From Scyliorhinus canicula (Eukaryota), in assembly GCF_902713615.1 (NCBI RefSeq), contig NC_052162.1, forward strand, positions 131,650,653 to 131,714,652: 64,000 nucleotides of DNA, in the 5' to 3' direction. The notes below the pieces were generated by a model. It saw only the letters and a program-made list of their open reading frames with translations, ran no database searches and was not told the DNA's origin. Both the position numbers and the translations under genes were made by a program. This document shows, in pieces, positions 1-64,000 of this stretch. How positions within the stretch are numbered: the stretch's first letter is position 1; every line of letters starts with the position of its first letter.

Positions 1-154
1 GGTCGGAGGGCAGTCCGGCCCCAGGAATCAGCTGCTGCCCGGATGGGTCCTGGGCTCCTGGAACACCCAGTCCTACACAGTGGAGATGGAGTCAGAGACC
101 CAGGAACCAGAGGAGGAAATGACGGCCGGCTTCCAGCACCTGCAAGGGGTAAGT

Positions 155-517
155 ACATAGAACATAGAACATAGAACAGTACAGCACAGAACAGGCCCTT
201 CGGCCCTCGATGTTGTGCCGAGCCATGATCACCCCATTCAAACCCACGTATCCACCCTATACCCGTAACCCAACAACCCCCCCCCCCCCCCCCCCAACCT
301 TACTTTTATTCGGACACTAAGGGCAATTTATCATGGCCAATCCACCTAACCCGCACATCTTTGGACTGTGGGAGGAAACCGGAGCACCCGGAGGAAACCC
401 ACGCACACACGGGGAGGACGTGCAAACTCCGCACAGACAGTGACCCAGCCGGGAATTGAACCTGGGACCCTGGAGCTGTGAAGCATTTATGCTAACCACC
501 ATGCTACCGTGCTGCCC
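155..517 (-). mobile_element. tRNA-derived SINE (HE1-like) with CR1-type (TTCTATG)n tail
   Basis: Minus strand starts GGGCAGCACGGTAGC, has a B-box-like GGTTCAATTCC and the central TGGATTGGCCATG motif, ends in (CATAGAA)n on plus; many similar copies in the window. Confidence 0.85.
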
Positions 518-1045
518 CATATTGTACCTACGGAGTCCCCCCCCTCCCAATCCCGAGCAACCTGCACCCCCAGATACCTAAAGCGAGTCCCTGCCCTATG
601 GAATGGCAGCCACCCCCCCACCCCTGCCCACACCCCCGGCCGAGACACCACAAAATACTCACTTTTGTCTAGATTTAATTTGTACCCCGAGAAAGACCCA
701 AACACCTGAAGCAGCTCCAGTATTTCACCTATTGGCACACTCGGTTCCAACACATATAACAGCAAGTCATCAGCATTTAAAGACACCCTGTGCTCTATCC
801 CCCTCGCACTATTCCTTTCCATACCCCCGAACATCTTAACGCGATGGCCAATGGCTCAATCGCGAGTGCAAACAGCAGGGGGGACATAGGACATCCCTGC
901 CTCGTCCTGCGGTGGAGAGAAAAGTATCTCGAGTTGATGTTTTTGTGCGGACACTCGCCCTCGGCTCCTTATACAGTAGCTTCACCCAGTTCACAAATCT
1001 TGGTCCAATCCCAAACCGCTCCAGAACTGCTATCAGTGCCCCCAT
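518..1045 (-). mobile_element. L1-clade LINE ORF2 (RT) fragment, frameshifted
   Basis: HRVSLNADDLLLY, FGSFSGYKLNLDKS, FRYLGVQV; homologous to 28289-30903. Confidence 0.85.
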
Positions 1046-1046
1046 T

Positions 1047-1640
1047 CTACCCGGTCTGTGGCCTCCGTATAGGCGTCATCAGCCACGACCGCAACGGGTA
1101 ACCCCTGTTGGCCAGCAACCAGCCCCGCAGCCGGGGGTGGGTGGGGGTGGAGGGTCCCTTGAACATGTCTGGGATCACTGAATGCAGCAAGGTGAAAGAT
1201 TCATGTACACTGCCCGGGATTCGGGCCCAGACGTGCATGATCCGCATCTGATGGTCACAGACCACCTGACTGTTTATAGCGTGGTACCCCTTCCTGTAGG
1301 TGAACAGCGGCCTGTTATCCAACGGTGACCATAGGGCGAGACGCACCCCATCGATGACCCCGTGAACTCGGGGCATCCCGGCGATGGCAGAGAAGCCCGC
1401 TGCCCAGGCACCCTGGTGGGTGCGGTCCACAGGGTACTGGATGTACCGCTCCACCTGGGCATACAGAGCGTCCATGACAGCACAAATGAACCTGTGCGCC
1501 AATGCCTGGGAGATGCCAGACAGGTCCCCACTCGGCTACTGGAAAGACCCCATCGCGTAGACATTCAGGGCGACCGTCACCTTGACGGCCACCGAGAGCG
1601 GGTGCTCTCTCGCATTCCCATGCGGTGCCAGGTGTGCCAT
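1047..1640 (-). mobile_element. PIF/Harbinger DDE transposase (HARBI1-like) remnant
   Basis: GMPRVHGVIDG, YRKGYHAINSQVVCD, PGSVHES, GYPLRSWLMTP motifs; catalytic motifs altered and truncated by the L1 fragment. Confidence 0.85.
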
Positions 1641-3231
1641 ATCTTCATAGAATATTTTATCTACTTATCACTTAGGAGCATTGATCCTGGGTCCCGCGTT
1701 GCTAAGTAAGTAAAGTAGACTTTGTAATAACCACTGTTTCCGGTTAAAACTTTTAAGATATTTTATTATATTTTTTCTTTTAGAAGATGAAATCAATGTT
1801 TTTACAGAAAGGTAAAAAGATCTTTTCTTTGGATCCTCCTGGTCAGTTGATCAGACCTTCAGGTCTTCCTTGGCAATCTTTCTTCTTCAGCTTTTGGTTT
1901 TCTCCTGATGGATTCGCTGTTCTGCTCGGTTTCTGTGTTCTATCCTTCCCATGACCGAGGGCAGCTATGAGAGCTGACTCTGCTGGCTGCTATCGATTTA
2001 GGGTTTATATTTCCCTTCTAGCAGTTATTAAGTTTATGTGACATTATCGTAAAGTAACTGTGTTTTGCACTTGATTGTTCAATGTACCTTTAATCTTAAT
2101 TACTTCTAACACGACTATGTATTCATGTTGAGCATGACTTTTGTTCATCAAACTCTGATTACATTTTTTCCCTTGTAATGTTCAAAAGTGCTTTGATCAT
2201 AGAGGGGTTCTGGTTCCTGTCACTCCTAAAGTTGCTTTATTACCAAATAGTGCCCTTAGCTTGTCAGAACTCTGACTCTGATTTGGTGTTAACTTGTGCT
2301 CTCGTGCACACGTCATTTCCGGCTTCCCATATTCACCTGGTGTCAGCAGGATTTCACACCTGAACATTTGTCACCCAATTCAACTGAATATCCTGGCAAT
2401 TCTTTAATAGCTGCTTACTGAAATAATTAACTTCAAAGAATGTGCAAAATATTGTTTCTCTTCATGTAACTAAAAGTCCAATCTGCTTTAACTTGAAAGA
2501 CAGGCATCAGTTTTACAGCTTGAGCTGTTACAAGCTGTTTTCTTAATGACTGTTCGATAAAGGCTATCTGCATTTCAAAGCCTTCTTTTGCTGCTACTGT
2601 TAACCCTTTGTGGGATTTTTCCCTTGATTTTCTCATGTACCCTCAGGTCAGGTTTTGCCAGACTTCCATGTTTCAAATGACATATTTTCCCATTTTTACT
2701 TTACAAGGGGCACCCACCCATACGGCCATTGTCACTGTGTCACCCAGGGGCTGGAGTGGGTGGCCAGCATGATGGCTGCCGTAATGGCACTGCCCCTGAC
2801 TTGTTGGGGGCTGCTTGGCCTGTCCCCCCCCCTTCCCCACCCCAGCCCTGGCAGGGCCCACCTCCGCCCCCCCCCCCCGCAGAAAGCACAGCTGGTGTCC
2901 GAGCCGGAAGACCACAGTCCCCCCACGCCACCTCCTACCTCCTCTCTCTGCCGTCTCAGCCAGCACGCCAGGTTCACCATTTGTTCTACCACATTAGAAA
3001 CACGCTGTCGGGAATTCGGCCCATCCAGGGTGCCGAATCGCTGAGGTCATGGAGAATCGGTCGTCGGGACCGCTAATGAGATGCATACAGTACTTTCGGA
3101 CCGCGTGGCGGGTGCTGCGATTTCGCCATTTTTCGGGGGGTCGGAGAATGTTGAATCCGCGTCAGGCTCGATTTCACGTCAGAGCCGACTCTCCGGCCGA
3201 TCGCGTTTTGCGATTTCGACGTCACCTTACG

Positions 3232-3515
3232 GAGCATCCAGCCCCTCATCTCTGGAATCAGTCGTGTGAACCTACATTGAACTGCCTCCAATGCAACTAC
3301 ACCCCTCCTCAAGTAATGAGACGGAAACTGTACACAGCATTCCAGGTACAGTCCCATCAATGCCTTGTAGAGTTGCTACAACACTTGCCTACTTTTATAC
3401 TCTATTCCTTTCACAATAAATGCCAAAATTCAATTTTCCTTCGTTGCATCTGCCTGTACCTGCAAACTAGTTTTCTGAGATTCATGCACGAGGGCATCCA
3501 GGTCCCTCTGTACTG
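3232..3515 (-). mobile_element. CR1-type LINE RT C-terminal fragment
   Basis: LECCVQF...LEAVQCRFTRLIPEMRG. Confidence 0.7.
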
Positions 3516-3524
3516 AAACACTCT

Positions 3525-3830
3525 GAGAACACGCATGAACAGACTCAAAAACAGCTTCTTCCCCACTGTCACCAGACTCCTAAATAACCCTCTTATTGAC
3601 TGACCTCATTAACACTACACCCATGTCTGCTTCATCCGATGTCAATGCTTATGTAGTTACATTGTGTATCTTGTGTTGCCCTATTATGTATTCTCATGTA
3701 TTTTCTTGAATTCTGTTTAATTCCCTTTTCTTCCCATGTACTGAATGATCTGTTGAGCTGCTTGCAGAAAAATACTTTTCACTGTACCTCGGTACACGTG
3801 ACAATAAACAAATCCAATCCAATCCAATCC
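3525..3830 (+). mobile_element. Rex1/Babar-like LINE 3' end
   Basis: AGACTCAAAAACAGCTTCTTCCCC...GGTACACGTGACAATAAA(CAAAT/CCAAT)n; matches the 3' end of 12686-14471. Confidence 0.6.
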
Positions 3831-4317
3831 AAACACTCTGAGGTTTCTCTCCATTTAGATAGTAAGTTGCCGTTCTATTTTTCACACAAAATGGACAACC
3901 TCACACTTCTCCATGTTAAACTGCATCTGCCACATTTTGGCCTACTCTCCTAACCTATCTATATTCATTTGTAAGTATTTGAATTCTTTATTGCAATTTT
4001 CTATCCCCTCTATTTGAGCACCATCTGCAAATTTGGCTATAGTACCTTCTATCCCGACATCCAAGCCATCGATATAGATTGTAAATAATTAGGGATCTGA
4101 GGATTGAACCCTGTGGCACCCTGCTAGTTGCCAACCAGAAAAAGATCTATTCATCCCACCTGTCTGCCTTCTACTGGTTAGCCAGTACACTATCCAAGCT
4201 AATAAATTATCCCTAATCCCTAGTGATCCTTATGTGTATATTAACCTTTTGTGCTGTACCTTATCAAATGCTCTCTGGAAGTCCAGATATACAACATTTA
4301 CAGGATCACTATTACCC

Positions 4318-4712
4318 ACATAAGAACATAAGAACTAGGAGCAGGAGTAGGCCATCTGGCCCCTCGAGCCTGCTCCGCCATTCAATGAGATCATGGCTGA
4401 TCTTTTGTGGACTCAGCTCCACTTTCCGGCCCGAACACCATAACCCTTAATCCCTTTATTCTTCAAAAAACTATCTATCTTTACCTTAAAAACATGTAAT
4501 GAAGGAGCCTCAACTGCTTCACTGGGCAAGGAATTCCATAGATTCACAACCCTTTGGGTGAAGAAGTTCCTCCTAAACTCAGTCCTAAATCTACTTCCCC
4601 TCATTTTGAGGCTATGTCCCCTAGTTCTGCTTTCACCCGCCAGTGGAAACAACCTGCCCGCATCAATCCTATCTATTCCCTTCATAATTTTAAATGTTTC
4701 TATAAGATCCCC
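4318..4712 (-). mobile_element. CR1 LINE 3' end
   Basis: GDLIETFKIMKG...RTRGHSLK...FFTQRVVNLWNSLP; (CATAAGAA)n tail. Confidence 0.85.
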
Positions 4713-4799
4713 CACATGGCTTGTAACATCTTCAAAGAACTCTATCAAATTAGTCAAACGCGATTACTCTTCATAAAACCATGCTGATTCACATGGTCC

Positions 4800-5975
4800 A
4801 TCTCTGACACTTCACTTCTCTTGCTTGACTTCTCTGAATTTGTTACCGCTGATACACTGACCACCAATATTCATTGCAAGCCCACTGGCTCCCACAGCTA
4901 CCTCGGCTACAGCTCCTCATACCTTTCTTCCTGGAAGGATTCTTTCCCATTCTCCCAGAATTTCCAGCTCTGCTGCATTTGTTCTGATGATGCCTGCTTT
5001 GCAAATGGTGCTGCCGACATGTCTGCATTGTCCCTTAGCTAAGATGTTCCCCCAAACCCCTCCACTGTGGGTGACATGATAGCATTGTGGATAGCACAAT
5101 TGCTTCACAGCTCCAGGGTTCGATTCCCGGCTTGGGTCACTGTCTGTGCGGAGTCTGCACATCCTCCCCGTGTCTGCGTGGGTTTCCTCCGGGTGCTCCG
5201 GTTTCCTCCCACAGTCCAAAGATGTGCAGGTTAGGTGGATTGGCCGTGATAAATTGCCCTTCGTGTCCAAAATTGCCCTTAGTGTTGGGTGGCGTGACTG
5301 GGTTATGGGGATAGGGTGGAGGTGTTGACCTTGGGTAGGGTGCTCTTTCCAAGAGCCGGTGCAGACTCGATGGGCCGAATGGCCTCCTTCTGCACTGTAA
5401 ATTCTAAGACCAACTGTGTCCGACCCATCTCCCAGATCTAGTCCCTCATCCCTTCCCTTCCCTCCCAGAACTATGACAGGAACCCTCTTGTCCTCACTTT
5501 CCACCCCGCCAACCTCGACATTCAAAGGATCATCCTGCACCATTTTCACCATTGCAGCACCATGCTAACACTAAACACATCTTCCCGTCACCCCCCTGTC
5601 AGCATTCCACAGGCATCGATCCCTCTGTCACATCAGGTCCACTCCTCCTGTTAACTCCCCAACTCCTTCCCATGTCACTTTCCTTTACAATCGTACAGAG
5701 GGTAACATCTTCCCCTTTACCTCCTCCTTCCTCACCTTTGGATACCCCAAACACTTGCACTTCCTTCACTTGGGTTTATTGTATTTGCTGCTCCAGATGC
5801 ACCTCCTCCACACTGGGGAGACTAAACACAGACTGGGTGACCACTTTACAGAATGTCTTCACTCCCTCTGCAGTTCCTGATGCCTGCCATTTGAACTCGG
5901 CACCTTGCTCCCGTGCCGACATGTCAGTCCTTGGCCTGCTGCAGTGCTCCACCGAAGGCCAGCACGAGCTGGAGT
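4800..5975 (+). mobile_element. Penelope-like element relic (RT C-term/GIY-YIG) interrupted by a SINE
   Basis: KPTGSHSYLGYSSS, KDSFPFSQ, VYCICCSRC..GET motifs. Confidence 0.6.
5068..5406 (+). mobile_element. HE1-like SINE
   Basis: tRNA-like head, GGTTCGATTCC, CR1-type tail. Confidence 0.85.
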
Positions 5976-6261
5976 ACCAGCCTCCCCGAACAGGCACCGG
6001 AATGTGGCCACTAGGGGCTTCTCACGGTAACTTCATTGAAGCCGACTTGTGACTTGTGATTATTATTATTATTATTCCGACAGTCAGAAGGAGGCCATTC
6101 GCACTTACCCGACTTAAGCCCACTCCCCCACCCTACCCCGGTAACACCAGCTAACCTGTACATGTTTGGACACTTAAGGGGCAATTTAGCATGGCCAATC
6201 CGAAGCTGGCACTCCCAGTGCAGACTTTGTTGTTGGGAGGTTGTTGCTGTGGTGAAGAGTG

Positions 6262-6347
6262 GCTGCTGCTGTTGCTGCTCTCTCTCTCTCTCTGTTGCTG
6301 CTCTCTCTGTCTCTGTTGCTGCTCTCCGTCTCTCTCTCTCTCTGATG

Positions 6348-6378
<31 letters not shown>

Positions 6379-8935
6379 GTCTCTCTCTCTCTGTTGCTGC
6401 TCTCACTCTCTCTCTCTCTCTGTTGCTGCTCTCTCTCTCTTTGCTGCTCTCTCTCTCTCTGTCTCTCTCTCTGTTGCTGCTCTCTCTCTCTCTGTTGCTG
6501 CTCTCTCTCTCTCATTTGCTGCTCTCTCTCTCTCTGTTGCTGCTCTCTCTCTCTCTGTTGCTGCTCTCTCTCTCTCTGTTGCTGCTCTCTCTCTCTCTCT
6601 CTGTTGCTGCTCTCTCTCTCTCTCTGTTGCTGCTCTCTCTCTGTTGCTGCGCTCTCTCTCTCTCTCTGTTGCTGCTCTCTCTCTCTGTTGCTGCTCTCTC
6701 TGTTGCTGCTCTCTCTCTCTCTGTTGCTGCTCTCTCACTCTCTCTCTCTGTTGTTGCTCTCTCCTCTCTGTTGCTGCTCTCTCTCTGTTGCTGCTCTCTC
6801 TCTCTCTGTTGCTGCTCTCTCTCTCTGTTGCTGCTCTCTCTCTCTCTCTCTGTTGCTGCTCTCTCTCTCTGTTGCTGCACTCTCTCTCTCTGTTGCTGCT
6901 CTCCCTCTCTGTTGCTGCACTCTCTTGCTCTCTCTGTTGCTGCTCTCTCTCTCTCTGTTGCTGCTCTCTCTCTCTCTGTTGCTGCTCTCTCTCTCTGTGT
7001 TGCTGCTCTCTCTCTGTTGCAGCTCTCTCTCTCTCTGTTGCTGCTCTCTCTCTCTGTTGGTACTCTCTCTCTCTCTCTCTGTTGCTGCTCTCTCTCTCTC
7101 TGTTGCTGCTCTCTCTCTCTGTTGCTGCTCTCTCTCTATCTCTCTGTTGCTCTCTCTCTCTGTTGCTGCTCTCTCTCTCTCTGTTGCTGCTCTCTCTCTA
7201 TCTCTCTGTTGCTCTCTCTCTCTGTTGCTGCTCTCTCTCTCTCTCTGTTGCTGCTCTCTCTCTATCTCTCTGTTGCTCTCTCTCTCTGTTGCTGCTCTCT
7301 CTCTCTCTCTCTGTTGCTGCTCTCTCTCTCTCTGTTGCTGCTCTCTCTCTCTGTTGCTGCACTCTCTCTCTGTTGCTGCTCTCTCTCTCTGTTGCTGCTC
7401 TCTCTTTGTTGCTGCTCTCTCTCTGTTGCTGCTCTCTCTCTCTCTGTTGCTGCTCTCTCTCTCTCTCTCTGTTGCTGCTCTCTCTCTCTCTCTCTGTTGC
7501 TGCTGCTCTCTCTCTCTCTCTGTTGCTGCTCTCTCTCTCTGTTGCTGCTCTCTCTCTGTTGCTGCTCTCTCTCTCTGTTGCTTCTCTTCCTCTCTGTTGC
7601 TGCTCTCTCTCTCTGTTGCTGCTCTCTCTCTCTCTGTTGCTGCTCTCTCTCTCTCTGATGCTCTCTCTCTCTGTTGCTGCTCTCTCTCCCTGTTGCTGCT
7701 CTCTCTCTCTCTGTTGCTGCTCTCTCTCTCTGTTGCTGCTCTCTCTCTCTCTCTGTTGCTGCTCTCTCTCTCTCTGTTGCTGCTCTCTCTCTGTTGCTGT
7801 TCTCTCTCTCTCTCTGTTGCTGCACTCTCTCTTTCTCTCTGTTGCTGCTCTCTCTCTCTGTTGCTGCTCTCTCTCTCTGTTGCTGCTCTCTCTCTCTCTC
7901 TGTTGCTGCCCTCTCTCTCTCTGTTGCTGCTCTCTGTTGCTGCTCTCTCTCTCTGTTGCTGCTCTCTCTCTTTGTTGCTGCTCTCTCTCTGTTGCTGCTC
8001 TCTCTCTCTGTTGCTGCTCTCTCTCTCTCTGCTGCTCTCTCTCTCTGTTGCTGCTCTCTCTCTCTGTTGCTGCTCTCTCTCTGTTGCTGCTCTCTCTCTC
8101 TGTTGCTTCTCTTCCTCTCTGTTGCTGCTCTCTCTCTCTGTTGCTGCTCTCTCTCTCTCTGTTGCTGCTCTCTCTCTCTCTCTGCTGCTCTCTCTCTCTG
8201 TTGCTGCTCTCTCTCCCTGTTGCTGCTCTCTCTCTCTCTGTTGCTGCTCTCTCACTCTCTGTTGCTGCTCTCTCTCTCTCTCTGTTGCTGCTCTCTCTCT
8301 GTTGCTGTTCTCTCTCTCTCTCTGTTGCTGCACTCTCTCTTTCTCTCTGTTGCTGCTCTCTCTCTCTGTTGCTGCTCTCTCTCTCTGTTGCTGCTCTCTC
8401 TCTGTTGCTGCTCTCTCTCTCTCTGTTGCTGCCCTCTCTCTCTCTGTTGCTGCTCTCTGTTGCTGCTCTCTCTCTCTGTTGCTGCTCTCTCTCTTTGTTG
8501 CTGCTCTCTCTCTGTTGCTGCTCTCTCTCTCTCTGTTGCTGCTCTCTCTCTCTGCTGCTCTCTCTCTCTGTTGCTGCCCTCTCTCTCTCTGTTGCTGCTC
8601 TCTCTCACTGTTGCTGCTCTCTTTCTCTGTTGCTGCTCTCTCTCTCTCTGTTGCTCCCCTCTCTCCCTGTTGCTGCTCTCTCTCTCTGTTGCTGCTCTCT
8701 CTCTCTCTCTGTTGCTGCTCTCTCTCTCTGTTGCTGCTCTCTCTCTCTCTGTTGCTGCTCTCTCTCTCTCTCTCTGTTGCTGCCCTCTCTCCCTGTTGCT
8801 GCTCTCTCTCTCTGTTGCTGCTCTCTCTCTCTGCTGCTGCTCTCTCTCTCTGTTGCTGCTCTCTCTCTGTCTCTCTCTGTTGCTGCTCTCTCTCTCTGCT
8901 GCTGCTCTCTCTCTCCCTCTCTCTGCTGCTGTTGC
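6262..8935. repeat. ~2.7-kb compound microsatellite [GTTGCTG(CT)n]m
   Basis: Directly visible; generates the spurious 400-970 aa L/S/C and R/E/Q ORFs. Confidence 0.98.
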
Positions 8936-9779
8936 TCAGTTTGCTGCCTGTTCCAGTGCTGGTTGCTGCTGAGCTGCCTGGAGGAAGGAGAGATGAGGGA
9001 AGGAAGGAGAGAGGAGAGATGGACAAAAACCAGCTTTGGCAAAGGGCCATCGGGACTCAAAACGTCAGCTCTTTACTCTCCCTACGGATGCTGCTGGACC
9101 TGCTGAGATTTTCCAGCATTTTCCTTTTGGTGACAAAAACAAGGAAGCAACTTCAACAACAAAGTGGGAGTAAAGCCCTTTGGACTGCTTGTTTGCTGGG
9201 TCCCTCCACGGCTGAGGGCCCGGCCCTGCCGGTTCTCCCAACTGTCAGGCCTTCCTTATCCTATCCGCTGTGCTTGTTCCGGGACAGGGGTTCGAGTGGA
9301 CAGTGTGGTTGCTGAGCCCCTTCCAGGCTGAAGACCCCGTACACCAGTGGCTTCTTTCTGCAGGGAGGAAGCCGTGTCCATTGGGTGGTCGTTCCAGGGT
9401 GGGAGCACGGACTGTAGTTTTTACTGAGCCTTACTTGGGCTGAAGACCTCGCGAACCAGAGCCACTTACCTTGGTGGCGGCAACCTAGGGTGGGAGCACA
9501 GACTGTGTTTTTGTTGGGCCCCTTCCCAGGCTGAGGATCTGCCTTCACTCCTCAATCCTCCAGCTTCACCAGAATCTAAGGAGTCTCCCACCTCAGGCAT
9601 CCTGCAATCTATGGTGCCCCACCCTTCTGTGTTGCTAACCTCTTCCCACTGTGTCCCTTTCTCATTCTTCCCTTCCTTCCCTCGTTCCTTCCTAGCGGGA
9701 GAGTACATTGTTCCACCTCGCTCTTCCCCTAACACGCCCCCTCCCCTCCCCACTGTCTATTTCTCCTTCAATTCCAACA

Positions 9780-10310
9780 TGACAAAGCCCACATTGGGGT
9801 GGGCGTGGCACTTGCCCTGATGGCCACTCCACCTACGCTGGTGGCAGGGCTGTTCAGAGCCGCCTATGTGGGGGGTGGTGACCTCTTCGGCCTCCATTAC
9901 TCCCGCAGCCCCGCCACCTTCCGGTTGCTAACCCGGGAACTGGGGTTTAAGTGCTAATCTCACCCCACCATCACCATAGAGACGTGCGTTCGCACGATGG
10001 CCGGGGTCGTTGGCCCCTCGCCCATTATGGTCGCCTCTCGTATGTACGGGAAGGTCGTGTTCTTCCTGAGGGCCGAGAGGGTGGATCCCCTCACCCTTGA
10101 AAAGGGGCTCGCGGTGGGCGGGTCCTACGTGGCGGCGGACCCTCTTGAGGCCACTGCAGAGAAGGTCCAGTGTTCCGCCCAACCTCCCTACGGAGCTCCT
10201 CCTCCCTCACCTCCAACAACTGGGGGAGATTCGTTCACAGGTGGCGCCACTCCCTCTCGGCCTGAGGGATGCCCTCCAGAGGCACATCTACTCATTCCAG
10301 CACCAGGAAG
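9780..10310 (+). mobile_element. Tx1-clade LINE ORF1 5' fragment
   Basis: ASRMYGKVVFFLRAE...DPLEATAE; homologous to 50553-50786 and 51800-52030. Confidence 0.7.
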
Positions 10311-11138
10311 GAGTCGATGTCACAAGTAGGCTTACATTAACACTGCAATGAAATGAAATGAAAATCGCTTATTGTCACAAGTAGGCTTCAAATGAAGTTA
10401 CTGTGAAAAGCCCCTAGTCGCCACATTCCGGCGCCTGTTCGGGTACACTTAGGGAGAATTCAGAATTCTCAGCTGGTACGGGAATTGAACCCGCATTGCT
10501 GACCTTGTTCTGCATCACAAACCAGCTGTCCAGCCCACTGATAGGTTTTGAGATATTGGAAGATGTGAAGGGATACGGGGGATACTGTGGGAATACGGTG
10601 CTGTGGTACATCAGCCAATGCTCCCATTGAATGGGTCAGCAGGCTGGATGGGCCACATGGATGACTGCAGCTCATATTTGTTATGATCTCCTGCACAGGA
10701 AGCAGTTAGCTGAGCCTGGATCTGTCAATCACCCTGAATCAGTACCTTCAGGGCAATTGGGAGAGTGAATATTAGATACAGCAGAGTGAGAATGGAGGGA
10801 GAGTGTGTGGAATGGAGATTTACAGCTTTTGGAGAACGAGAGAGGAAAGAATGTTCCAAATGTCTGTTCTGAGTTTCTATCCTGTACTGACAGTGGTGAA
10901 TTTTGTAAATTGTTTTTACAGGATATTAGACAAGGAGGAATTACAGACAGAAATCTCAAACATTACGTCTCGATCTGACAGAGTCACTTGATTCCCTGAG
11001 ACCTGAATATCATCGGCCTTTGAATCAAGAAGGAGAAATGTTTGCCCAAACTGTCAGCTAAAGATTTCAAACATCAGTGTGACTGGAAAAGCACCGAGAC
11101 CCACAACACCCCCCCGAGTGAGAGTGTTCCAGTGAACT

Positions 11139-11448
11139 ATAATAGAACATAGAATATACAGACATCGAGTCTGCACCGACGCACTTAAGCCCTCACTTCC
11201 AACCTATCCCCGTAACCCAATAACCCCTCCTAACCTTTTTGGACACGAAGGGCAATTTAGCATGGCCAATCCACCTAACCTGCATGTCTTTGGATTGTGG
11301 GAGGAAACCAGAGCACCCGGAGGAAACCCACGTAGACACAGGGTGTACATGGAGACTCCGCACAGACAGTGACCCAGTGGGGAATCGAACCTGGGACCCT
11401 GGCGCTGTGAAGCCACAGTGCTATCCACTTGAGCTACCGTGCTGCCCC
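11139..11448 (-). mobile_element. HE1-like SINE inserted in ZNF A leader
   Basis: Absent from paralog E at AGTGAACT|GACTGT. Confidence 0.85.
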
Positions 11449-11451
11449 AAA

Positions 11452-11534
11452 GGGCTCATCTGGGATTTGAACCCAGGACCTCTCGCAAATTTCGAGACAC
11501 CTAAAGCGAGAATCATACCCGAGACCAACGAGCG
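11452..11534 (-). tRNA. tRNA-Pro-like pseudogene with 12-nt intron-like insert and TAG anticodon
   Basis: Minus strand reads GCTCGTTGGTCTCGGGTATGATTCTCGC-TT-TAG-G-[TGTCTCGAAATT]-T-GCGAGAGGTCCTGGGTTCAAATCCCAGATGAGCCC, close to the vertebrate tRNA-Pro body; D-loop and 5' end damaged. Confidence 0.85.
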
Positions 11535-11681
11535 CCTGACTGTGAAAAGAGCTTTAACCAGTTACACAGCCTGAAAAAACATCACGCCATTCACAGTGAG
11601 GACACACAGTCGACATGTTCTGTGTGTAGACAAGGCTTCCACTAATTGTCCAATCTGGAGAGACAGGAGGAGACCCAAAAC

Positions 11682-12167
11682 CTGGAGAAACCATGGAAAT
11701 GTGGGGACTGTGGAAAGGGATACTGTTTCCCATCTGAGCTGGAGATTCATCGACGCAGTCACACTGGGGAGAGGCGGCTCACCTGCTCTCAGTGTGGGAA
11801 AGGATTTACTGAAGTATACAGCCTGCAGAAACACCAGCGAGAAGTTCACATTGGGGAGAAGCCATTCACCTGCTCTCAGTGTGGGCAGAGATTTGGTAAT
11901 TCATCCCACCTATTGAGACACCAGCGAATTCACACTGGGGAGAGACCATTCACCTGCTCTCAGTGTGGGAAAGGATTTATTGATTCATCCACCCTGCAGA
12001 CACACCAGCGAGTTCACACTGGGGAGAAGCCGTTCACCTGCCCTCAGTGTGGGAAGGGATTCACTCGGCTATCTCACCTGCACTCACACCAGCGAGTTCA
12101 CACTGGGGAGAGGCTACTCGCCTCTCAATGTGAGACGGGATTGCCTGTTTCACCACACCTGCTGTGA
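11682..12167 (+). CDS. C2H2 zinc-finger gene A (5 fingers plus a degenerate 6th); canonical ATG replaced by CTG, possible pseudogene
   Basis: [13 protein letters not shown]..., TGEKP/TGERP linkers; no in-frame ATG in the ORF. Confidence 0.7.
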
Positions 12168-12633
12168 CACCAACAATTTCACAATCGATTACAGGGGTTG
12201 GATTCTGCTGTTATTTCTACTCTACACCCAGGACTGCATTTTGTTCATTCTGACAGGTGGTCAGTGGGGATGGTCGGAGGGTTTCTTTCTGCTGGACTGG
12301 CCGGTCTCACCACTTTGCCTCTAGTGGGCTGATGCTCTTTGAGATTTGTTGCAAATACCTGGCTTCAAATTGCGCAAGGATCACAGAGTGAAAGGATGTT
12401 TGGAAAATTGACTATATTTAGTTGCCATTTCTGTTTGGAACCCCATAAAGCATGCCACTTTGCCATGGGGATGGGCCCTGGTGGTTACATGGTTCTTTTG
12501 TTTAATTTATCTGGGTCCCTCACAGAAGAAAACTATCTGGGTATGAGGGGCAAGTTGTCTGGGGTGGACTGGGAAACTGATTGCTGCAGGGAATACCTAA
12601 CATTTAAGGAATTATTTAATATTTATCAGGGGG

Positions 12634-14650
12634 AGGCAGCACGGTGGCACAGTGGGTTAACCCTGTTGCCTCATGGCGCCGAGGTTTGATTTTGATTTGA
12701 TTTATTGTCATGTACTGAAGTACAGTGAAAAATACTTTCTGCGGCTGAGGGAATGTACACAGTACGTACACAGTAGACAAAAAGAATAATCAACAGAGAA
12801 CATTGACAAATGGTACATCAACAAACAATGACTGGTTACAGTGCGGAACAAGGGGTCAAACAAAGCAAATACATGAGCAAGAGCAGCATAGGGCGTCGTG
12901 AATAGTGTTCTTACAGGGAACAAATCAGTCCGAGGGGGAGTCATTGAGGAGTCTTGTAGCTGGGGGGGAAGAAGCTATTCCTTTGTCTGGATGTGCGGGT
13001 CCTCAGACTTCTGTACCTTCTGCCTGATGGAAGGGTCTGGAAGCGGGCAATGCCTGGTTGGGAGGGGGGGTCTCTGATAATACTGCCTTCCTGAGGCAGC
13101 GGGAGGTTTGTCCAGAATCAATGTGGGTGTGGCAAGTTTGTGTGATGCGTTGGGCTGAGTTCACCACACTCTTGCGATCCTGGACCGAGCAGTTGCCATA
13201 CCAGGCTGTGATGCAGCCGGTTAGAATGCTCTCTTGCACATCTGTAAAAGCGTGAGAGTTGATGCAGACATGCCGAATTTCTTTAGCTTCCGTACGAAGT
13301 AGAGACGTTTTTGGGCTTTCTTGACTGTTGCATCAACGTGAGTGGACCAGGACAGTCTGTTGGTGATGGTGACCCCCCCCCCCCAGGAACTTAAAGCTAT
13401 CAACCATCTCCATTTCGGAGCCATTGATGCAGACTGGAGTATGTGTCGTGCTACGCTTCCTGAAGTCGATGATCAGTTCCTTGGTCTTTCCAACATTTGG
13501 AGAGAGGTCGTTTTCGGTACACCATGCAACCAAGTGATTTATCTCCCTATAGTCTGATTTGTCGTTGTTTGAGATACGGCCCACCACAGTCGTATCATCT
13601 GCAAACTTATAGATTGAGTTGATGTTAAATCTTGCCGCACAGTCATGTGTTTATAGGGAGTACAGTAGAGGACTGAGCACACATCCTTGCGGGGCTCCGG
13701 TGTTGGGGATTATTGTGGAGGAGGTGCTGTTTCCTATCCTGACAGATTGTGGTTTGTTGGTGAGGAAGTCGAGGATCCAGCTGCACAGGGAGGGGTCAAG
13801 TCCAAGATTGCAGAGTTTGGTTATTAGTCGTGTCAGGATAATGGTGTTGAAGGCAGAGCTGTAGTCGATGAACAGCAGTTTTACACAGTGTCCCTGATGT
13901 CAAGGTGTTCAAGTGTTGATTGTAGAGCCAGGGAGGTAGCATCTGCTGTGGACCGCTTGCAGTGATAGGCAAACTGAATGGATCAAGACCTGGGAGGCTG
14001 GCAGTGATCCATCTCATGACTGGCCGCTTAAAGCATTTATGATAACAGATGTCAGGGCCACCAGTCGGTCGTCGTTGAGACAGGCTACCTTGTTCTTCTT
14101 TGGTACTGGTATTATGGTGATCTTCTTGAAGGAGGGGGTATCTCAGAGCGGAGGAGTGAGATGTTGAAGACATCTGCGAATACACTCGCCAGCTGGTCTG
14201 CGCAGGTTCTGAGTGCTCGCTCAGGACTCCGTCGGGGCCCCTCGCTTTCCGCGGATTCACTTTCAAAAAGGCAGCTCTTACCTCTGGGTGGCACTGATAT
14301 ATTGGCTGACTGCTCAAAGCAGGCATCGAACTTGTTCAGATCATCGGGTAGGGATGCTCCAGCCCGATATTCCGCCTGGCCTTGCTTTATAGCCTGTGAT
14401 CTTGTGTAGGCCCTGCCATAGTCGTCGTGGGTTAGTGTCGTTGGCCTGGGACTCTAGTTTGATGCAGTATTGGTCCCAGGTTCGATCCCAGCTCTGGGTC
14501 ACTGTCCGTGTGGAGTTTGCACATTCTCCCCGTGTTTGCGTGGGTTTCGCCCCCACAACCCAAAGATGTGCAGGCTCGGTGGATTGGCCACGCTAAATTG
14601 CCCTTTAATTGGAAAAAATGAATTGGGTAGTCTAAATTAAATTTTAAAAA
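12634..14650 (+). mobile_element. Short-tail SINE (12634-12685 + 14472-14650) split by a LINE; TSD TTATCAGGGGG
   Basis: 11-bp direct repeat at 12623-12633 and 14651-14661; halves rejoin as GCCGAGG|TCCCAGG. Confidence 0.8.
12686..14471 (-). mobile_element. Rex1/Babar-like LINE, 5'-truncated, frameshifted
   Basis: NPRKARGPDGV, LRTCADQLASVF, KTKELIIDFRK, RLYFVRKLKKFG, ESILTGCITAWYGNCS; (AATCA)n tail. Confidence 0.85.
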
Positions 14651-15784
14651 TTATCAGGGGGTTGGTTAGCTGAGTTGGAAGGACGAGTGGTTGGTGATGC
14701 AGAGCAAAGCCAACACCGTGGATTTAGCTCTCGTACTGGCTGAATTTATTCATGAAGGTAAGGCCTTCTCAACCAGGTCCCTTACCTGAGGTGTGCTGAC
14801 CCTCGGGTTAAATCACCTCCAGTCAGCTCTATCTCTGTCCAAGGGGAGAGCAGCCTATGGTCCTCTGGGATTTTTGCGACTTTTATTTCACATTTATAAT
14901 TCCTTTTGTTCAAATTTAATATCCTGGCTTCAGATTGGAATACCTCATGTTCAATATTCTGGTCACTCATCCCCAAAGGTTGTTTTCAGCATGATTATCA
15001 ATTAGCCCGTTATTGTTGCATATTACTAGATCTACAAAAGCCTGTTCTATAGTCGGTTCCTCAACTTTACTGCTCTAGATAACTGTCCCTAACACACTCC
15101 AGAAACTTGTCCTCCGCAGCATCAGTGCCCATTAGATCTTTACCCAGTCTATATGTAGATTGAAGTCACCCATTACTGTTTTACCCATGCTACATGCTTC
15201 TCTAATCTCCTGATTAATACCATGTTCCACACTACCAGTACTGTCATGAACAGCTCTTCCCAATATTCTTGGCTCATATTCCACATTTTGTATTCCTGAT
15301 CTGTGCTCCACCCTTACTAATGTTCTGATGCCGTCCCTTATTATCCGAGCAACACCACCTCCTTTTCCTTTTTGCCTGCGTCATCAGCAAACTGACCATA
15401 CCTTTGGTCCTGTCATCAAAGTTATTGATATAAATTGTAAAACGTTGAGGTTCCAGCACTGAACCATGTGACACACGACTCGTTACATCTTGCCAACCAG
15501 AAAATGGCCTATTTATGCCTACTCTTGGTTTTATGGCAGTTAGCTAATATTTCATTGAGAAATCCAGTTGTGGGATTAAAGGCTGCCAGACGGCGAAAAG
15601 AAAACAACTAAAGAACCATAGAAAGCATCCTATCTGGCTGCATCACAGCCTGGTATGGCAACCGCTTGCCCCAAGACCGCAAGAAACTTCAGAGAGGCAT
15701 GAACACAGCCTTGTCCATCAAACAAACCTGCCTCCCATCCATTGACTCCATCTACACCTCCTTGGAGATGAAACTATGTTCCTG

Positions 15785-15975
15785 TCATGGGCGGGGCTTG
15801 GAGCACCGAGTGGGCAGGGCTTAGATCGCCGTCATTGGCTTCCTTACCCAATGACAGTGCATGTGCACTGCAGCATATCACCCTCGGGACTGGAAGACCG
15901 AGCGGGACCGGCTGGTCCTCCAACCAATCGGAGTGAATGAGGGGCGGGGCTGAGCCTGGATCTCCCTCATTGGCT
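15785..15975 (+). promoter_or_regulatory. Orphan copy of ZNF promoter module (GC boxes, CCAAT)
   Basis: CTGGTCCTCCAACCAATCGGAGTGAATGAGGGGCGGGGCTGAGCC matches 38850, 39185-39230 (rc) and 52655. Confidence 0.6.
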
Positions 15976-16994
15976 GAAACCCTGTATCATTTTGAAAGCT
16001 GCTTTGTCTCAAACTCCAGGAGAAAACTGGACCTTTCTGTTTGTGGCTTTAAACAGATGAAACCCTGTGGGTGTGGAGCAAACATTTCAACATTTGTTAC
16101 TGAAATGTGGCAGCAGGATGAAACAATCCACAAACAATTCAGGGGCTAATTTAAATGAATAACTAGGCAGACAGGGAATGCCACCATGGGAACAAGGAGT
16201 CCCTGGATTCAGTTGGTGAAGGGGCAGAAGGGTTAGGACAGGTTAGGGAGAAGGTTAATACTGTCATCATTCAGACCAACACAGACTATAAAGGAACAAC
16301 TGAGGAACTTTACTGACCAATTTAATATTCACATAATATATTTGTAGATCAGAGACAGAAGGAATTTGTAATCAGTTTGGACATAACTCCGATATTTTCC
16401 ATTCTCAAACACTTTGGCTTGAAAGATAACAAATGGGATGAAGCCAAATCTTGAAAAGACAAAGTCTTCAGTTAAAATCGTCACCGTGCTATCAGTGAAA
16501 AGGGTTAACTTTCAACGGTGTTCGAACAAATGTTCTCAAATGTGCACAACTGTGTTGACTATACGTAACTTTATTTTTAGATATGAAATGAATCAAACAC
16601 CATTTTAAACTTTGTATTCTCAATTCTTTTGGCAACTTTTTCAGCTTTACCCAAATTTGTTTTCTTCCCTCTCTTTCTTCAGGCACTTTTCCAAGTGACT
16701 CAAATAAAACAAAAGAAAAATAAAAGTAAAACGATCAGCTTTCACAGGTAACCCAAAGCTTCAACCTACTTAGACCACAAAGACTTAAAGAGGGTGGGAC
16801 TTCCAAAAGCTTGTGAAATCCAATGCACAAAGTTAAGGCTGAAGTTTAACTTCACAGAATCCAACTTTTCACTGCCTTTTACAATTGTACAAATAAATTG
16901 CAATTCATACTTACAGATTTACTTTCACTCAGTAATTAGAACATGTCACTTTTCTCAGCACAGACTCTTAAGATGAAATACCACATGTTCACTT

Positions 16995-17287
16995 TGGGCG
17001 GAACGGTAGCACTGTTGCTTCACAGCACCAGGGTTCCAGGTTCGATTCCCGGTTTGGGTCACAGTCGGTGCGGAGTCTGCACGTTCTCCCCGTGTCTGCG
17101 TGGGTTTCCTCCGGGCTCTCCGGTTTCCTCCCACAAGTCCCGAAAAAGGTGCTGTTCGGTAATGTCGACATTCTCAATTCTCCCTGTGACCCGAACAGGC
17201 GCCGGAATGTGGTTAGAGGCTTTTCACAGTAACTTCATTGCAGTGTGAATGTAAGCCTACTTGCGACAATAAATATTATTATTATTA
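16995..17287 (+). mobile_element. SINE with HE1-like head and Rex-like GACAATAAA(TTA)n tail
   Basis: Head shared with other SINEs; different 3' end. Confidence 0.75.
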
Positions 17288-17299
17288 CTTGGTGTGTGG

Positions 17300-17649
17300 A
17301 CAAGATCATGTTCACTGTAGATCTGTCAGCACAGAAACCACACTGCGCTTTTGTATCCACTCAGTCTGCAAGTAGGTGAATCTTTTAAACATGACCCTAG
17401 TGAAGGTCTTCCTGGTGACGCTAAGCAGTGAGTCATCCCTGCAGTTGTTGCCATCTCCTTTGTCACTGCTGCTTTTATCGGTTGTGATGATTTTAGCATC
17501 ATGCACATGGAATGGTTCCGATCTCCCAACAGAGGAGGTCGTGAAGGTGTGACAGTCGATGGGACTTTGTGTTTGAACAGTTCAGCTGGAATTCCATCCT
17601 TGCCGGGCACCTTTCTGCTTGTTGAGCAATCAATGGCCTTGTCCAACTC
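17300..17649 (-). mobile_element. RTE-like LINE relic (continues 20746-21130; paralogous copy 35900-36720)
   Basis: KVPGKDGIPAELFKH motif. Confidence 0.6.
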
Positions 17650-17875
17650 GGCACGGTGCAGCACGGTAGCACAAGTGGATAGCACTGTGGCTTCACAGCA
17701 CCAGGGTCCCAAGTTTGATTCTCCACAGGATCACTGTCTGTGCGGAGTCTGCACGTTCTCCCCGTGTCTGTGTGGGTTACCTCCGGCTGCTCCGCTTTCT
17801 TCCCACAGTCCAAAGACGTGCAGGTCAGGTGGATTCGCCATGCTAAATTGCCCTTAGTAACCAAAAAAGGTTAGA

Positions 17876-20635
17876 TAGATAAATACAGCACAGAACAGGC
17901 CCTTCGGCCCACGATGTTGCGCCGAACTTTTGTCCTTGGTTAATCATAGAATTTTGGACAATTTTTCATGGCCAATCCACCCAACCTGCACATCTTTGGA
18001 CTGTGGGAGGAAACCGGAGTACCCGGAGGAAACCCACGCAGTCATGGGGAGGATGTGCAGACTCCACACAGACAGCGACCCAAGTCGAAATCGAACTTGG
18101 GACCCTGGATCTGTGAAGCAATTGTGCTATCCACAATGCTACCGTGCTGCCCTTAAGAAGTTAACCTACACTCCATTATTCTACCCTAATCCATGTACCT
18201 ATCCAATAGCCGCTTGAAGGTCCCTAACTTTTCCGACTCAACTACTTCCACAGGCAGTGCATTCCATGCCCCCACTACTCTCTGGGTAAAGAACCTACCT
18301 CTGACATCCCCTCTATATCTTCCACCATTTATCTTAAATTTATGTCCCCTTGTAATGGTGTGTTCCACCCGGGAAAAAAGTCTCTGTCTACTCTATCTAT
18401 TCCCCTAATCATCTTATAAACCTCTATCAAGTCGCCCCTCATCCTTCTCCGTTCTAATGAGAAAAGGCCTAGCACCCTCAACCTTTCCTCGTATGACCTA
18501 CTCTCCATTCCAGGCAACATCCTGGTAAATCTCCTTTGCACCTTTTCCAAAGCTTCCACATCCTTCCTAAAATGAGGTGACCAGAACTGCACACAGTACT
18601 CCAAATGTGGCCTGACCAAGGTTTTGTACAGCTGCATCATCACCTCACGGCTCTTAAATTCAATCCCTCTGATTTAAAAATAAATAAATTTAGATTACCC
18701 AATTATTTTTTCTATTAAGGGGCAATTTAGCGTGGCCAATCCACCTACTCTGTACATTTTTGGGTTGTGGGGGCGAAACCCACGCAGACACGGGGAGAAT
18801 GTGCAAACTCCACACGGACAGTGACCCAGAGTCGGGATCGAACCTGGGACCTCAGCGCCGTGAGGCGGTTGTGCTAACCACTACCCCACCGTGCTGCCCT
18901 CAATCCCTCTGATAATGAACGCTAGCACACCATAGGCCTTCTTCACAGCTCTATCCACTTGAGTGGCAACGTTCAAAGATCTATGAACATAGACCCCAAG
19001 ATCTCTCTGCTCCTCCACATTGCCAAGAACCCTACTATTAACCCTGTATTCCGCATTCATATTTGTCCTTCCAAAATGGACAACCTCACACTTGTCAGGG
19101 TTAAACTCCATCTGCCACTTCTCAGCCCAGCTCTGCATTCTATCTATGTCTCTTTGAAGCCGACAACAGCCCTCCTCACTATCCACAACTCCACCAATCT
19201 TCATATCATCTGCAAATTTACTGACCCACCCTTCAACTCCCTCATCCAAGTCGTTAATGAAAATCACAAACAGCAGAGGACCCAGAACTGATCCCTGTGG
19301 TACGCCACTGATAACTGGGCTCTAGGCTGAATATTTGCCATCCACCACCACTCTCTGTCTTCTATCGGTTAGCCAGTTTGTTATCCAACTGGCCAAATTT
19401 CCCACTATCCCATGCCTCCTTACTTTCTGCATAAGCCTACCATGGGGAACCTTATCAAATGCCTTACTAAAATCCATGTACATTACATCCACTGCTTTAC
19501 CTTCATCCACATGCTTGGTCACCTCCTCAAAGAAGTCAATAAGACTTGTAAGGCAAGACCTACCCCTCACAAATCCGTGCTGACTATCCCTAATCAAGCA
19601 ATGCCTTTCCAGATGCTCAGAAATCCTATCCCTCAGTACCCTTTCCATTACTTTGCCTACCACCGAAGTAAGACTAACTGGCCTGTAATTCCCAGGGTTA
19701 TCCCTATTCCCTTTTTTGAACAGGGGCACGACATTCGCCACTCTCCAATCCTCTGGTATCACCCCTGTTGACAGCGAGGACGAAAAGATCATTGCCAACG
19801 GCTCTGCAATTTCATTTCTTGCTTCCCATAGAATCCTTGGATATATCCCGTCAGGCCCGGGGGACTTGTCTATCCTCAAGTTTTTCAAAACGCGCAACAC
19901 ATCTTCCTTCCTGACAAGTATCTCCTCAAGCTTATCAGTCTGCTTCACGCTGTCCTCTCCAACAATATGGCCCCTCTCGTTTGTAAATACTGAAGAAAAA
20001 TACTTGTTCAAGACCTCTCCTATCTCTTCAGACTCAATACACAATCTCCCGCTACTGTCCTTAATCGGACCTACCCTCGCTCTAGTCATTCTCATATTTC
20101 TCACATATGTGTAAAAGGCCTTGGGGTTTTCCTTGATCCTACCCGCCAAAGATTTTTCATGCCCTCTCTTAGCTCTCCTAATCCCTTTCTTCAGTTCCCT
20201 CCTGGCTATCTTGTATCCCTCCAGCGCCCTGTCTGAACCTTGTTTCTTCAGCCTTACGTAAGTCTCCTTCTTCCTCTTAACAAGACATTCAACCTCTCTT
20301 GTCAACCATGGTTCCCTCACTCGACCATCTCTTCCCTGCCTGACAGGGACATACATATCAAAGACACGCAGTAACTGTTCCTTGAACAAGTTCCACTTGT
20401 GTCCTTCCCTGACAGCCTATGTTCCCAACTTCTGCACTCAATTCTTGTCTGACAGCATTGTATTTACCCTTCCCCCAATTATAAACCTTGCCCTGTTGCA
20501 CGCACCTATCCCTCTCCATAACTAAAGTGAAAGTCACAGAATTGTGGTCACTACCTCCAAAATGCTCCCCCACTAACAAATCTATCACCTGCCCTGGTTC
20601 ATTACCAAGTACTAAATCCAATATGGCCTCCCCTC
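17876..20635 (-). mobile_element. CR1 LINE, 5'-truncated, ORF2 largely readable
   Basis: [55 protein letters not shown]; carries SINEs at ~17960-18152 and 18674-18899. Confidence 0.92.
18674..18899 (-). mobile_element. Short-tail SINE inside CR1; TSD TCAATCCCTCTGAT
   Basis: 14-bp direct repeat at 18660-18673 and 18900-18913. Confidence 0.88.
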
Positions 20636-21871
20636 TTAGGAGGGGTTATTGGGTTACGGGGATAGGGTGGAAGGGAGGGCTTAAGTGGGTTGGTGCAGAC
20701 TCGATGGGCCGAATGGCCTCCTTCTGCACTGTATGTTCTATGTTCTAACCATGACAGGAAGCTGCAGGAGAGTCATGACAGTCATGTTCAACCCAGCAGG
20801 ACATCTGTTTACATCTGTCAGGATGTCACCATCTGGGATTTCAGGGGAACAACTTTGGCGATGGTCAGACCCAGAGCCCTCTTATTCGCATCACACACAG
20901 CACATAGATTTCTGGTGTCACAGGCAGTGTGGAATTACTGACGTTGGCTGTCCAGTGTTTATTTGCACAATCTCTCCGTGTTTTACACAAGTGCCGTGGC
21001 TATTTTCACTGATGCAGTGTCCTCGGTGTCGGGTTGATGTTGTACATCAGGTCGGCTTTGCTTTTTGCTTCAATGACAGATGTAATCTCTGCTGAGTGGC
21101 TCTCAAACCAGTGTTGTGGGTTCCACCTTTACCATAGAACCAAAGAATCCTGTAGGATCTTTACAGTGCTGAAGGAGGCCATTTGACCCATCGACTCTAC
21201 AGGGGCCATAGGGGCTTTTCACAGTAACTTCATTTGAAGCCTACTCGTGACAATAAGCGATTTTCATTTCATTTCATTTTTCACAGTGACCTTGTGAAAG
21301 AGCACTCCACCTCCGTCCACTGCCCCGCTCTACCCCCATAACCCTGGCTGCTGCTGCTGTGTGAGAAATGATTGAACTCAGTGACTTCCAAGTTTCATCA
21401 ATATCAATGTTGATTGATGAAGTTTTAATTGATATACCTGTGAAATATTTCACTGTTTTGTTTAACGCTCCTTGACAATTTAATTTCACAATGGACATGT
21501 TACTGTGAAGAATGTAACAATTGCCAGCAAGGATTAATCAGCACTTTTTAATTGGAGATGTTAATCAGTGGAACCTTTCAAACTCTGAATTGTAGATCTT
21601 GTATCAAATATCAATTTACGACTCAAGTCAAAGTTCAAATTATATTGTTCCTGTTGAATGAAGCAGAATATCACAGGTAGTGCTTTTAAAATGGGACGTT
21701 GTAGCTCTGAAAATCAGTGACATCTGAAAATATGAAACTGCAGCCAGTTCTAGGGTTTGTTAACATCAGCAGAATCAAACCAGATATTGTTAGACCATCA
21801 ATCCAGACCATTAACAGCAGCATAAACATCAAAATCCAATCTCTACAGTCACTTGACAACTTTCCGATGTC

Positions 21872-23038
21872 TCAGCTCATATCGTGACTGAGTGATTCCC
21901 TTCCCACAGCATCGATGTTCGGTCTCGGCCCTTTGTGAACTTTCGCCTTAGTGTGACTTCGCTGATGTCTGAACAGGCTGGATGTCTGAGTGAATCCCTT
22001 CCCACACACTGAGCAAGTAAATGGTCTCTCCCTGGTGTGAACACGCTTGTGTATATGGAGATTCGATGAAGACATGAATCTCTTTCCACAGTATCTGCAG
22101 TTGAATGGTCTACCCTTGGAGTGCATTCGTTGGTGTAACATGAGCCTGGCTGACTGAGTGAATCCCTTCCCACAGGAGCAGCTGAACAATCTCTCCCCAG
22201 GATGGACACACTGGTGTGTTAGCAAGTAGGATGACTGAGTGAATCCCTTCCCACACTCCGAGCAGGTGAATGGCCTCTCCCCAGTATGAATCTGCTGGTG
22301 TTTCACAAGGTGGGATGACTTAGAGAATCCTTTCCCACATACGGAACAGGTGAATGACCTCTCCCCAGTGTGAACTTGTTGGTGCATCAGAAGCAGATAG
22401 GACAAGGTGAATCCTTTCCCACATTCAGAGCAGATAAATGGCCTCTCCCCAGTATGAACCCGCTGGTGTGTATGCAAGCTGGATACCTGAGTAAATCGCT
22501 TCCCACACGTGTAGCAGGTGAAAGGCTTCTCCCCAGTGTGAACTCGCTGGTGTGTAAGCAGGCTGGATAACTGAGTGAATCCCTTCTCACACCTGTAGCA
22601 GATGAATGGCCTCTCCCCAGTGTGAACTCGCTGGTGTGTAAGCAGGTTTGATAACTGAGTGAAACCTTTCCCACACTTGGAGCAGGTGAATGGCCTCTCC
22701 CCAGTGTGAACCCGCTGGTGTGCAGTGACGGCGGAAGAACAAGTGAATCCCTTCCCACAAGTGCAGCAGGTGAATGGTCGCTCCCCAGTGTGAGTGTATT
22801 GGTGTGCAGTGAGGGCAGACGAATGCCTGAACCTCTTTCCACAGAAAGTGCAGCTGAACGGTCTGTCTTCTGTGTGAATTCGTTGGTGTGACATCAAACC
22901 AGCTGATCGAGTAAATCCCTTCCCACACTCAGAGCAGGTGAACGGTCTCTCTCCTGTGTGAATACGTCGGTGGGTTTCCAGCAGGCATCGATAATTGAAT
23001 CCCTTCCCACAGTCCCCACATTTCCATGTCTTCTCCAT
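21872..23038 (-). CDS. C2H2 zinc-finger protein B (388 aa, 13 fingers, no effector domain)
   Basis: Intact ORF from [14 protein letters not shown]; finger 11 has CxC spacing; frameshifted 14th-finger remnant at the end. Confidence 0.92.
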
Positions 23039-23393
23039 AGTACTGGTGTCCTTGTATCTCTCAAGTTCAGACGATCAGTTGAAGACTTGTCCACACAGAA
23101 TACTTGAACGTTTTTTCCTGTATGTGAATGAAGCAGGCTGTGTAATTGGTTCAAACACTTTGCACAGTCAGCATACTGGAACACTGTCACTCAGATGTGT
23201 GTGTGTGTCTCTGTGCTCTTCCAATCACACTGACCGTTGAACTTTTCTCCCACAGGTAGAACAGAGAAACATTTCTCCTTCCACATTCAAAGACCATTGA
23301 TATCCAGGTACTGATGAAGCCATTAATTTGGCCAGATGCTGCTGTAATATTTGGTTTGAGTTTCCAGTCTTTGAATCCTCCCCTTTTAATACC
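23039..23393 (-). other. ZNF B exon leader (acceptor TTTTACAG|G), uORF 23272-23225, stop 23077-23075
   Basis: Homologous to the other four leaders. Confidence 0.7.
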
Positions 23394-23659
23394 CTGTAAA
23401 AGGTGTTTACAAACTATCAGTGCAGGATATAAATTCCGAACAGACAATTCTAGTTTCTCTGGAACATTTTTTTCCTTTCTTGTTCCCCCAAAGCTGTAAA
23501 TCCCCGTCCCAGATATTCTCCCTCCTCCCTGGGCTGAAATCTAAACCCATCTCACCATCTCCACCCAATTTCTTTCCTCTGCCTGGGTTCAGTTCTCCAG
23601 CCCCTGTCTGCAGACTGACAATAAAATCAATGGGTCAATCTTTTTCTCTCCTGGTCACT

Positions 23660-24190
23660 GGAACCCTGAAGCCCCGCCCACTCGGTGTTACGTCACCAAT
23701 ATGGCCGCACAAGCAGCCAATTCGCCGCTGGACCAAGATGATAACCGTCAACCCGGGCCTGCACCTCGTAAAAGCCTTGTCGCCTCAAACGGGCCTCCTG
23801 CAGCTGTTTGTTTAGGATTTGCGGCCTACACCGGGTGTCATTGAAGCCTCCTCGCCCTCCCGCCGCATCCACCTCCCTCCCGCGCACCGCCGCTCCTCAC
23901 CGTCAGCCAAGTAACAAACGTGTCACCTTCACACATACTGCGCATGCTCGGAACACTGCGCGGTACTGCGCATGCTCGGAACACTGCGCGGACCTGCGCA
24001 TGCGTTCCCGTTCCCTGTTGTGGGGACATTCTCCACCGCGGGGTCTCCTGGGTATTCGACCATTGTTCCCCTCACAGCTTCTCGGACGCATTGCGCATGC
24101 CCCGCGCAGACCGGCACGTTCTGAGAGCGGCCTTCCCGCGCCTGCCCGTCTCTGCCATTCTGAGAGAATGACGGCATCACCCGCGTGGTG
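23660..24190 (-). promoter_or_regulatory. CpG-island promoter of ZNF B with tandem NRF1-like TGCGCATGC motifs
   Basis: High CpG density; 28-bp repeat 23936-24004; CCAAT and GC boxes; candidate donor CG|GTGAGG near 23900. Confidence 0.7.
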
Positions 24191-24639
24191 CATTATGGAT
24201 AGTGCATAGTGCACCTTCTTTCAGATTCATGTGTCACAATAATAGAATAGTGTAAAACAGTGAACAATATCACTCCCAATCCCTACCAGTCTCTCTCTAA
24301 ATGATTATGGTAATTGCACTAATTCATTTGATTACTTTTTTAAATGTTGCTTAGGGATGGGACAGTGCCACAGTGGTTAGCACTGTTTCCTCACTGCGCC
24401 AGGGACCTGGGTTTGATTCTGACCTTGGGTGACTGCCTGGATTTCTCACTTTCACCCCATGTCTGCGTGGGCTTCCTCCCAGTGCTCCGGTTTCCTCCCG
24501 CAGACAATGATGTGCAGGTTATGTGTGATTACTGGGATAGGGCAAGTCGGGGTGCTCTTTCAGAGGGTTGATGAAGATTTAATTGGTTGAATGGCCTCCT
24601 TCTGCACTGTAGCAAATCTATGATTCTAAAACTCAATTT

Positions 24640-24996
24640 CATAGAATTTACAGTGCAGTTCTATGATTATTAATGGCCATTCAGGCCATCAAGTCTGCAC
24701 CGGCTCCTGGAAAGAGCACCCTACCCAAGGTTAACACCTCCACCGTATCCCCATAACCCAGTCACCCCACCCAACACTAAGGGCAATTTTGGACACTAAG
24801 GGCAATTTATCATGGCCAATCCACCTAACCTGCACATCTTTGGACTGTGGGAGGAAACCGGAGCACTCGGAGGAAACCCACGCACACACGGGGAGGATGT
24901 GCAGACTCCGCACAGACAGTGACCCAAGCCGGAATCGAACCTGGGACCCTGGAGCTGTGAAGCGATTGTGCTATCCACAATGCTACCGTGCTGCCC
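24640..24996 (-). mobile_element. HE1-like SINE (an older plus-strand SINE lies at 24355-24625)
   Basis: Family motifs. Confidence 0.8.
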
Positions 24997-25230
24997 GAAA
25001 CATGAATCAATAATTTAGTTTTCTGGAATTCTAATTAGGAGTCGCAGATTGAATTAAGCCATCGGAAACAGGAGCAGGAGTCGGTTATTCAGCCCATGTT
25101 CTAACAATGAGAGGATATTTTGAAGCAAAAGGGATTTTGTGAAGCCAGGATGTGTAAAGAAATTGGATAGGAGCCCTGAGTCTTTGCTGCATTATCAACA
25201 GGTCAATAGAGTCAAGGATTACTTCCTGAG

Positions 25231-25456
25231 GGTCAGCACGGTGGCGCAGTGGTTAGCACTGCTGCCTCACGGTGCCGAGGTCCCAAGTTCGATCCTGGCC
25301 CTGGGTCACTGTCCATGTGGGTGGAGTTTGCACATTCTGCCTGTGTTTGCGTGGGTTTCACCCCCACGGCCCAAGATGTGCAGGTTAGGTGGATTGGCCA
25401 CGCTAAATTGTCCCTTAGTTGGAAAAAATGAATTGGGTACTCTAAATTTTTTTTTT
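25231..25456 (+). mobile_element. Short-tail SINE; 17-bp TSD AAGGATT(A/G)CTTCCTGAG
   Basis: Direct repeats at 25214-25230 and 25457-25473. Confidence 0.88.
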
Positions 25457-27002
25457 AAGGATTGCTTCCTGAGATTGAAAGGTAACTCATATAGTTCTCA
25501 CTTTCCAAATCAGAGACAGGGAACACAGGCCCCTCAATCACAGGGAAGATGCTTGAGGAGCCTTATAGATTCTGTTTCTGATCACTGGAATAGAGAAGGA
25601 GCCATTAGAGAGTCTCAATGGCTTCTGAAAAACAAGGTCACATCTCTTTGAATTTTGTGAAGAAGTTACTGTGTTGGTGGATGAGGGGAATCGGGTTGAC
25701 ATTGTATATCTTAGAGTGTACCCCAACAACTTATATTTACACGGAGGGTTGTGGGGCTCGAGAAGGTTACAAAGACACTGGGGATCTCATTGACACTGTC
25801 TGTCTCAGGATTGTCAAACTAATTTTCCACAGTGGCTTCTGCTGTTTCTACATTAAGACCCTAATTAGAAGAGGTAAGCAGAAGCTTGGTCAGAGTTGAT
25901 TTTTAGGTGGTACTTTGGCTGTGATTCCTTTGGCTTGATAGCATTTGTTTCTGTGAAGCCACATGGAATGTTTACTTTTGTTAAGGAACTTGAGAAATGT
26001 AAGATGTTAACAGGGCCCATGAAAATCCTAAGAGGTGTCTGTTAAAGAAAATCAGTAATTCCAACCGTATTTGATGAATACCACTTTGAATGGTTTTACT
26101 CTAATCCTAAAAAGACAATTCAATTCAAGATCATGGCTATAATTAACCATCACACCTACATTATTAATCTGAAAGTCGGGGTGAAAAGGTTAAAATCATG
26201 GAGAGCGTTGTGATAATCTAAAAACACACTCAAGATTCCAAGCACGAGTGACCAGCAAGTGGAGAGTATCCCATTGCACGTCTGACTTGTGCCTAGTAGG
26301 AAGTGGACAGGTTTTGGGGAATCAGATGATTTACTTGCTGCAGGATTCCTAGCCTCTGAACTGCTCTTAGCCATGATAAGTTATATGGCCGCTCCCGTTC
26401 AGTCTCTGGTCAATTGGAGCCCCCCACCCCCTGAGGCCCCCGCCCCCCAAGGATGTTGCTATTGGGGGATTCAGTTATGATAATACCATTGAATGTCAGG
26501 GGATGATGGTTAGATTCCCTTTAGTTGCAGCTGGAGCAAAGCAACTGGAGAGCTAGTTGAGCATTTCTCCAAACACTGGTATCGAGCCAAGGAGGCCAAC
26601 CACAAGGGAATCGGGTCAGCTCTTCCTCTTCCTGATTGACATCGGGCACAAAAAAAACAACAGGATACAGGTGGATCTTACATTTTTTAAAGAATTTCCC
26701 CTAAGATGGCGCCAGAGCTGGTGACTCTCTATGAGCTCTGCCCTAAAGATCCTCTTCCTAAATCTTTTATAACCATTATTTATGGTATGTTCTATGATTA
26801 TTAATTATTATAGTATGTTCTATGTATTCATGTATGAAACAATTTGCCTGGACTGTGCGCAGAACAACTTATCACTGTACTTTGGTACACGTGTCATGGA
26901 ATATCACTTTAAGAAATGCTTGTCTTCTCAAGTGGTTGCAGAGATGTCATTGTGTGGGTGGAGATGGGCTCTGCTTTTTACTTTCATTTTGACCTGGAAG
27001 GT

Positions 27003-27946
27003 TGTTGCACGTTTTACTATGGGCGTAAAACGCGTTTATTGGAGTGTATTAACACGCCTCCGAGTTCGACGTGTGCTTAACACTGCTAGGCTCTGTTCTA
27101 TGTAATTATTTAGCTCTGGAGTCGCCAGTTGCCGTAAAGGCAACGTCACAAGTATTCCAAGGTCAAGTTCAAAGTAATAAAGACGATACACCGATTAGTA
27201 AAGTTCAAACGATCAATATTTATTATACAGTTATAATAAATACTCATGCACACTAAGAGACTAAGCTATAACTAAACTTAAGCAAACAGAATACTTATCT
27301 AACAGGAACAGGCAAGGTCAGAGAACGAGGCCTTCGTCCTGGTTTTGTCTGCAGCCTTCAGCAAGCGTTCTGGTACTTGGGAGTCTAGTGGGCTTGGATC
27401 GCGTAGCGAGCGTTGAACGTACGGTTTCGGCGGCTGGTGCTCAACGGCTGGAGTCAGGATGCGAGATGTCAGTCAGAGCCGGAGCACGGGTTTAACAGAC
27501 CGGGGCTCTGTGGGGGATTTGCTTTTATACCCCTCTCTCATGTCCTTGCCCCCTTCTAGGCGGGCTCTACCTTTTGGTACCGATTGGAACGTTTCCAAAC
27601 GGCTACCTTCGAAATCCTCCAATGCGGGGCTTTCCTCGATGTTGGGGGCTGGTTTCGATATTTGTTACTCTGGTGCCATTCTGCCTACTCCACCAATTAA
27701 CTGCTACATTGAGATGGAAATGTTGCCATTGTTTGTGTCTGGATCTGGGCTGCCTCATCAGGATGTTAAGCGTTTTGCCATTAACACCTTTGCTTGGAGA
27801 TCTGCACCTGGCCAGAAACTGGTTTGCTGTTTGCAAAATGCTAATTAGTTGAGAGCAGGCTGTCTGTTCTTACTAAACAGGCTTTCCCTGCTGCCTTCCA
27901 TTTTAGTTTGGCTCAGTGTCCATTTTGCGTGGCCAGCATGGCTACA
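27003..27946 (-). mobile_element. Solo LTR 2 (944 bp, TG...CA, TSD AGGT)
   Basis: AGGT at 26999-27002 and 27947-27950; minus-strand TATA-like GTATAAAAG (~27525) and AATAAA (~27035). Confidence 0.75.
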
Positions 27947-28288
27947 AGGTGCTTTTGGCTCTGAGTTTTACTTTCGGTTTTCAGTTCGGGAGCTGCTTTC
28001 AAGCCAAGAAGGTGTATTTTGGTCTCTCTCTCTACATGCTAAAGAATGTCTCCAGATCACTTGATAATTTCAAAGTAATATCTATTTCTGTAAGGAATGC
28101 AAACCTGCTGTTTTTGTAGGAAAAAGGGTGTTTGGTTTTTGGATGTTGTTAGGAAAGTTACTAAGGATTACCTAAAGAGTACTGTATCTTTTTGGGGTAG
28201 GTGGGTATCAGTGTTGGTAGTTGATAAGATGTTTACTGCGTGTTTATAAAATGTTAACTGGATTCATAGAATAAACATTGTTTTGTTT

Positions 28289-30903
28289 TATTAAAAAATC
28301 AAGGATAAGTTGGCACCCCTGATGGTGGGGATGTTTGAAGAGGCAATAGGGAAGGGGATGTTGCCACAAACCTTGGGGCAGGCATCGATTTCACTGTTGC
28401 TAAAAAAAGATAAGGATCCGACGGAGTGTGGGTCATAAAGGCCCATATCACTTCTGAATGTGGACGTAAAAGTATTGGCGAAGATACTGGTGGGTAGGCT
28501 GGAGGGGTGCCTCCCGAAGGTGATGATCAGACAGGGTTTGTGAAAGGGAGGCAGCTGTTTTCGAACATTAGGAGGCTTTTGAACGTTGTTATGGCACCGG
28601 CGGAAGGGAAGAAAACAGAGGTGGTTGTGGCATTGGACGCCGAGAAGGCGTTTGACTGGGTGGAATGGGGGCACCTGATGGCAGTTCTGGAGCAGTTTGG
28701 GATTGGACCAAGATTTGTGAACTGGGTAAAGCTACTATATAAGGAGCCGAAGGCGAGTGTCCGCACAAACAATGTGATACTTTTCTCTCCGCCGTAGGAT
28801 GAGGCAGGGATATCCTATGTCCCCCCTGCTGTTTGCACTTGCGATTGAGCCGTTGGCCATCACATTAAGAAGTTCGGGAGCATGGAAAGGAATAGTGCGG
28901 GGGGGGGGGAGTGGGGGGGGGGGGAGAGTAGAGCATAGGGTGTCCTTATATGCCGATGACTTGCTGCTGTATGTGGCAGAACTGAGTGCGTCAATAGGAG
29001 GAATATTGGAGCTACTGCGAGTATTTGGGTCATTCTCGGGGTACAAGCTGAACCTGGACAAGAGTATTTTGTGGTGTCTCAAGCGGGGGTGGGGGCAGGG
29101 GTGGGGGGGGGGGGCGCTGCCATTCCGTAGGGCAGGACTCACTTTAGGTATCTGGGGGTGCAGGTGGCCCGGGAGTGGGGGAGGCTTCGCAGGTACAGCA
29201 TCACTAGTTTGGTAGGGAGAGTGAAAGCCGATCTGGCGAGGTGGGATGGTCTCCCTCTGTCACTGGCGGGTCGGGTACAGGCGGTTAAAATGAATGTGTT
29301 GCCGCGATTTCTGTTTATTTTTCTATGCCTATCGATTTTCCTGCCAAAGGCTTTTTTCAGGGAGATTGAGGGAAGGATTACCTCGTTCATATGGGGAGGG
29401 AAGGTGGCCAGAGTGAGGAAGGTGCTGCTACAGAGGGGAAGGCAGGCAGGGGGTTTGGGTCTCCCGAACCTGTGTATTACTACTGGGAGGCGAATCTGGA
29501 GAAGGTGCGGAGCTGGGTCAGAGGGGTTGATTCCCAGTGGGTCAGAATGGAGGAGAGTTTGTGCAGAGGGTCGGGACTGAAAGCACTAGCAACAGCGCCA
29601 CTCCCGATAGCCCCGGGGAAATACTCAGGGAGTCCGGTAATAGTAGCTTCATTGAAAATCTGGAGGCAGTTTCGCCAACACTTCAGGTTGGGGGCAGGGT
29701 CAAGGGAAATGCCGATTCGGGGGATCCACAGATTTGAGCCAGGGAACTGGGATGGAAGTTTTCAGAAATGGGAAGAGAAGGGGATTAAGACGCTAAAAGA
29801 TTTGTTTCTTAGGGGTCGGTTTGCAGGATTGAGGTAGCTGGAAGTGAAGTATGGGCTGGAGCAGGGGGAAACGTGTAGACACATGCAGGTTCGAGATTTT
29901 GCTAGGAAGGAGTACAGAGCTTCCCAGAGGAATCGGCCTCCACATCGCTGGAGGAGGTGCTGACGACAAGGGGGCTGGAGAAGGGGACAGTGTCAGCGGT
30001 GTACGGAGCTATTTTGGATGAGGATAAGACACCACTGGAAGGGATCAAAGCAAAGTGGGAGGAAGAGTTGGAAGAGGTTATAGAGGAGGGGGTCTGGTGT
30101 GAGGTGCTCCAGAGAGTGAATGCCTCCACCTCATGTGCGAGGTTGGGGCTGATACAGCTGAAGGTGGTATACGAGGGCGAGGATGAGCCGATTCTTTGAA
30201 GGAGTAGAAGATGTGTGTGAGCATTGCAGAGTGTGTGTGTGTGTGTGGGGGGGGGGAGGGGTGAGTGCTAACCGTGTTCATATGTTTTGGACCTGTCCCA
30301 AGCTAAAGCATTACTGGAATGAGGTTTTTAGGGTAATTTCTAAGGTGGTGCATGTGAAACTGGACCCAGGTCCCCGGGAGGCCATATTTGGGGTATTGGA
30401 CCAGCCAGGGTTGGAAACGGGTGCGGAGGCAGATATCATAGCCTTCGCCTCGTTGATCGCCCGAAGGCGGGATCCTGCTGGGATGGAGAGCGGCCTCTCC
30501 ACCCTGTGCCCTGGCGTGGGGACTTGTTGGAATTCTTGACTCTTGAGAAGGTTAAGTTTGAACTGAGGGGAAGCTCGGAGAGGTTCTACAAGTCACGGGC
30601 ACTATTTATTAGGCACTTTCAAGAACTGGATAACATCGAACATTAGTTTGGGGGGCGGGGGGTGGAAGAGTTGTGGGGAGGGTGGCTGTGTATATTAAGG
30701 ATGACTGTGGGTAATCCCTGATTCCTTTTTGTCATTTGTTTATGTAAAAATGCCGGCTGATGTTTGGGGGTTGGTGGGAGGATGGGATCGTTGTTATTGT
30801 TCTGGGGATTGACATCTCTGTTGCTGATTATTGTTTATTGTTGGTGGGTGTAAATTCGGGAGAAAATGTGAAAAAGGATGAGAATAAAAATATTTATTAA
30901 AAA
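28289..30903 (+). mobile_element. L1-clade LINE, 5'-truncated, with A-rich tail and 16-bp TSD
   Basis: DQTGFVKGRQ, LDAEKAFD, RQGYPMSPLLF, YADD, GGLGLPN, HMFWTCP; TSD AAACATTGTTTTGTTT at 28273-28288 and 30904-30919. Confidence 0.92.
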
Positions 30904-31422
30904 AAACATTGTTTTGTTTACAAATACTTTAGCTCTCTGTTGCATCACACGTGGAAAGTGGGCCCTGTGCTCCTCATAACCAAAATTTATAAGAAGTTGT
31001 AGGTGAAGTCAGGTGAACTTCATGATACACTTTGGTGTTCTCTCAACCCTGACCCATAATACACGTGAAAAAAAAATCTAAAGTGTGTGAGGGTCACATT
31101 CAGGAGAAGGTCACATTCATTGATCAATAAGGGGATCAGGCGGATGAGAAAAATATCAGCCATGACTGAATGGAGGAGCGGACTCGATGGGCCAAGTGGC
31201 CAAATTCTGCTCCTATGTCTAATGGTCTAAGTTATTAAAATGGAACCCCATACAGATAGACTGGGTCAATATTTACTGATATTTCCATTTTAATCACTGC
31301 TCTGGTACCTGACCCCTCTTAACTTGATCCATCACATCAACACTTGGACTAACTGACTGGGCCGAGGTCTGTCTTGAATAAAAACGTGAGGACCACTTGT
31401 CACCACAGAATCCTAGATATTT

Positions 31423-31780
31423 CATAGATTATCATAGAACTTACAGTGCAGAAGGAGGCCATTCGGCCCATCGAGTCTGCACCAGCTCCTGGAAAGAGCA
31501 CCCTACCCAAGGCTAACACCTCCACCCTATCCCCATAACCCGGTAACACCACCCAACACTAAGGGCAATTTTGGACGCTAAGGGCAATTTAGCATGGCCA
31601 ATCCATCTAACCTGCACATCTTTGGACTGTGGGAGGAAACCGGAGCACCCGGAGGAAATCCACACACACACGAGGAGGATGTGCAGACTCCGCACAGACA
31701 GTGACCCAAGCCGGGAATCGAACCTGGGACCCTGGAGCTGTGAAGCGATTGTGCTATCCACAATACTACCGTGCTGTCCC
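31423..31780 (-). mobile_element. HE1-like SINE
   Basis: Family motifs. Confidence 0.85.
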
Positions 31781-31784
31781 CATT

Positions 31785-32340
31785 TACCGCACAGAGGACG
31801 CCATTCAGCCCATTGTGTCTGTGTTGGCTGAAAATGCTTTACCCAGTCTAATCCCACTTTCCATCTCTTGGTCTGTAGCCTTGCAGGTCACACACACTCC
31901 ATATCAGGGTGTCTTTAAATGTGATGAGGGTTTCTGTCTCTACCTCCCTTTCAGACAGAGTTCCAGATCCCCACCATCCCTGGGTGAAGAAAATCCTCAA
32001 TTCCCCTCTAATCTTTCCAATAGATACTTAAATCTCTGCCCCCTGGTTACTGACCTGTGTTATTGAAATAGGTCCTTCTGTCTTCTGATCCACTATATCT
32101 GGGACCCTCATAATTTTATACACCACAATTAAATGTCCACTCAGCCTCCTCTGTCCACAGAAAACAATCCTAGTTGATCCAATCTTCCCCCTTGTTAAAA
32201 TTCCCCAATCCTGGAAACATCCAGACAAATCTCTTCTGTACTCTCTCCAATACAAGCACATTCTTCCTGTAATGTGGTGACCAGAACTGTACTCCGTAGT
32301 CTAGCTGTGATCTAACTCGTGTTTTTTAGTTCTAGAATAA
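31785..32340 (-). mobile_element. Old CR1 3' fragment
   Basis: Degenerate RRLSGHLIVVYKIMR. Confidence 0.55.
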
Positions 32341-32779
32341 CCGTTCTCTAACCTTCCATTGACTTCAATGTGATGGAAACTGACAGCTGCAACCTGTCAG
32401 CATTTGAAAGATATTTACAAATGATTTGAGTTTCTTACAATTGGGACCTTTCTCTGTCCTATCCATTCGAGGTGCGAGGATATTCTCCTGTGAATATCCA
32501 GCTGGAGTTTTGGGCCTTGGTGTGTTTCCTTGTTCATCTTGTTGACTCTAAACATTGAATCTTGTGGCTTCAGACACCAGAGAATCAAACTCCCAACAAC
32601 AGATTGTCTTTCACTGACTTTATTAACAGTTCTGCAATAAAACAGACAAGAGTCAAATCCTTACACAGTGCCTGGTCATCAGTGAAATACTTAAATGATG
32701 AGCTTTAGATGTACTTCATATGTTTCTCAAGAAACGAAGGACATTTGGTATGTCCTCATTGACTCTTGCTGCTTTTTAC

Positions 32780-33450
32780 AGATGCACCACAGAAAGCATC
32801 CTATCTGGCTGCTTGGTACGGTAACTGATCGGCCCAAGATCATTTCTTAGGTGGATTAGCCATGCTAAATTGCCCCTTTGTGCCCAGAAAAGATGCTTAG
32901 GTTAGGAGTTATGGGGATAGGGAAGGGAAACGGGCTTAGGTGGAGTGTTATTTCAGAGGCTCGGTGAAGACTCGATGGGCTGAATGGCCTCCTTCTGCAC
33001 TGTAGTGATTTTAACTGCAGAGAGTGGTGAACACAGCCCAGGACATCACGCGAACCTGCCTCCCACCCATTGACTCTGTCTACACCTCCCGCTGCCTTGG
33101 GAAATGGGCAGCATAATTAAAGATCCCTCCCATCCGGGATATTCTCTCTTCCAACCTCTTCCTTCAGGCAGAAGACGCAAAAGTCTGAGAACTCGCTCTG
33201 ACAGATTCATAAACAGCTTCTTACCTGCTGGTGCCAGACTCCTAAAAAGCCCTTTTGTGGACTGAAATGATCTCTTCCCACATCTTCACTGGTGTAGCAC
33301 CATACTTTGTATGCTTTAGCCGATGTCCAGGTCTATGTATTTACGTTGTGTATCTACTGTATGTCCTATGTTTTTCATGTATGGACGATCTGACTGGACT
33401 GTACGCAGAACAATACTTTTCACTGTACCTTGGTACAAGTGACAACAAAT
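32780..33450 (+). mobile_element. Rex1/Babar-like 3' fragment with a SINE piece inside
   Basis: GAAAGCATCCTATCTGGCTGC, AACAGCTTCTT, GGTACAAGTGACAACAAA. Confidence 0.55.
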
Positions 33451-34034
33451 GTTAATCTACTGCAAAGCCTGCAATATAGGAATGGTGTATTGGAAAAAAA
33501 AGAGGGGGCAAATGGTGTATTGGTTTGTAACTGTAATGTAATTTTCTTTTTTTTTTCCTTTTTAAAATTTAGAGTACTCAATTCATCTTTTCCAATTAAG
33601 GGGCAATTTAGCGTGGCCAATCCACCTACCCTGCACATCTTTGGGTTGTGGGGGTGAAACCCACGCAAACACGGGAGACTGCAAACTCCAATTGTAATAT
33701 AATTTTAAATCAATATTCCTTCTTGTAATATTCCGTCCGCCACTTCCCTGTTACCTAATTAATGAGTTAATTGTTGTTATCACATGATTGTCAGATTTCC
33801 ATTGTTTTAGCTTGATTCCTTTGTCAATGTTTGAATTTTATGATGTCCGTTACACGACAATTCAGCCTTTGGGCTCTGAACAGGTTTCTTGATTAAAATT
33901 CCATTATATTTAAAATTAGTTACCTGATCTGGAGAACAGAGATAATACAGTGGATTCAGAGCTCACTTCTCCTCAGACCATAAGACTTAGGAGCAAATGT
34001 AGACCACTCGGCCCATCGAGTCTGCTCTGCCATT

Positions 34035-34262
34035 CCCATCAGTCTGGCAGACTCCTGTTAAATACAGAGCAGTACAGGAGCACACTGACAGTGTAACACA
34101 GTCCCATCAGTCTGCAAACTCCTATTAAATACAGAGCAGTACAGGAGCACACTGACAGTGTAACAGAGTCTCATCAGCCTGCAGACTCCTGTTAAATACA
34201 GAACATTACAGGAGCACAAAGACAGTGTAACAGTTTCATCAATCTGCAGGCTCCTGTTAAAC
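34035..34262. repeat. Minisatellite, ~67-bp unit, ~3.4 copies
   Basis: CATCAGTCTGCAGACTCCTGTTAAATACAGAGCAGTACAGGAGCACACTGACAGTGTAACA repeated. Confidence 0.85.
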
Positions 34263-34982
34263 TTGCTGTGAGGATTTCAATTTCAACCAGATTGAATGTG
34301 CGATGTTTGATTTACACATTAAAGGTGAGAACAAACAAAGAACAGTACATTACAGGAACAGGCCCTTTGACCCTCAAAGCCTGAACTGGTCATGATACCA
34401 CCCTTGACCCTAAACTCTCAGCACTTTCGAGTGCTGTATCCCTCTATTTTCCTTTTATAAATTTAGAGTACCCAATTCATTTTTTCCAATTAAGGGGCAA
34501 TTTAGCATGGCCAATTCACCTACCCTGCACAGCTTTGGATTGTGGGGGTGAAACCTTGTGGCACGCCACTCAATACATCTTGCCAACCTCAAAAAGACCC
34601 ATTGTGCCTAAGCTCTGCTGTCTGTCATAGTGTCATAGCGTTTTACAGCATAGGAAGAGGCTCTTCGGCCCATTGTGTCTGTGCTGGCCATCAAACACCC
34701 ATCTATTCTAATCCCATTTGTCCGCAGCCTTGGATGCAACGGCATTTCAGATGCTCATTTAAGTACTTCTTAAATGTTGAAGGTTCCTGTCTCTACCACC
34801 CTTTCAGGCAGCGAGTTCCAGGTTCCCACATTCCTCTGGGTGAAAAAGATTTTCCTCAAATCCCCACAAAATGTCGTGTACCTGACCTTAAATAGGTGCC
34901 CCTGGCTATTGGCCCCTCTAAGAAGGGGAAAATGTTCTTATTGTTCGCATAATATGGTATTTTCACATCAGTGACAGAAGTT

Positions 34983-35313
34983 AGAATTACATAGAATTTA
35001 CAGTGCAGAAGGAGGCCATTCGGCCCATCGAGTCTGTACCGGCTCTTGGAAAGAGCACCCTACCCAAGGTCAACACCTCCACCCTATCCCCATAACCCAG
35101 TAACCCCACCTAACACTAAGGGCAATTTATCATGGTCAATGCACCTAACCTGCACATCTTTGGACTGTGGGAGGAAACCGGAGCACCCGGAGGAAACTCA
35201 CGCACACACGGGGAGGATGTGCAGACTCCGCACAGACAGTGACCCAAGCCGGAATCGAACCTGGGACCCTGGAGCTGTGAAGCAATTGTGCTATCCACAA
35301 TACCACCGTGCTG
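34983..35313 (-). mobile_element. HE1-like SINE
   Basis: Family motifs. Confidence 0.85.
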
Positions 35314-37212
35314 CTCTTGCAATCAATGCAATCAGTTTGGAGATAACTCCCAAATCTCCGGTTCTCAAACGCTTGGTTTGAAAGATAACAAATGAGATAA
35401 AACAAAATCTTTAAAAGGCAAAGGTGTTCATTCAAATTGTCACCGGGCTATCAGTGGAAAGGTTTAGCTTACGCCCTCGTCATAATTTACATCCCATGGG
35501 GCTTTTCACAGTAACTTCATTGAAGACTACTTGTGACAATAAGCGATTGTTCTTATTATCTCGACCTATCTTTGTGTTATCAGCAAATTTGATAGCCATC
35601 TCACCCTCCCTTCATCCAAGTCATTTGTTAGTTTTCTAATACGATACTGCGACAGTTTGTGATGATTTCATGGTTCTCACCATTACCTGGTGTAGCCCAG
35701 GTTCATTTTGTACCCATTCCCATCCATCACTGTCCCGGAGGCATTTTTACCCCCACCCCGATTCTCCATCCCATCAGAGAGAACTCAGTGACAGACTTCA
35801 GATTCAGTCATTTAATGTCAGGTCTGACAGACCAACATGCACCGAGACGCACAATCAACCCTATCTAATCAACATTATGTAAGAAGGATTGACCTGATGA
35901 TTGGGAAGAGTTTTCTCCTAATCAGTTACTATAGCAACAAACTTGTCCATCGAGCTGTATCACGCTTGAGTTCCAAAACCTTAACGAAGAGGCAAAGAGG
36001 GAGCAAATCCTGTTCACCGAATCCCGCTATACATGGGACACCCTGCCCCAAGGTTTCCAAGATCTGCGGCTGGAGAGTCACCTACTCCAGTCACATGAAG
36101 ACAAATAAGAGAAACACGTGACTCTGAGCAGATGTCACCCCCGAAATGAGGAGCAGCCGACAACCTCACAACAGAGGATGAGGCGGTCAGGAAGGCGTGA
36201 CAGTCGATGGGACTTTCTGTGTTTGAGCAGTTCAGCTGGAACTCCATCCTTGCCGGGTGCCTTTCTGCTTGCTCAGCGATCAATGGGCTTTTCCAGCTCA
36301 AATGACAAGGGTTCCTGTTCCAACTCAACCATGTCAGGAATCTGCAAGACAATCAGAGACTGGGAGATGTCTATCTCATGGGAGGACAGCTCAGTCATGT
36401 TCAATCCAGCGGGACATCGGTTTGTTTTGGTCAGTAAGAACTTCACAATCTGACAATTTCAGGGCAGCAACTTTGGTGACTGTAGGACAAAGCGCCCTTA
36501 GTCACATCAAACTTAGCACATCTATTTCCATTGTCACAGGTAATTTGGAATTATTGATGTCGGCTGATCCAATGTTTATTTCCACAGTACCTCAGCGTCT
36601 TTTACACATCTGTCCTGGTTACTTTCAAGTGTTCTAGCTGTTGTACATCAGGTACAAATGTCATCTCTGCTGAGTGGGTCTCAAACAAGTCTTTGTTGTG
36701 GGTTCCACCTTTACCAAATGTTGCTGCTGCTGTGTCAGAAATGATTCAACTCAGCGATTTCCAAACTTCATCAATATCACTGTTGACGTGCCTGTTAGGA
36801 ATTTCATTGCATAATGGACATGCCACTCTGAAGAAGTCAGCAAGAATGATCAGGAAAGATAAATGAAGAGTTTCTCATTGGAGATGTTAATTAGCAGATG
36901 TTAATTAGCAGAACATTTCAGACACTGAACTGCAGATTTTGCATCACATTCAAATTTAAGATTGAAGTAGAAAGTTCATATTTATTTTAAACAAGTTTCT
37001 GTTGAGAGTTCTTGAATTAAAGAGAAAGATCACAGGTGGTGCTTTTAAAAAAAGAGACATTGAAGCCCTGATAATCAGTGACATCTCCAGAATATTAAAC
37101 TGCAGCCAGTTATAGGGATTGTCAACATCAGCAGAATCAAACCAGATATTGTCAGACTATCAATCCTGGATGTGATTAGCAGCAGCCAAACAGCAGATTC
37201 CAATCCCTGCAC

Positions 37213-37803
37213 TCACTTGTGAACTCGCTGGTGTCTCAGCAGGTGTTGTGACTGAGTGAATCCCGCTCCGCACAAGGAGCAGGTGAACCGTCTTCCCCCG
37301 GTGTGATCCCACTGATGTGTCAGCAGCTGGGATGACCAAGGGAATCCCTTCCCACACACTGAGCAGGTGTACGGCTTCTTGCCAGTGTGAGTGCGTTGGT
37401 GCTCACTGAGGTCAGCTGAGTCACTGAAACCCTCTCCACAGGTGATGCACCTGAATGGGTCCTGGTTTGTGTGCATTTGGTGATGTGATTGGAGGGTGAC
37501 TATCTGAGTGAATCCCTCCCCACACACAAAGCAAATGAATGGTTTCTGACCCGTGTGAATTCTCTGGTGTTCAGTGAGGATGGATAAGGACTTGAATTTC
37601 TCTCCACAGGTTGTGCAGCTGAATGGCGTCTTCTCAGCGTGAACTCGCTGGTGTAACCGAAGGCCAGATAACTGAGTGAATCCTCTCTCACATATTGAAC
37701 AGTTGAACGGCCTTTCCCCAGTGTGAACACGTCGATGGATTTCCAGCCGGGATGAAGAATTGAATCCTTTATTGCACTCCTCACATTTCCATGGTTTCTC
37801 CAT
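37213..37803 (-). CDS. C2H2 zinc-finger protein C (196 aa, 7 fingers)
   Basis: ATG at 37803 (MEKPWKCEEC); the track's 37839 start is TTG right after an in-frame TGA. Confidence 0.9.
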   Translation of the reverse strand: MEKPWKCEECNKGFNSSSRLEIHRRVHTGERPFNCSICERGFTQLSGLRLHQRVHAEKTPFSCTTCGEKFKSLSILTEHQRIHTGQKPFICFVCGEGFTQIVTLQSHHQMHTNQDPFRCITCGEGFSDSADLSEHQRTHTGKKPYTCSVCGKGFPWSSQLLTHQWDHTGGRRFTCSLCGAGFTQSQHLLRHQRVHK

Positions 37804-38132
37804 GGTATCAGTTTCCCTGGGTCTCTCCAGTTTGGACAATCAGTTGAAGCTTTGTCCACACACACAGAACATGTGTACGGTTTGTCCCCACTGTGATTTT
37901 TTTTTTTTACAGGCTGTTTCAGTGGTTAAAGCTCTTTCTCCAGTCCGTCTTCATTTTTTTCCTGTCACACTGATGTTTCAATTGGTGCTACCCCGACACA
38001 ACATGCAAACATTTCTCCTTCCAAATTCAAAGACTGATGATATTCACGCCGTGGTGAATCAGTGACTCTGTCAGATCATGCTGTGATGTTCAATGTGAGC
38101 TTCCTGTTTGTAAATCCACCCATTCTAATGCC
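37804..38132 (-). other. ZNF C exon leader (acceptor CTTTCCAG|G), uORF 38012-37965, stop 37842-37840
   Basis: Homologous to the other leaders. Confidence 0.7.
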
Positions 38133-38679
38133 CTGGAAAGGGAGTTTACACAAATTTAAATACAGGAAAGAAATTCTGAAGACAATTTTATTTTCCATGA
38201 AGCACGTTTTCCTCACTTGCACCTGCAAAGCAATAAATCCTAATCCCATACATTCTCCCACCTCCCTGTGCTGGAATGCAGATCTCAGGTTTACTAATTA
38301 TTTTGCAGGATAGTCCTGTATTTGAGTCCACTGTCCCAGGCTGCATGGATGCTGTTTGTCCAACAAATTGGACCTTTGTCAAGGAATAGAACCCTGTTCT
38401 TTACTGTCTGTGTTCCAGCAACTCTGGCAGAAACTGCCCCCACACGGCCTAGCCTCAGCTTTGGTGGAATCCCACCCACCACTCACATGGTCTTCCAGGG
38501 CAGGCTGTGCCTTCATTTACACCGTAAGAGTTGGACAGCCCGTCAAACCATGCTCGCTATTACAACCCTTACACTTTACCCCCTCCCTCCATTCTGGCCG
38601 GGTTCAGATCTCAACTCCCTCTGACCACAGTGAGTATAAAACCAATGAATCACCATTTTCTCTCCTGGTCACTGGAATC

Positions 38680-39500
38680 CTCAAGCACCGCCCACTCCCG
38701 GCTGTTCCACCAAGAAGGCCGCACGTGAAGCAAACAAGCACCTCAGCTGCAAACCAGGGAGCTGCCAATGATTCTGAAGGGTTTCCTCCAGCTCACAATG
38801 CCCGGGAGTGATTGACAGCAGGTACTGACCAATGGGACGAACTCGAGCGGCTGGTCTTCCAACCAATCAGAGTGAATGGATGGGGCAGAGCCTTGGGCTC
38901 AATGTCTGCGCATGCGCCAGGCCAAACACAGTCGCCCGAGGAAGATGGCGGCCGTGAACTCGGGCCTGTGTCGGGGAAAAGCCCGAGCAGCTCTCGCCGG
39001 TTCAAATGCCGTATCTCAGCCGCATTGGAGGTTTCAGGCCTGCGCGGGGTGTTTATGAAGCCTCCCCACTCTCACGCTGGCTCTATTCCTCCCTGAGGAC
39101 TCACCCGACGGCGTGTCACAGCCAAAACTTTCAACGCAACCGCCTCAATCCTGAGCAATGAACGGCTCTGTTCGGGGCCCTCCGGGCTCAGTCCCGCCCC
39201 TCGTTCACTCCGATTGGTTGGAGGACCAGAAGCGTCCGTTCGGTCCTCCAGACTCACCCGTTGCATTCTATTGGTCCAGAGGTGCCGTCAATCATTCCCG
39301 TCCATTGTGAACTGGAGCATGCGCAGTACCGACGCTGGGCTCGGCCGGGAGGTTTCACTGAAACCCGGTGGAGGCTCCAAACCCCAATAAGAAGTTTCCG
39401 GGCCCGGGTTTGCATCGAGCGGGGGGACAGCTGCGGCCTGCTCCCGGTGACAGGCCTGAGTTAACGGCTTTTTAGAGGCTGCAAACCCGCAGGGGGCAAA
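38680..39500. promoter_or_regulatory. Bidirectional CpG-island promoter between ZNF C (-) and D (+)
   Basis: Inverted pair of CCAAT modules (38791-38895 + and 39185-39312 -); NRF1-like TGCGCATGCGC ~38907 and ~39318; YY1-like AAGATGGCGG 38942. Confidence 0.75.
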
Positions 39501-39569
39501 ACATCAGAGATCGAGTTTGTTGTGAAACCCCCAATGGGATATTGTAAAACAGGAGGTCAGGATTACAGT

Positions 39570-40330
39570 CAACAACAACAACTTCTATTTATATAACACC
39601 TTTAACATCATAAATCATCCCAGTCAACTTCGCAGGAACATTATAAAACAAAGTGAGACACCCAGACACAAAAGGAGATATTAGGACAGGTGACCAAAAA
39701 CCTGATTAAAGAGGTGAGTTTTAAATTGAGTCTTAAAGGGGGAAATTGATGTGGAGACGGGGAGGTTTTGGGAGGGAATCCAGTGCTTGGGGCCGAGGGA
39801 ACTTAAAACCATGGCCGCAAGTGGCACACTAGAGAGTGCACAAGTGGCCAGGATTTGAGGTGTGCAGATATCTCAGCGGGTTATGGGGCTGGAAGAGATT
39901 CCAGTGAGGGAGAGATGAGGCCATGGAGGGATTTGAAAACGGGTGGGAATTGACTGGGAGCCAATGCAAGTCAGGAAGCAGAGGGGTTAACGGGGAAAAT
40001 AAATTACTGTGAATTATGTTTGCAGATGTTTGGGTGACTTCAAGTTTATGGGAGAATGTGAGAGAGCAACCAGGAATGTATTGGAACAGTCAAGTCTGCA
40101 GCATACAGAAGCATGAATTGGCTTTAGAACCAGATGCATTGAGTCAGTAAGTGGAAACAGGCAGTCTTAGTGATGGCATAGATATGAGATCAGAATCTCA
40201 TCTTGGGATCAAATGTGACACTGAGGTTGCAATGGGACTGTTACCAGGGAGAGGGGTGGATTCGGTATTTTGGGAATGGGGATTGGAGTAGGGACTGAAA
40301 ACAGTGGCTTCAGTTTTCTCAATATTTAAT
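39570..40330 (-). mobile_element. Old L2-like LINE 3' fragment
   Basis: (AAC)n-TTCTATTTATATAACACCTTTAAC tail; degenerate body. Confidence 0.5.
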
Positions 40331-40788
40331 TTGAGTTAATTAGGCAACAGGAAGAGAACCAGGAATCAGAATAGGCCCTGAGACTGATATCAGGCTTAAC
40401 TTAGTTGGAGTAGTACAGCAAGGACAGAAATCCTGGGAGGTTTGGAGAAACCACCTTCATGATTGCTCATTAAATCTCCACACAGTTAGTTCTAAACACA
40501 AGTCTGTTATTCTGCCTGGTCGGTCAGGGTGATTCAGATCAATGTTTGTCACAAGACAGCATTGAAGTGAATTATCAAACATGTTGTTACGTTAGTTGTA
40601 TAAATTTGTTCAAAGAGGAAAGAAAGAATTATCTGACACTTTATTTGGATTTCAGACCAGGGAGGAGGGTGTGTGGGATGGGGATTTACAGCTTTGGGGG
40701 AACAAGACAAAAAAATGAAACTAAAACTGTTAATTCTGAATTTCTATCCTGGACTGACAATTGTGACCGTTGAAAATTCCTTTTACAG

Positions 40789-41113
40789 GATATTAGGAGA
40801 GGATTTGTGCAAAGGAAAATGAAACCAAACTTCACTTCAAGGTCTTCAGAGTCAACAGGACTTGGACATTCTCAGACTTTGAATATGGAAAGAGAAATGT
40901 TTGTCTGATCTGCCGGTGTGTAAATATTTAAAACATCAGTGTGACTGGAAAAGCATCGAGACCCAGACACACATTGAGTGAGAGTGTTCTCGTAAACTGA
41001 CTGTGGAAAGAGGTTTAACCAGTTACACAGCCTGAAAAAACATTACACCATTCACAGTGAGGAGAAACCATACACGTTCTGTGTGTGGACAAGATTTCAA
41101 CTGATAGTCCAAC
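40789..41113 (+). other. ZNF D exon leader (acceptor TTTTACAG|G), uAUG 40897, stops TGA-TAG 41102-41107
   Basis: Homologous to the other leaders. Confidence 0.7.
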
Positions 41114-41815
41114 ATGGAGAGACAAGATGACACCGACATCATTGAAAAAACATGGATATGTGGGGACTGTGGGAAGGCATTCACTTGCCCATCCAAGCTG
41201 GAAACTCATCGACGCGTCCACACCGGGGAGAGGCCCTTCAGCTGCTCTTTATGTGGGAAAGATTTCACTCAGTCATCTAACCTAGCGTTACACCAGCGAG
41301 TTCACACTGGAGAGAGGCCGTACACCTGCTCTGTCTGTGGGAAAGGATTCATTCAGTCATACAATCTAGCATTACACCAGCGAGTTCACACTGGGGAGAG
41401 GCCATTCACCTGCTCTGTATGTGCAAAGGGATTCGTTAATTCATCTAACCTAGTGGCACACCAGCGAGTTCACACTGGGGAGAAACCATTCAGCTGCACC
41501 TCCTGTGGAATGAGCTTTAGGCTTTCATCCACCCTGCTGAAACACCAGCGAGTTCATACTGGGGAGAAACCATTCAGTTGCCCTGACTGTGGAAGGAGCT
41601 TCAGGCACTCGGGCAGTCTCATTGTACACCAGCGCGCTCACACTGGGGAGAGGCCATTCACCTGCTCCATGTGTGGGAAGGGATTCACTGATTCATGCCA
41701 ACTGCTGAGACATGAACGGGTTCATACTGGGGAAAGGCCGTTCACCTGCTCTGAGTGTGGCAAGGGATTCATTGATTCATCCCAACTGCTGAAACACCAG
41801 CGACGTCACAAGTGA
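41114..41815 (+). CDS. C2H2 zinc-finger protein D (233 aa, 8 fingers)
   Basis: Intact ORF with TGERP/TGEKP linkers. Confidence 0.92.
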   Translation: MERQDDTDIIEKTWICGDCGKAFTCPSKLETHRRVHTGERPFSCSLCGKDFTQSSNLALHQRVHTGERPYTCSVCGKGFIQSYNLALHQRVHTGERPFTCSVCAKGFVNSSNLVAHQRVHTGEKPFSCTSCGMSFRLSSTLLKHQRVHTGEKPFSCPDCGRSFRHSGSLIVHQRAHTGERPFTCSMCGKGFTDSCQLLRHERVHTGERPFTCSECGKGFIDSSQLLKHQRRHK

Positions 41816-42729
41816 CTCAGGGATTGGATTCTGCTATTATTGCTGCTGTTATTGACAACCAGGCCCGAATCACATTAGTTCTGACAGATGGGGTTTGTTT
41901 CTGCTAATATTAATCCACTGTTTTACTGGGCTAGACTTTATTATTCTGGATCCATAGCTGATTGTGTTCTCGGGGCTGCAGTGTCACTTCTGGAAACGCT
42001 GTCTATGATCTTTCCCCATAATCCAGGAAGTCCCATCAGAAATTAGTTCACAACAAGATTCTGGACTTTTACTTCAATCTCAAAATTGATATTTTGTGTG
42101 AAACTCTATAATTGAGTGTCTGAAAGTTCTGCTGATTAACATCTTCAATTAGAAAGTGCTGATTAATCCTTGTGACAATTCTTACTGACCTGTACATTAC
42201 ACACAGAGACACCTCTGTTATTGGCCAGTGAGACGGGAATTGGTGGAGAATCGAGCATTCCCGAATGTTATCCTCCCATCTGATACAGAAATCCTTCGGC
42301 ATGGGAATAGAGACAAGTTGAATCCAAGTAACAACTATAAGAAATGGCTATCTAAAAACCATATAATATCTTTTGCGATTTATGGAATATTTACAGAAAT
42401 AGCTCACTCTCATAAAGAAAGCTTCCCCAGCAGCTTTCTGGGTGATGAACACAGGACAGACCTGTTCCCTCTGCCAAGGGTATAACTCTAGCAGGGCCCT
42501 GAAACAAGAGATTTCTAACCCCTGATACGATTGGATCTCAGGACACAGAGCCTAAAGCAGTTGTCTGTCTGTGAATGTTGAAACAGGCTCTCAAGAGCAA
42601 ATAGATTTTGAAGTGATCGACACTGACTTTAGGCCAACACGACACTCTGGCTCACACCAAGTAGCTGTTCAGAGGAGAATGCCGTCACCAGCTACAGAGA
42701 CCAGAACTCACTCATCCGTCCGTTGGTCC

Positions 42730-43395
42730 TCCGGGCAGGTAAATAGGCTGGTGAAAAAGGCAGATGGAACACTTGCCTTTATCAATTGAGGCATAGATTA
42801 CAAAAGCAGGGAGGCCAGGTTGGAGTTGTACATAACTTTGGTGAGGCCACAGCTGGAATACTGCCATTCTGGTTGTCACATTATAGTAAGGATGTAATTG
42901 CACTGGAGCGAGTGCAGAGGCGATTCACCAGAATGTTGCCTGGGATGGGACATTTAAGTTATGAAGTGAGGGGGCTAGGCCTGGGTTGTTTTCGCTGGAG
43001 CAGAGAAGACTGAGGGGCGACGTGATCGAAGTGGATAAGATTATGAGTGGCATGGACAAGGTGGATAGGGAACAGCTGTTCCTCTTAGGTGAAGGGTCAG
43101 TTGCAAGAGCACACAGGTTCAAGGTGAGGGACAGGAGGTGTAGGGGGGATTAGAAGAAAAACATTTTCACCCGGAGGATGGTGACGGTCTGGAATGCACT
43201 GCCTGGGAGGGCGGGAGAGACGGGTTGCCTCATATCCTTTAAAAAGTACCTGGATGAAGACTGGCATGTCATAACATTCAAGGCTATGGGCCAAGTGCTG
43301 GTAAATGCGATTAGGTAGGCAGGTCAGATGTTTTTCATGCGTTGGTGCAGTCTCGATGGACCGAAGGGCCTCTTCTGCACTGTTATTCTGTGATT
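42730..43395 (+). mobile_element. CR1 LINE 3' fragment
   Basis: [20 protein letters not shown]; CR1 tail. Confidence 0.8.
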
Positions 43396-43777
43396 CTGCG
43401 ACGGGTTTACTGTTACCACCTGTCATGGGTCATGTGTTTTTCCTGACCATTTAACTGCTGCATCATATTTAAACTGTTACTTATCAATGAACTACTTGAA
43501 AATCGCTTTTGAGCTCAACCCCCTTTTAGAATATTCTGTGACTTGTGGACCTGAATGCTACAAGTGGTGTTAGGAGTGGGATCACAGTTAAACGTGAATG
43601 GAGACATTCCTGAGTGAAGCCTGGGGTAGACAATGCCATTGACATATTACCGGAAACGACTGATAGATAGTCTGACAGAGAAAACAGACTATGCGGGGCT
43701 TAGAGACGTACTGGGGATTGGAGAAGAGGGTTACGGGGATGATGAGTATATCCTCAATAAGATTTCTAAGCATATTT

Positions 43778-44025
43778 TTATTTTAATTTTATTTTTTTGT
43801 TATAAATTTGGTGTACCCAATTCATTTTTTTTTCCAATTAAGGGGCAATTTAGCATGTTCAATCCACCTACCTTTGCACATCTTTGGATTGTGGGGGTGA
43901 AACCCATGCAGATACGGAGAGAATGTGCAAACTCCACACGGACAGTGACCCAGAGCTGGGATTGAACCTGGGACCTCGGTGCCGTGAGGCAGCAGGGCTA
44001 ACCCACTGCGCCACAGTGCTGCCCT
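43778..44025 (-). mobile_element. Short-tail SINE; 15-bp TSD TTTCTAAGCATATTT
   Basis: Direct repeats at 43763-43777 and 44026-44040. Confidence 0.88.
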
Positions 44026-44114
44026 TTTCTAAGCATATTTAGAAAGAACCAATTGAGTTGAAGAGGGTTCAGAATCAGTTAGAAAATATCCACAAGGTGG
44101 AGGCAGGTCACCAT

Positions 44115-46100
44115 CACAGAATCTCTACAGTGAAGAAGGAGGCCATTCGGCCCATCGAGTCTGCACCAACACTTTGAACGACTACGCTACCTCGGCTCAA
44201 TCCTCCGTCCTATTCCTGCAATTCCACCCTAAGGGGCAATTTAGCATGACCAATTCACCTAACCTCCACATCTTTGGACTGTGGGAGGAAACCGGAGCAC
44301 CCGGAGGAAACCCACTCACACATGGGGAGAAAATTCAAACTCCACACAGAGAGTTTCCCCGAGGTCGGAATCGAACCCGGATCACTGGTGCTATGAGGCA
44401 GCAGTGCTAACCACTGTGCCGCCATGCCGCCCCATGCTGGAGAATCTTTAAAGTCTGTGCATGAAGTTCTGTTTGAACCAGATATATTTACAACGTGCCA
44501 GTAATTTGGAATTGTGGGAGATGATCTGCAGGTGGGGAGGATGAATCGAAGTTGATACTTATCAAATTTTTCTATCAAAAGGTTTTACATTTATTATTGG
44601 TCACAGCTGAAGCGATTGTGTTGCTGATTCTGATCATTCTGGCAGCATTGCTAAGTTATCTACGGTATGAAATCAAGTAATTAAGAATACATGCTTAGAA
44701 ATAGCTTACAATTGCGAGGTTAGCCAGAAATTACTTGTGAGACGTTAATAAGGATATTCCCTCTTGGAGTGGGGAGATCTGTAAAAAAAGGACTGTAATA
44801 ACACAATAAAATCTTCAGAAATGTGTTGACTGTTATAGGACTATTTCATTCTCTTCCTCTCTCATTGGGAACGTTTCCAGGATTGACAAATACAGGACAT
44901 TGTTAGCCTGTTGTCTCTGCCAAGTACATGTGTCTTGCACAGGTCTGAAACAAGACAATCTTGGTGTATTTGTGATCTCAAGACCGACATGTAGGACGTC
45001 CGAGCAAGCGATGAGCCACAACCTGACTTCATGGATGTCCGATGGAAATAGGAGGTTTTCACTTGAATATCTGTCCCTGACTGATGGACAGTTGAATAAG
45101 TGATTGATGTAAGACCCTAGAAATAATGGTTATAAATGAGCTTTTGAGAGTGATAATCGTATCAGGCAGTGGGTGGTGCACAGTGGCTAGCCCTGCTGCC
45201 TCATAGTGCGAGGGACCTGGGTTCAATTCCAGCCTCTTGTGACTGTGCGGAGTTTTCATTTTCTCCCCGTCTCTGCGTGGATTTCCTCTGGTGCTCCGGT
45301 TTCCTCCCACAGTCCAAAGGTGTGAAGGTTAGGTGGATTGGCCATGCTAAATTGCCCCTTAGTGTCCAGGGATGTGTAGGTCAGGTTAAGGGGTTACAGG
45401 GATAGGCCAGGGAAGTGGGTTTGGGTGGCATGAGCTTTCAGAGGGTCACTGCAGTCTCGATGGGCCGAATGGCCTCCTTCTGCAGTGTCAGGATTCTATG
45501 ACCTCCGATATCAGAAATCTCTGGAATTCCACATGTCCTCATTGCTCTCTCCTTGTGTAGAACAGCTCTCAGTCAGGTGGAGTCAGTCACACGTGTCTCT
45601 GTTATAATGTTTCAATTCCTATTTTATCACACACCTCCCAGTGATACCACAACACAGAAACTTCAAAATATCTTTGCTCCTTTTCACCTTGTCCTCCTAT
45701 TATTGTCTAATAATAACAGTGACAGAGTAACACACACTGGAATTGGAATATCAGACAGGTATTGTCTAATAACTGTGATAGAGTAATGGCCGGTACAGTG
45801 GTTAACACTGTTGCTTCACAGCGCCAGAAACCTGGGTTCAATTCCCACCTTGGGTCACTATCTGTGTGGAGTTTGTACATTCTTCCTGTGTCTGCACAGA
45901 GTTCCTGTGGGTGCTCTGGTTTCCTCCCACGGTCCAAATATGTGCAGGTTTAGGTAGATTAGCTATGCTAAATTGTCCATGGGAGGGGTTGTGAGGATAG
46001 AGTGGGAGATTGGCCCAGGTAGGATGATCTTTCAGAGGGTCAGTGCAGACTCGATAGGCCGAATGGCCTCAATCAGCACTGTAGGGAATCCATGATTCTA
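44115..46100. mobile_element. Three older HE1-like SINEs (44115-44432 -, 45165-45500 +, 45790-46100 +)
   Basis: Family motifs. Confidence 0.7.
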
Positions 46101-46294
46101 CATTGGATCCAATATACATTCACTCGCACACTGCAGCCTGACCTATTATGGGAACAGACACTGTTTGCTACTCTCCAAGTGAGTGAGACTTTCCTGTTTC
46201 TCCTCTGGGCCCTATCGCCACTATTATTGTCTGAGACCCCTGTGGTTTATAGGGTTTAACGACTATAATTTGATTAGGACAGAGAATAATATTT

Positions 46295-49200
46295 TTTAAT
46301 GTTTTGTGTTTTTTATACGAGTTTTGTTAGTGATGACCTGCTCCGTTTATCTACACGCAGCAGGAATATAACCCTGCATCCGCTGCCTATTCTGGCGTAA
46401 AGTACGGCGTGACAACTAAGTAAAAGAACAAAACTGAGGGACAAAATCAAAAGGGGGGTGCTCCAAAAAGAAAGCAACCGGAGCACAGCCCAAAAGGAAT
46501 CAGAAAGGAAACGGAAACTTAACAAAACCCATCAAATCACGGAACGCCTCAAGTGTGCCCGTGGACACCGCATGCCTCCGCTCCAGGAACACCCGGTCGC
46601 GAACAAGGCTGCGGAAGATGGGCAGACAGGTCGGATGACCCCCCTCGGTCGCCCGCTGCCTGGACCTATTAGCAGGTTTGGCCAGGCCCAGGAGCAGCTC
46701 ACGAGAAGGTCCACTGCCTTCCCCACCCCCTTTCGTACCGGATCTCCGTAGATCAGGAGCTTGGGGCTGAAGTGCAAAGAAAACCTCAACAACTGTCAAG
46801 AAACCAAAAAGAGAGTGCAGCCTTGGACAGACAACATAAACGTGCTCCTCGGTCTCCGACAGGTCGCAAAAGTGGCAGGTCTCTGGGGAGGCCGTGTAGT
46901 GGCTTAACCTACTGGTTCACGGCAATGCCTTGTGCAGCACCCTCCACCCCAGGTCCCCAGGTTTTATAGGGAGGATGCCTCCGTAGAGGGATTTCCAGTG
47001 GAGGCCTCGGATGGCTTTGGCCACGCACTGGACGGACACCACTCTGCGCTCGGCTAACACATAGGGCATCATCCAGCCCACCCCTCCAACACCCAGCATG
47101 TCCCCAATCCTGGTCACCGCGGCATCCACAGCCCTCCACTCTGACAGCCACCGGAATGGATATTGGCAGAGGTACGGATTCCTGAGCAGCGGCTCCCTTA
47201 CGAGAGCCACCACTCCTAACAGGGGAGAGCTGTGGGGCATCGCGATCATGTTCCAGACTTTGAGAAGGTCCTGGTACAAGACGGGAAGTGCCAACAAAGA
47301 ACTCCGAAGACCCTGCTGGTCGACGAACAGGAGTTGCACGTTGTAGTTCAAGCCGTGAACCTGGCGGAAGAAATACGTCGCCAGGGCACACCATCGTGGA
47401 GGAGGCTCAACGTACAGGTATCGCTGCAGAGTCTGAAGACGTAGAGTCGCGATCTGGGTGCATTGGCATACCAGCGCCTGTAGCCCTCCGCAATCGGGAG
47501 ACTCAAGACCTCTGCAGCGACCCTCTGCAATCCATTGTCCCAGAAGAACCGAATCAGAGTTCTCTGGCTGCGTGTGACAAAGTCAGGGGGAGGGGTCAAA
47601 GTGACCAGCCGATACCACAGCATGGAGGCAACCAGCTGGTTTATGACGAGAACTCGACCCCTGTAGGACAGCACTCAGAGCAGTCCTGTCTAGCGGCCTA
47701 GGCAAGTGGTGACCTTGGTCTCCAGTTCCTGCCAGTTTGCCGACCAGGCTTCCTCTGCCGGGCAAAGATAGACTCCCAAGTAGAGGATGTTGGTCAGGCT
47801 CCAGCTGAAGGGTCTGAACTCCTCTGCGGGGGTGGGGGGGTCATTTGCCACAGACCAGGAGTCCGGAACACTTAGCCCAGTTGCTCCTAGCAGAAGACGC
47901 GACAGAGAAAACAGCCTGGCACTCTCGCATCCTCCGCAGGTCACCGGGGTCAGTGAACATGAGGAGCACGTCATCAGCGTCAGCCGAAAGGACCACCACC
48001 ATGCCCGGCTCGCGCAGAACGAACCCCGACAACCTCCTCCGCAGGAGGCGCAGGAAAGGCTCCACACAGAGAAAGAAGTTGGCCGGACAAAGGGCAGTCC
48101 TGACGCAAAGCGATTATCGTAAATGGTGTGGTCTGGGACGACGTAGGACTGGTCAGGGTGGATCATGGTGGACCATTTTAGATGGCCACAAGAGATCAGA
48201 ATAAAAGTTCCTGACTGGAGTTCTGACCCCCTCCGGATCCGAGACGAGGGACCCGTCGTCGGCCAGCAGCGAAGAAACCCCAGTGAGTAGAAGAAGGGGA
48301 TGCCGCAGAAGACTGATCCGCGCCCTCACGTACGCGCCGTGGGACCCGACAAGTTGCAGGTCCCGCAGTGTACCCTTCTTCTCTCTGTACACCAGCCCCA
48401 GGGCCGGGTCCAAATCGGGCTGAGCAAGACGTGACTCCAGATCAAAGACTTCTTCAGCCAATTTGGTGATCTTGGATTTCCGCCCGGCAGTAGACCCCTT
48501 CGTGTACCCCTGACAGAAGGCACGACGTGAGTCTTGCCCACGTTCCACCATCGCCTCAAGGAGGGGAAGTCACCCCGCTTCCTTCTCCAGCCGGCCCAGA
48601 AGCGGCGTAATGAATCCAGGAACCACTCGTTCTCCAGCAGCACATTGTTAAAGTGCCAGTACGCGGACCGTGTCTGAGTGCGGGTAGGAGTGAGCCCCGC
48701 TCACACCAGGTGGTGATCGAAGCACAGCACCTGCTCCACAGAGGCCGTCGGAACACTGGGCAAGTAAGTCTTAGAAATGTAAAGACGGTCGATTCTGGAC
48801 GTGCCGAACAGAGGGCGCACAAACATGTACACCCGCGATTCAGGATGGAGAGTTCGCCAGACATCCACCAAGCTGACCAGGTCCCTCAACTTCACCACCG
48901 CCTGCATGTTCCGCTGGACTCTACCACGGTTCTTGTCCTGGAGGGTGCAATTGAAATCCCCTCCGAAGGCGATGCACTCGCCCACAGGGATGGTGCCAAG
49001 AAGAGTGGACACTTTGTCAAATAAAGTCGTCTGCTGCGGCCCGGCCCGGGGAGCGTATACATTCACAAAGTGAAGCACCACGTCTCCGTCGCGGACTGTT
49101 AAATGCAACAGACAGCCTGGCACTGTATCCTTGACCCTCAAGATCTCGGGCTGAAAATGTGGAGCCAACAAGATAGCCACGCTGCCCGATCGTGGGGCCA

Positions 49201-52140
49201 AGTGACTTATGAAGATCCCATTGCCACTTAGCTTCGTCCCCCGGAATGGTGTGGGTTTCTTGCAGGAAGCACACCACGCACTTTCCGTCCCGGAGGACAG
49301 CGAAGCACTGGAAATGGTGAAGCGCGTCCTTGCTGCCATGGATGTTGAGGCTGGCTATGGTTACCTCCATGTCAGTTGTAGCGTGTATCCTTCACCAACC
49401 ACCCGGAACTCGCAGGAGGTAGAGGGTTGCCGCCCAATCCACTCCCTCAGGAGCCCCGCGAGGAACAGGACAGCTTGGTGCTGCCCCCCTGGTCCTGATC
49501 GAATTCCCGTGCCTCTCTGGCATAGACGTTGGTGGTCTTGAGGTGCAGCCCCAGATTTCGCCAGCTGTCCAGGGCTAGCCGCACACAGTCCTGGTGACCG
49601 TGATGCTTTTTCAAAAACGCTCGGAGTTCCCAGAGGGGATGAGGGGAGACTCGGTGCCGGACGTAAGGGCGCCCTCTGCCTTGCTGCAGAGAGGGACTAA
49701 ATCCTCCTCCTCACCCGTCAACGAGCAGCTGTCCTCCTCCGAGTGTCACCGCCTGGCTCGAGTCCCCCGCCACATGGAGTGTGGCGGGAAAACGGTCCAT
49801 CGGCTAGCCCTTGGCCCGAGTCGATCCCGCCCCCAGGATCACCCTCAGACAGGTTCCTCACAGGCTCCCCAGCAATTCAGGGTCTGTGGACGGTGGCGCC
49901 TCCGACCCTGACTCCGCGTCAATGCCGGGCTCTCGGAGAGACCCCGGAAGACCCCAGGAACAGCTCCGGGATGGAACCTGGGCTCCCTGGCACCGTCTGC
50001 TTGGGTGTTGCGAGCGGGGAGCCTTCCTTTCCGTCGCCCGCCCACGACCTGAATATGTAAGGGCACTGGGGGCTGCTGCTGGCCACCGCCGATGAACAAA
50101 ACGAGGTGACCGGTGAGTAAAACTGCATCGGACGGAACAAGTTCTCGGGGGTCGCGTCGCCACCCGGCCCCGGGCCATCTGGGATTGTGGCGAGGCCGGA
50201 ACAGCCTCCAGCTAAGGGCTGTACACAGGGTCTACACCGCCCTCCGGAGCACGTGTGGTGGTCTCTCCGGACCCCTCAGATTGTTGCGGTGCGGCGGCGG
50301 CGTCCCGAGGTAAGGCTGCATTCTCGGAGTTGGTCTGGGCGGGCACGAGATCAGTAGTTTTGACAGGGTCTGGATGGGCCTGGTCCGACCAGCGTGCCGT
50401 CTTTCGTCTGGCCTTTTCAGGCCATCTCTGGTCCAGTGGAGGCTCCCTCTCCCCCTCCCCAGACCACCCTCCCGAAGGCCGAGCTTTAGCGGCACCACCC
50501 CGGACCAAACCTCCCCCAGTAGGTTGAGATGGGGGAGGAGCTCGGTGGGGAGTCAGGGCGGGACGTTGGAAAGAACGACACGTTCGGCGGTGGCCTCCAG
50601 CGGGTCTACTACCACGTGTGTCCCGCCCACCGTGAGCCCCCTTTCCAGGACACGGTGGACCGCCTGCTCGGCCCGCAGGAAAAACACAGCCTTGCCGTAC
50701 ATCCACGAGGCGGCTACGAGGGTCCCACGACCCCGGCCATCACACGAGTGCACGCCTCGATGGTCATGGTGGGGTGGGCACAGCACTTAGAACATAGAAT
50801 ACAGCACAGTACAGACCCTTCAGCCCACAATGTTGTGCCGACCACTTATCCTAATCTAAGATCAACCTAACCTACACCCCTTCAATTTACTGCTGTCCAT
50901 GTGCCTGTCCAAGAGTCGCTCAATGTGCCTAATGACTCTGACTCCACCACCTCCGCTGGCAGTGCATTCCACACACCCACCACTCAGTGTAAATAACCGT
51001 TTGGATTAAAATCCCCTCCCGAATCCCTCTCCACAGCATCAAAATTTTGTGGCGGTGTGTTACAGTTCACTCGGAGCCCCAGGTTGCTGTGACCCCATGC
51101 ACTTTTACATGCGTGCTGTAGTCTGGAGCTAGTCATGGACGGTGATACAAAGACCAAAGAAAATTACAGCACAGGAACAGGCCCTTCGGCCCTCCCAGCC
51201 TTCGCCGATCCAGATCCTCTATCTAAACCTGTTGCCTATTTTCCAAGGATCTACCTCCCTCTGTTCCCCGTCCGTTCATATGTCTGTCTAGATGCATCTT
51301 AAATGATGCTATCGTGCCCGCCTCTACCACCTCCGCTGGCAAAGCGTTCCAGGCACCCACCACCCTCTGCGTAAAAAATTTCCACGCAAATCTCCCTTAA
51401 ACTTTCCCCCTCTCACCTTGAAATCGTGACCCCTTGTAATTGACACCCCCACTCTTGGCAAAAGCTTGTTGCTATCCACCCTGTCCATACCTCTCATAAT
51501 TTTGTAGACCTCAATCAGGTCCCTCCTCAACCTCCCGCCTTTCCAACAAAAACAATCCTAATCTACTCCACCTTTCTTCATAGCTAGCACCCTCCATACC
51601 AGGCAACGTCCTGGTGAACCTCCTCTGCACCCTCTCTAAAGCATCCACATCCTTCTGGTAATGTGGCGACTAGATGGAAGACGATCCCACTTTCTTACCA
51701 ACTGCCCAGGAATCTCTCTCGTTCCCAATGCCGTGTGTTGAAAGGGTTTACAGGTTGACAATCAACCTGTTTGACCACGTTATGGAGGTGTTACCTTGGC
51801 CATCAAGCCCCAAATTGCCGTGTCAATAGGCGGAAGGGCAAAGGGGCAGCGGAGGGTTGAGAGGCTGCTGCCCCTGCATAGGTGGTCCTTGGCCACCCTG
51901 CCCCCCGGCAGAGGGGAATGCCCCTGGGGTGCTGCCCATGCCCACACCTGGGACAACCGGGCCCTGTATCCAGGTTCAGGGTGGTAGGGGGAGGGGGGGA
52001 ATGGATGTGGCACCGCAACAGCTGGTGCCACAAGGGAAGGTGCTGCAGGGCAACAGCAGGTGGCGACTATGAGCGGGGCACCGTTCTTCAGCCCTGGAGG
52101 GGCCTAAAGCAATGACCCAGGCTGCCCCACAGCCGGTGAA
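46295..52140 (-). mobile_element. Near-full-length Tx1-clade LINE (ORF1 + APE/RT ORF2), degenerate, interrupted by CR1 fragments at 50790-51670
   Basis: APE: MEVTIASLNI..FLQETH, GGDFNC, SRIDRLY; RT: ADADDV, LYLGVY, LSYRGRVLVINQLVASMLWY; ORF1: ASWMYGKAVFFL. Confidence 0.85.
51148..51670 (-). mobile_element. CR1 LINE 3' fragment
   Basis: DLIEVYKIMRGMDRV...TRGHDFKV. Confidence 0.8.
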
Positions 52141-52204
52141 AAGGTGGGCGGACGGCGCTCTTCAGCCCTGTTGGGGCCAAAACAGAACCCTTGGTCTTCA
52201 CAGC

Positions 52205-52495
52205 AACCCCAGGTAGTCCCACTCCCACCTCAGGCAGAGGGGTGGGAGGACAGAGTCTGCAGTCCCAGGTGGTCCCACCTCAGGCAGAGGGGCGGGAGGA
52301 CAGAGGGCAGGGTCTGCAGTCCCAGCTGGTCCCACTCCCACCTCAGGCAGAGGGATGGGAGGACAGAGGGCAGGGTCTGCATTCCCAGGCGGTCCCACTC
52401 CCACCTCAGGCAGAGGGGCGGGAGGACAGAGGGCAGGGTCTGCAGTCCCAGGTGGTCCCACCTCAGGCAGAGGGGTGGGAGGTCAGAGGGCAGCA
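52205..52495. repeat. G-rich minisatellite, ~60-66-bp unit, ~4.5 copies
   Basis: CCCACCTCAGGCAGAGGGGCGGGAGGACAGAGGGCAGGGTCTGCAGTCCCAGGTGGT repeated. Confidence 0.88.
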
Positions 52496-52574
52496 GGAGT
52501 GGGGAGGGGAGGGACAGAGACAGGAACAATCAGCCAGTTAGCCTGAGCCTATGGCCGCTCTCACCATCTGTAAC

Positions 52575-52995
52575 CGTCACAATGCCCGGGAGATTGACGG
52601 CAGCTCCCGACCAATAGGCTGAGAGGGGCGGGTCTGGAGGACCGACCTTGAGTGGCTGATCAACCAATCGGAGAGAATGAGAGGCGGGGCCCGCTGTGAT
52701 TGAAGCATGCGCAGTGTGGGTAGCGGCGACGCAGAGGGTGTTGGGGTGTTTCCTTCAGATCTGAAATTGGTATGAAGCAAGTAACAATATGGAGGGAGCG
52801 AGAGATTGCGGGGGTGGGCGGAAACGTTATGTAAAGGTGTTGTGAGCCGCAATCCTCGGAAAAGAGCTCACTTGACTAATTTTGTTCTGAGCGGACCTGC
52901 AGCTCCTCATCGTCGGCTCGGGTTAACAGCCGCCATCTTTATTGGATGTGCATCAGGGCGCATGCGCGTTTCTCATCTTTGTCGGGGCGATGTTT
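52575..52995 (+). promoter_or_regulatory. CpG-island promoter of ZNF E
   Basis: Same two-CCAAT/GC-box module; NRF1-like GCATGCGCA ~52705 and GCGCATGCGC ~52958; YY1-like CGCCATCTT ~52931. Confidence 0.7.
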
Positions 52996-54578
52996 CAATG
53001 AGTGGGAGGAGCTTGTTCCCCATTGTTCAGAATGGAGACAACTTGTCCATCAAACTGGATTAGTCCAGTGATGGATTTTTAATAATGATTATTATATTAC
53101 TATAATTTGGGGAAAAGCTTTTTCAAGAAGATTCGCAGCTCCACAAAGTGTTTCCAACTTCTCAAACCAATCTCCTGAACAGGTTTACCCATTTATTTGA
53201 CTAAAACGATGGTCCCTGGTCGCATTGTGGCACAGCGGTTAGCACTGCTGCCTCACGCACCAACGACCATAACCTTTATTGTCACAAGTAGGCTTACATC
53301 AACACTGCAATGTAGTTACTGTGAAAAGCCCTTAGTTCCCACATTCCGGCGCCTGTTCGGGTACACAGAGGGAGAATTCAGAATGCCCAATTCACCTAAC
53401 AAGCACGACTTTTGGGAATTGTGGGAGGAAATCGGAGCACCTGCAGGAAATCCACGCAGACGTGGGGAACGTGCAGACTCCGCACAGACAGTGACCCAAG
53501 CCGGGAATCGAACCTGGGGCCCTGGTGCTGTGAAGCAACAGTGCTAACCATTTAGTATAATTTAGCATATTCCAGTTTGGGACCCGGGTCACTGTCCATG
53601 TGGCGGTTGCACATTCTCCCCGTGTCTGCATGTGTCTCACCCCAAAGATGTGCAGGGCAGCTGGATTGGCCACACTAAATTGCCCCTCAATTGGAAAAAA
53701 TAATTGGTTATTCTGAATATATTTTTAAAAAAGATGGTCTCAATTAAAGTGGTGGGTTCCCCAGGAGATGGTTGACATTTCAGGGAACAGTAGATTAATA
53801 ATGGACCGAGATATGTCTCGTGTTGTTGTATGGCACAGATTAAATATATTACTTAAGGCTCTGTAATAAAGTAAATTTATGATTATTTCTTGCCTTGTAT
53901 TTTAAGACTGTAGCTACATTATAGATTTCCAGTCATCTCTTCCCTCAGAGGGTTGTTAGTCTTTGGATTTCTCTTCCACAGGGACCAGTTGTATCTGGGG
54001 ATCATTAAATATATTGAAGCACAATTTTGACAGATATTTTATTGACAATGGAGTTAAGGTTATGGGGAACAGGTTGGAAAATAGAGAGAAAGCTGAGATG
54101 AGGAGGGATCTCTTCACTCGAGGATGTGGGGAAGCTTTGGAATTCTGTACTCTAGAGGAATGTGGAGCCTCAGTCATCAGGTATGTTCAAGCCAAATATT
54201 TATAGGTTTCTAGATATTGAGGGATATGGGGATCGTGTGGGAAAATGGTGCTGAGGTAGATCGGCCAAGGTTGAATGGTTGAACAGACTTGGTGGGCCGA
54301 ATGGCCTACTCTTCCTCCTATTCTAATCTCTGTGTCCTGGTCAGGAAGCAGTGAGCTGAGCTTTGATCTGTCAATCAACATGAATCAGCACCTTCAGGAG
54401 AATTGGGAGGGTGGATATTAGATACAGCAGAGTGAGAATGGAGGGAGATTGTGTGGGATGGAGATTTACAGCTTTTGGAGAACAAGAGAGGAAATAATGT
54501 TCCGTAGGAACTCAAATTGTCTGTTCTGAATTTCCACTCTGCTCCAACAATGATGACTTTTGCAAATTGGTTTTAAAG

Positions 54579-54952
54579 GATATTGGAAGAGGAGAAATTA
54601 TAGACAGAAATCTCAAACATCACGTTGCAATGTGACAAACTCACTCGACTCCTTCTGATCTGAATATCATCGGGCTCTGAATATCATCGGCGAGAAGGAG
54701 AAATGTTTGTCCAATCTGTCGGCTTCAACTGTGGATACATCAGTGTGACTGGAAAAGCACTGAGACCCACAAAACACACACACCCGAGTGAGAGTGTTCC
54801 AGTGAACTGACTGTGGAAAGAGCTTTAACCAGTTACACAGCCTGAAAAAGTATCACACCATTCACAGCGAGGAGAGACAGTGCACATGTTCTGTGTGTAG
54901 ACAAGGCTTCCACTGATTGTCCAATCTGGGGAGATACGAGGAGACCCAGAAC
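54579..54952 (+). other. ZNF E exon leader (acceptor TTTTAAAG|G), uAUG 54703, stop 54914-54916
   Basis: Homologous to the other leaders; closest to A. Confidence 0.7.
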
Positions 54953-55735
54953 ATGGAGAAACCGTGGAAATGTGGGGACTGTGGGAAGGGATACTGTTTC
55001 CCATCTCTGCTGGAGATTCATCGACGCAGTCATACTGGGGAGAGGCCATTCACCTGCTCCCAGTGTGGGAAGGGATTCACTCAGTTACCTCACCTGCAGG
55101 CACACCAGCGAGTTCACACTGGGGAGAAGCCATTCACCTGCTCTCAGTGTGGGCAGAGATTCACTCAGTTATCCAGCCTGCAGGCACACCAGCGAGTTCA
55201 CACTGAGGAGAAGCCGTTCACCTGCTCTCAGTGTGGGCAGGGATTCACTCTGTTATCCAGTCTGCAGTCACACCAGCTTGTTCACACTGGGGAGAGGCCA
55301 TTCACCTGCTCTCAATGTGGGAAGGGATTCATTTATTCATCAACCCTGCGGAAACATCAGCGAATTCACACTGGGGAGAGGCCATTCACCTGCTCTCAAT
55401 GTGGGAAGGGATTCATTTATTCATCAACCCTGCAGAGACATCAGCGAGTTCACACTGGGGAGAGGCCATTCACCTGCTCTGAGTGTGGGAAGGGATACAG
55501 TGATTTATCGACCCTGCAGACACACCAGCGAATTCACACTGGGGAGAGGCCATTCACCTGTTTTCAGTGTGGGAAGGGATTCCGTGCTTCATTCACCCTG
55601 CAAAGACATCAACGAGTTCACACTGGGGAGAGACCATTCACCTGCTCTCAGTGTGGGAAGGGATTCAGTGATTTATCCGCCCTGCAGACACACCAGCGAA
55701 TTCACACTGGGGAGAGGCCGTTCACCTGCTCTTAG
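54953..55735 (+). CDS. C2H2 zinc-finger protein E (260 aa, 9 fingers), ended by a premature TAG in finger 10
   Basis: ATG at 54953 ([10 protein letters not shown]); TGC TCT TAG TGT GGG AAG; remainder of the array at 58100-58232. Confidence 0.85.
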
Positions 55736-55748
55736 TGTGGGAAGGGAT

Positions 55749-58095
55749 TACATAGAAACATAGAAAATAGGAGCAGGAAGAGGCCATTTAGCCCTTCACA
55801 CCTGCTCCACCATCCATTATGATCATGGCTTATCCAACAGCTTAATTCCGTTTTCTCCTTTGATCCCCTTTGGCCCAAGTGCCAAATCTAACTGCTTCTT
55901 GAAAACATACCCTATGCTGCTCTTGTTTGGCCTTGATCCGCATTATAACCAATTATTATTTGTTGATACACCGTTGTCAATGTACTCTGTCGATTATTCT
56001 TTTGTCTACTGTGTACGTACTGCGTACGTTCCCTTGGCCGTAGAAAAATACTTTTCACTGTACTTCGGTACATGTGACAATAAATATCAATCAATAGTGA
56101 CCTCAACTATTTCCTGTGGTGACAAATTCTCACCACTCTGGTTGAAGACATTTCTCCTCATCTCTGTCCTAAATGATATACCCCGTATCCTCAGACTGCG
56201 ACCTATGCTTCTGTACACTCCCACCATCGGGAAAATCTTTCCTGCATCTCCCTGTCAAGTCCTGTTAGAATATTACAGGTTTCTATGAGATCCCCCCCCC
56301 CATATTCTACTGAACTCCAGCGAATACAATCCTAACTGATACAGTCTCTCAAACGTCAGTCCCACCATCCCAGGAATCAGTCTGGTAAACCTTCGCTGCA
56401 CTCCCTCTACAGCAAGAACATCCTTCCTCGGATAAGGAGATCCAAACTCCACACAATATTCCAGGTATGACCTCACGAAGGCCCTGTGTAACTGCAGCAA
56501 GATATTCCTGCTCCTGTACTCGAATCCGCTCGTAGTGAAGGCTAGCATGTCATTTCCCTTTTTTACCGCCTGCTGTACCTGCATCTGACTTTCAGTGACT
56601 GATGTACGAGGATACACAGGTCTCGTTGCACATTCCCTTCTCTTAATTTATGACCATTCAGTTTCGCATTTTCGCTACCACAGTGGGTAACCTTGCATTT
56701 TTCCAAATTATACTGTATCTGCCATTCATTTGCCCACTCACTCAACTAGTCCAAATCACTCTGAAGGATCTCTGCAATCTCCTCATGGCTCACCCTCCCA
56801 CGCAACTTGTCATATGCAAATTTGGAGATATTGCATTTTGTTCCCTCATCTAAATCGTTAATATATATAGGGTGGTGCAGTGGTTAGCACTGCTGTATCA
56901 CGGAGCTGAGGACCAGGGTTCAATCCTGGCCCCGGATCACAGTGCGTGTGGAGACAAGTTTTCCCTGTGTCTGTGTGTTCTAACCCCCATAATCCAATGA
57001 TGTGCTGGGTAGGTGAATTGGCCGCGCTAAATTGCCCCTTAACTGGAAAAAAGGAATTGGGTACTTTAAATTTGAAAAACATATTTAATTAATGTATCTT
57101 GTGAATATGTGGGGTCCTTGCACCGATACCTCTGGTACCCCGCTAATCACTGCCTGCCAATTTGAAAAAGACCCATTAATTCCTACTCTTTGTTTCCTGT
57201 CTGCCAACCAGTTTTCTATCCATCCCAATACACTACCCCTAATCCCATGTGCTTTAATTTTACACACTAATCTCTTGTGCGGGACTTTTGTCGAAAACCA
57301 TCTGAAAGTCCAAATATACCACATCCACTGGCTCCCCCTCATCAACTCTACCAGTTACACCCTCGAAGAATTCCAGTAGATTTGTCCAGCTTGATTTCCC
57401 CTTCATAAATCCATGCTGACTCTCCGATTCTGCCACTGTTTTCTAAGTGCTTTGCTATAAAATATTTGACAACGGATTAGAGAATTTCCCCCACTGCCGA
57501 TGTCAGGCTTACTGGTCTATAATTCCCTGTTTTCTCTCTAACTCCCTTTTTAAATAGTGGAGTTACGAAAGCCACCCTCCAATCTGCAGGAACTGGTCAA
57601 GAGTCTATCAAATCCTAGAAGATATTCACCAATGCATCCACTATGTAGAGCCATTTATTTAAGTACTTTGGGATGCAGATTATCAGGCTCTGGGGATTTA
57701 TCAGCACAGGAGTGAGCACTTTTGCTTCACAGTGCCAGGATCCCAGGTTCGATTCCTTGCTTGGGTCACTGTCTGTGCTGAGTCTGCACGTTCTCCCCGT
57801 GTCTGCGTGGGTTCCCTCCCGGTGATTCGGTTTCCTCCCACAAGTCCCAAAAGATGTGCTGTTAGGCGAATTGAACATTCCAAATCCTCCCTCAGTGTAC
57901 CCGGACAGTGTTAATGTAAGCCTACTTGTGACAAGAATAAAGATTATTATTATTATTATTATCCAGTACTACCACTGCACTTTTCCTTTTTGTCTGTCCT
58001 TCCTAAATACGGAATATATTCAGTTCCCATCCCTGGTCATCCTGCAGCCATGTCTCTATAATCCTGATTATCTCACACCTGTTTATGTCTATTTA
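55749..58095 (-). mobile_element. CR1 LINE inserted in the ZNF E coding exon, with nested Rex-type tail (55910-56095) and SINEs (56868-57080, 57705-57960)
   Basis: (CATAGAAA)n tail at 55749; KVPHKRL, WLADRKQRVGING, VQRRFTRLIPGM. Confidence 0.85.
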
Positions 58096-58099
58096 CACA

Positions 58100-58232
58100 A
58101 TTCACCTGGTTATCCAGTCTGCAGTCACACCAGGGAGTTCACATTGGGGAGAGGCCGTCCACCTGCTCTCAATGTGCAAAGGGATTTTGTAATTCATCGC
58201 ACTTTCTGAGACACCAATAAGTTCACAACTGA
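58100..58232 (+). pseudogene. Detached distal zinc fingers of ZNF E, followed by a 3' region homologous to that of ZNF A
   Basis: [42 protein letters not shown]; 58210-58660 aligns with 12165-12625. Confidence 0.8.
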
Positions 58233-60029
58233 TTACAGGGATTGGATTCCGTTGGTATTGTTTCTGTCCTCAATTACATTCAGGACTGCATTTTGTTCAT
58301 TCTGCTGGTCAATGGGCCGGTCTTCCGGCTTCGCGTCCAGTGGGCTGATTCTCTCTGAGCCTTCTTGCAAATATCTGGTTGCACATTTCACAAGGATCAA
58401 AGAGTGAAAGGGAGTTTGGAGGTTAGAAGATTATTTCATGACCATTTCTGTTTGGAAACCCCAAAAATCATGCCACATTGCCATGAAGATGGGTTATGGT
58501 GGTTACATGGTTCTTTTGTTTAATTTATCTTGGTGTTTCTCACAGAAGAAAACTATCAAGGTATGAGAGCATGTTGTCTGAGGTGCACTGGGAAACTACA
58601 TTAAATACTATGGTGGGAGACAGGCAATCACTAATATTTAAGGAATTATTACAGATTTACACGGGGATCGGTTAGCTCAGTTGACTGGATGGCTGGTTTG
58701 TGTGAGTGACACCAACAGCACAAGTTAAATTCCCATACTGGCTGAGGTTAGCCATGGTCTGTGTCAGTATTTATGCTCCACATGAGCCTCCACCCACCCC
58801 TCTACATCTCCCACATCAGCATCTCCTATTCTTTCTCCCTCAGGTATGTATCTAGTTTTACGTTCAATGGATTCATGCTGTTCACCTCAACCACTTGCTG
58901 TGGTAGTGAGTTCCACATTCTCATCACTCGCTGGATAAAGAGGTTTCTACTGAAATTCCTACTGGATTATTGAATCCCTTCATAGTCTTATAGATTTGCA
59001 TCAGGTCATCCATCAGTCTTCTCTTTTCCAGAAAAAAGCAGCCCCAGCCTTTCCTGAGTGTTAAATGCTCTCAGTTCTGTATATTATGAATCTTTGTTAC
59101 ACCTTCTCCAGTGTCTCTATTTCCTTTTTCTAAATGGAGATCACCAATGTTGACAGAGCTCCCAGTGTAGTCTGACACTGGGTCGAAACAAGTTGAACAT
59201 TTCCTCTATGCTTTTCAATTCTATCCCTCCAGAATGGACCATTATATACGGGCTTCACACTTTAGGAAAGATGTGAAGTTCTTAGTGAGGGTGTAGAGAA
59301 CATTTACAAGAATGGCACCAGAAATGAGGGACTCCAGTTAGTTGGAGTGACTGGAGCAGCTGAATTTCTCTCCAGAGATCACAGCATCTGGAGGGTGAGA
59401 AATGGGATCATTCAGCCCTTTGAGATCATATTGGCTCTCTGTGGAGCAAACCAGTCCATTGCCCCGTTCTATCCCCAAATCCCTGAGGGTTTATTTCTCT
59501 CAGTGCCTGTCCAATTTCCGACTGAAATCCTTGTGTCATCTCTGCATCTCCTACTCTCGTAGGCAGTAGGTTCCAGGTCATTACCACTCCCTCTACACGT
59601 ACACAAGGCTCCTAGAGCACAGAGTCTATTTGGCCCAGTTTTCCCGTGCCAGCTCTTTGTACAGCGACCCATTTAATCCCAGAGTTCGATTTTTGTTTTC
59701 TTTTTCAGAATGTACCAAATTCCCTTTTGGAAGTTACAGTCCAATGAGATTGCAGCACCATTTATAGACAGTGCATTCCAAATCACAACAACTCGCTGTG
59801 TTTTACAACAAATAATTGTGCATATAGTGTGTCTGGAATTTCAGAAAGTATTAAAAATGGCGTGGTTATTATACAAAATTAAGACTCAATCTTTATCCTA
59901 GTTTGCAGACAATTAGAACAATTGTACATTTCTATAAAATCTCTCACGACCACTGGACCTCCTAAAGTGTTTAAAAGCGAATTATAATAATAAAAATCTT
60001 TTAAAAAATAAATTTAGAGTACCCAATTT

Positions 60030-61212
60030 TTTTTTCCAGTTAAGGGCAATTTGAAATGAAAAATGAAAATTGCTTATTGTCACAAGTAGGCTTCAAATGA
60101 AGTTACTGTGAAAAGCCCCTAGTCGCCACATCCCAGCGCCTGTTCGGGGAGGCTTTAACGGGAATTGAACCGTGCTGCTGGCCTGCCTTGGTCTGCTTTC
60201 AAAGCCAGCTATTTAGCCCAATGTGCTGAACCAGCCCCTTTTTTTTTTACAAACTTTGCAAACAGGTTCACTTTTTTCCTTTTCTAAAATATTTTGATGG
60301 AAATGTTTTAATTTATAACAAGCACGACATGAACATCAAACAGCCCAAAATACAAGTATCAAATAGTACAATATCGTACAAAAGGAAACAAAATAGTAAA
60401 AAGCATCCAACGGAACTTATAAATCCCACCCAAAGAAAGACCAAAATCAACTCTTTAAAGTATGAAATGAAAAGCTTTTTAGCGTGGCCAATCCAGCTAC
60501 TGTGCACATCTTTGGATTGCGGGGGCGAAACCCACGCAGAGATGGGGAGAATGTGCAAAACTCCACACTGACAGTGACCCAGATAATAATAAAAATCTTT
60601 ATTGTCACAAGTAGGTTGTAGGTTTTTCCAGTTAAGGGGCAATTTGAAATGAAAAATGAAAATTGCTTATTGTCACAAGTAGGCTTCAAATGAAGTTACT
60701 GTGAAAAGCCCCTAGTCGCCACATTCCAGCGCCTGTTCGGGGAGGCTTAAACGGGAATTGAACCGTGCTGCTGGCCTGCCTTGGTCTGCTTTCAAAGCCA
60801 GCTATTTAGCCCAATGTGCTGAACCAGCCCCTTTTTTTTTTTTACAAACTTTGCAAACAGGTTCACTTTTTTCCTTTTCTAAAATATTTTGATGGAAATG
60901 TTTTAATTTATAACAAGCACGACATGAACATCAAACAGCCCAAAATACAAGTATCAAATAGTACAATATCGTACAAAAGGAAACAAAATAGTAAAAAGCA
61001 TCCAACGGAACTTATAAATCCCACCCAAAGAAAGACCAAAATCAACTCTTTAAAGTATGAAATGAAAAGCTTTTTAGCGTGGCCAATCCAGCTACTGTGC
61101 ACATCTTTGGATTGCGGGGGCGAAACCCACGCAGAGATGGGGAGAATGTGCAAAACTCCACACTGACAGTGACCCAGATAATAATAAAAATCTTTATTGT
61201 CACAAGTAGGTT
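60030..61212. repeat. Tandem duplication, 595-bp period, of SINE-rich sequence
   Basis: Identical translated ORFs end at 60571 and 61166; only a few substitutions and homopolymer differences. Confidence 0.92.
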
Positions 61213-61914
61213 TACATAGCAATGACGTTACTTTGAAAAGTCCCTAGTCACCACATTCCAGGGCCTGTTCGGATACACGGAGGGAGAATTCAGAATGTCC
61301 AGATTACCTAACAGCACGTCTTTTGGGATTAGTGGGAGGAAGGAAACCGATGCGGAAAGAGGGAGACATGCATACTCCGCATAGACACTGACCCAAGTGG
61401 GAATGGAACCTTGGACACTGATGCTGTGAAGCCACAGTGGTAACCACTGTGCTACCGTGCTGCTCAATGGAGTACTTTCGAAACATATTCACTGTTGTAA
61501 TGTAGGAAGCTGTAAGTGCGCATATGTAATCACATTTAGTTTTTAAATTGTTATTTTCATAGTGTATTCACTGTCATTAGTAACAAGGTCAAGGAAGCCC
61601 TTTTATACCTCTAACATGTGGCTTCCTGCAGCCATTTCACCTTCTGTACCTTTTCCATATTAACTATGTATTGATTTCAGAACAAAAATAATAATTAAAT
61701 TCATGATTATTCAGTCGTGAACGTTGATTATCATGAGCGAATTGGTGTATTGGGTTATTATTTAGTAAAGACTAGATCTTTATTTTAAGAAATAACACTA
61801 TCGACCAAAATGTTTCCAGAAACTGCAGAGCTATGAGAATTTGTTTGAAAAAATAAATTACTTTATAATTTTGAGAAGTTACAAGACAACATATTCTGCC
61901 AAGAATATGTGGGC

Positions 61915-62278
61915 TGGGCAGTGGTGTAATGGTATTGTTACTGGGCTAGTAATCCAGAGACCCAGGTTAATGCTCTCGGGATCTGGGATCGAATCTCCCT
62001 GTGACAGATGTTGAAATTGAATAAAAGTTTTACATTAAAAGACTAATGATGACATTGTTGATTGTTGTAAAAACCCATCTGGTTAATTAATGTCCTTTAG
62101 GAAATCTGCTCTCCTTACGTGGCCTGGCCTACATGTGACTCCAGATCCACAGCAATGTTGTGGTTGATTTGTAAGTGCCCTCTGAAATAGCCTCACAAGA
62201 CACACAGTTCAAGGGCAATGGAATGAGCAGTAAATGCTGATCCAGGCAGTGACGCCCACCTCCCATGAATGAATAAGG
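61915..62278 (+). mobile_element. Deu-domain SINE (SacSINE1-like)
   Basis: GGAAATCTGC..CTTAC..GGCCTACATGTGACTCCAGA..CACAGCAATG..GCCCTCTGAAAT central domain; (ATGA)n tail. Confidence 0.65.
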
Positions 62279-62387
62279 TTTAAGGCAGCTCATTGTTCAA
62301 TCTGAAGATTAGTAAGAAACTGTCTCTGATTGGATTTGAATTATTGTCGCGTGTACTGAGATAGAGTGAAAAGTATTGAATGAAAAG

Positions 62388-62733
62388 GGGCAGCACGGTA
62401 GCATGGTGGTTAGCATAAATGCTTCACAGCTCCAGGGTCCCAGGTTCGATTCCCGGCTGGGTCACTGTCTGTGCGGAGTCTGCACGTCCTCCCCGTGTGC
62501 GCGTGGGTTTCCTCCGGGTGCTCCGGTTTCCTCCCACAGTACAAAGATGTGCGGGTTAGGTGGATTGGCCATGCTAAATTGCCCGTAGTGTCCTAATAAA
62601 AGTAAGATTAAGGGGGGGGGTTGTTGGGTTACGGGTATAGGGTGGATACGTGGATTTGAGTAGGGTGATCATTGCTCGGCACAACATCGAAGGCCGAAGG
62701 GCCTGTTCTGTGCTGTACTGTTCTATGTTCTAT
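62388..62733 (+). mobile_element. HE1-like SINE
   Basis: Closely matches the reverse complement of 155-517. Confidence 0.88.
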
Positions 62734-63277
62734 TGTTCTGCGTACAGTCCAGACAGATCATTCCATACATGAAAAAACAAAGTGCGGATCTTGGCAGTTT
62801 GATCAGTTCACAAAAGAATTTAATGGCATTGTAGACACAGATTAACATTTTAATCACCATCCAAAACATATCTAATGGTAATGTGTGCTCATATAGACAG
62901 ACACAAACGATACTGTAACTGAATTTGAGGAAATGGCAGAGATTGAACTGAACCACATTTTTGAAAGATTCGGCCTTAATGATGGAGAAACAGGAAAAGC
63001 CACTCAGGGAGATGAGGAAATCCAGGCTCAGTGCGGATTTGCTGTCAGTTCTCCTTTCTTATACATGAACGGTATTTAGGCTGCAGAATGTTTCACACCA
63101 AAACACAGAGGGGTCAAATTTAAACAATACATAATTCTCAATTCACTTCCATTTAATGATATTTGACTTTGTTTGAAAGCTGTCTGTGGTCAATCTCAAC
63201 AAAGCATCATGGGATTTGTATTACCCAGTGAAACACTTTCTTTTCTTGGTCAGTCATGTTTGCAATTCAACAGATTC

Positions 63278-64000
63278 GACTTCCGGTCGGCGAGCGAAGC
63301 GGTCGCAGGGAGAGGGGCTCCCGCAAGCGGCAGAGAGCAGGGAAGGGACCCCCCCGGGCAGGCCGGTCGGCGGAGGAGCATCGGCAGCGGCGGCAGCGGG
63401 GCTCGGCAGCAGCGGCGGCGGCAGCGGGTCTCGGCGGCAGCGGCGGCGGCAGCGGGTCTCGGCGGCAGCGGCGGCAGAGGGGCTTGGCAGCGGCAGGTCC
63501 AACCCGGTCCAAACCCCCCCCCCCCCAACGCAGGCCAGGAGTGGTGCGGCAGCGGCAGGCCCTCTTCCCCCCCCAAACGCAGGCCAGGAGCGGTGCGGGA
63601 CCGAAGGGGGGGCCAAGCCGGAGGCAGCGACCAGGAGGCCGCGGGGTGCCAAAGAAAACTGGTAAAGAGAAAGGGGGGGAGTATATACTATTTTCTCTCT
63701 TTATACACTCGCTCACAGCAAAAGTAAGTCCATCGGAGAGGAGTTGCATAAAAGCGGGGAGGAGGAGAGAAAATAATTAAGAAATAAATAAATAAAATAA
63801 AGGGGTAAAGGAAAGAAGGGGGGGGGGAAATAAATTAAAAAAAAAAATAATAAAATAAAAATAGGGTGCGGAAAAGGGGGGGAAAGAAAAACAAGGGAAG
63901 AAGAAAAGATGAAAGGGAAGGGGGAGAAAAAAATGACACAAGGGGGCCAAGAGAAAGGGGGCACCAGAAGTGGACGGGGCAAAGGGCAAGTTAGCTCGGG
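63278..64000 (+). mobile_element. Probable 5' UTR of an L1-like LINE (CpG-rich, GGCAGC repeats), continuing beyond the window
   Basis: Abrupt start GACTTCCGG, intact CpGs, GGC repeats 63382-63495, A-rich linker; no coding proof inside the window. Confidence 0.45.

Follow-up and report, generated by a model that had tools for sequence, protein, structure and literature searches.

Five C2H2 zinc-finger (ZNF) genes, A to E, lie within the window, a 64,000-nucleotide stretch of the Scyliorhinus canicula genome, and each is preceded by a leader that reads as decayed zinc fingers and carries an upstream AUG (uAUG) and a stop at matching places. An earlier note on this DNA had seen in the leader a cis-regulatory device in which an upstream ORF (uORF) and a stop gate translation of the gene downstream. 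Is the leader such a device, or is it a remnant of coding sequence that has simply been inherited? The second answer is the one that we hold, with good confidence, to be probable: the leader is a passively copied, pseudogenised N-terminal coding region of an elasmobranch C2H2-ZNF family, and its motifs have been kept by descent. The parts of the five genes are as follows.

10922..11681, plus strand: gene A leader, from the exon start to the canonical start position (CTG in A)
11038-11040, plus strand: gene A uAUG
11138..11535, plus strand: SINE-like insertion of 398 nt that contains tRNA-derived segments and interrupts fossil finger ii of the gene A leader
11643-11645, plus strand: gene A stop at -39, TAA
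11646..12167, plus strand: gene A finger ORF, 173 codons, ending prematurely
21872..23038, minus strand: gene B CDS, 388 aa, 12 intact C2H2 fingers
23039..23393, minus strand: gene B leader (uAUG 23270-23272; -39 stop TGA 23075-23077)
37213..37803, minus strand: gene C CDS, 196 aa, 7 intact fingers
37804..38132, minus strand: gene C leader (uAUG 38010-38012; -39 stop TGA 37840-37842)
38133..39104, minus strand: gene C intron, GT..AG, joining the upstream exon (ending at 39105) to the leader exon
39105..39363, minus strand: gene C upstream exon, minimum extent from RNA contigs
39473..39713, plus strand: gene D upstream exon, minimum extent, donor AG/GTGAGT at 39713/39714
39714..40788, plus strand: gene D intron; with the alternative acceptor, 11 nt further on, the exon starts at 40800
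40789..41113, plus strand: gene D leader (uAUG 40897-40899; stops TGA-TAG 41102-41107)
41114..41815, plus strand: gene D CDS, 233 aa, 8 intact fingers
54579..54952, plus strand: gene E leader (uAUG 54703-54705; -39 stop TGA 54914-54916)
54953..55735, plus strand: gene E CDS, 260 aa, 9 intact fingers

Downstream of their leaders, the genes consist of C-x2-C-x12-H-x3-H arrays with TGEKP-type linkers in a single exon, and so belong to the tandem C2H2 poly-zinc-finger type; a search with the whole gene B protein returned generic vertebrate poly-ZNFs only. The main AUGs of B, C and E, and that of D at -27, all have A at -3 and G at +4, a strong context (ACTATGG at 23038 in B, ACCATGG at 37803 in C). 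In gene E, the terminal stop falls inside a tenth finger. The finger ORF of gene A has no ATG anywhere and only 4 of about 6 fingers intact, and on this sequence evidence (no ATG, decayed fingers) A is probably a pseudogene. ARAGORN found no intact tRNA in the 398-nt SINE-like insertion of its leader.

RNA contigs, which cover B, C and D, place the leader in the mature transcript. The splice acceptor predicted from the sequence is used in both C and D: gene D contigs join 39713 to 40789 (alternatively 40800), and gene C contigs join 39105 to 38132 on the minus strand, both with GT..AG. The leader is continuous with the coding sequence in the contigs of B, C and D; for gene B, contigs run unbroken from CDS through leader, and one of them extends beyond the acceptor to 23467. 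Around gene B, an abundant SINE at about 24.6-25.6 kb dominates the RNA-contig joints, and a loose contig end lies at 23385.

The motifs described earlier are where they had been said to be. The leaders are homologous from about 160 nt upstream of the common acceptor through the finger array. The motif GAGAAATGTTT, which holds the common uAUG, occurs once per gene, on the gene's own strand, in all five copies (11033, 23267 on the minus strand, 38007 on the minus strand, 40892 and 54698); the search gave these 5 exact matches, and 7 with one mismatch against 1.85 expected. Likewise, TCAGTGTGA is present in all five, 45 nt downstream of the uAUG in B, C and D, 42 nt in A and 43 nt in E. The claim of an in-frame stop exactly 39 nt before a MEKP start stood for the stop in every copy (TAA in A; TGA in B, C and E; TGA-TAG in D), but not for the start: the codon at the canonical position is ATG in B, C and E, CTG in A and ATT in D, whose CDS begins 27 nt upstream of it and whose leader also holds an ancestral-type ATG at 40885. 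Stops close all three frames of the leader in each of the five copies. Readthrough or selenocysteine insertion at the -39 TGA was considered and ruled out by the further upstream stops and frameshifts, by TAA in A and by TGA-TAG in D.

Where the leader came from can be seen in intact relatives. The homologous region is read straight through in shark proteins (P0122, P0125, P0130, P0132, P0133) and ray proteins (P0134, P0135, P0137), and tblastn of the N-termini of P0122, P0125, P0132, P0133 and P0135 against the five leaders gave E-values of 1e-15 to 1e-29, with stops and frameshifts in the alignments at the places described earlier. Because these relatives read through, the leader can be identified as a pseudogenised N-terminal coding region of spacer plus fingers; the proposal that it is built from dead zinc fingers is borne out by this homology together with the closure of all frames. 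No Pfam effector domain, KRAB included, was detectable in the N-termini of the intact relatives. A search of representative proteins with a 45-aa N-terminus was uninformative, returning giant multi-finger proteins ranked by summed score.

The following history would account for these observations. The N-terminal region, which comprised a basic spacer and some three fingers, would have been disabled once, in the ancestor of the cluster, and then carried passively through every tandem or inverted duplication. Transcription of each gene would begin in an upstream exon, which splicing at the conserved acceptor joins to a single large exon (shown for C and D); the product would be a finger-only protein, its translation presumably starting at the strong-context AUG. 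In B, C and E, this AUG occupies the position of the linker that precedes the first intact finger ('..MEKPWKC' vs '..GEKPWKC' in relatives); in D, the start would lie 27 nt further upstream than in these three, and gene A, without a start AUG, is probably dead. The uAUG would descend from a codon in the linker region of fossil finger i. The -39 stop would go back to the codon for helix position -1 in fossil finger iii, where relatives have Q or R, which makes a CGA-to-TGA change plausible. Both relics would have been retained by descent, with no detectable selection. Ribosomes would meet 3-6 uAUGs in the leader exon, and further ones if the upstream exon is counted; leaky scanning or reinitiation therefore probably lowers output, as would be the case for any long uAUG-rich leader.

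The alternative favoured by the earlier note is that selection maintains the fossil-finger leader as a cis-regulatory module. The conserved uAUG with its uORF and the stop 13 codons ahead of the start would then gate the main ORF, through damping or reinitiation. The leader's presence in mature mRNA is what such a module requires, the uAUG 11-mer is invariant in all five copies and forms the longest invariant run of the alignment, and the distance from stop to start is free of indels in all five. However, the uORF itself is not conserved. From the common uAUG, which is one among the 3-6 uAUGs of each leader, it runs for 7, 15, 15, 3 and 35 codons in A, B, C, D and E, in frames 2, 0, 2, 1 and 1 relative to the main ORF. 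Gene C alone has any uORF that ends at the -39 stop. Of the features of a conserved-uORF leader, the uAUG is found in all five copies, but constancy of length, frame and termination and constraint above neutral level are not.

The comparison with neighbouring sequence weighs further against a module. Divergence K is 0.32 in the leader and 0.29 at the 3' end of the intron, and 51% of leader columns are invariant vs 55% of those in the intron (Fisher P = 0.52), the intron comparator, which may be partly constrained itself, being only about 160 nt adjoining the acceptor. The 3' flanks, at 71-78% identity, have diverged to a degree similar to that of the leader. The longest invariant runs, of 11, 9 and 8 nt, are not exceptional by permutation (P = 0.21, with 53% of columns invariant), and 39 nt would escape indels with a probability of about 0.22, and a given triplet would stay invariant with one of about 0.13. 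Since conservation of the uAUG and the stop does not exceed that of the adjacent intron, they look inherited, not selected; conservation equal to the neutral expectation from common ancestry had been set down beforehand as the outcome that speaks against gating. The leader has also decayed as dead coding sequence would: its pseudo-codons have a dN/dS-type ratio near 1, and at least 15 indels have struck it, most with lengths not divisible by three. Gene C has a 42-nt deletion relative to the other copies. Consensus folding of the B-E leaders was weak, with an unfavourable covariation term, and gave no conserved RNA structure. Nor is the presumed target of the gating stable, the start position being CTG in A and ATT in D. 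Finally, gene A keeps both motifs despite its 398-nt SINE, its decayed fingers and its lack of an ATG, and its leader has gathered 13 copy-specific substitutions against 15 in the leader of its sister E, so that the two have evolved equally fast. Taken as a selected module, the leader is thus an improbable one.

A few observations do not sit easily with the neutral reading. All three of the longest invariant runs lie within the leader, and third codon positions of the finger array have a K of about 0.50, against about 0.3 for leader and intron. The higher third-position value could reflect mild constraint on both leader and intron; the excess falls short of significance in the first 58 codons (P = 0.18) and may be inflated further along the array by fingers that are not orthologous. 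Weak selection on a few bases is possible, since the comparison rests on five copies, effectively four lineages. A related, unlikely reading is that elasmobranchs maintain the finger-only paralogs as a subfamily, perhaps as competitors of intact members, with the leader and its uAUG as a weakly selected translational damper.

It might also be asked whether the decay of the N terminus marks the death of the whole gene, which would make each of the five loci a transcribed pseudogene or a non-coding RNA with an untranslated finger ORF. The N-terminal coding region is destroyed in every copy, A has no ATG and E terminates within a finger, several uAUGs precede each ORF, and none of the five finger ORFs is itself among the annotated proteins of a collection of 15 billion proteins. 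Against this, the finger coding sequence behaves as if it were translated. Over the first 58 codons of the CDS, dN/dS is about 0.3 with one 3-nt indel only, and variation is greater at third codon positions than at the other two. ORFs of 196-388 codons, with 7-12 intact C2H2 units in B, C, D and E, have stayed open at about 25% divergence, while the adjoining 350-nt leaders each contain several stops and indels; the absence of frameshifting indels is what coding constraint predicts, doubtfully so for A. A strong-context AUG has been kept or replaced, D having gained one at -27, and annotated relatives, those in Mustelus and Chiloscyllium among them, start at the same MEKPWKC position (P0121, P0126, P0129). 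We regard the death of all five genes as having a low probability. Least likely is that the motifs have stayed similar through gene conversion, either between paralogs of the cluster or of fossil fingers by intact ones: the conserved blocks are the most uniform finger positions (linker, Cys knuckle), which would favour ectopic conversion, but leader identity does not exceed that of intron and 3' flanks for any pair, copy-specific indels persist, and the fossil fingers retain diagnostic changes of their own that intact fingers lack.

Passive inheritance of a disabled N terminus has a known counterpart. Human ZNF252, in the 8q24.3 KRAB-ZNF cluster, is expressed, with its N-terminal coding part disrupted by a stop and carried in the transcript without being translated; its longest ORF begins within the last exon, which encodes the fingers, and its untranslated sequence includes degenerate fingers (PMC2865497). 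The shark leaders share with ZNF252 homology to a coding N-terminus closed by stops or frameshifts and, in B, C and D, retention in the transcript. They differ in that a KRAB box has decayed in ZNF252 and a spacer plus about three fingers here, that the degenerate fingers of ZNF252 lie in the 3'UTR and those of the shark genes on the 5' side, and that the disabled state is common to five diverged shark paralogs. The locus also resembles tandem C2H2-ZNF clusters that evolve by birth and death (background in PMC2865497), in that duplicates are tandem and inverted, a single exon holds all fingers, fingers are lost by point mutation and in-frame stops, and live copies stand beside dead ones. Unlike the general decay of such clusters, the loss here is confined to the 5' end, is common to all copies and is accompanied by a replacement start codon in a linker position. 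As in leaders of the GCN4/ATF4 type, several uAUGs in a long 5' leader precede a strong-context main AUG, but uORF number, length, frame and stop are not conserved and the sequence is not conserved above neutral flanks.

With human ZNF252 as the precedent, the five genes are probably an ordinary case of truncated ZNF genes that restart at a linker-position AUG, and the leaders reveal no new regulatory mechanism. Care must be taken with motifs common to a few paralogs, which can be simple inheritance. For annotation of shark ZNF clusters, these results can help in placing start codons, in calling pseudogenes and in judging models that read the spacer in differing frames. More broadly, they show how a ZNF cluster can spread a truncated form, in which the N terminus is lost, translation would restart at a linker AUG and the decayed coding sequence is carried along as 5'UTR.

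The window carries five C2H2 zinc-finger (ZNF) genes, A to E, whose canonical start positions (the MEKP codon before the first intact finger) are listed here together with an insertion in the A leader.

Canonical start positions and leader insertion
Gene A: 11682, plus strand
Gene B: 23038, minus strand
Gene C: 37803, minus strand
Gene D: 41141, plus strand
Gene E: 54953, plus strand
Leader of A: 11138-11535, SINE-like insertion of 398 nt

In the alignment, the five upstream regions are homologous from about 160 nt 5' of a common splice acceptor (TTTTACAG/G) to the finger arrays. The first 330-375 nt of the large exon (about 760 nt in A, including the SINE) are decayed coding sequence, referred to here as the leader, and stops close all three frames in all five leaders. 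What the earlier note had observed in these leaders was correct when positions, spacings and stops were re-checked: a single exact copy of GAGAAATGTTT lies 5' of each gene on the gene's own strand, the spacings of TCAGTGTGA downstream of it were reproduced in all copies, and a finger-frame stop (the -39 stop) sits exactly 39 nt 5' of the canonical start position in five of five (TAA in A; TGA in B, C and E; TGA-TAG in D). The canonical start itself is an ATG in B, C and E, but CTG in A and ATT in D. Gene D has an ATG 27 nt upstream of that position, directly after the stops, and the 173-codon ORF of A is without any Met.

Transcripts can be followed for three of the genes. Logan contigs from four RNA runs of the same organism, mapped to 37000-42000, give splice junctions for D (39713 to 40789 in run X8; 39713 to 40800 in X1 and X6) and for C on the minus strand (39105 to 38132), with GT..AG at every junction seen. 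Past the junction the contigs are uninterrupted across the upstream AUG common to the five leaders (uAUG), the -39 stop and the start (e.g. 37743-38035 in C; 40787-40960 in D). Since the C and D junctions fall at the predicted acceptor and the contigs continue through the leader, the leader of these two genes is part of the transcript and is not bypassed by a downstream acceptor, as the earlier note had allowed it might be. For B, RNA contigs tile 23009-23467 with no gap; one extends through the acceptor (23393/23394) and on into intron sequence, and represents either an unspliced or an alternative form. Splicing, as seen in C and D, joins an upstream exon to a single large exon that begins with decayed coding sequence.

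The origin of the leader can be read from its relatives. Searching with residues 1-45 of E recovered the family from Mustelus, Scyliorhinus, Heterodontus, Cetorhinus, Chiloscyllium, Pristiophorus and rays. Several relatives keep an open reading frame across the region homologous to the leader: first a basic spacer (..GIRRGRFKVRKLKPSITSGSDRV..PEYH..LNMEGKS..), then a finger (..EKPYTCSVCGRGFS[Q/R]SSGL..H..) leading into a stretch of 13 residues. Their N-termini match the five leaders in tblastn with E-values of 1e-15 to 1e-29, and stops and frameshifts are directly visible; no Pfam effector domain was found in the N-termini of intact relatives. The -39 stop falls on helix position -1 of the last fossil (decayed) finger, and because relatives have Q or R there, a CGA-to-TGA origin is plausible. 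The uAUG lies in a linker-like 'EGEM' at the start of the first fossil finger, and the main AUG occupies the linker position preceding the first intact finger ('xMEKPWKC' vs 'xGEKPWKC'). A second ancestral stop (FQ*TDCGK) is kept in only three copies (TGA in A and E, TAA in D), being TAT in B and deleted in C, while an ancestral-type 'NMEGK' ATG is retained in D alone. With the -39 stop in all five copies and the second in three, the N-terminal disabling would be older than the duplications.

Some annotated relatives (P0121, P0126 and P0129) begin at MEKPWKC or MGKPWKC, and an ENA-called protein has its start 12 residues further upstream, where a protein beginning directly after a -39 stop would start. 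The public models P0121, P0127 and P0132, from other sharks, appear chimeric or frame-inconsistent: the first joins fingers to a LINE RT tail, the second begins in TE-like sequence and the third reads the spacer twice, in two frames. The 5'-end annotation of this family in public gene models is unreliable.

The earlier note proposed testing whether the uAUG and the -39 stop are conserved beyond their neighbours and the intron. Among the five copies no such excess was seen.

Conservation among the five copies
Intron 3' end: 158 columns, mean pairwise identity 0.76, invariant ungapped 55%, K 0.29
Leader: 384 columns, mean pairwise identity 0.74, invariant ungapped 51%, K 0.32
First 176 nt of coding sequence: 179 columns, mean pairwise identity 0.757, invariant ungapped 54%

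The leader diverges like the intron, with no difference in the fraction of variable columns among the five copies (Fisher P = 0.52), and identity among B, C and D in their 3' flanks is 71-78%. The three longest invariant runs (11, 9 and 8 nt) are all within the leader and lie within shuffling expectation: when invariant/variable labels were shuffled over 588 ungapped columns, a run of at least 11 nt arose in 21% of shuffles, as did two runs of at least 9 nt. By chance, a given triplet is invariant with P ~0.13 and a 39-nt stretch is indel-free with P ~0.22. In the fossil-finger frame the leader has a 'dS' of 0.28 and a 'dN' of 0.27 (ratio ~1), against 0.71 and 0.22 (ratio ~0.3) for the first 58 real codons. 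Indels in the leader amount to at least 15 events, most of them of lengths not divisible by three, against a single one, of 3 nt, in the aligned coding part. In B-E, purifying selection acts on the finger ORFs. Measured across 585 colinear nt, third codon positions (K ~0.50) are seemingly more diverged than leader and intron, but within the first 58 codons, which are securely orthologous, the excess of variable columns (59% vs 49%) is not significant (P = 0.18), and further along the array finger turnover can inflate third-position divergence. Mild constraint on a few bases would be compatible with a sample of five sequences.

Gene A serves as a control. The copy lacks an ATG, carries a SINE in the leader, stops early and has 4 of ~6 fingers intact; although probably a pseudogene, it retains both motifs. 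Polarised with B, C and D, leader changes number 13 in A vs 15 in its sister E, and coding-part changes 12 vs 7.

The uORF opened at the shared uAUG also varies in architecture: from A to E its length is 7, 15, 15, 3 and 35 codons and its frame 2, 0, 2, 1 and 1. C is the one copy in which any uORF ends at the -39 stop. Each leader exon has 3-6 uAUGs, the shared one included, and C has ten with its upstream exon. Consensus folding of the B-E leaders gave weak structure with an unfavourable covariation term. Two of the tested defining features of conserved-uORF leaders, a shared uORF architecture and constraint exceeding that of the flanks, are absent here, and the proposal of a uORF/stop-gated cis-regulatory leader is left unsupported.

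Several features surround the genes. Between C and D, an inverted 39-nt repeat (38838-38876 and 39204-39242) with a CCAAT-box-like CCAATCAG in each arm sits in a 3.3-kb region of opposite-direction transcription, where the first exons are near or interleaved (C upstream exon 39105-39363, minus strand; contig tiling over 38915-39711), an arrangement resembling a bidirectional promoter. When translated, 38946-39091 (plus strand) weakly resembles, in two adjacent pieces (E = 0.005), the N-terminal part of the Heterodontus family member P0123 (MAAINPGLSLGE...VFMKPH..AGSIP); this may be an upstream exon, or promoter-proximal sequence, that the ZNF family has conserved. Upstream of B, 23936-24003 (minus strand) holds a 28-nt tandem repeat (2.4 copies) whose GCGCATGCGC-like motifs are similar to NRF1 sites; the surrounding patch is GC-rich and lies about 550 nt 5' of the acceptor. 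A GT donor-like site is found near 23900, and the promoter and first exon of B may lie here, but the stretch has no RNA-contig coverage. A candidate first exon of E lies at 52577-52688, where 118 nt in E orientation, ~1.9 kb 5' of the acceptor, are 75% identical to part of the C upstream exon, a similarity suggesting that the first exon was formerly part of the duplication unit. Also upstream of E, a 63-nt tandem repeat (~4 copies, 86-89% match) spans 52246-52493, in GC-rich surroundings. The region 24640-25580, with extreme RNA-contig depth (up to ~1.9 million summed word depth) and loose ends GAATCGAACCTGGG...GCGCTGTGAA, is an abundant tRNA-derived SINE family; the A-leader insertion is the same kind of element, and ARAGORN called no intact tRNA in it. 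A CT/AG-rich low-complexity repeat of ~3 kb (6100-9300) accounts for spurious long ORFs in several frames (LSLS.., CCCS.., ERERE..), and LINE-like ORFs between the ZNF genes (19322-20389 and 48701-49339, both minus) comprise one reverse-transcriptase fragment (..YMDFSKAFDKVPHGRL..) and one endonuclease-like fragment (..FGGDFNCTL..).

No description of chondrichthyan ZNF leaders was found in the literature searched. The nearest described case is human ZNF252, in which a stop disrupts the KRAB-B box, N-terminal coding sequence is retained as untranslated sequence and the longest ORF begins within the last exon (PMC2865497). In the shark genes, finger-only proteins would start at a strong-context AUG (ACCATGG, AACATGG or ACTATGG), which ribosomes may reach by leaky scanning or reinitiation past several uAUGs, and protein output would probably be low, as with any such leader. 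A regulatory reading is not supported; the leader is an unremarkable relic of the kind that birth-and-death evolution leaves in a ZNF cluster.

Follow-up and report, generated by a model that had tools for sequence, protein, structure and literature searches.

Current understanding of fast-evolving poly-zinc-finger gene clusters is built on their effector domains, which are KRAB in tetrapods and FiNZ in cyprinids. To our knowledge, KRAB zinc-finger genes are absent from sharks. The tetrapod KRAB zinc-finger clusters have been reviewed (PMC10380595). FiNZ is a translated 28-aa N-terminal domain of the cyprinid FiNZ-ZNF proteins, whose knock-down derepresses transposable elements (Wells et al. 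2023, PMC10547256); sharks are not mentioned in the main text of that paper. Among mammalian C2H2-ZNF genes, those lacking an effector domain are more often singletons, and the loss of such domains has been recurrent and sporadic (Tadepally et al. 2008, PMC2443715). We found no paper describing a fingers-only shark family of the kind reported here.

The window, the whole stretch of DNA analysed, comprises 64,000 nt of Scyliorhinus canicula (NC_052162.1, 131,650,653-131,714,652, forward strand). It contains five open frames with C2H2 fingers, named Z1 (11646-12167, plus strand), Z2 (21872-23038, minus), Z3 (37213-37839, minus), Z4 (41114-41815, plus), and Z5 (54917-55735, plus). A regular-expression search counted 5, 13, 7, 8, and 9 fingers, 42 in total, and together with the coordinates this agrees with a sequence-only reading that had described five frames opening almost at finger 1. 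With C-x2-C-x12-H-x3-H fingers and TGE(K/R)P linkers (consensus in the window TGE(R/K)PF) these are Kruppel-type C2H2 poly-zinc-finger genes. All five start at or near MEKPWKC and share a constant first finger containing L-E-I/T-H-R-R, which defines the W-K-C-finger family. The ORFs begin 4-15 codons ahead of the first finger, and the in-frame stops that had been noted just upstream are present in five of five copies. The domain scan proposed in that reading, run on the ORFs, matched zf-C2H2 and zf-H2C2_2 only (E 1e-31 to 1e-80); KRAB (PF01352), SCAN (PF02023), and BTB (PF00651) gave no Pfam match in Z1-Z5. A search of the window for further finger ORFs yielded only one dead leader finger and the detached last finger of Z5. 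The surroundings are rich in transposable elements, as had been stated, with about 20 copies of a SINE of roughly 200-260 bp, reverse-transcriptase fragments, and a DDE transposase fragment.

Translations and a five-way alignment revealed decayed zinc-finger coding sequence upstream of the stops. This leader of 310-360 nt is composed of a dead acidic motif, about 40 residues, and then three dead fingers. A TGA follows the residues SV in all five leaders, a TGA or TAA replaces the first Cys of the next leader finger in Z1, Z4, and Z5, and the helix of the third leader finger holds a TGA in four copies and a TAA in Z1. Finger 1 of the ORFs is ancestrally the fourth finger and not the first. The description of the genes as effector-less holds in so far as the ORFs are closed to an N-terminal domain, but the state is derived, a dead motif and three dead fingers lying upstream. 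Our results support the effector-less condition being a derived, decapitated, and selected state.

The five copies are, in our view, likely paralogs that belong to a shark-wide, lineage-specific family of C2H2 poly-zinc-finger genes and represent its decapitated form. All share one layout: a CpG-island promoter (one being shared by Z3 and Z4), a noncoding exon 1, an intron of about 1 kb, and one large exon opening with the leader, the dead ancestral N-terminus with stops at the same places across copies. Because the leader is closed by stops, translation can start only at the ATG near the W-K-C finger, four codons before it or, in Z4, 11 codons further upstream. With the front part disabled in this way the genes encode fingers alone, the product predicted from sequence being 7-13 tandem fingers. 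On this view Z2, Z3, and Z4 are intact and kept open by selection, and Z1 and Z5 are decaying.

Relatives occur in eight elasmobranch genera and are 62-86% identical over the part comprising the ORF start and finger 1. Gene models opening at MEKPWKC exist in Mustelus and Chiloscyllium; in gene models of relatives from other sharks the acidic motif or one more finger is in frame. Ten N-termini of shark relatives were scanned and contained no Pfam domain. Two RefSeq models, P0179 of Heterodontus francisci and P0171 of Pristiophorus japonicus, end exactly after QTSV. As the first species belongs to the Galeomorphii and the second to the Squalomorphii, the stop common to both models suggests that the decapitation probably predates the split of the modern sharks. 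Two database copies of unknown species, P0177 and P0203, read W at this site, and the shared TGA could alternatively reflect a recurrent TGG to TGA change in place of a single ancient stop.

The five-gene cluster described by the sequence-only reading stands as five finger ORFs, but two of them, Z1 and Z5, carry disabling lesions and are probably dead, whereas Z2, Z3, and Z4 look intact. Z1 (11646-12167) has no in-frame ATG, the start ATG of the family being replaced by CTG, and a decayed sixth finger carries a stop. Its leader (10951-11645, plus) is interrupted at 11139-11536 by the SINE that recurs about 20 times in the window, and aligns seamlessly with the other four leaders once this insertion is removed. 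Z5 (54953-55735, plus) is truncated by a nonsense TAG inside finger 10 (55733-55735). Its leader (54600-54952, plus) contains four stops, and the motif and the three dead fingers share the frame of the ORF. A repeat insertion of about 2.35 kb (55750-58099) with SINE copies splits finger 10; array homology ends at about 55749 and resumes at 58100. In the detached end (58100-58667, plus) finger 10 continues and is followed by a decayed finger 11 and then by the 3' flank; this segment includes a regular-expression finger match at 58164-58226 and is 73% identical to the end and flank of Z1 (12059-12634). Z2 is an intact ORF of 388 codons with its ATG at 23038, in which finger 11 has a broken spacing (C-x1-C). 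The Z2 leader (23039-23400, minus) has the conserved acceptor TTTACAG at 23400-23394, five upstream ATGs, and a dead finger with its stop at 23201-23263. Z3 extends from the ATG at 37803 to 37213 and ends in HQRVHK-stop; its leader (37804-38139, minus) has the conserved acceptor TTTCCAG at 38139-38133 and six upstream ATGs, every one opening a short uORF. Z4 (41114-41815, plus) is intact and ends in HQRRHK-stop.

Z3 and Z4 are arranged head to head around a common CpG island (38801-39600), their putative shared promoter. The island is built from imperfect palindrome arms (about 38800-38876 and 39204-39300) and contains CCAAT boxes, the motif GCGCATGCGC at 38908, and a YY1-like motif AAGATGGCGGC at 38942. 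Stranded reads, at low depth, change strand near 39300; divergent transcription from this palindromic layout, seen for Z3/Z4, is thus indicated by few stranded reads. Z1, Z2, and Z5 each have one island upstream and no partner gene within the window. The island about 1.5 kb upstream of Z1 (9801-10200; CpG o/e 0.80, GC 0.63) is presumably a promoter remnant, and 9948-10269 matches 50789-50470 in inverted orientation (71%). In the Z2 island (23601-24300, CpG o/e 1.09) positions 23578-23710 match 38593-38724 (76%). The Z5 island (52601-53000) has a YY1-like motif pointing away from Z5, and 52577-52690 matches parts of the Z3/Z4 island.

Several observations bear on whether the arrays are under selection. 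The contact positions -1, +3, +5, and +6 have an entropy of about 3 bits, and the zinc ligands are invariant in 40 canonically spaced fingers (5 first fingers and 35 others), in line with the claim that helix positions differ between paralogs. The conserved first-finger pattern was likewise recovered: W-x-C, E at +5, I/T at +6, and H-R-R are kept in all five copies. When finger 1 and the helix positions were compared, as had been suggested, finger 1 gave a dN/dS of 0.11-0.50, the scaffold a pN/pS of 0.37-0.42, and the contacts a pN over the overall pS of 1.0-1.6, the pN/pS values coming from close finger pairs, 6 of them when independent and 24 when overlapping, which is too few for significance. 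The contact residues change at about the synonymous rate. In the leaders of Z2-Z4 numerous frameshifts have accumulated alongside substitutions at about 0.17 per site (pairwise JC distance between leaders 0.28-0.41; 4-8 indels per pair, mostly frameshifting). The ORFs of Z2-Z4 are without frameshift or premature stop, and none of 5000 neutral simulations left them open, a result that speaks against the neutral evolution named beforehand as fatal to the earlier interpretation. This supports the view that Z2-Z4 are held open by selection, far past the neutral expectation. Gene conversion from selected paralogs, without selection on these copies, could also have preserved the ORFs.

It is rather unlikely that the genes are transcribed relics heading for death, with ORFs open through youth or conversion from complete functional members and no useful protein made. 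The lesions already present in two of the five copies fit such a fate, as do the 2-6 upstream ATGs or short uORFs per leader, which make it uncertain that the main ORF is translated. Moreover, none of the four ATG-started proteins is present in a collection of 15 billion proteins, and the fingers within Z5 are 94-96% identical, indicating ongoing internal duplication or conversion. This explanation has to accommodate, however, ORFs of 196-388 codons standing open behind leaders with such distances and frameshifts, which neutral simulation never produced, and a scaffold pN/pS of about 0.4. The truncating stop is also common to two other shark orders, from which the truncated form appears to be long-lived.

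Transcripts were examined at Z3 and Z4 in the read sets X1, X4, and X6, which were presumed, as a guess, to be RNA. Contigs of X1 and X6 contain a joint in Z4, 39713>40800 (39710>40797, cut +3), with GT..AG borders and one mismatch to the window. It connects a noncoding exon 1 (seen over 39316-39713, plus; donor after 39713) across an intron of 1086 nt (39714-40799) to the leader in exon 2 (40800-41113), which has three upstream ATGs. The depth is about 50-250 in the exons versus 0-6 over most of the intron, with a roughly 20-fold fall after 39713. Between the acceptor at 40800 and the ATG there are 314 nt, and all leader stops fall within them (TGA at 40942-44, TAA at 40993-95, and TGA TAG at 41102-07, this last pair lying two codons upstream of the ATG at 41114). 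Therefore, an effector exon cannot be fused through that acceptor, as the sequence-only reading had maintained. Contigs cross the Z4 stop continuously into the 3'UTR (41741-42400 and beyond; 0 mismatches, depth 71-83), and the main form thus gains no exon at its C-terminal end. For Z3, contigs cover the 3'UTR (36728-37103, depth 12-18) and the leader (37842-38035, 0 mismatches). The stranded reads have the sense orientation for both Z3 (minus-strand RNA) and Z4. Since the read depth over the finger arrays comes mostly from paralogs, the evidence that these particular loci are expressed consists of the UTR contigs and one joint.

We regard it as improbable that in a minor or stage-specific isoform the dead fingers are spliced out and the acidic motif, starting from exon 1, is fused in frame to the W-K-C finger, giving a FiNZ-like N-terminal module. 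Such an isoform is suggested by the Heterodontus models P0125 and P0155, which run the motif into LER..DT.T-MEKPWKC without the dead fingers, and by the motif, which can be recognised across several shark orders in 33 representative proteins (a profile search gave 35 matches, two of them unrelated repeat proteins). An AG right after the last stop is found in Z4 alone. However, the motif is broken or strongly diverged in all five copies, with stops or frameshifts in Z1, Z3, and Z5, and no canonical joint within the leader was among the listed joints. Different relatives read the motif region in differing frames, many motif matches are naive ORF calls running through the acceptor, and the MAAVN starts in other sharks' models overlap a YY1-like promoter motif. 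Still slightly less probable is a leader functioning as a cis-regulatory RNA or DNA element (translational control, docking) in a self-regulating family rather than a TE-silencing system: leader blocks have 0.79-0.85 mean identity in the five copies, like the coding start and against about 0.5 in neighbouring blocks, the translated middle dead finger shares about 70% identity with the Cetorhinus copy P0149, and the RNA depth over 40868-41061 is as high as that of the finger arrays, but a constraint test would need more than five copies, the conservation could stem from conversion or from slow mutation in sharks, and such a function would be compatible with the decapitated family.

The decapitated proteins would use their fingers to bind DNA, with contact residues that are replaced roughly at the neutral rate. 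Having no recruiting domain, they would act by occupancy, by competition, or through partners bound by the fingers. Young transposable elements are plausible candidate targets. More speculatively, and with rather little probability, a nonsense mutation predating the split of the modern sharks would have removed the N-terminal module together with three fingers from a poly-ZNF gene, which then became the founder of a large selected fingers-only family. In it the fossil N-terminus, kept as a structured leader with uORFs and conserved dead-finger blocks, would control translation or dock the family's proteins, forming a TE-facing or self-regulating system without a fused effector.

Taken by itself, the window gives a modest result. 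Its wider interest lies in a clustered shark family that has endured with nothing but finger arrays, a state probably older than the split of Galeomorphii and Squalomorphii. Should transposable elements, or the family's own members, be what the proteins act on, this natural decapitation experiment would show what an array is capable of without a recruiter, be it occupancy, competition, or finger-mediated partners. There is also a consequence for annotation: the models of several shark genomes appear to choose the dead upstream ORF over the finger ORF, and some appear to start at the YY1-like promoter motif instead.

Compared with the KRAB-ZNF clusters, the locus has the same tandem Kruppel-type C2H2 genes in repeat-rich DNA with birth-and-death turnover, a single large exon with all fingers, a spacer with degenerate fingers before the array, and variable contact residues in a constant scaffold. 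It differs in that the shark ORFs and the N-termini of the relatives are without KRAB and the N-terminus is closed by stops; the missing KRAB match and the in-frame stops between the Z4 acceptor and the ATG rule out membership. SCAN-ZNF and BTB-ZNF genes were ruled out by the Pfam scans of the ORFs and of the ten relatives' N-termini. With the FiNZ-ZNF genes the family shares being large, lineage-specific, and clustered in a fish lineage outside the tetrapods and, by description, a short acidic N-terminal sequence, here the dead leader motif that is in frame in some relatives' models. In contrast, the shark genes encode no more than 15 residues ahead of finger 1, and these 4-15 residues are too few for the 28-aa domain, which excludes them from the FiNZ-ZNF family. 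Like the mammalian domain-less C2H2-ZNF genes, the shark genes have lost or degenerate N-terminal parts and a retained array, encoding predicted fingers-only proteins in a once fuller family; unlike in mammals, the decapitated form itself builds the cluster and is apparently common to three shark orders.

The window holds five C2H2 zinc-finger ORFs, Z1 (11646-12167, plus strand), Z2 (21872-23038, minus strand), Z3 (37213-37839, minus strand), Z4 (41114-41815, plus strand), and Z5 (54917-55735, plus strand), for which a regex count gave 5, 13, 7, 8, and 9 fingers, respectively, in agreement with the sequence-only reading. No further finger gene was found in the window by a six-frame scan, which additionally returned one dead finger in the Z2 leader and one detached, decayed finger at 58164-58226. 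Pfam searches of the five ORFs identified finger families only and no KRAB, SCAN, or BTB domain. The earlier description of the genes as effector-less is right for the five ORFs; it denotes, however, a derived state. Z1-Z5 are decapitated members of a shark family, in which the ancestral motif and three fingers persist as leader.

In each copy the 310-360 nt from a conserved splice acceptor to the start codon represent the front part of that gene in decayed form. This leader consists of an acidic stretch related to LEGE.LQ..SN.TS.QDLTESLDSSG.EYHRPLN.EGE, three fingers (F-3, F-2, and F-1), and a linker ending in MEKPWKC, in this order. In the leader of Z5 the motif and the three dead fingers share one frame with the ORF and are interrupted by four stops. 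The first leader stop, a TGA after 'SV' in the helix of F-3, and the third one in the helix of F-1 (TGA, but TAA in Z1) occur in all five copies; the second, TGA or TAA, replaces the first Cys of F-2 in Z1, Z4, and Z5. Since stops are situated at identical places across the copies, the common ancestor of the five had been decapitated already. The finger which had been taken for the first one is indeed a constant finger at the start of the ORFs, but ancestrally it is the fourth. Each of the five leaders contains 2-6 upstream ATGs, every one opening a short uORF. In the comparison of the five copies, blocks within the leader are conserved to the same degree as the coding start, which would fit a regulatory element, five copies being too few to prove constraint.

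The acidic, Ser/Thr-rich motif of about 40 residues (LEGE.LQTGNSNQTS.QDLTESLDSSGPEYHRPLN.EGE; at 40800-40900 in Z4) opens the finger exon in database relatives from several shark orders (P0125, P0155, P0151, P0136, and P0171-P0194). Some of the relatives' models read it in the finger frame; in the window it is dead in every one of the five copies, and Pfam gives no match to it. We considered whether an upstream ORF made up of exon 1 and the motif could be a separate coding gene. This was rejected for the window copies: Z1, Z3, and Z5 each have a broken motif, and the upstream parts of the relatives P0171 and P0179 share only an antisense YY1-like motif and contain no Pfam domain.

A search with the whole-array Z2 protein brought up nothing but generic KRAB-ZNF and PRDM9 arrays of tetrapods and teleosts, a result uninformative on kinship. 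Confining the search to the leader and finger 1 avoided such generic array matches and yielded relatives with 62-86% identity over this part in Mustelus, Carcharodon, Scyliorhinus torazame, Heterodontus, Cetorhinus, Chiloscyllium, Pristiophorus, and the sawfish Pristis. Their gene models are of three kinds, starting with MEKPWKC (P0121, P0129, P0134), carrying one extra intact finger before it (P0126, P0137, P0141), or having the acidic motif in frame (P0125, P0136, P0151, P0155). No Pfam domain was found in ten N-termini of relatives. A profile search with the motif gave 35 representative proteins in 1.84 billion, two of them unrelated repeat proteins; those whose names were checked come from sharks, and many matches are short ORFs running through the acceptor.

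The RefSeq models P0179 (Heterodontus francisci) and P0171 (Pristiophorus japonicus) terminate exactly after QTSV, which is the position of the TGA common to all five window copies. As these two species and the catsharks together cover Galeomorphii and Squalomorphii, the truncating stop is, judged by the end points of protein models, probably older than the crown group of modern sharks. Two caveats apply: one TGG>TGA change can arise repeatedly, and a W is read at this position in two copies (P0177 and P0203).

The copies in the window differ in their condition. The normal family stop is reached in Z3 (HQRVHK) and in Z4 (HQRRHK). In Z2 the spacing of finger 11 is broken (C-x1-C); at its end (21872-21950) the usual family stop after the last finger is missing, and 26 extra codons precede a new stop. 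In Z1 the family ATG is replaced by CTG and no in-frame ATG is present, the leader is interrupted by a SINE at 11139-11536, and the ORF stop sits inside a decayed sixth finger. The Z5 ORF is ended by a TAG within finger 10 (55733-55735), and an insertion of about 2.35 kb starts fourteen bases after it; the gene resumes at 58100-58667 with what is left of finger 10, a finger 11 in decay, and the 3' flank, a segment 73% identical to the end of Z1. Given the lesions in Z1 and Z5, three copies are intact (Z2, Z3, and Z4) and these two are probably dead. The four ATG-started proteins have no exact match in a collection of 15 billion proteins.

With the close pair Z1/Z5 left out, JC distances between the leaders are 0.28-0.41, and each pair also differs in 4-8 indel events, mostly frameshifting. 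Neutral histories were simulated with rates per lineage derived from the leaders (0.17 substitutions and 0.0084 frameshifts per site), and the open frames of Z2, Z3, and Z4 were kept in none of 5000. The dN/dS of finger 1 is 0.11-0.50 and the pN/pS of the scaffold about 0.4 in close finger pairs. Within finger 1, E(+5), I/T(+6), and H-R-R are invariant. The variability of helix positions noticed earlier was recovered as entropy maxima at -1, +3, +5, and +6; relative to synonymous change, the four contact positions evolve 1.0-1.6 times as fast, with too few counts for a claim of positive selection. Gene conversion could also contribute to the open frames, since fingers of Z5 are up to 96% identical. 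Fingers 5 and 6 of this array share 96% and fingers 7 and 9 share 94% of their DNA sequence (55300-55735), which points to a recent duplication or conversion inside it.

The region 36600-42400, comprising Z3, the shared island, and Z4, was aligned to three contig sets, guessed to be RNA, and to one stranded raw-read run. A joint 39713>40800 with GT..AG ends was present in contigs of two runs, the joint contig showing one mismatch to the window. This joint places the start of the Z4 finger exon 314 nt ahead of the ATG, upstream of every leader stop. Splicing of an effector exon into the transcript behind the stops, which the sequence-only reading had raised, is accordingly not what the Z4 joint shows among the joints listed, beyond which there are 25 more. 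Exon 1 of Z4 has a depth of about 50-250 and the start of exon 2 one of about 90-170, against 0-6 over most of the intron, a pattern that fits RNA and not DNA. Unbroken contigs cross the Z4 stop codon with at least 1 kb of 3'UTR and 0 mismatches at a depth of 71-83; the depth over the Z3 3'UTR is 12-18. In the stranded run minus-strand reads cover Z4 and plus-strand reads cover Z3. As the sense of Z4 is set by the GT..AG joint, both genes are transcribed in sense. The depth of 10^4-10^5 over the arrays and the middle dead finger reflects very many expressed paralogs and not the Z3/Z4 locus. The idea that exon 1 of Z4 is a piece of a common repeat was dropped, no second copy being found in the window. 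Being transcribed and selected, the intact copies most likely produce fingers-only proteins with predicted DNA binding. Such proteins may act by occupancy, via finger 1, or via other partners.

CpG islands are situated upstream of Z1 (9801-10200), Z2 (23601-24300), and Z5 (52601-53000), and one island is common to Z3 and Z4 (38801-39600); the distance from island to ORF is 1.5-2.3 kb for each gene. The Z3/Z4 island has imperfect palindrome arms at about 38800-38876 and 39204-39300 and also holds CCAAT boxes, a GCGCATGCGC motif, and a YY1-like AAGATGGCGGC motif. The latter, at 38942 there and at 52929 in the Z5 island, coincides with the 'MAAVN' or 'MAAIN' starts of several models in other sharks, and its antisense yields the '...TAAIF...' stretch within P0171 and P0179; the models linked to the motif are P0151, P0124, P0125, P0171, and P0179. 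Because of this coincidence the 'MAAVN' and '...TAAIF...' N-termini look like translated promoter or UTR sequence, that is, annotation artefacts. As a true N-terminus 'MAAVN...' was rejected also because the models diverge downstream apart from one short common stretch and the frame is closed after 50 codons in the window. A scan for bacterial-type promoters and terminators found nothing, its models being irrelevant to this genome. An orphan copy of an island arm at 15885-15960 (GATTGGTTGGA at 15919, minus strand) has no adjoining zinc-finger gene and is perhaps left over from a gene pair since lost.

The TE-dense setting described earlier was borne out by about 20 copies of a SINE repeat of about 200-260 bp, reverse-transcriptase fragments (18881-20389 and 28799-29215), and a DDE transposase fragment (1047-1502). 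A CT-rich simple or low-complexity repeat of about 3 kb (6162-9106; AT skew down to -0.85) yields long spurious S/L/C or E/R/Q ORFs on both strands. The expected site of a head-to-head partner of Z5 is occupied by a GC-rich block (46400-51400, GC 0.55-0.59) of CpG-island-like composition with LINE-like ORFs, one of which (48701-49339, minus strand) has no Pfam match at E 0.001. Immediately left of the Z5 island, direct repeats of about 60-110 bp (52208-52493, 85-97% identical) give a repetitive R/G/S-rich ORF. A CpG island at 63101-63800 has an o/e of 0.99 and contains GC-rich ORFs that run open in several frames of either strand; it may serve a gene past the window end as promoter.

Our literature search found no description of a fingers-only ZNF family of sharks. 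In mammals fingers-only C2H2 genes are well known, as is the loss of effector domains (PMC2443715), and across animals there are known cases of ZNF families that expanded in particular lineages in connection with TEs (PMC10547256).
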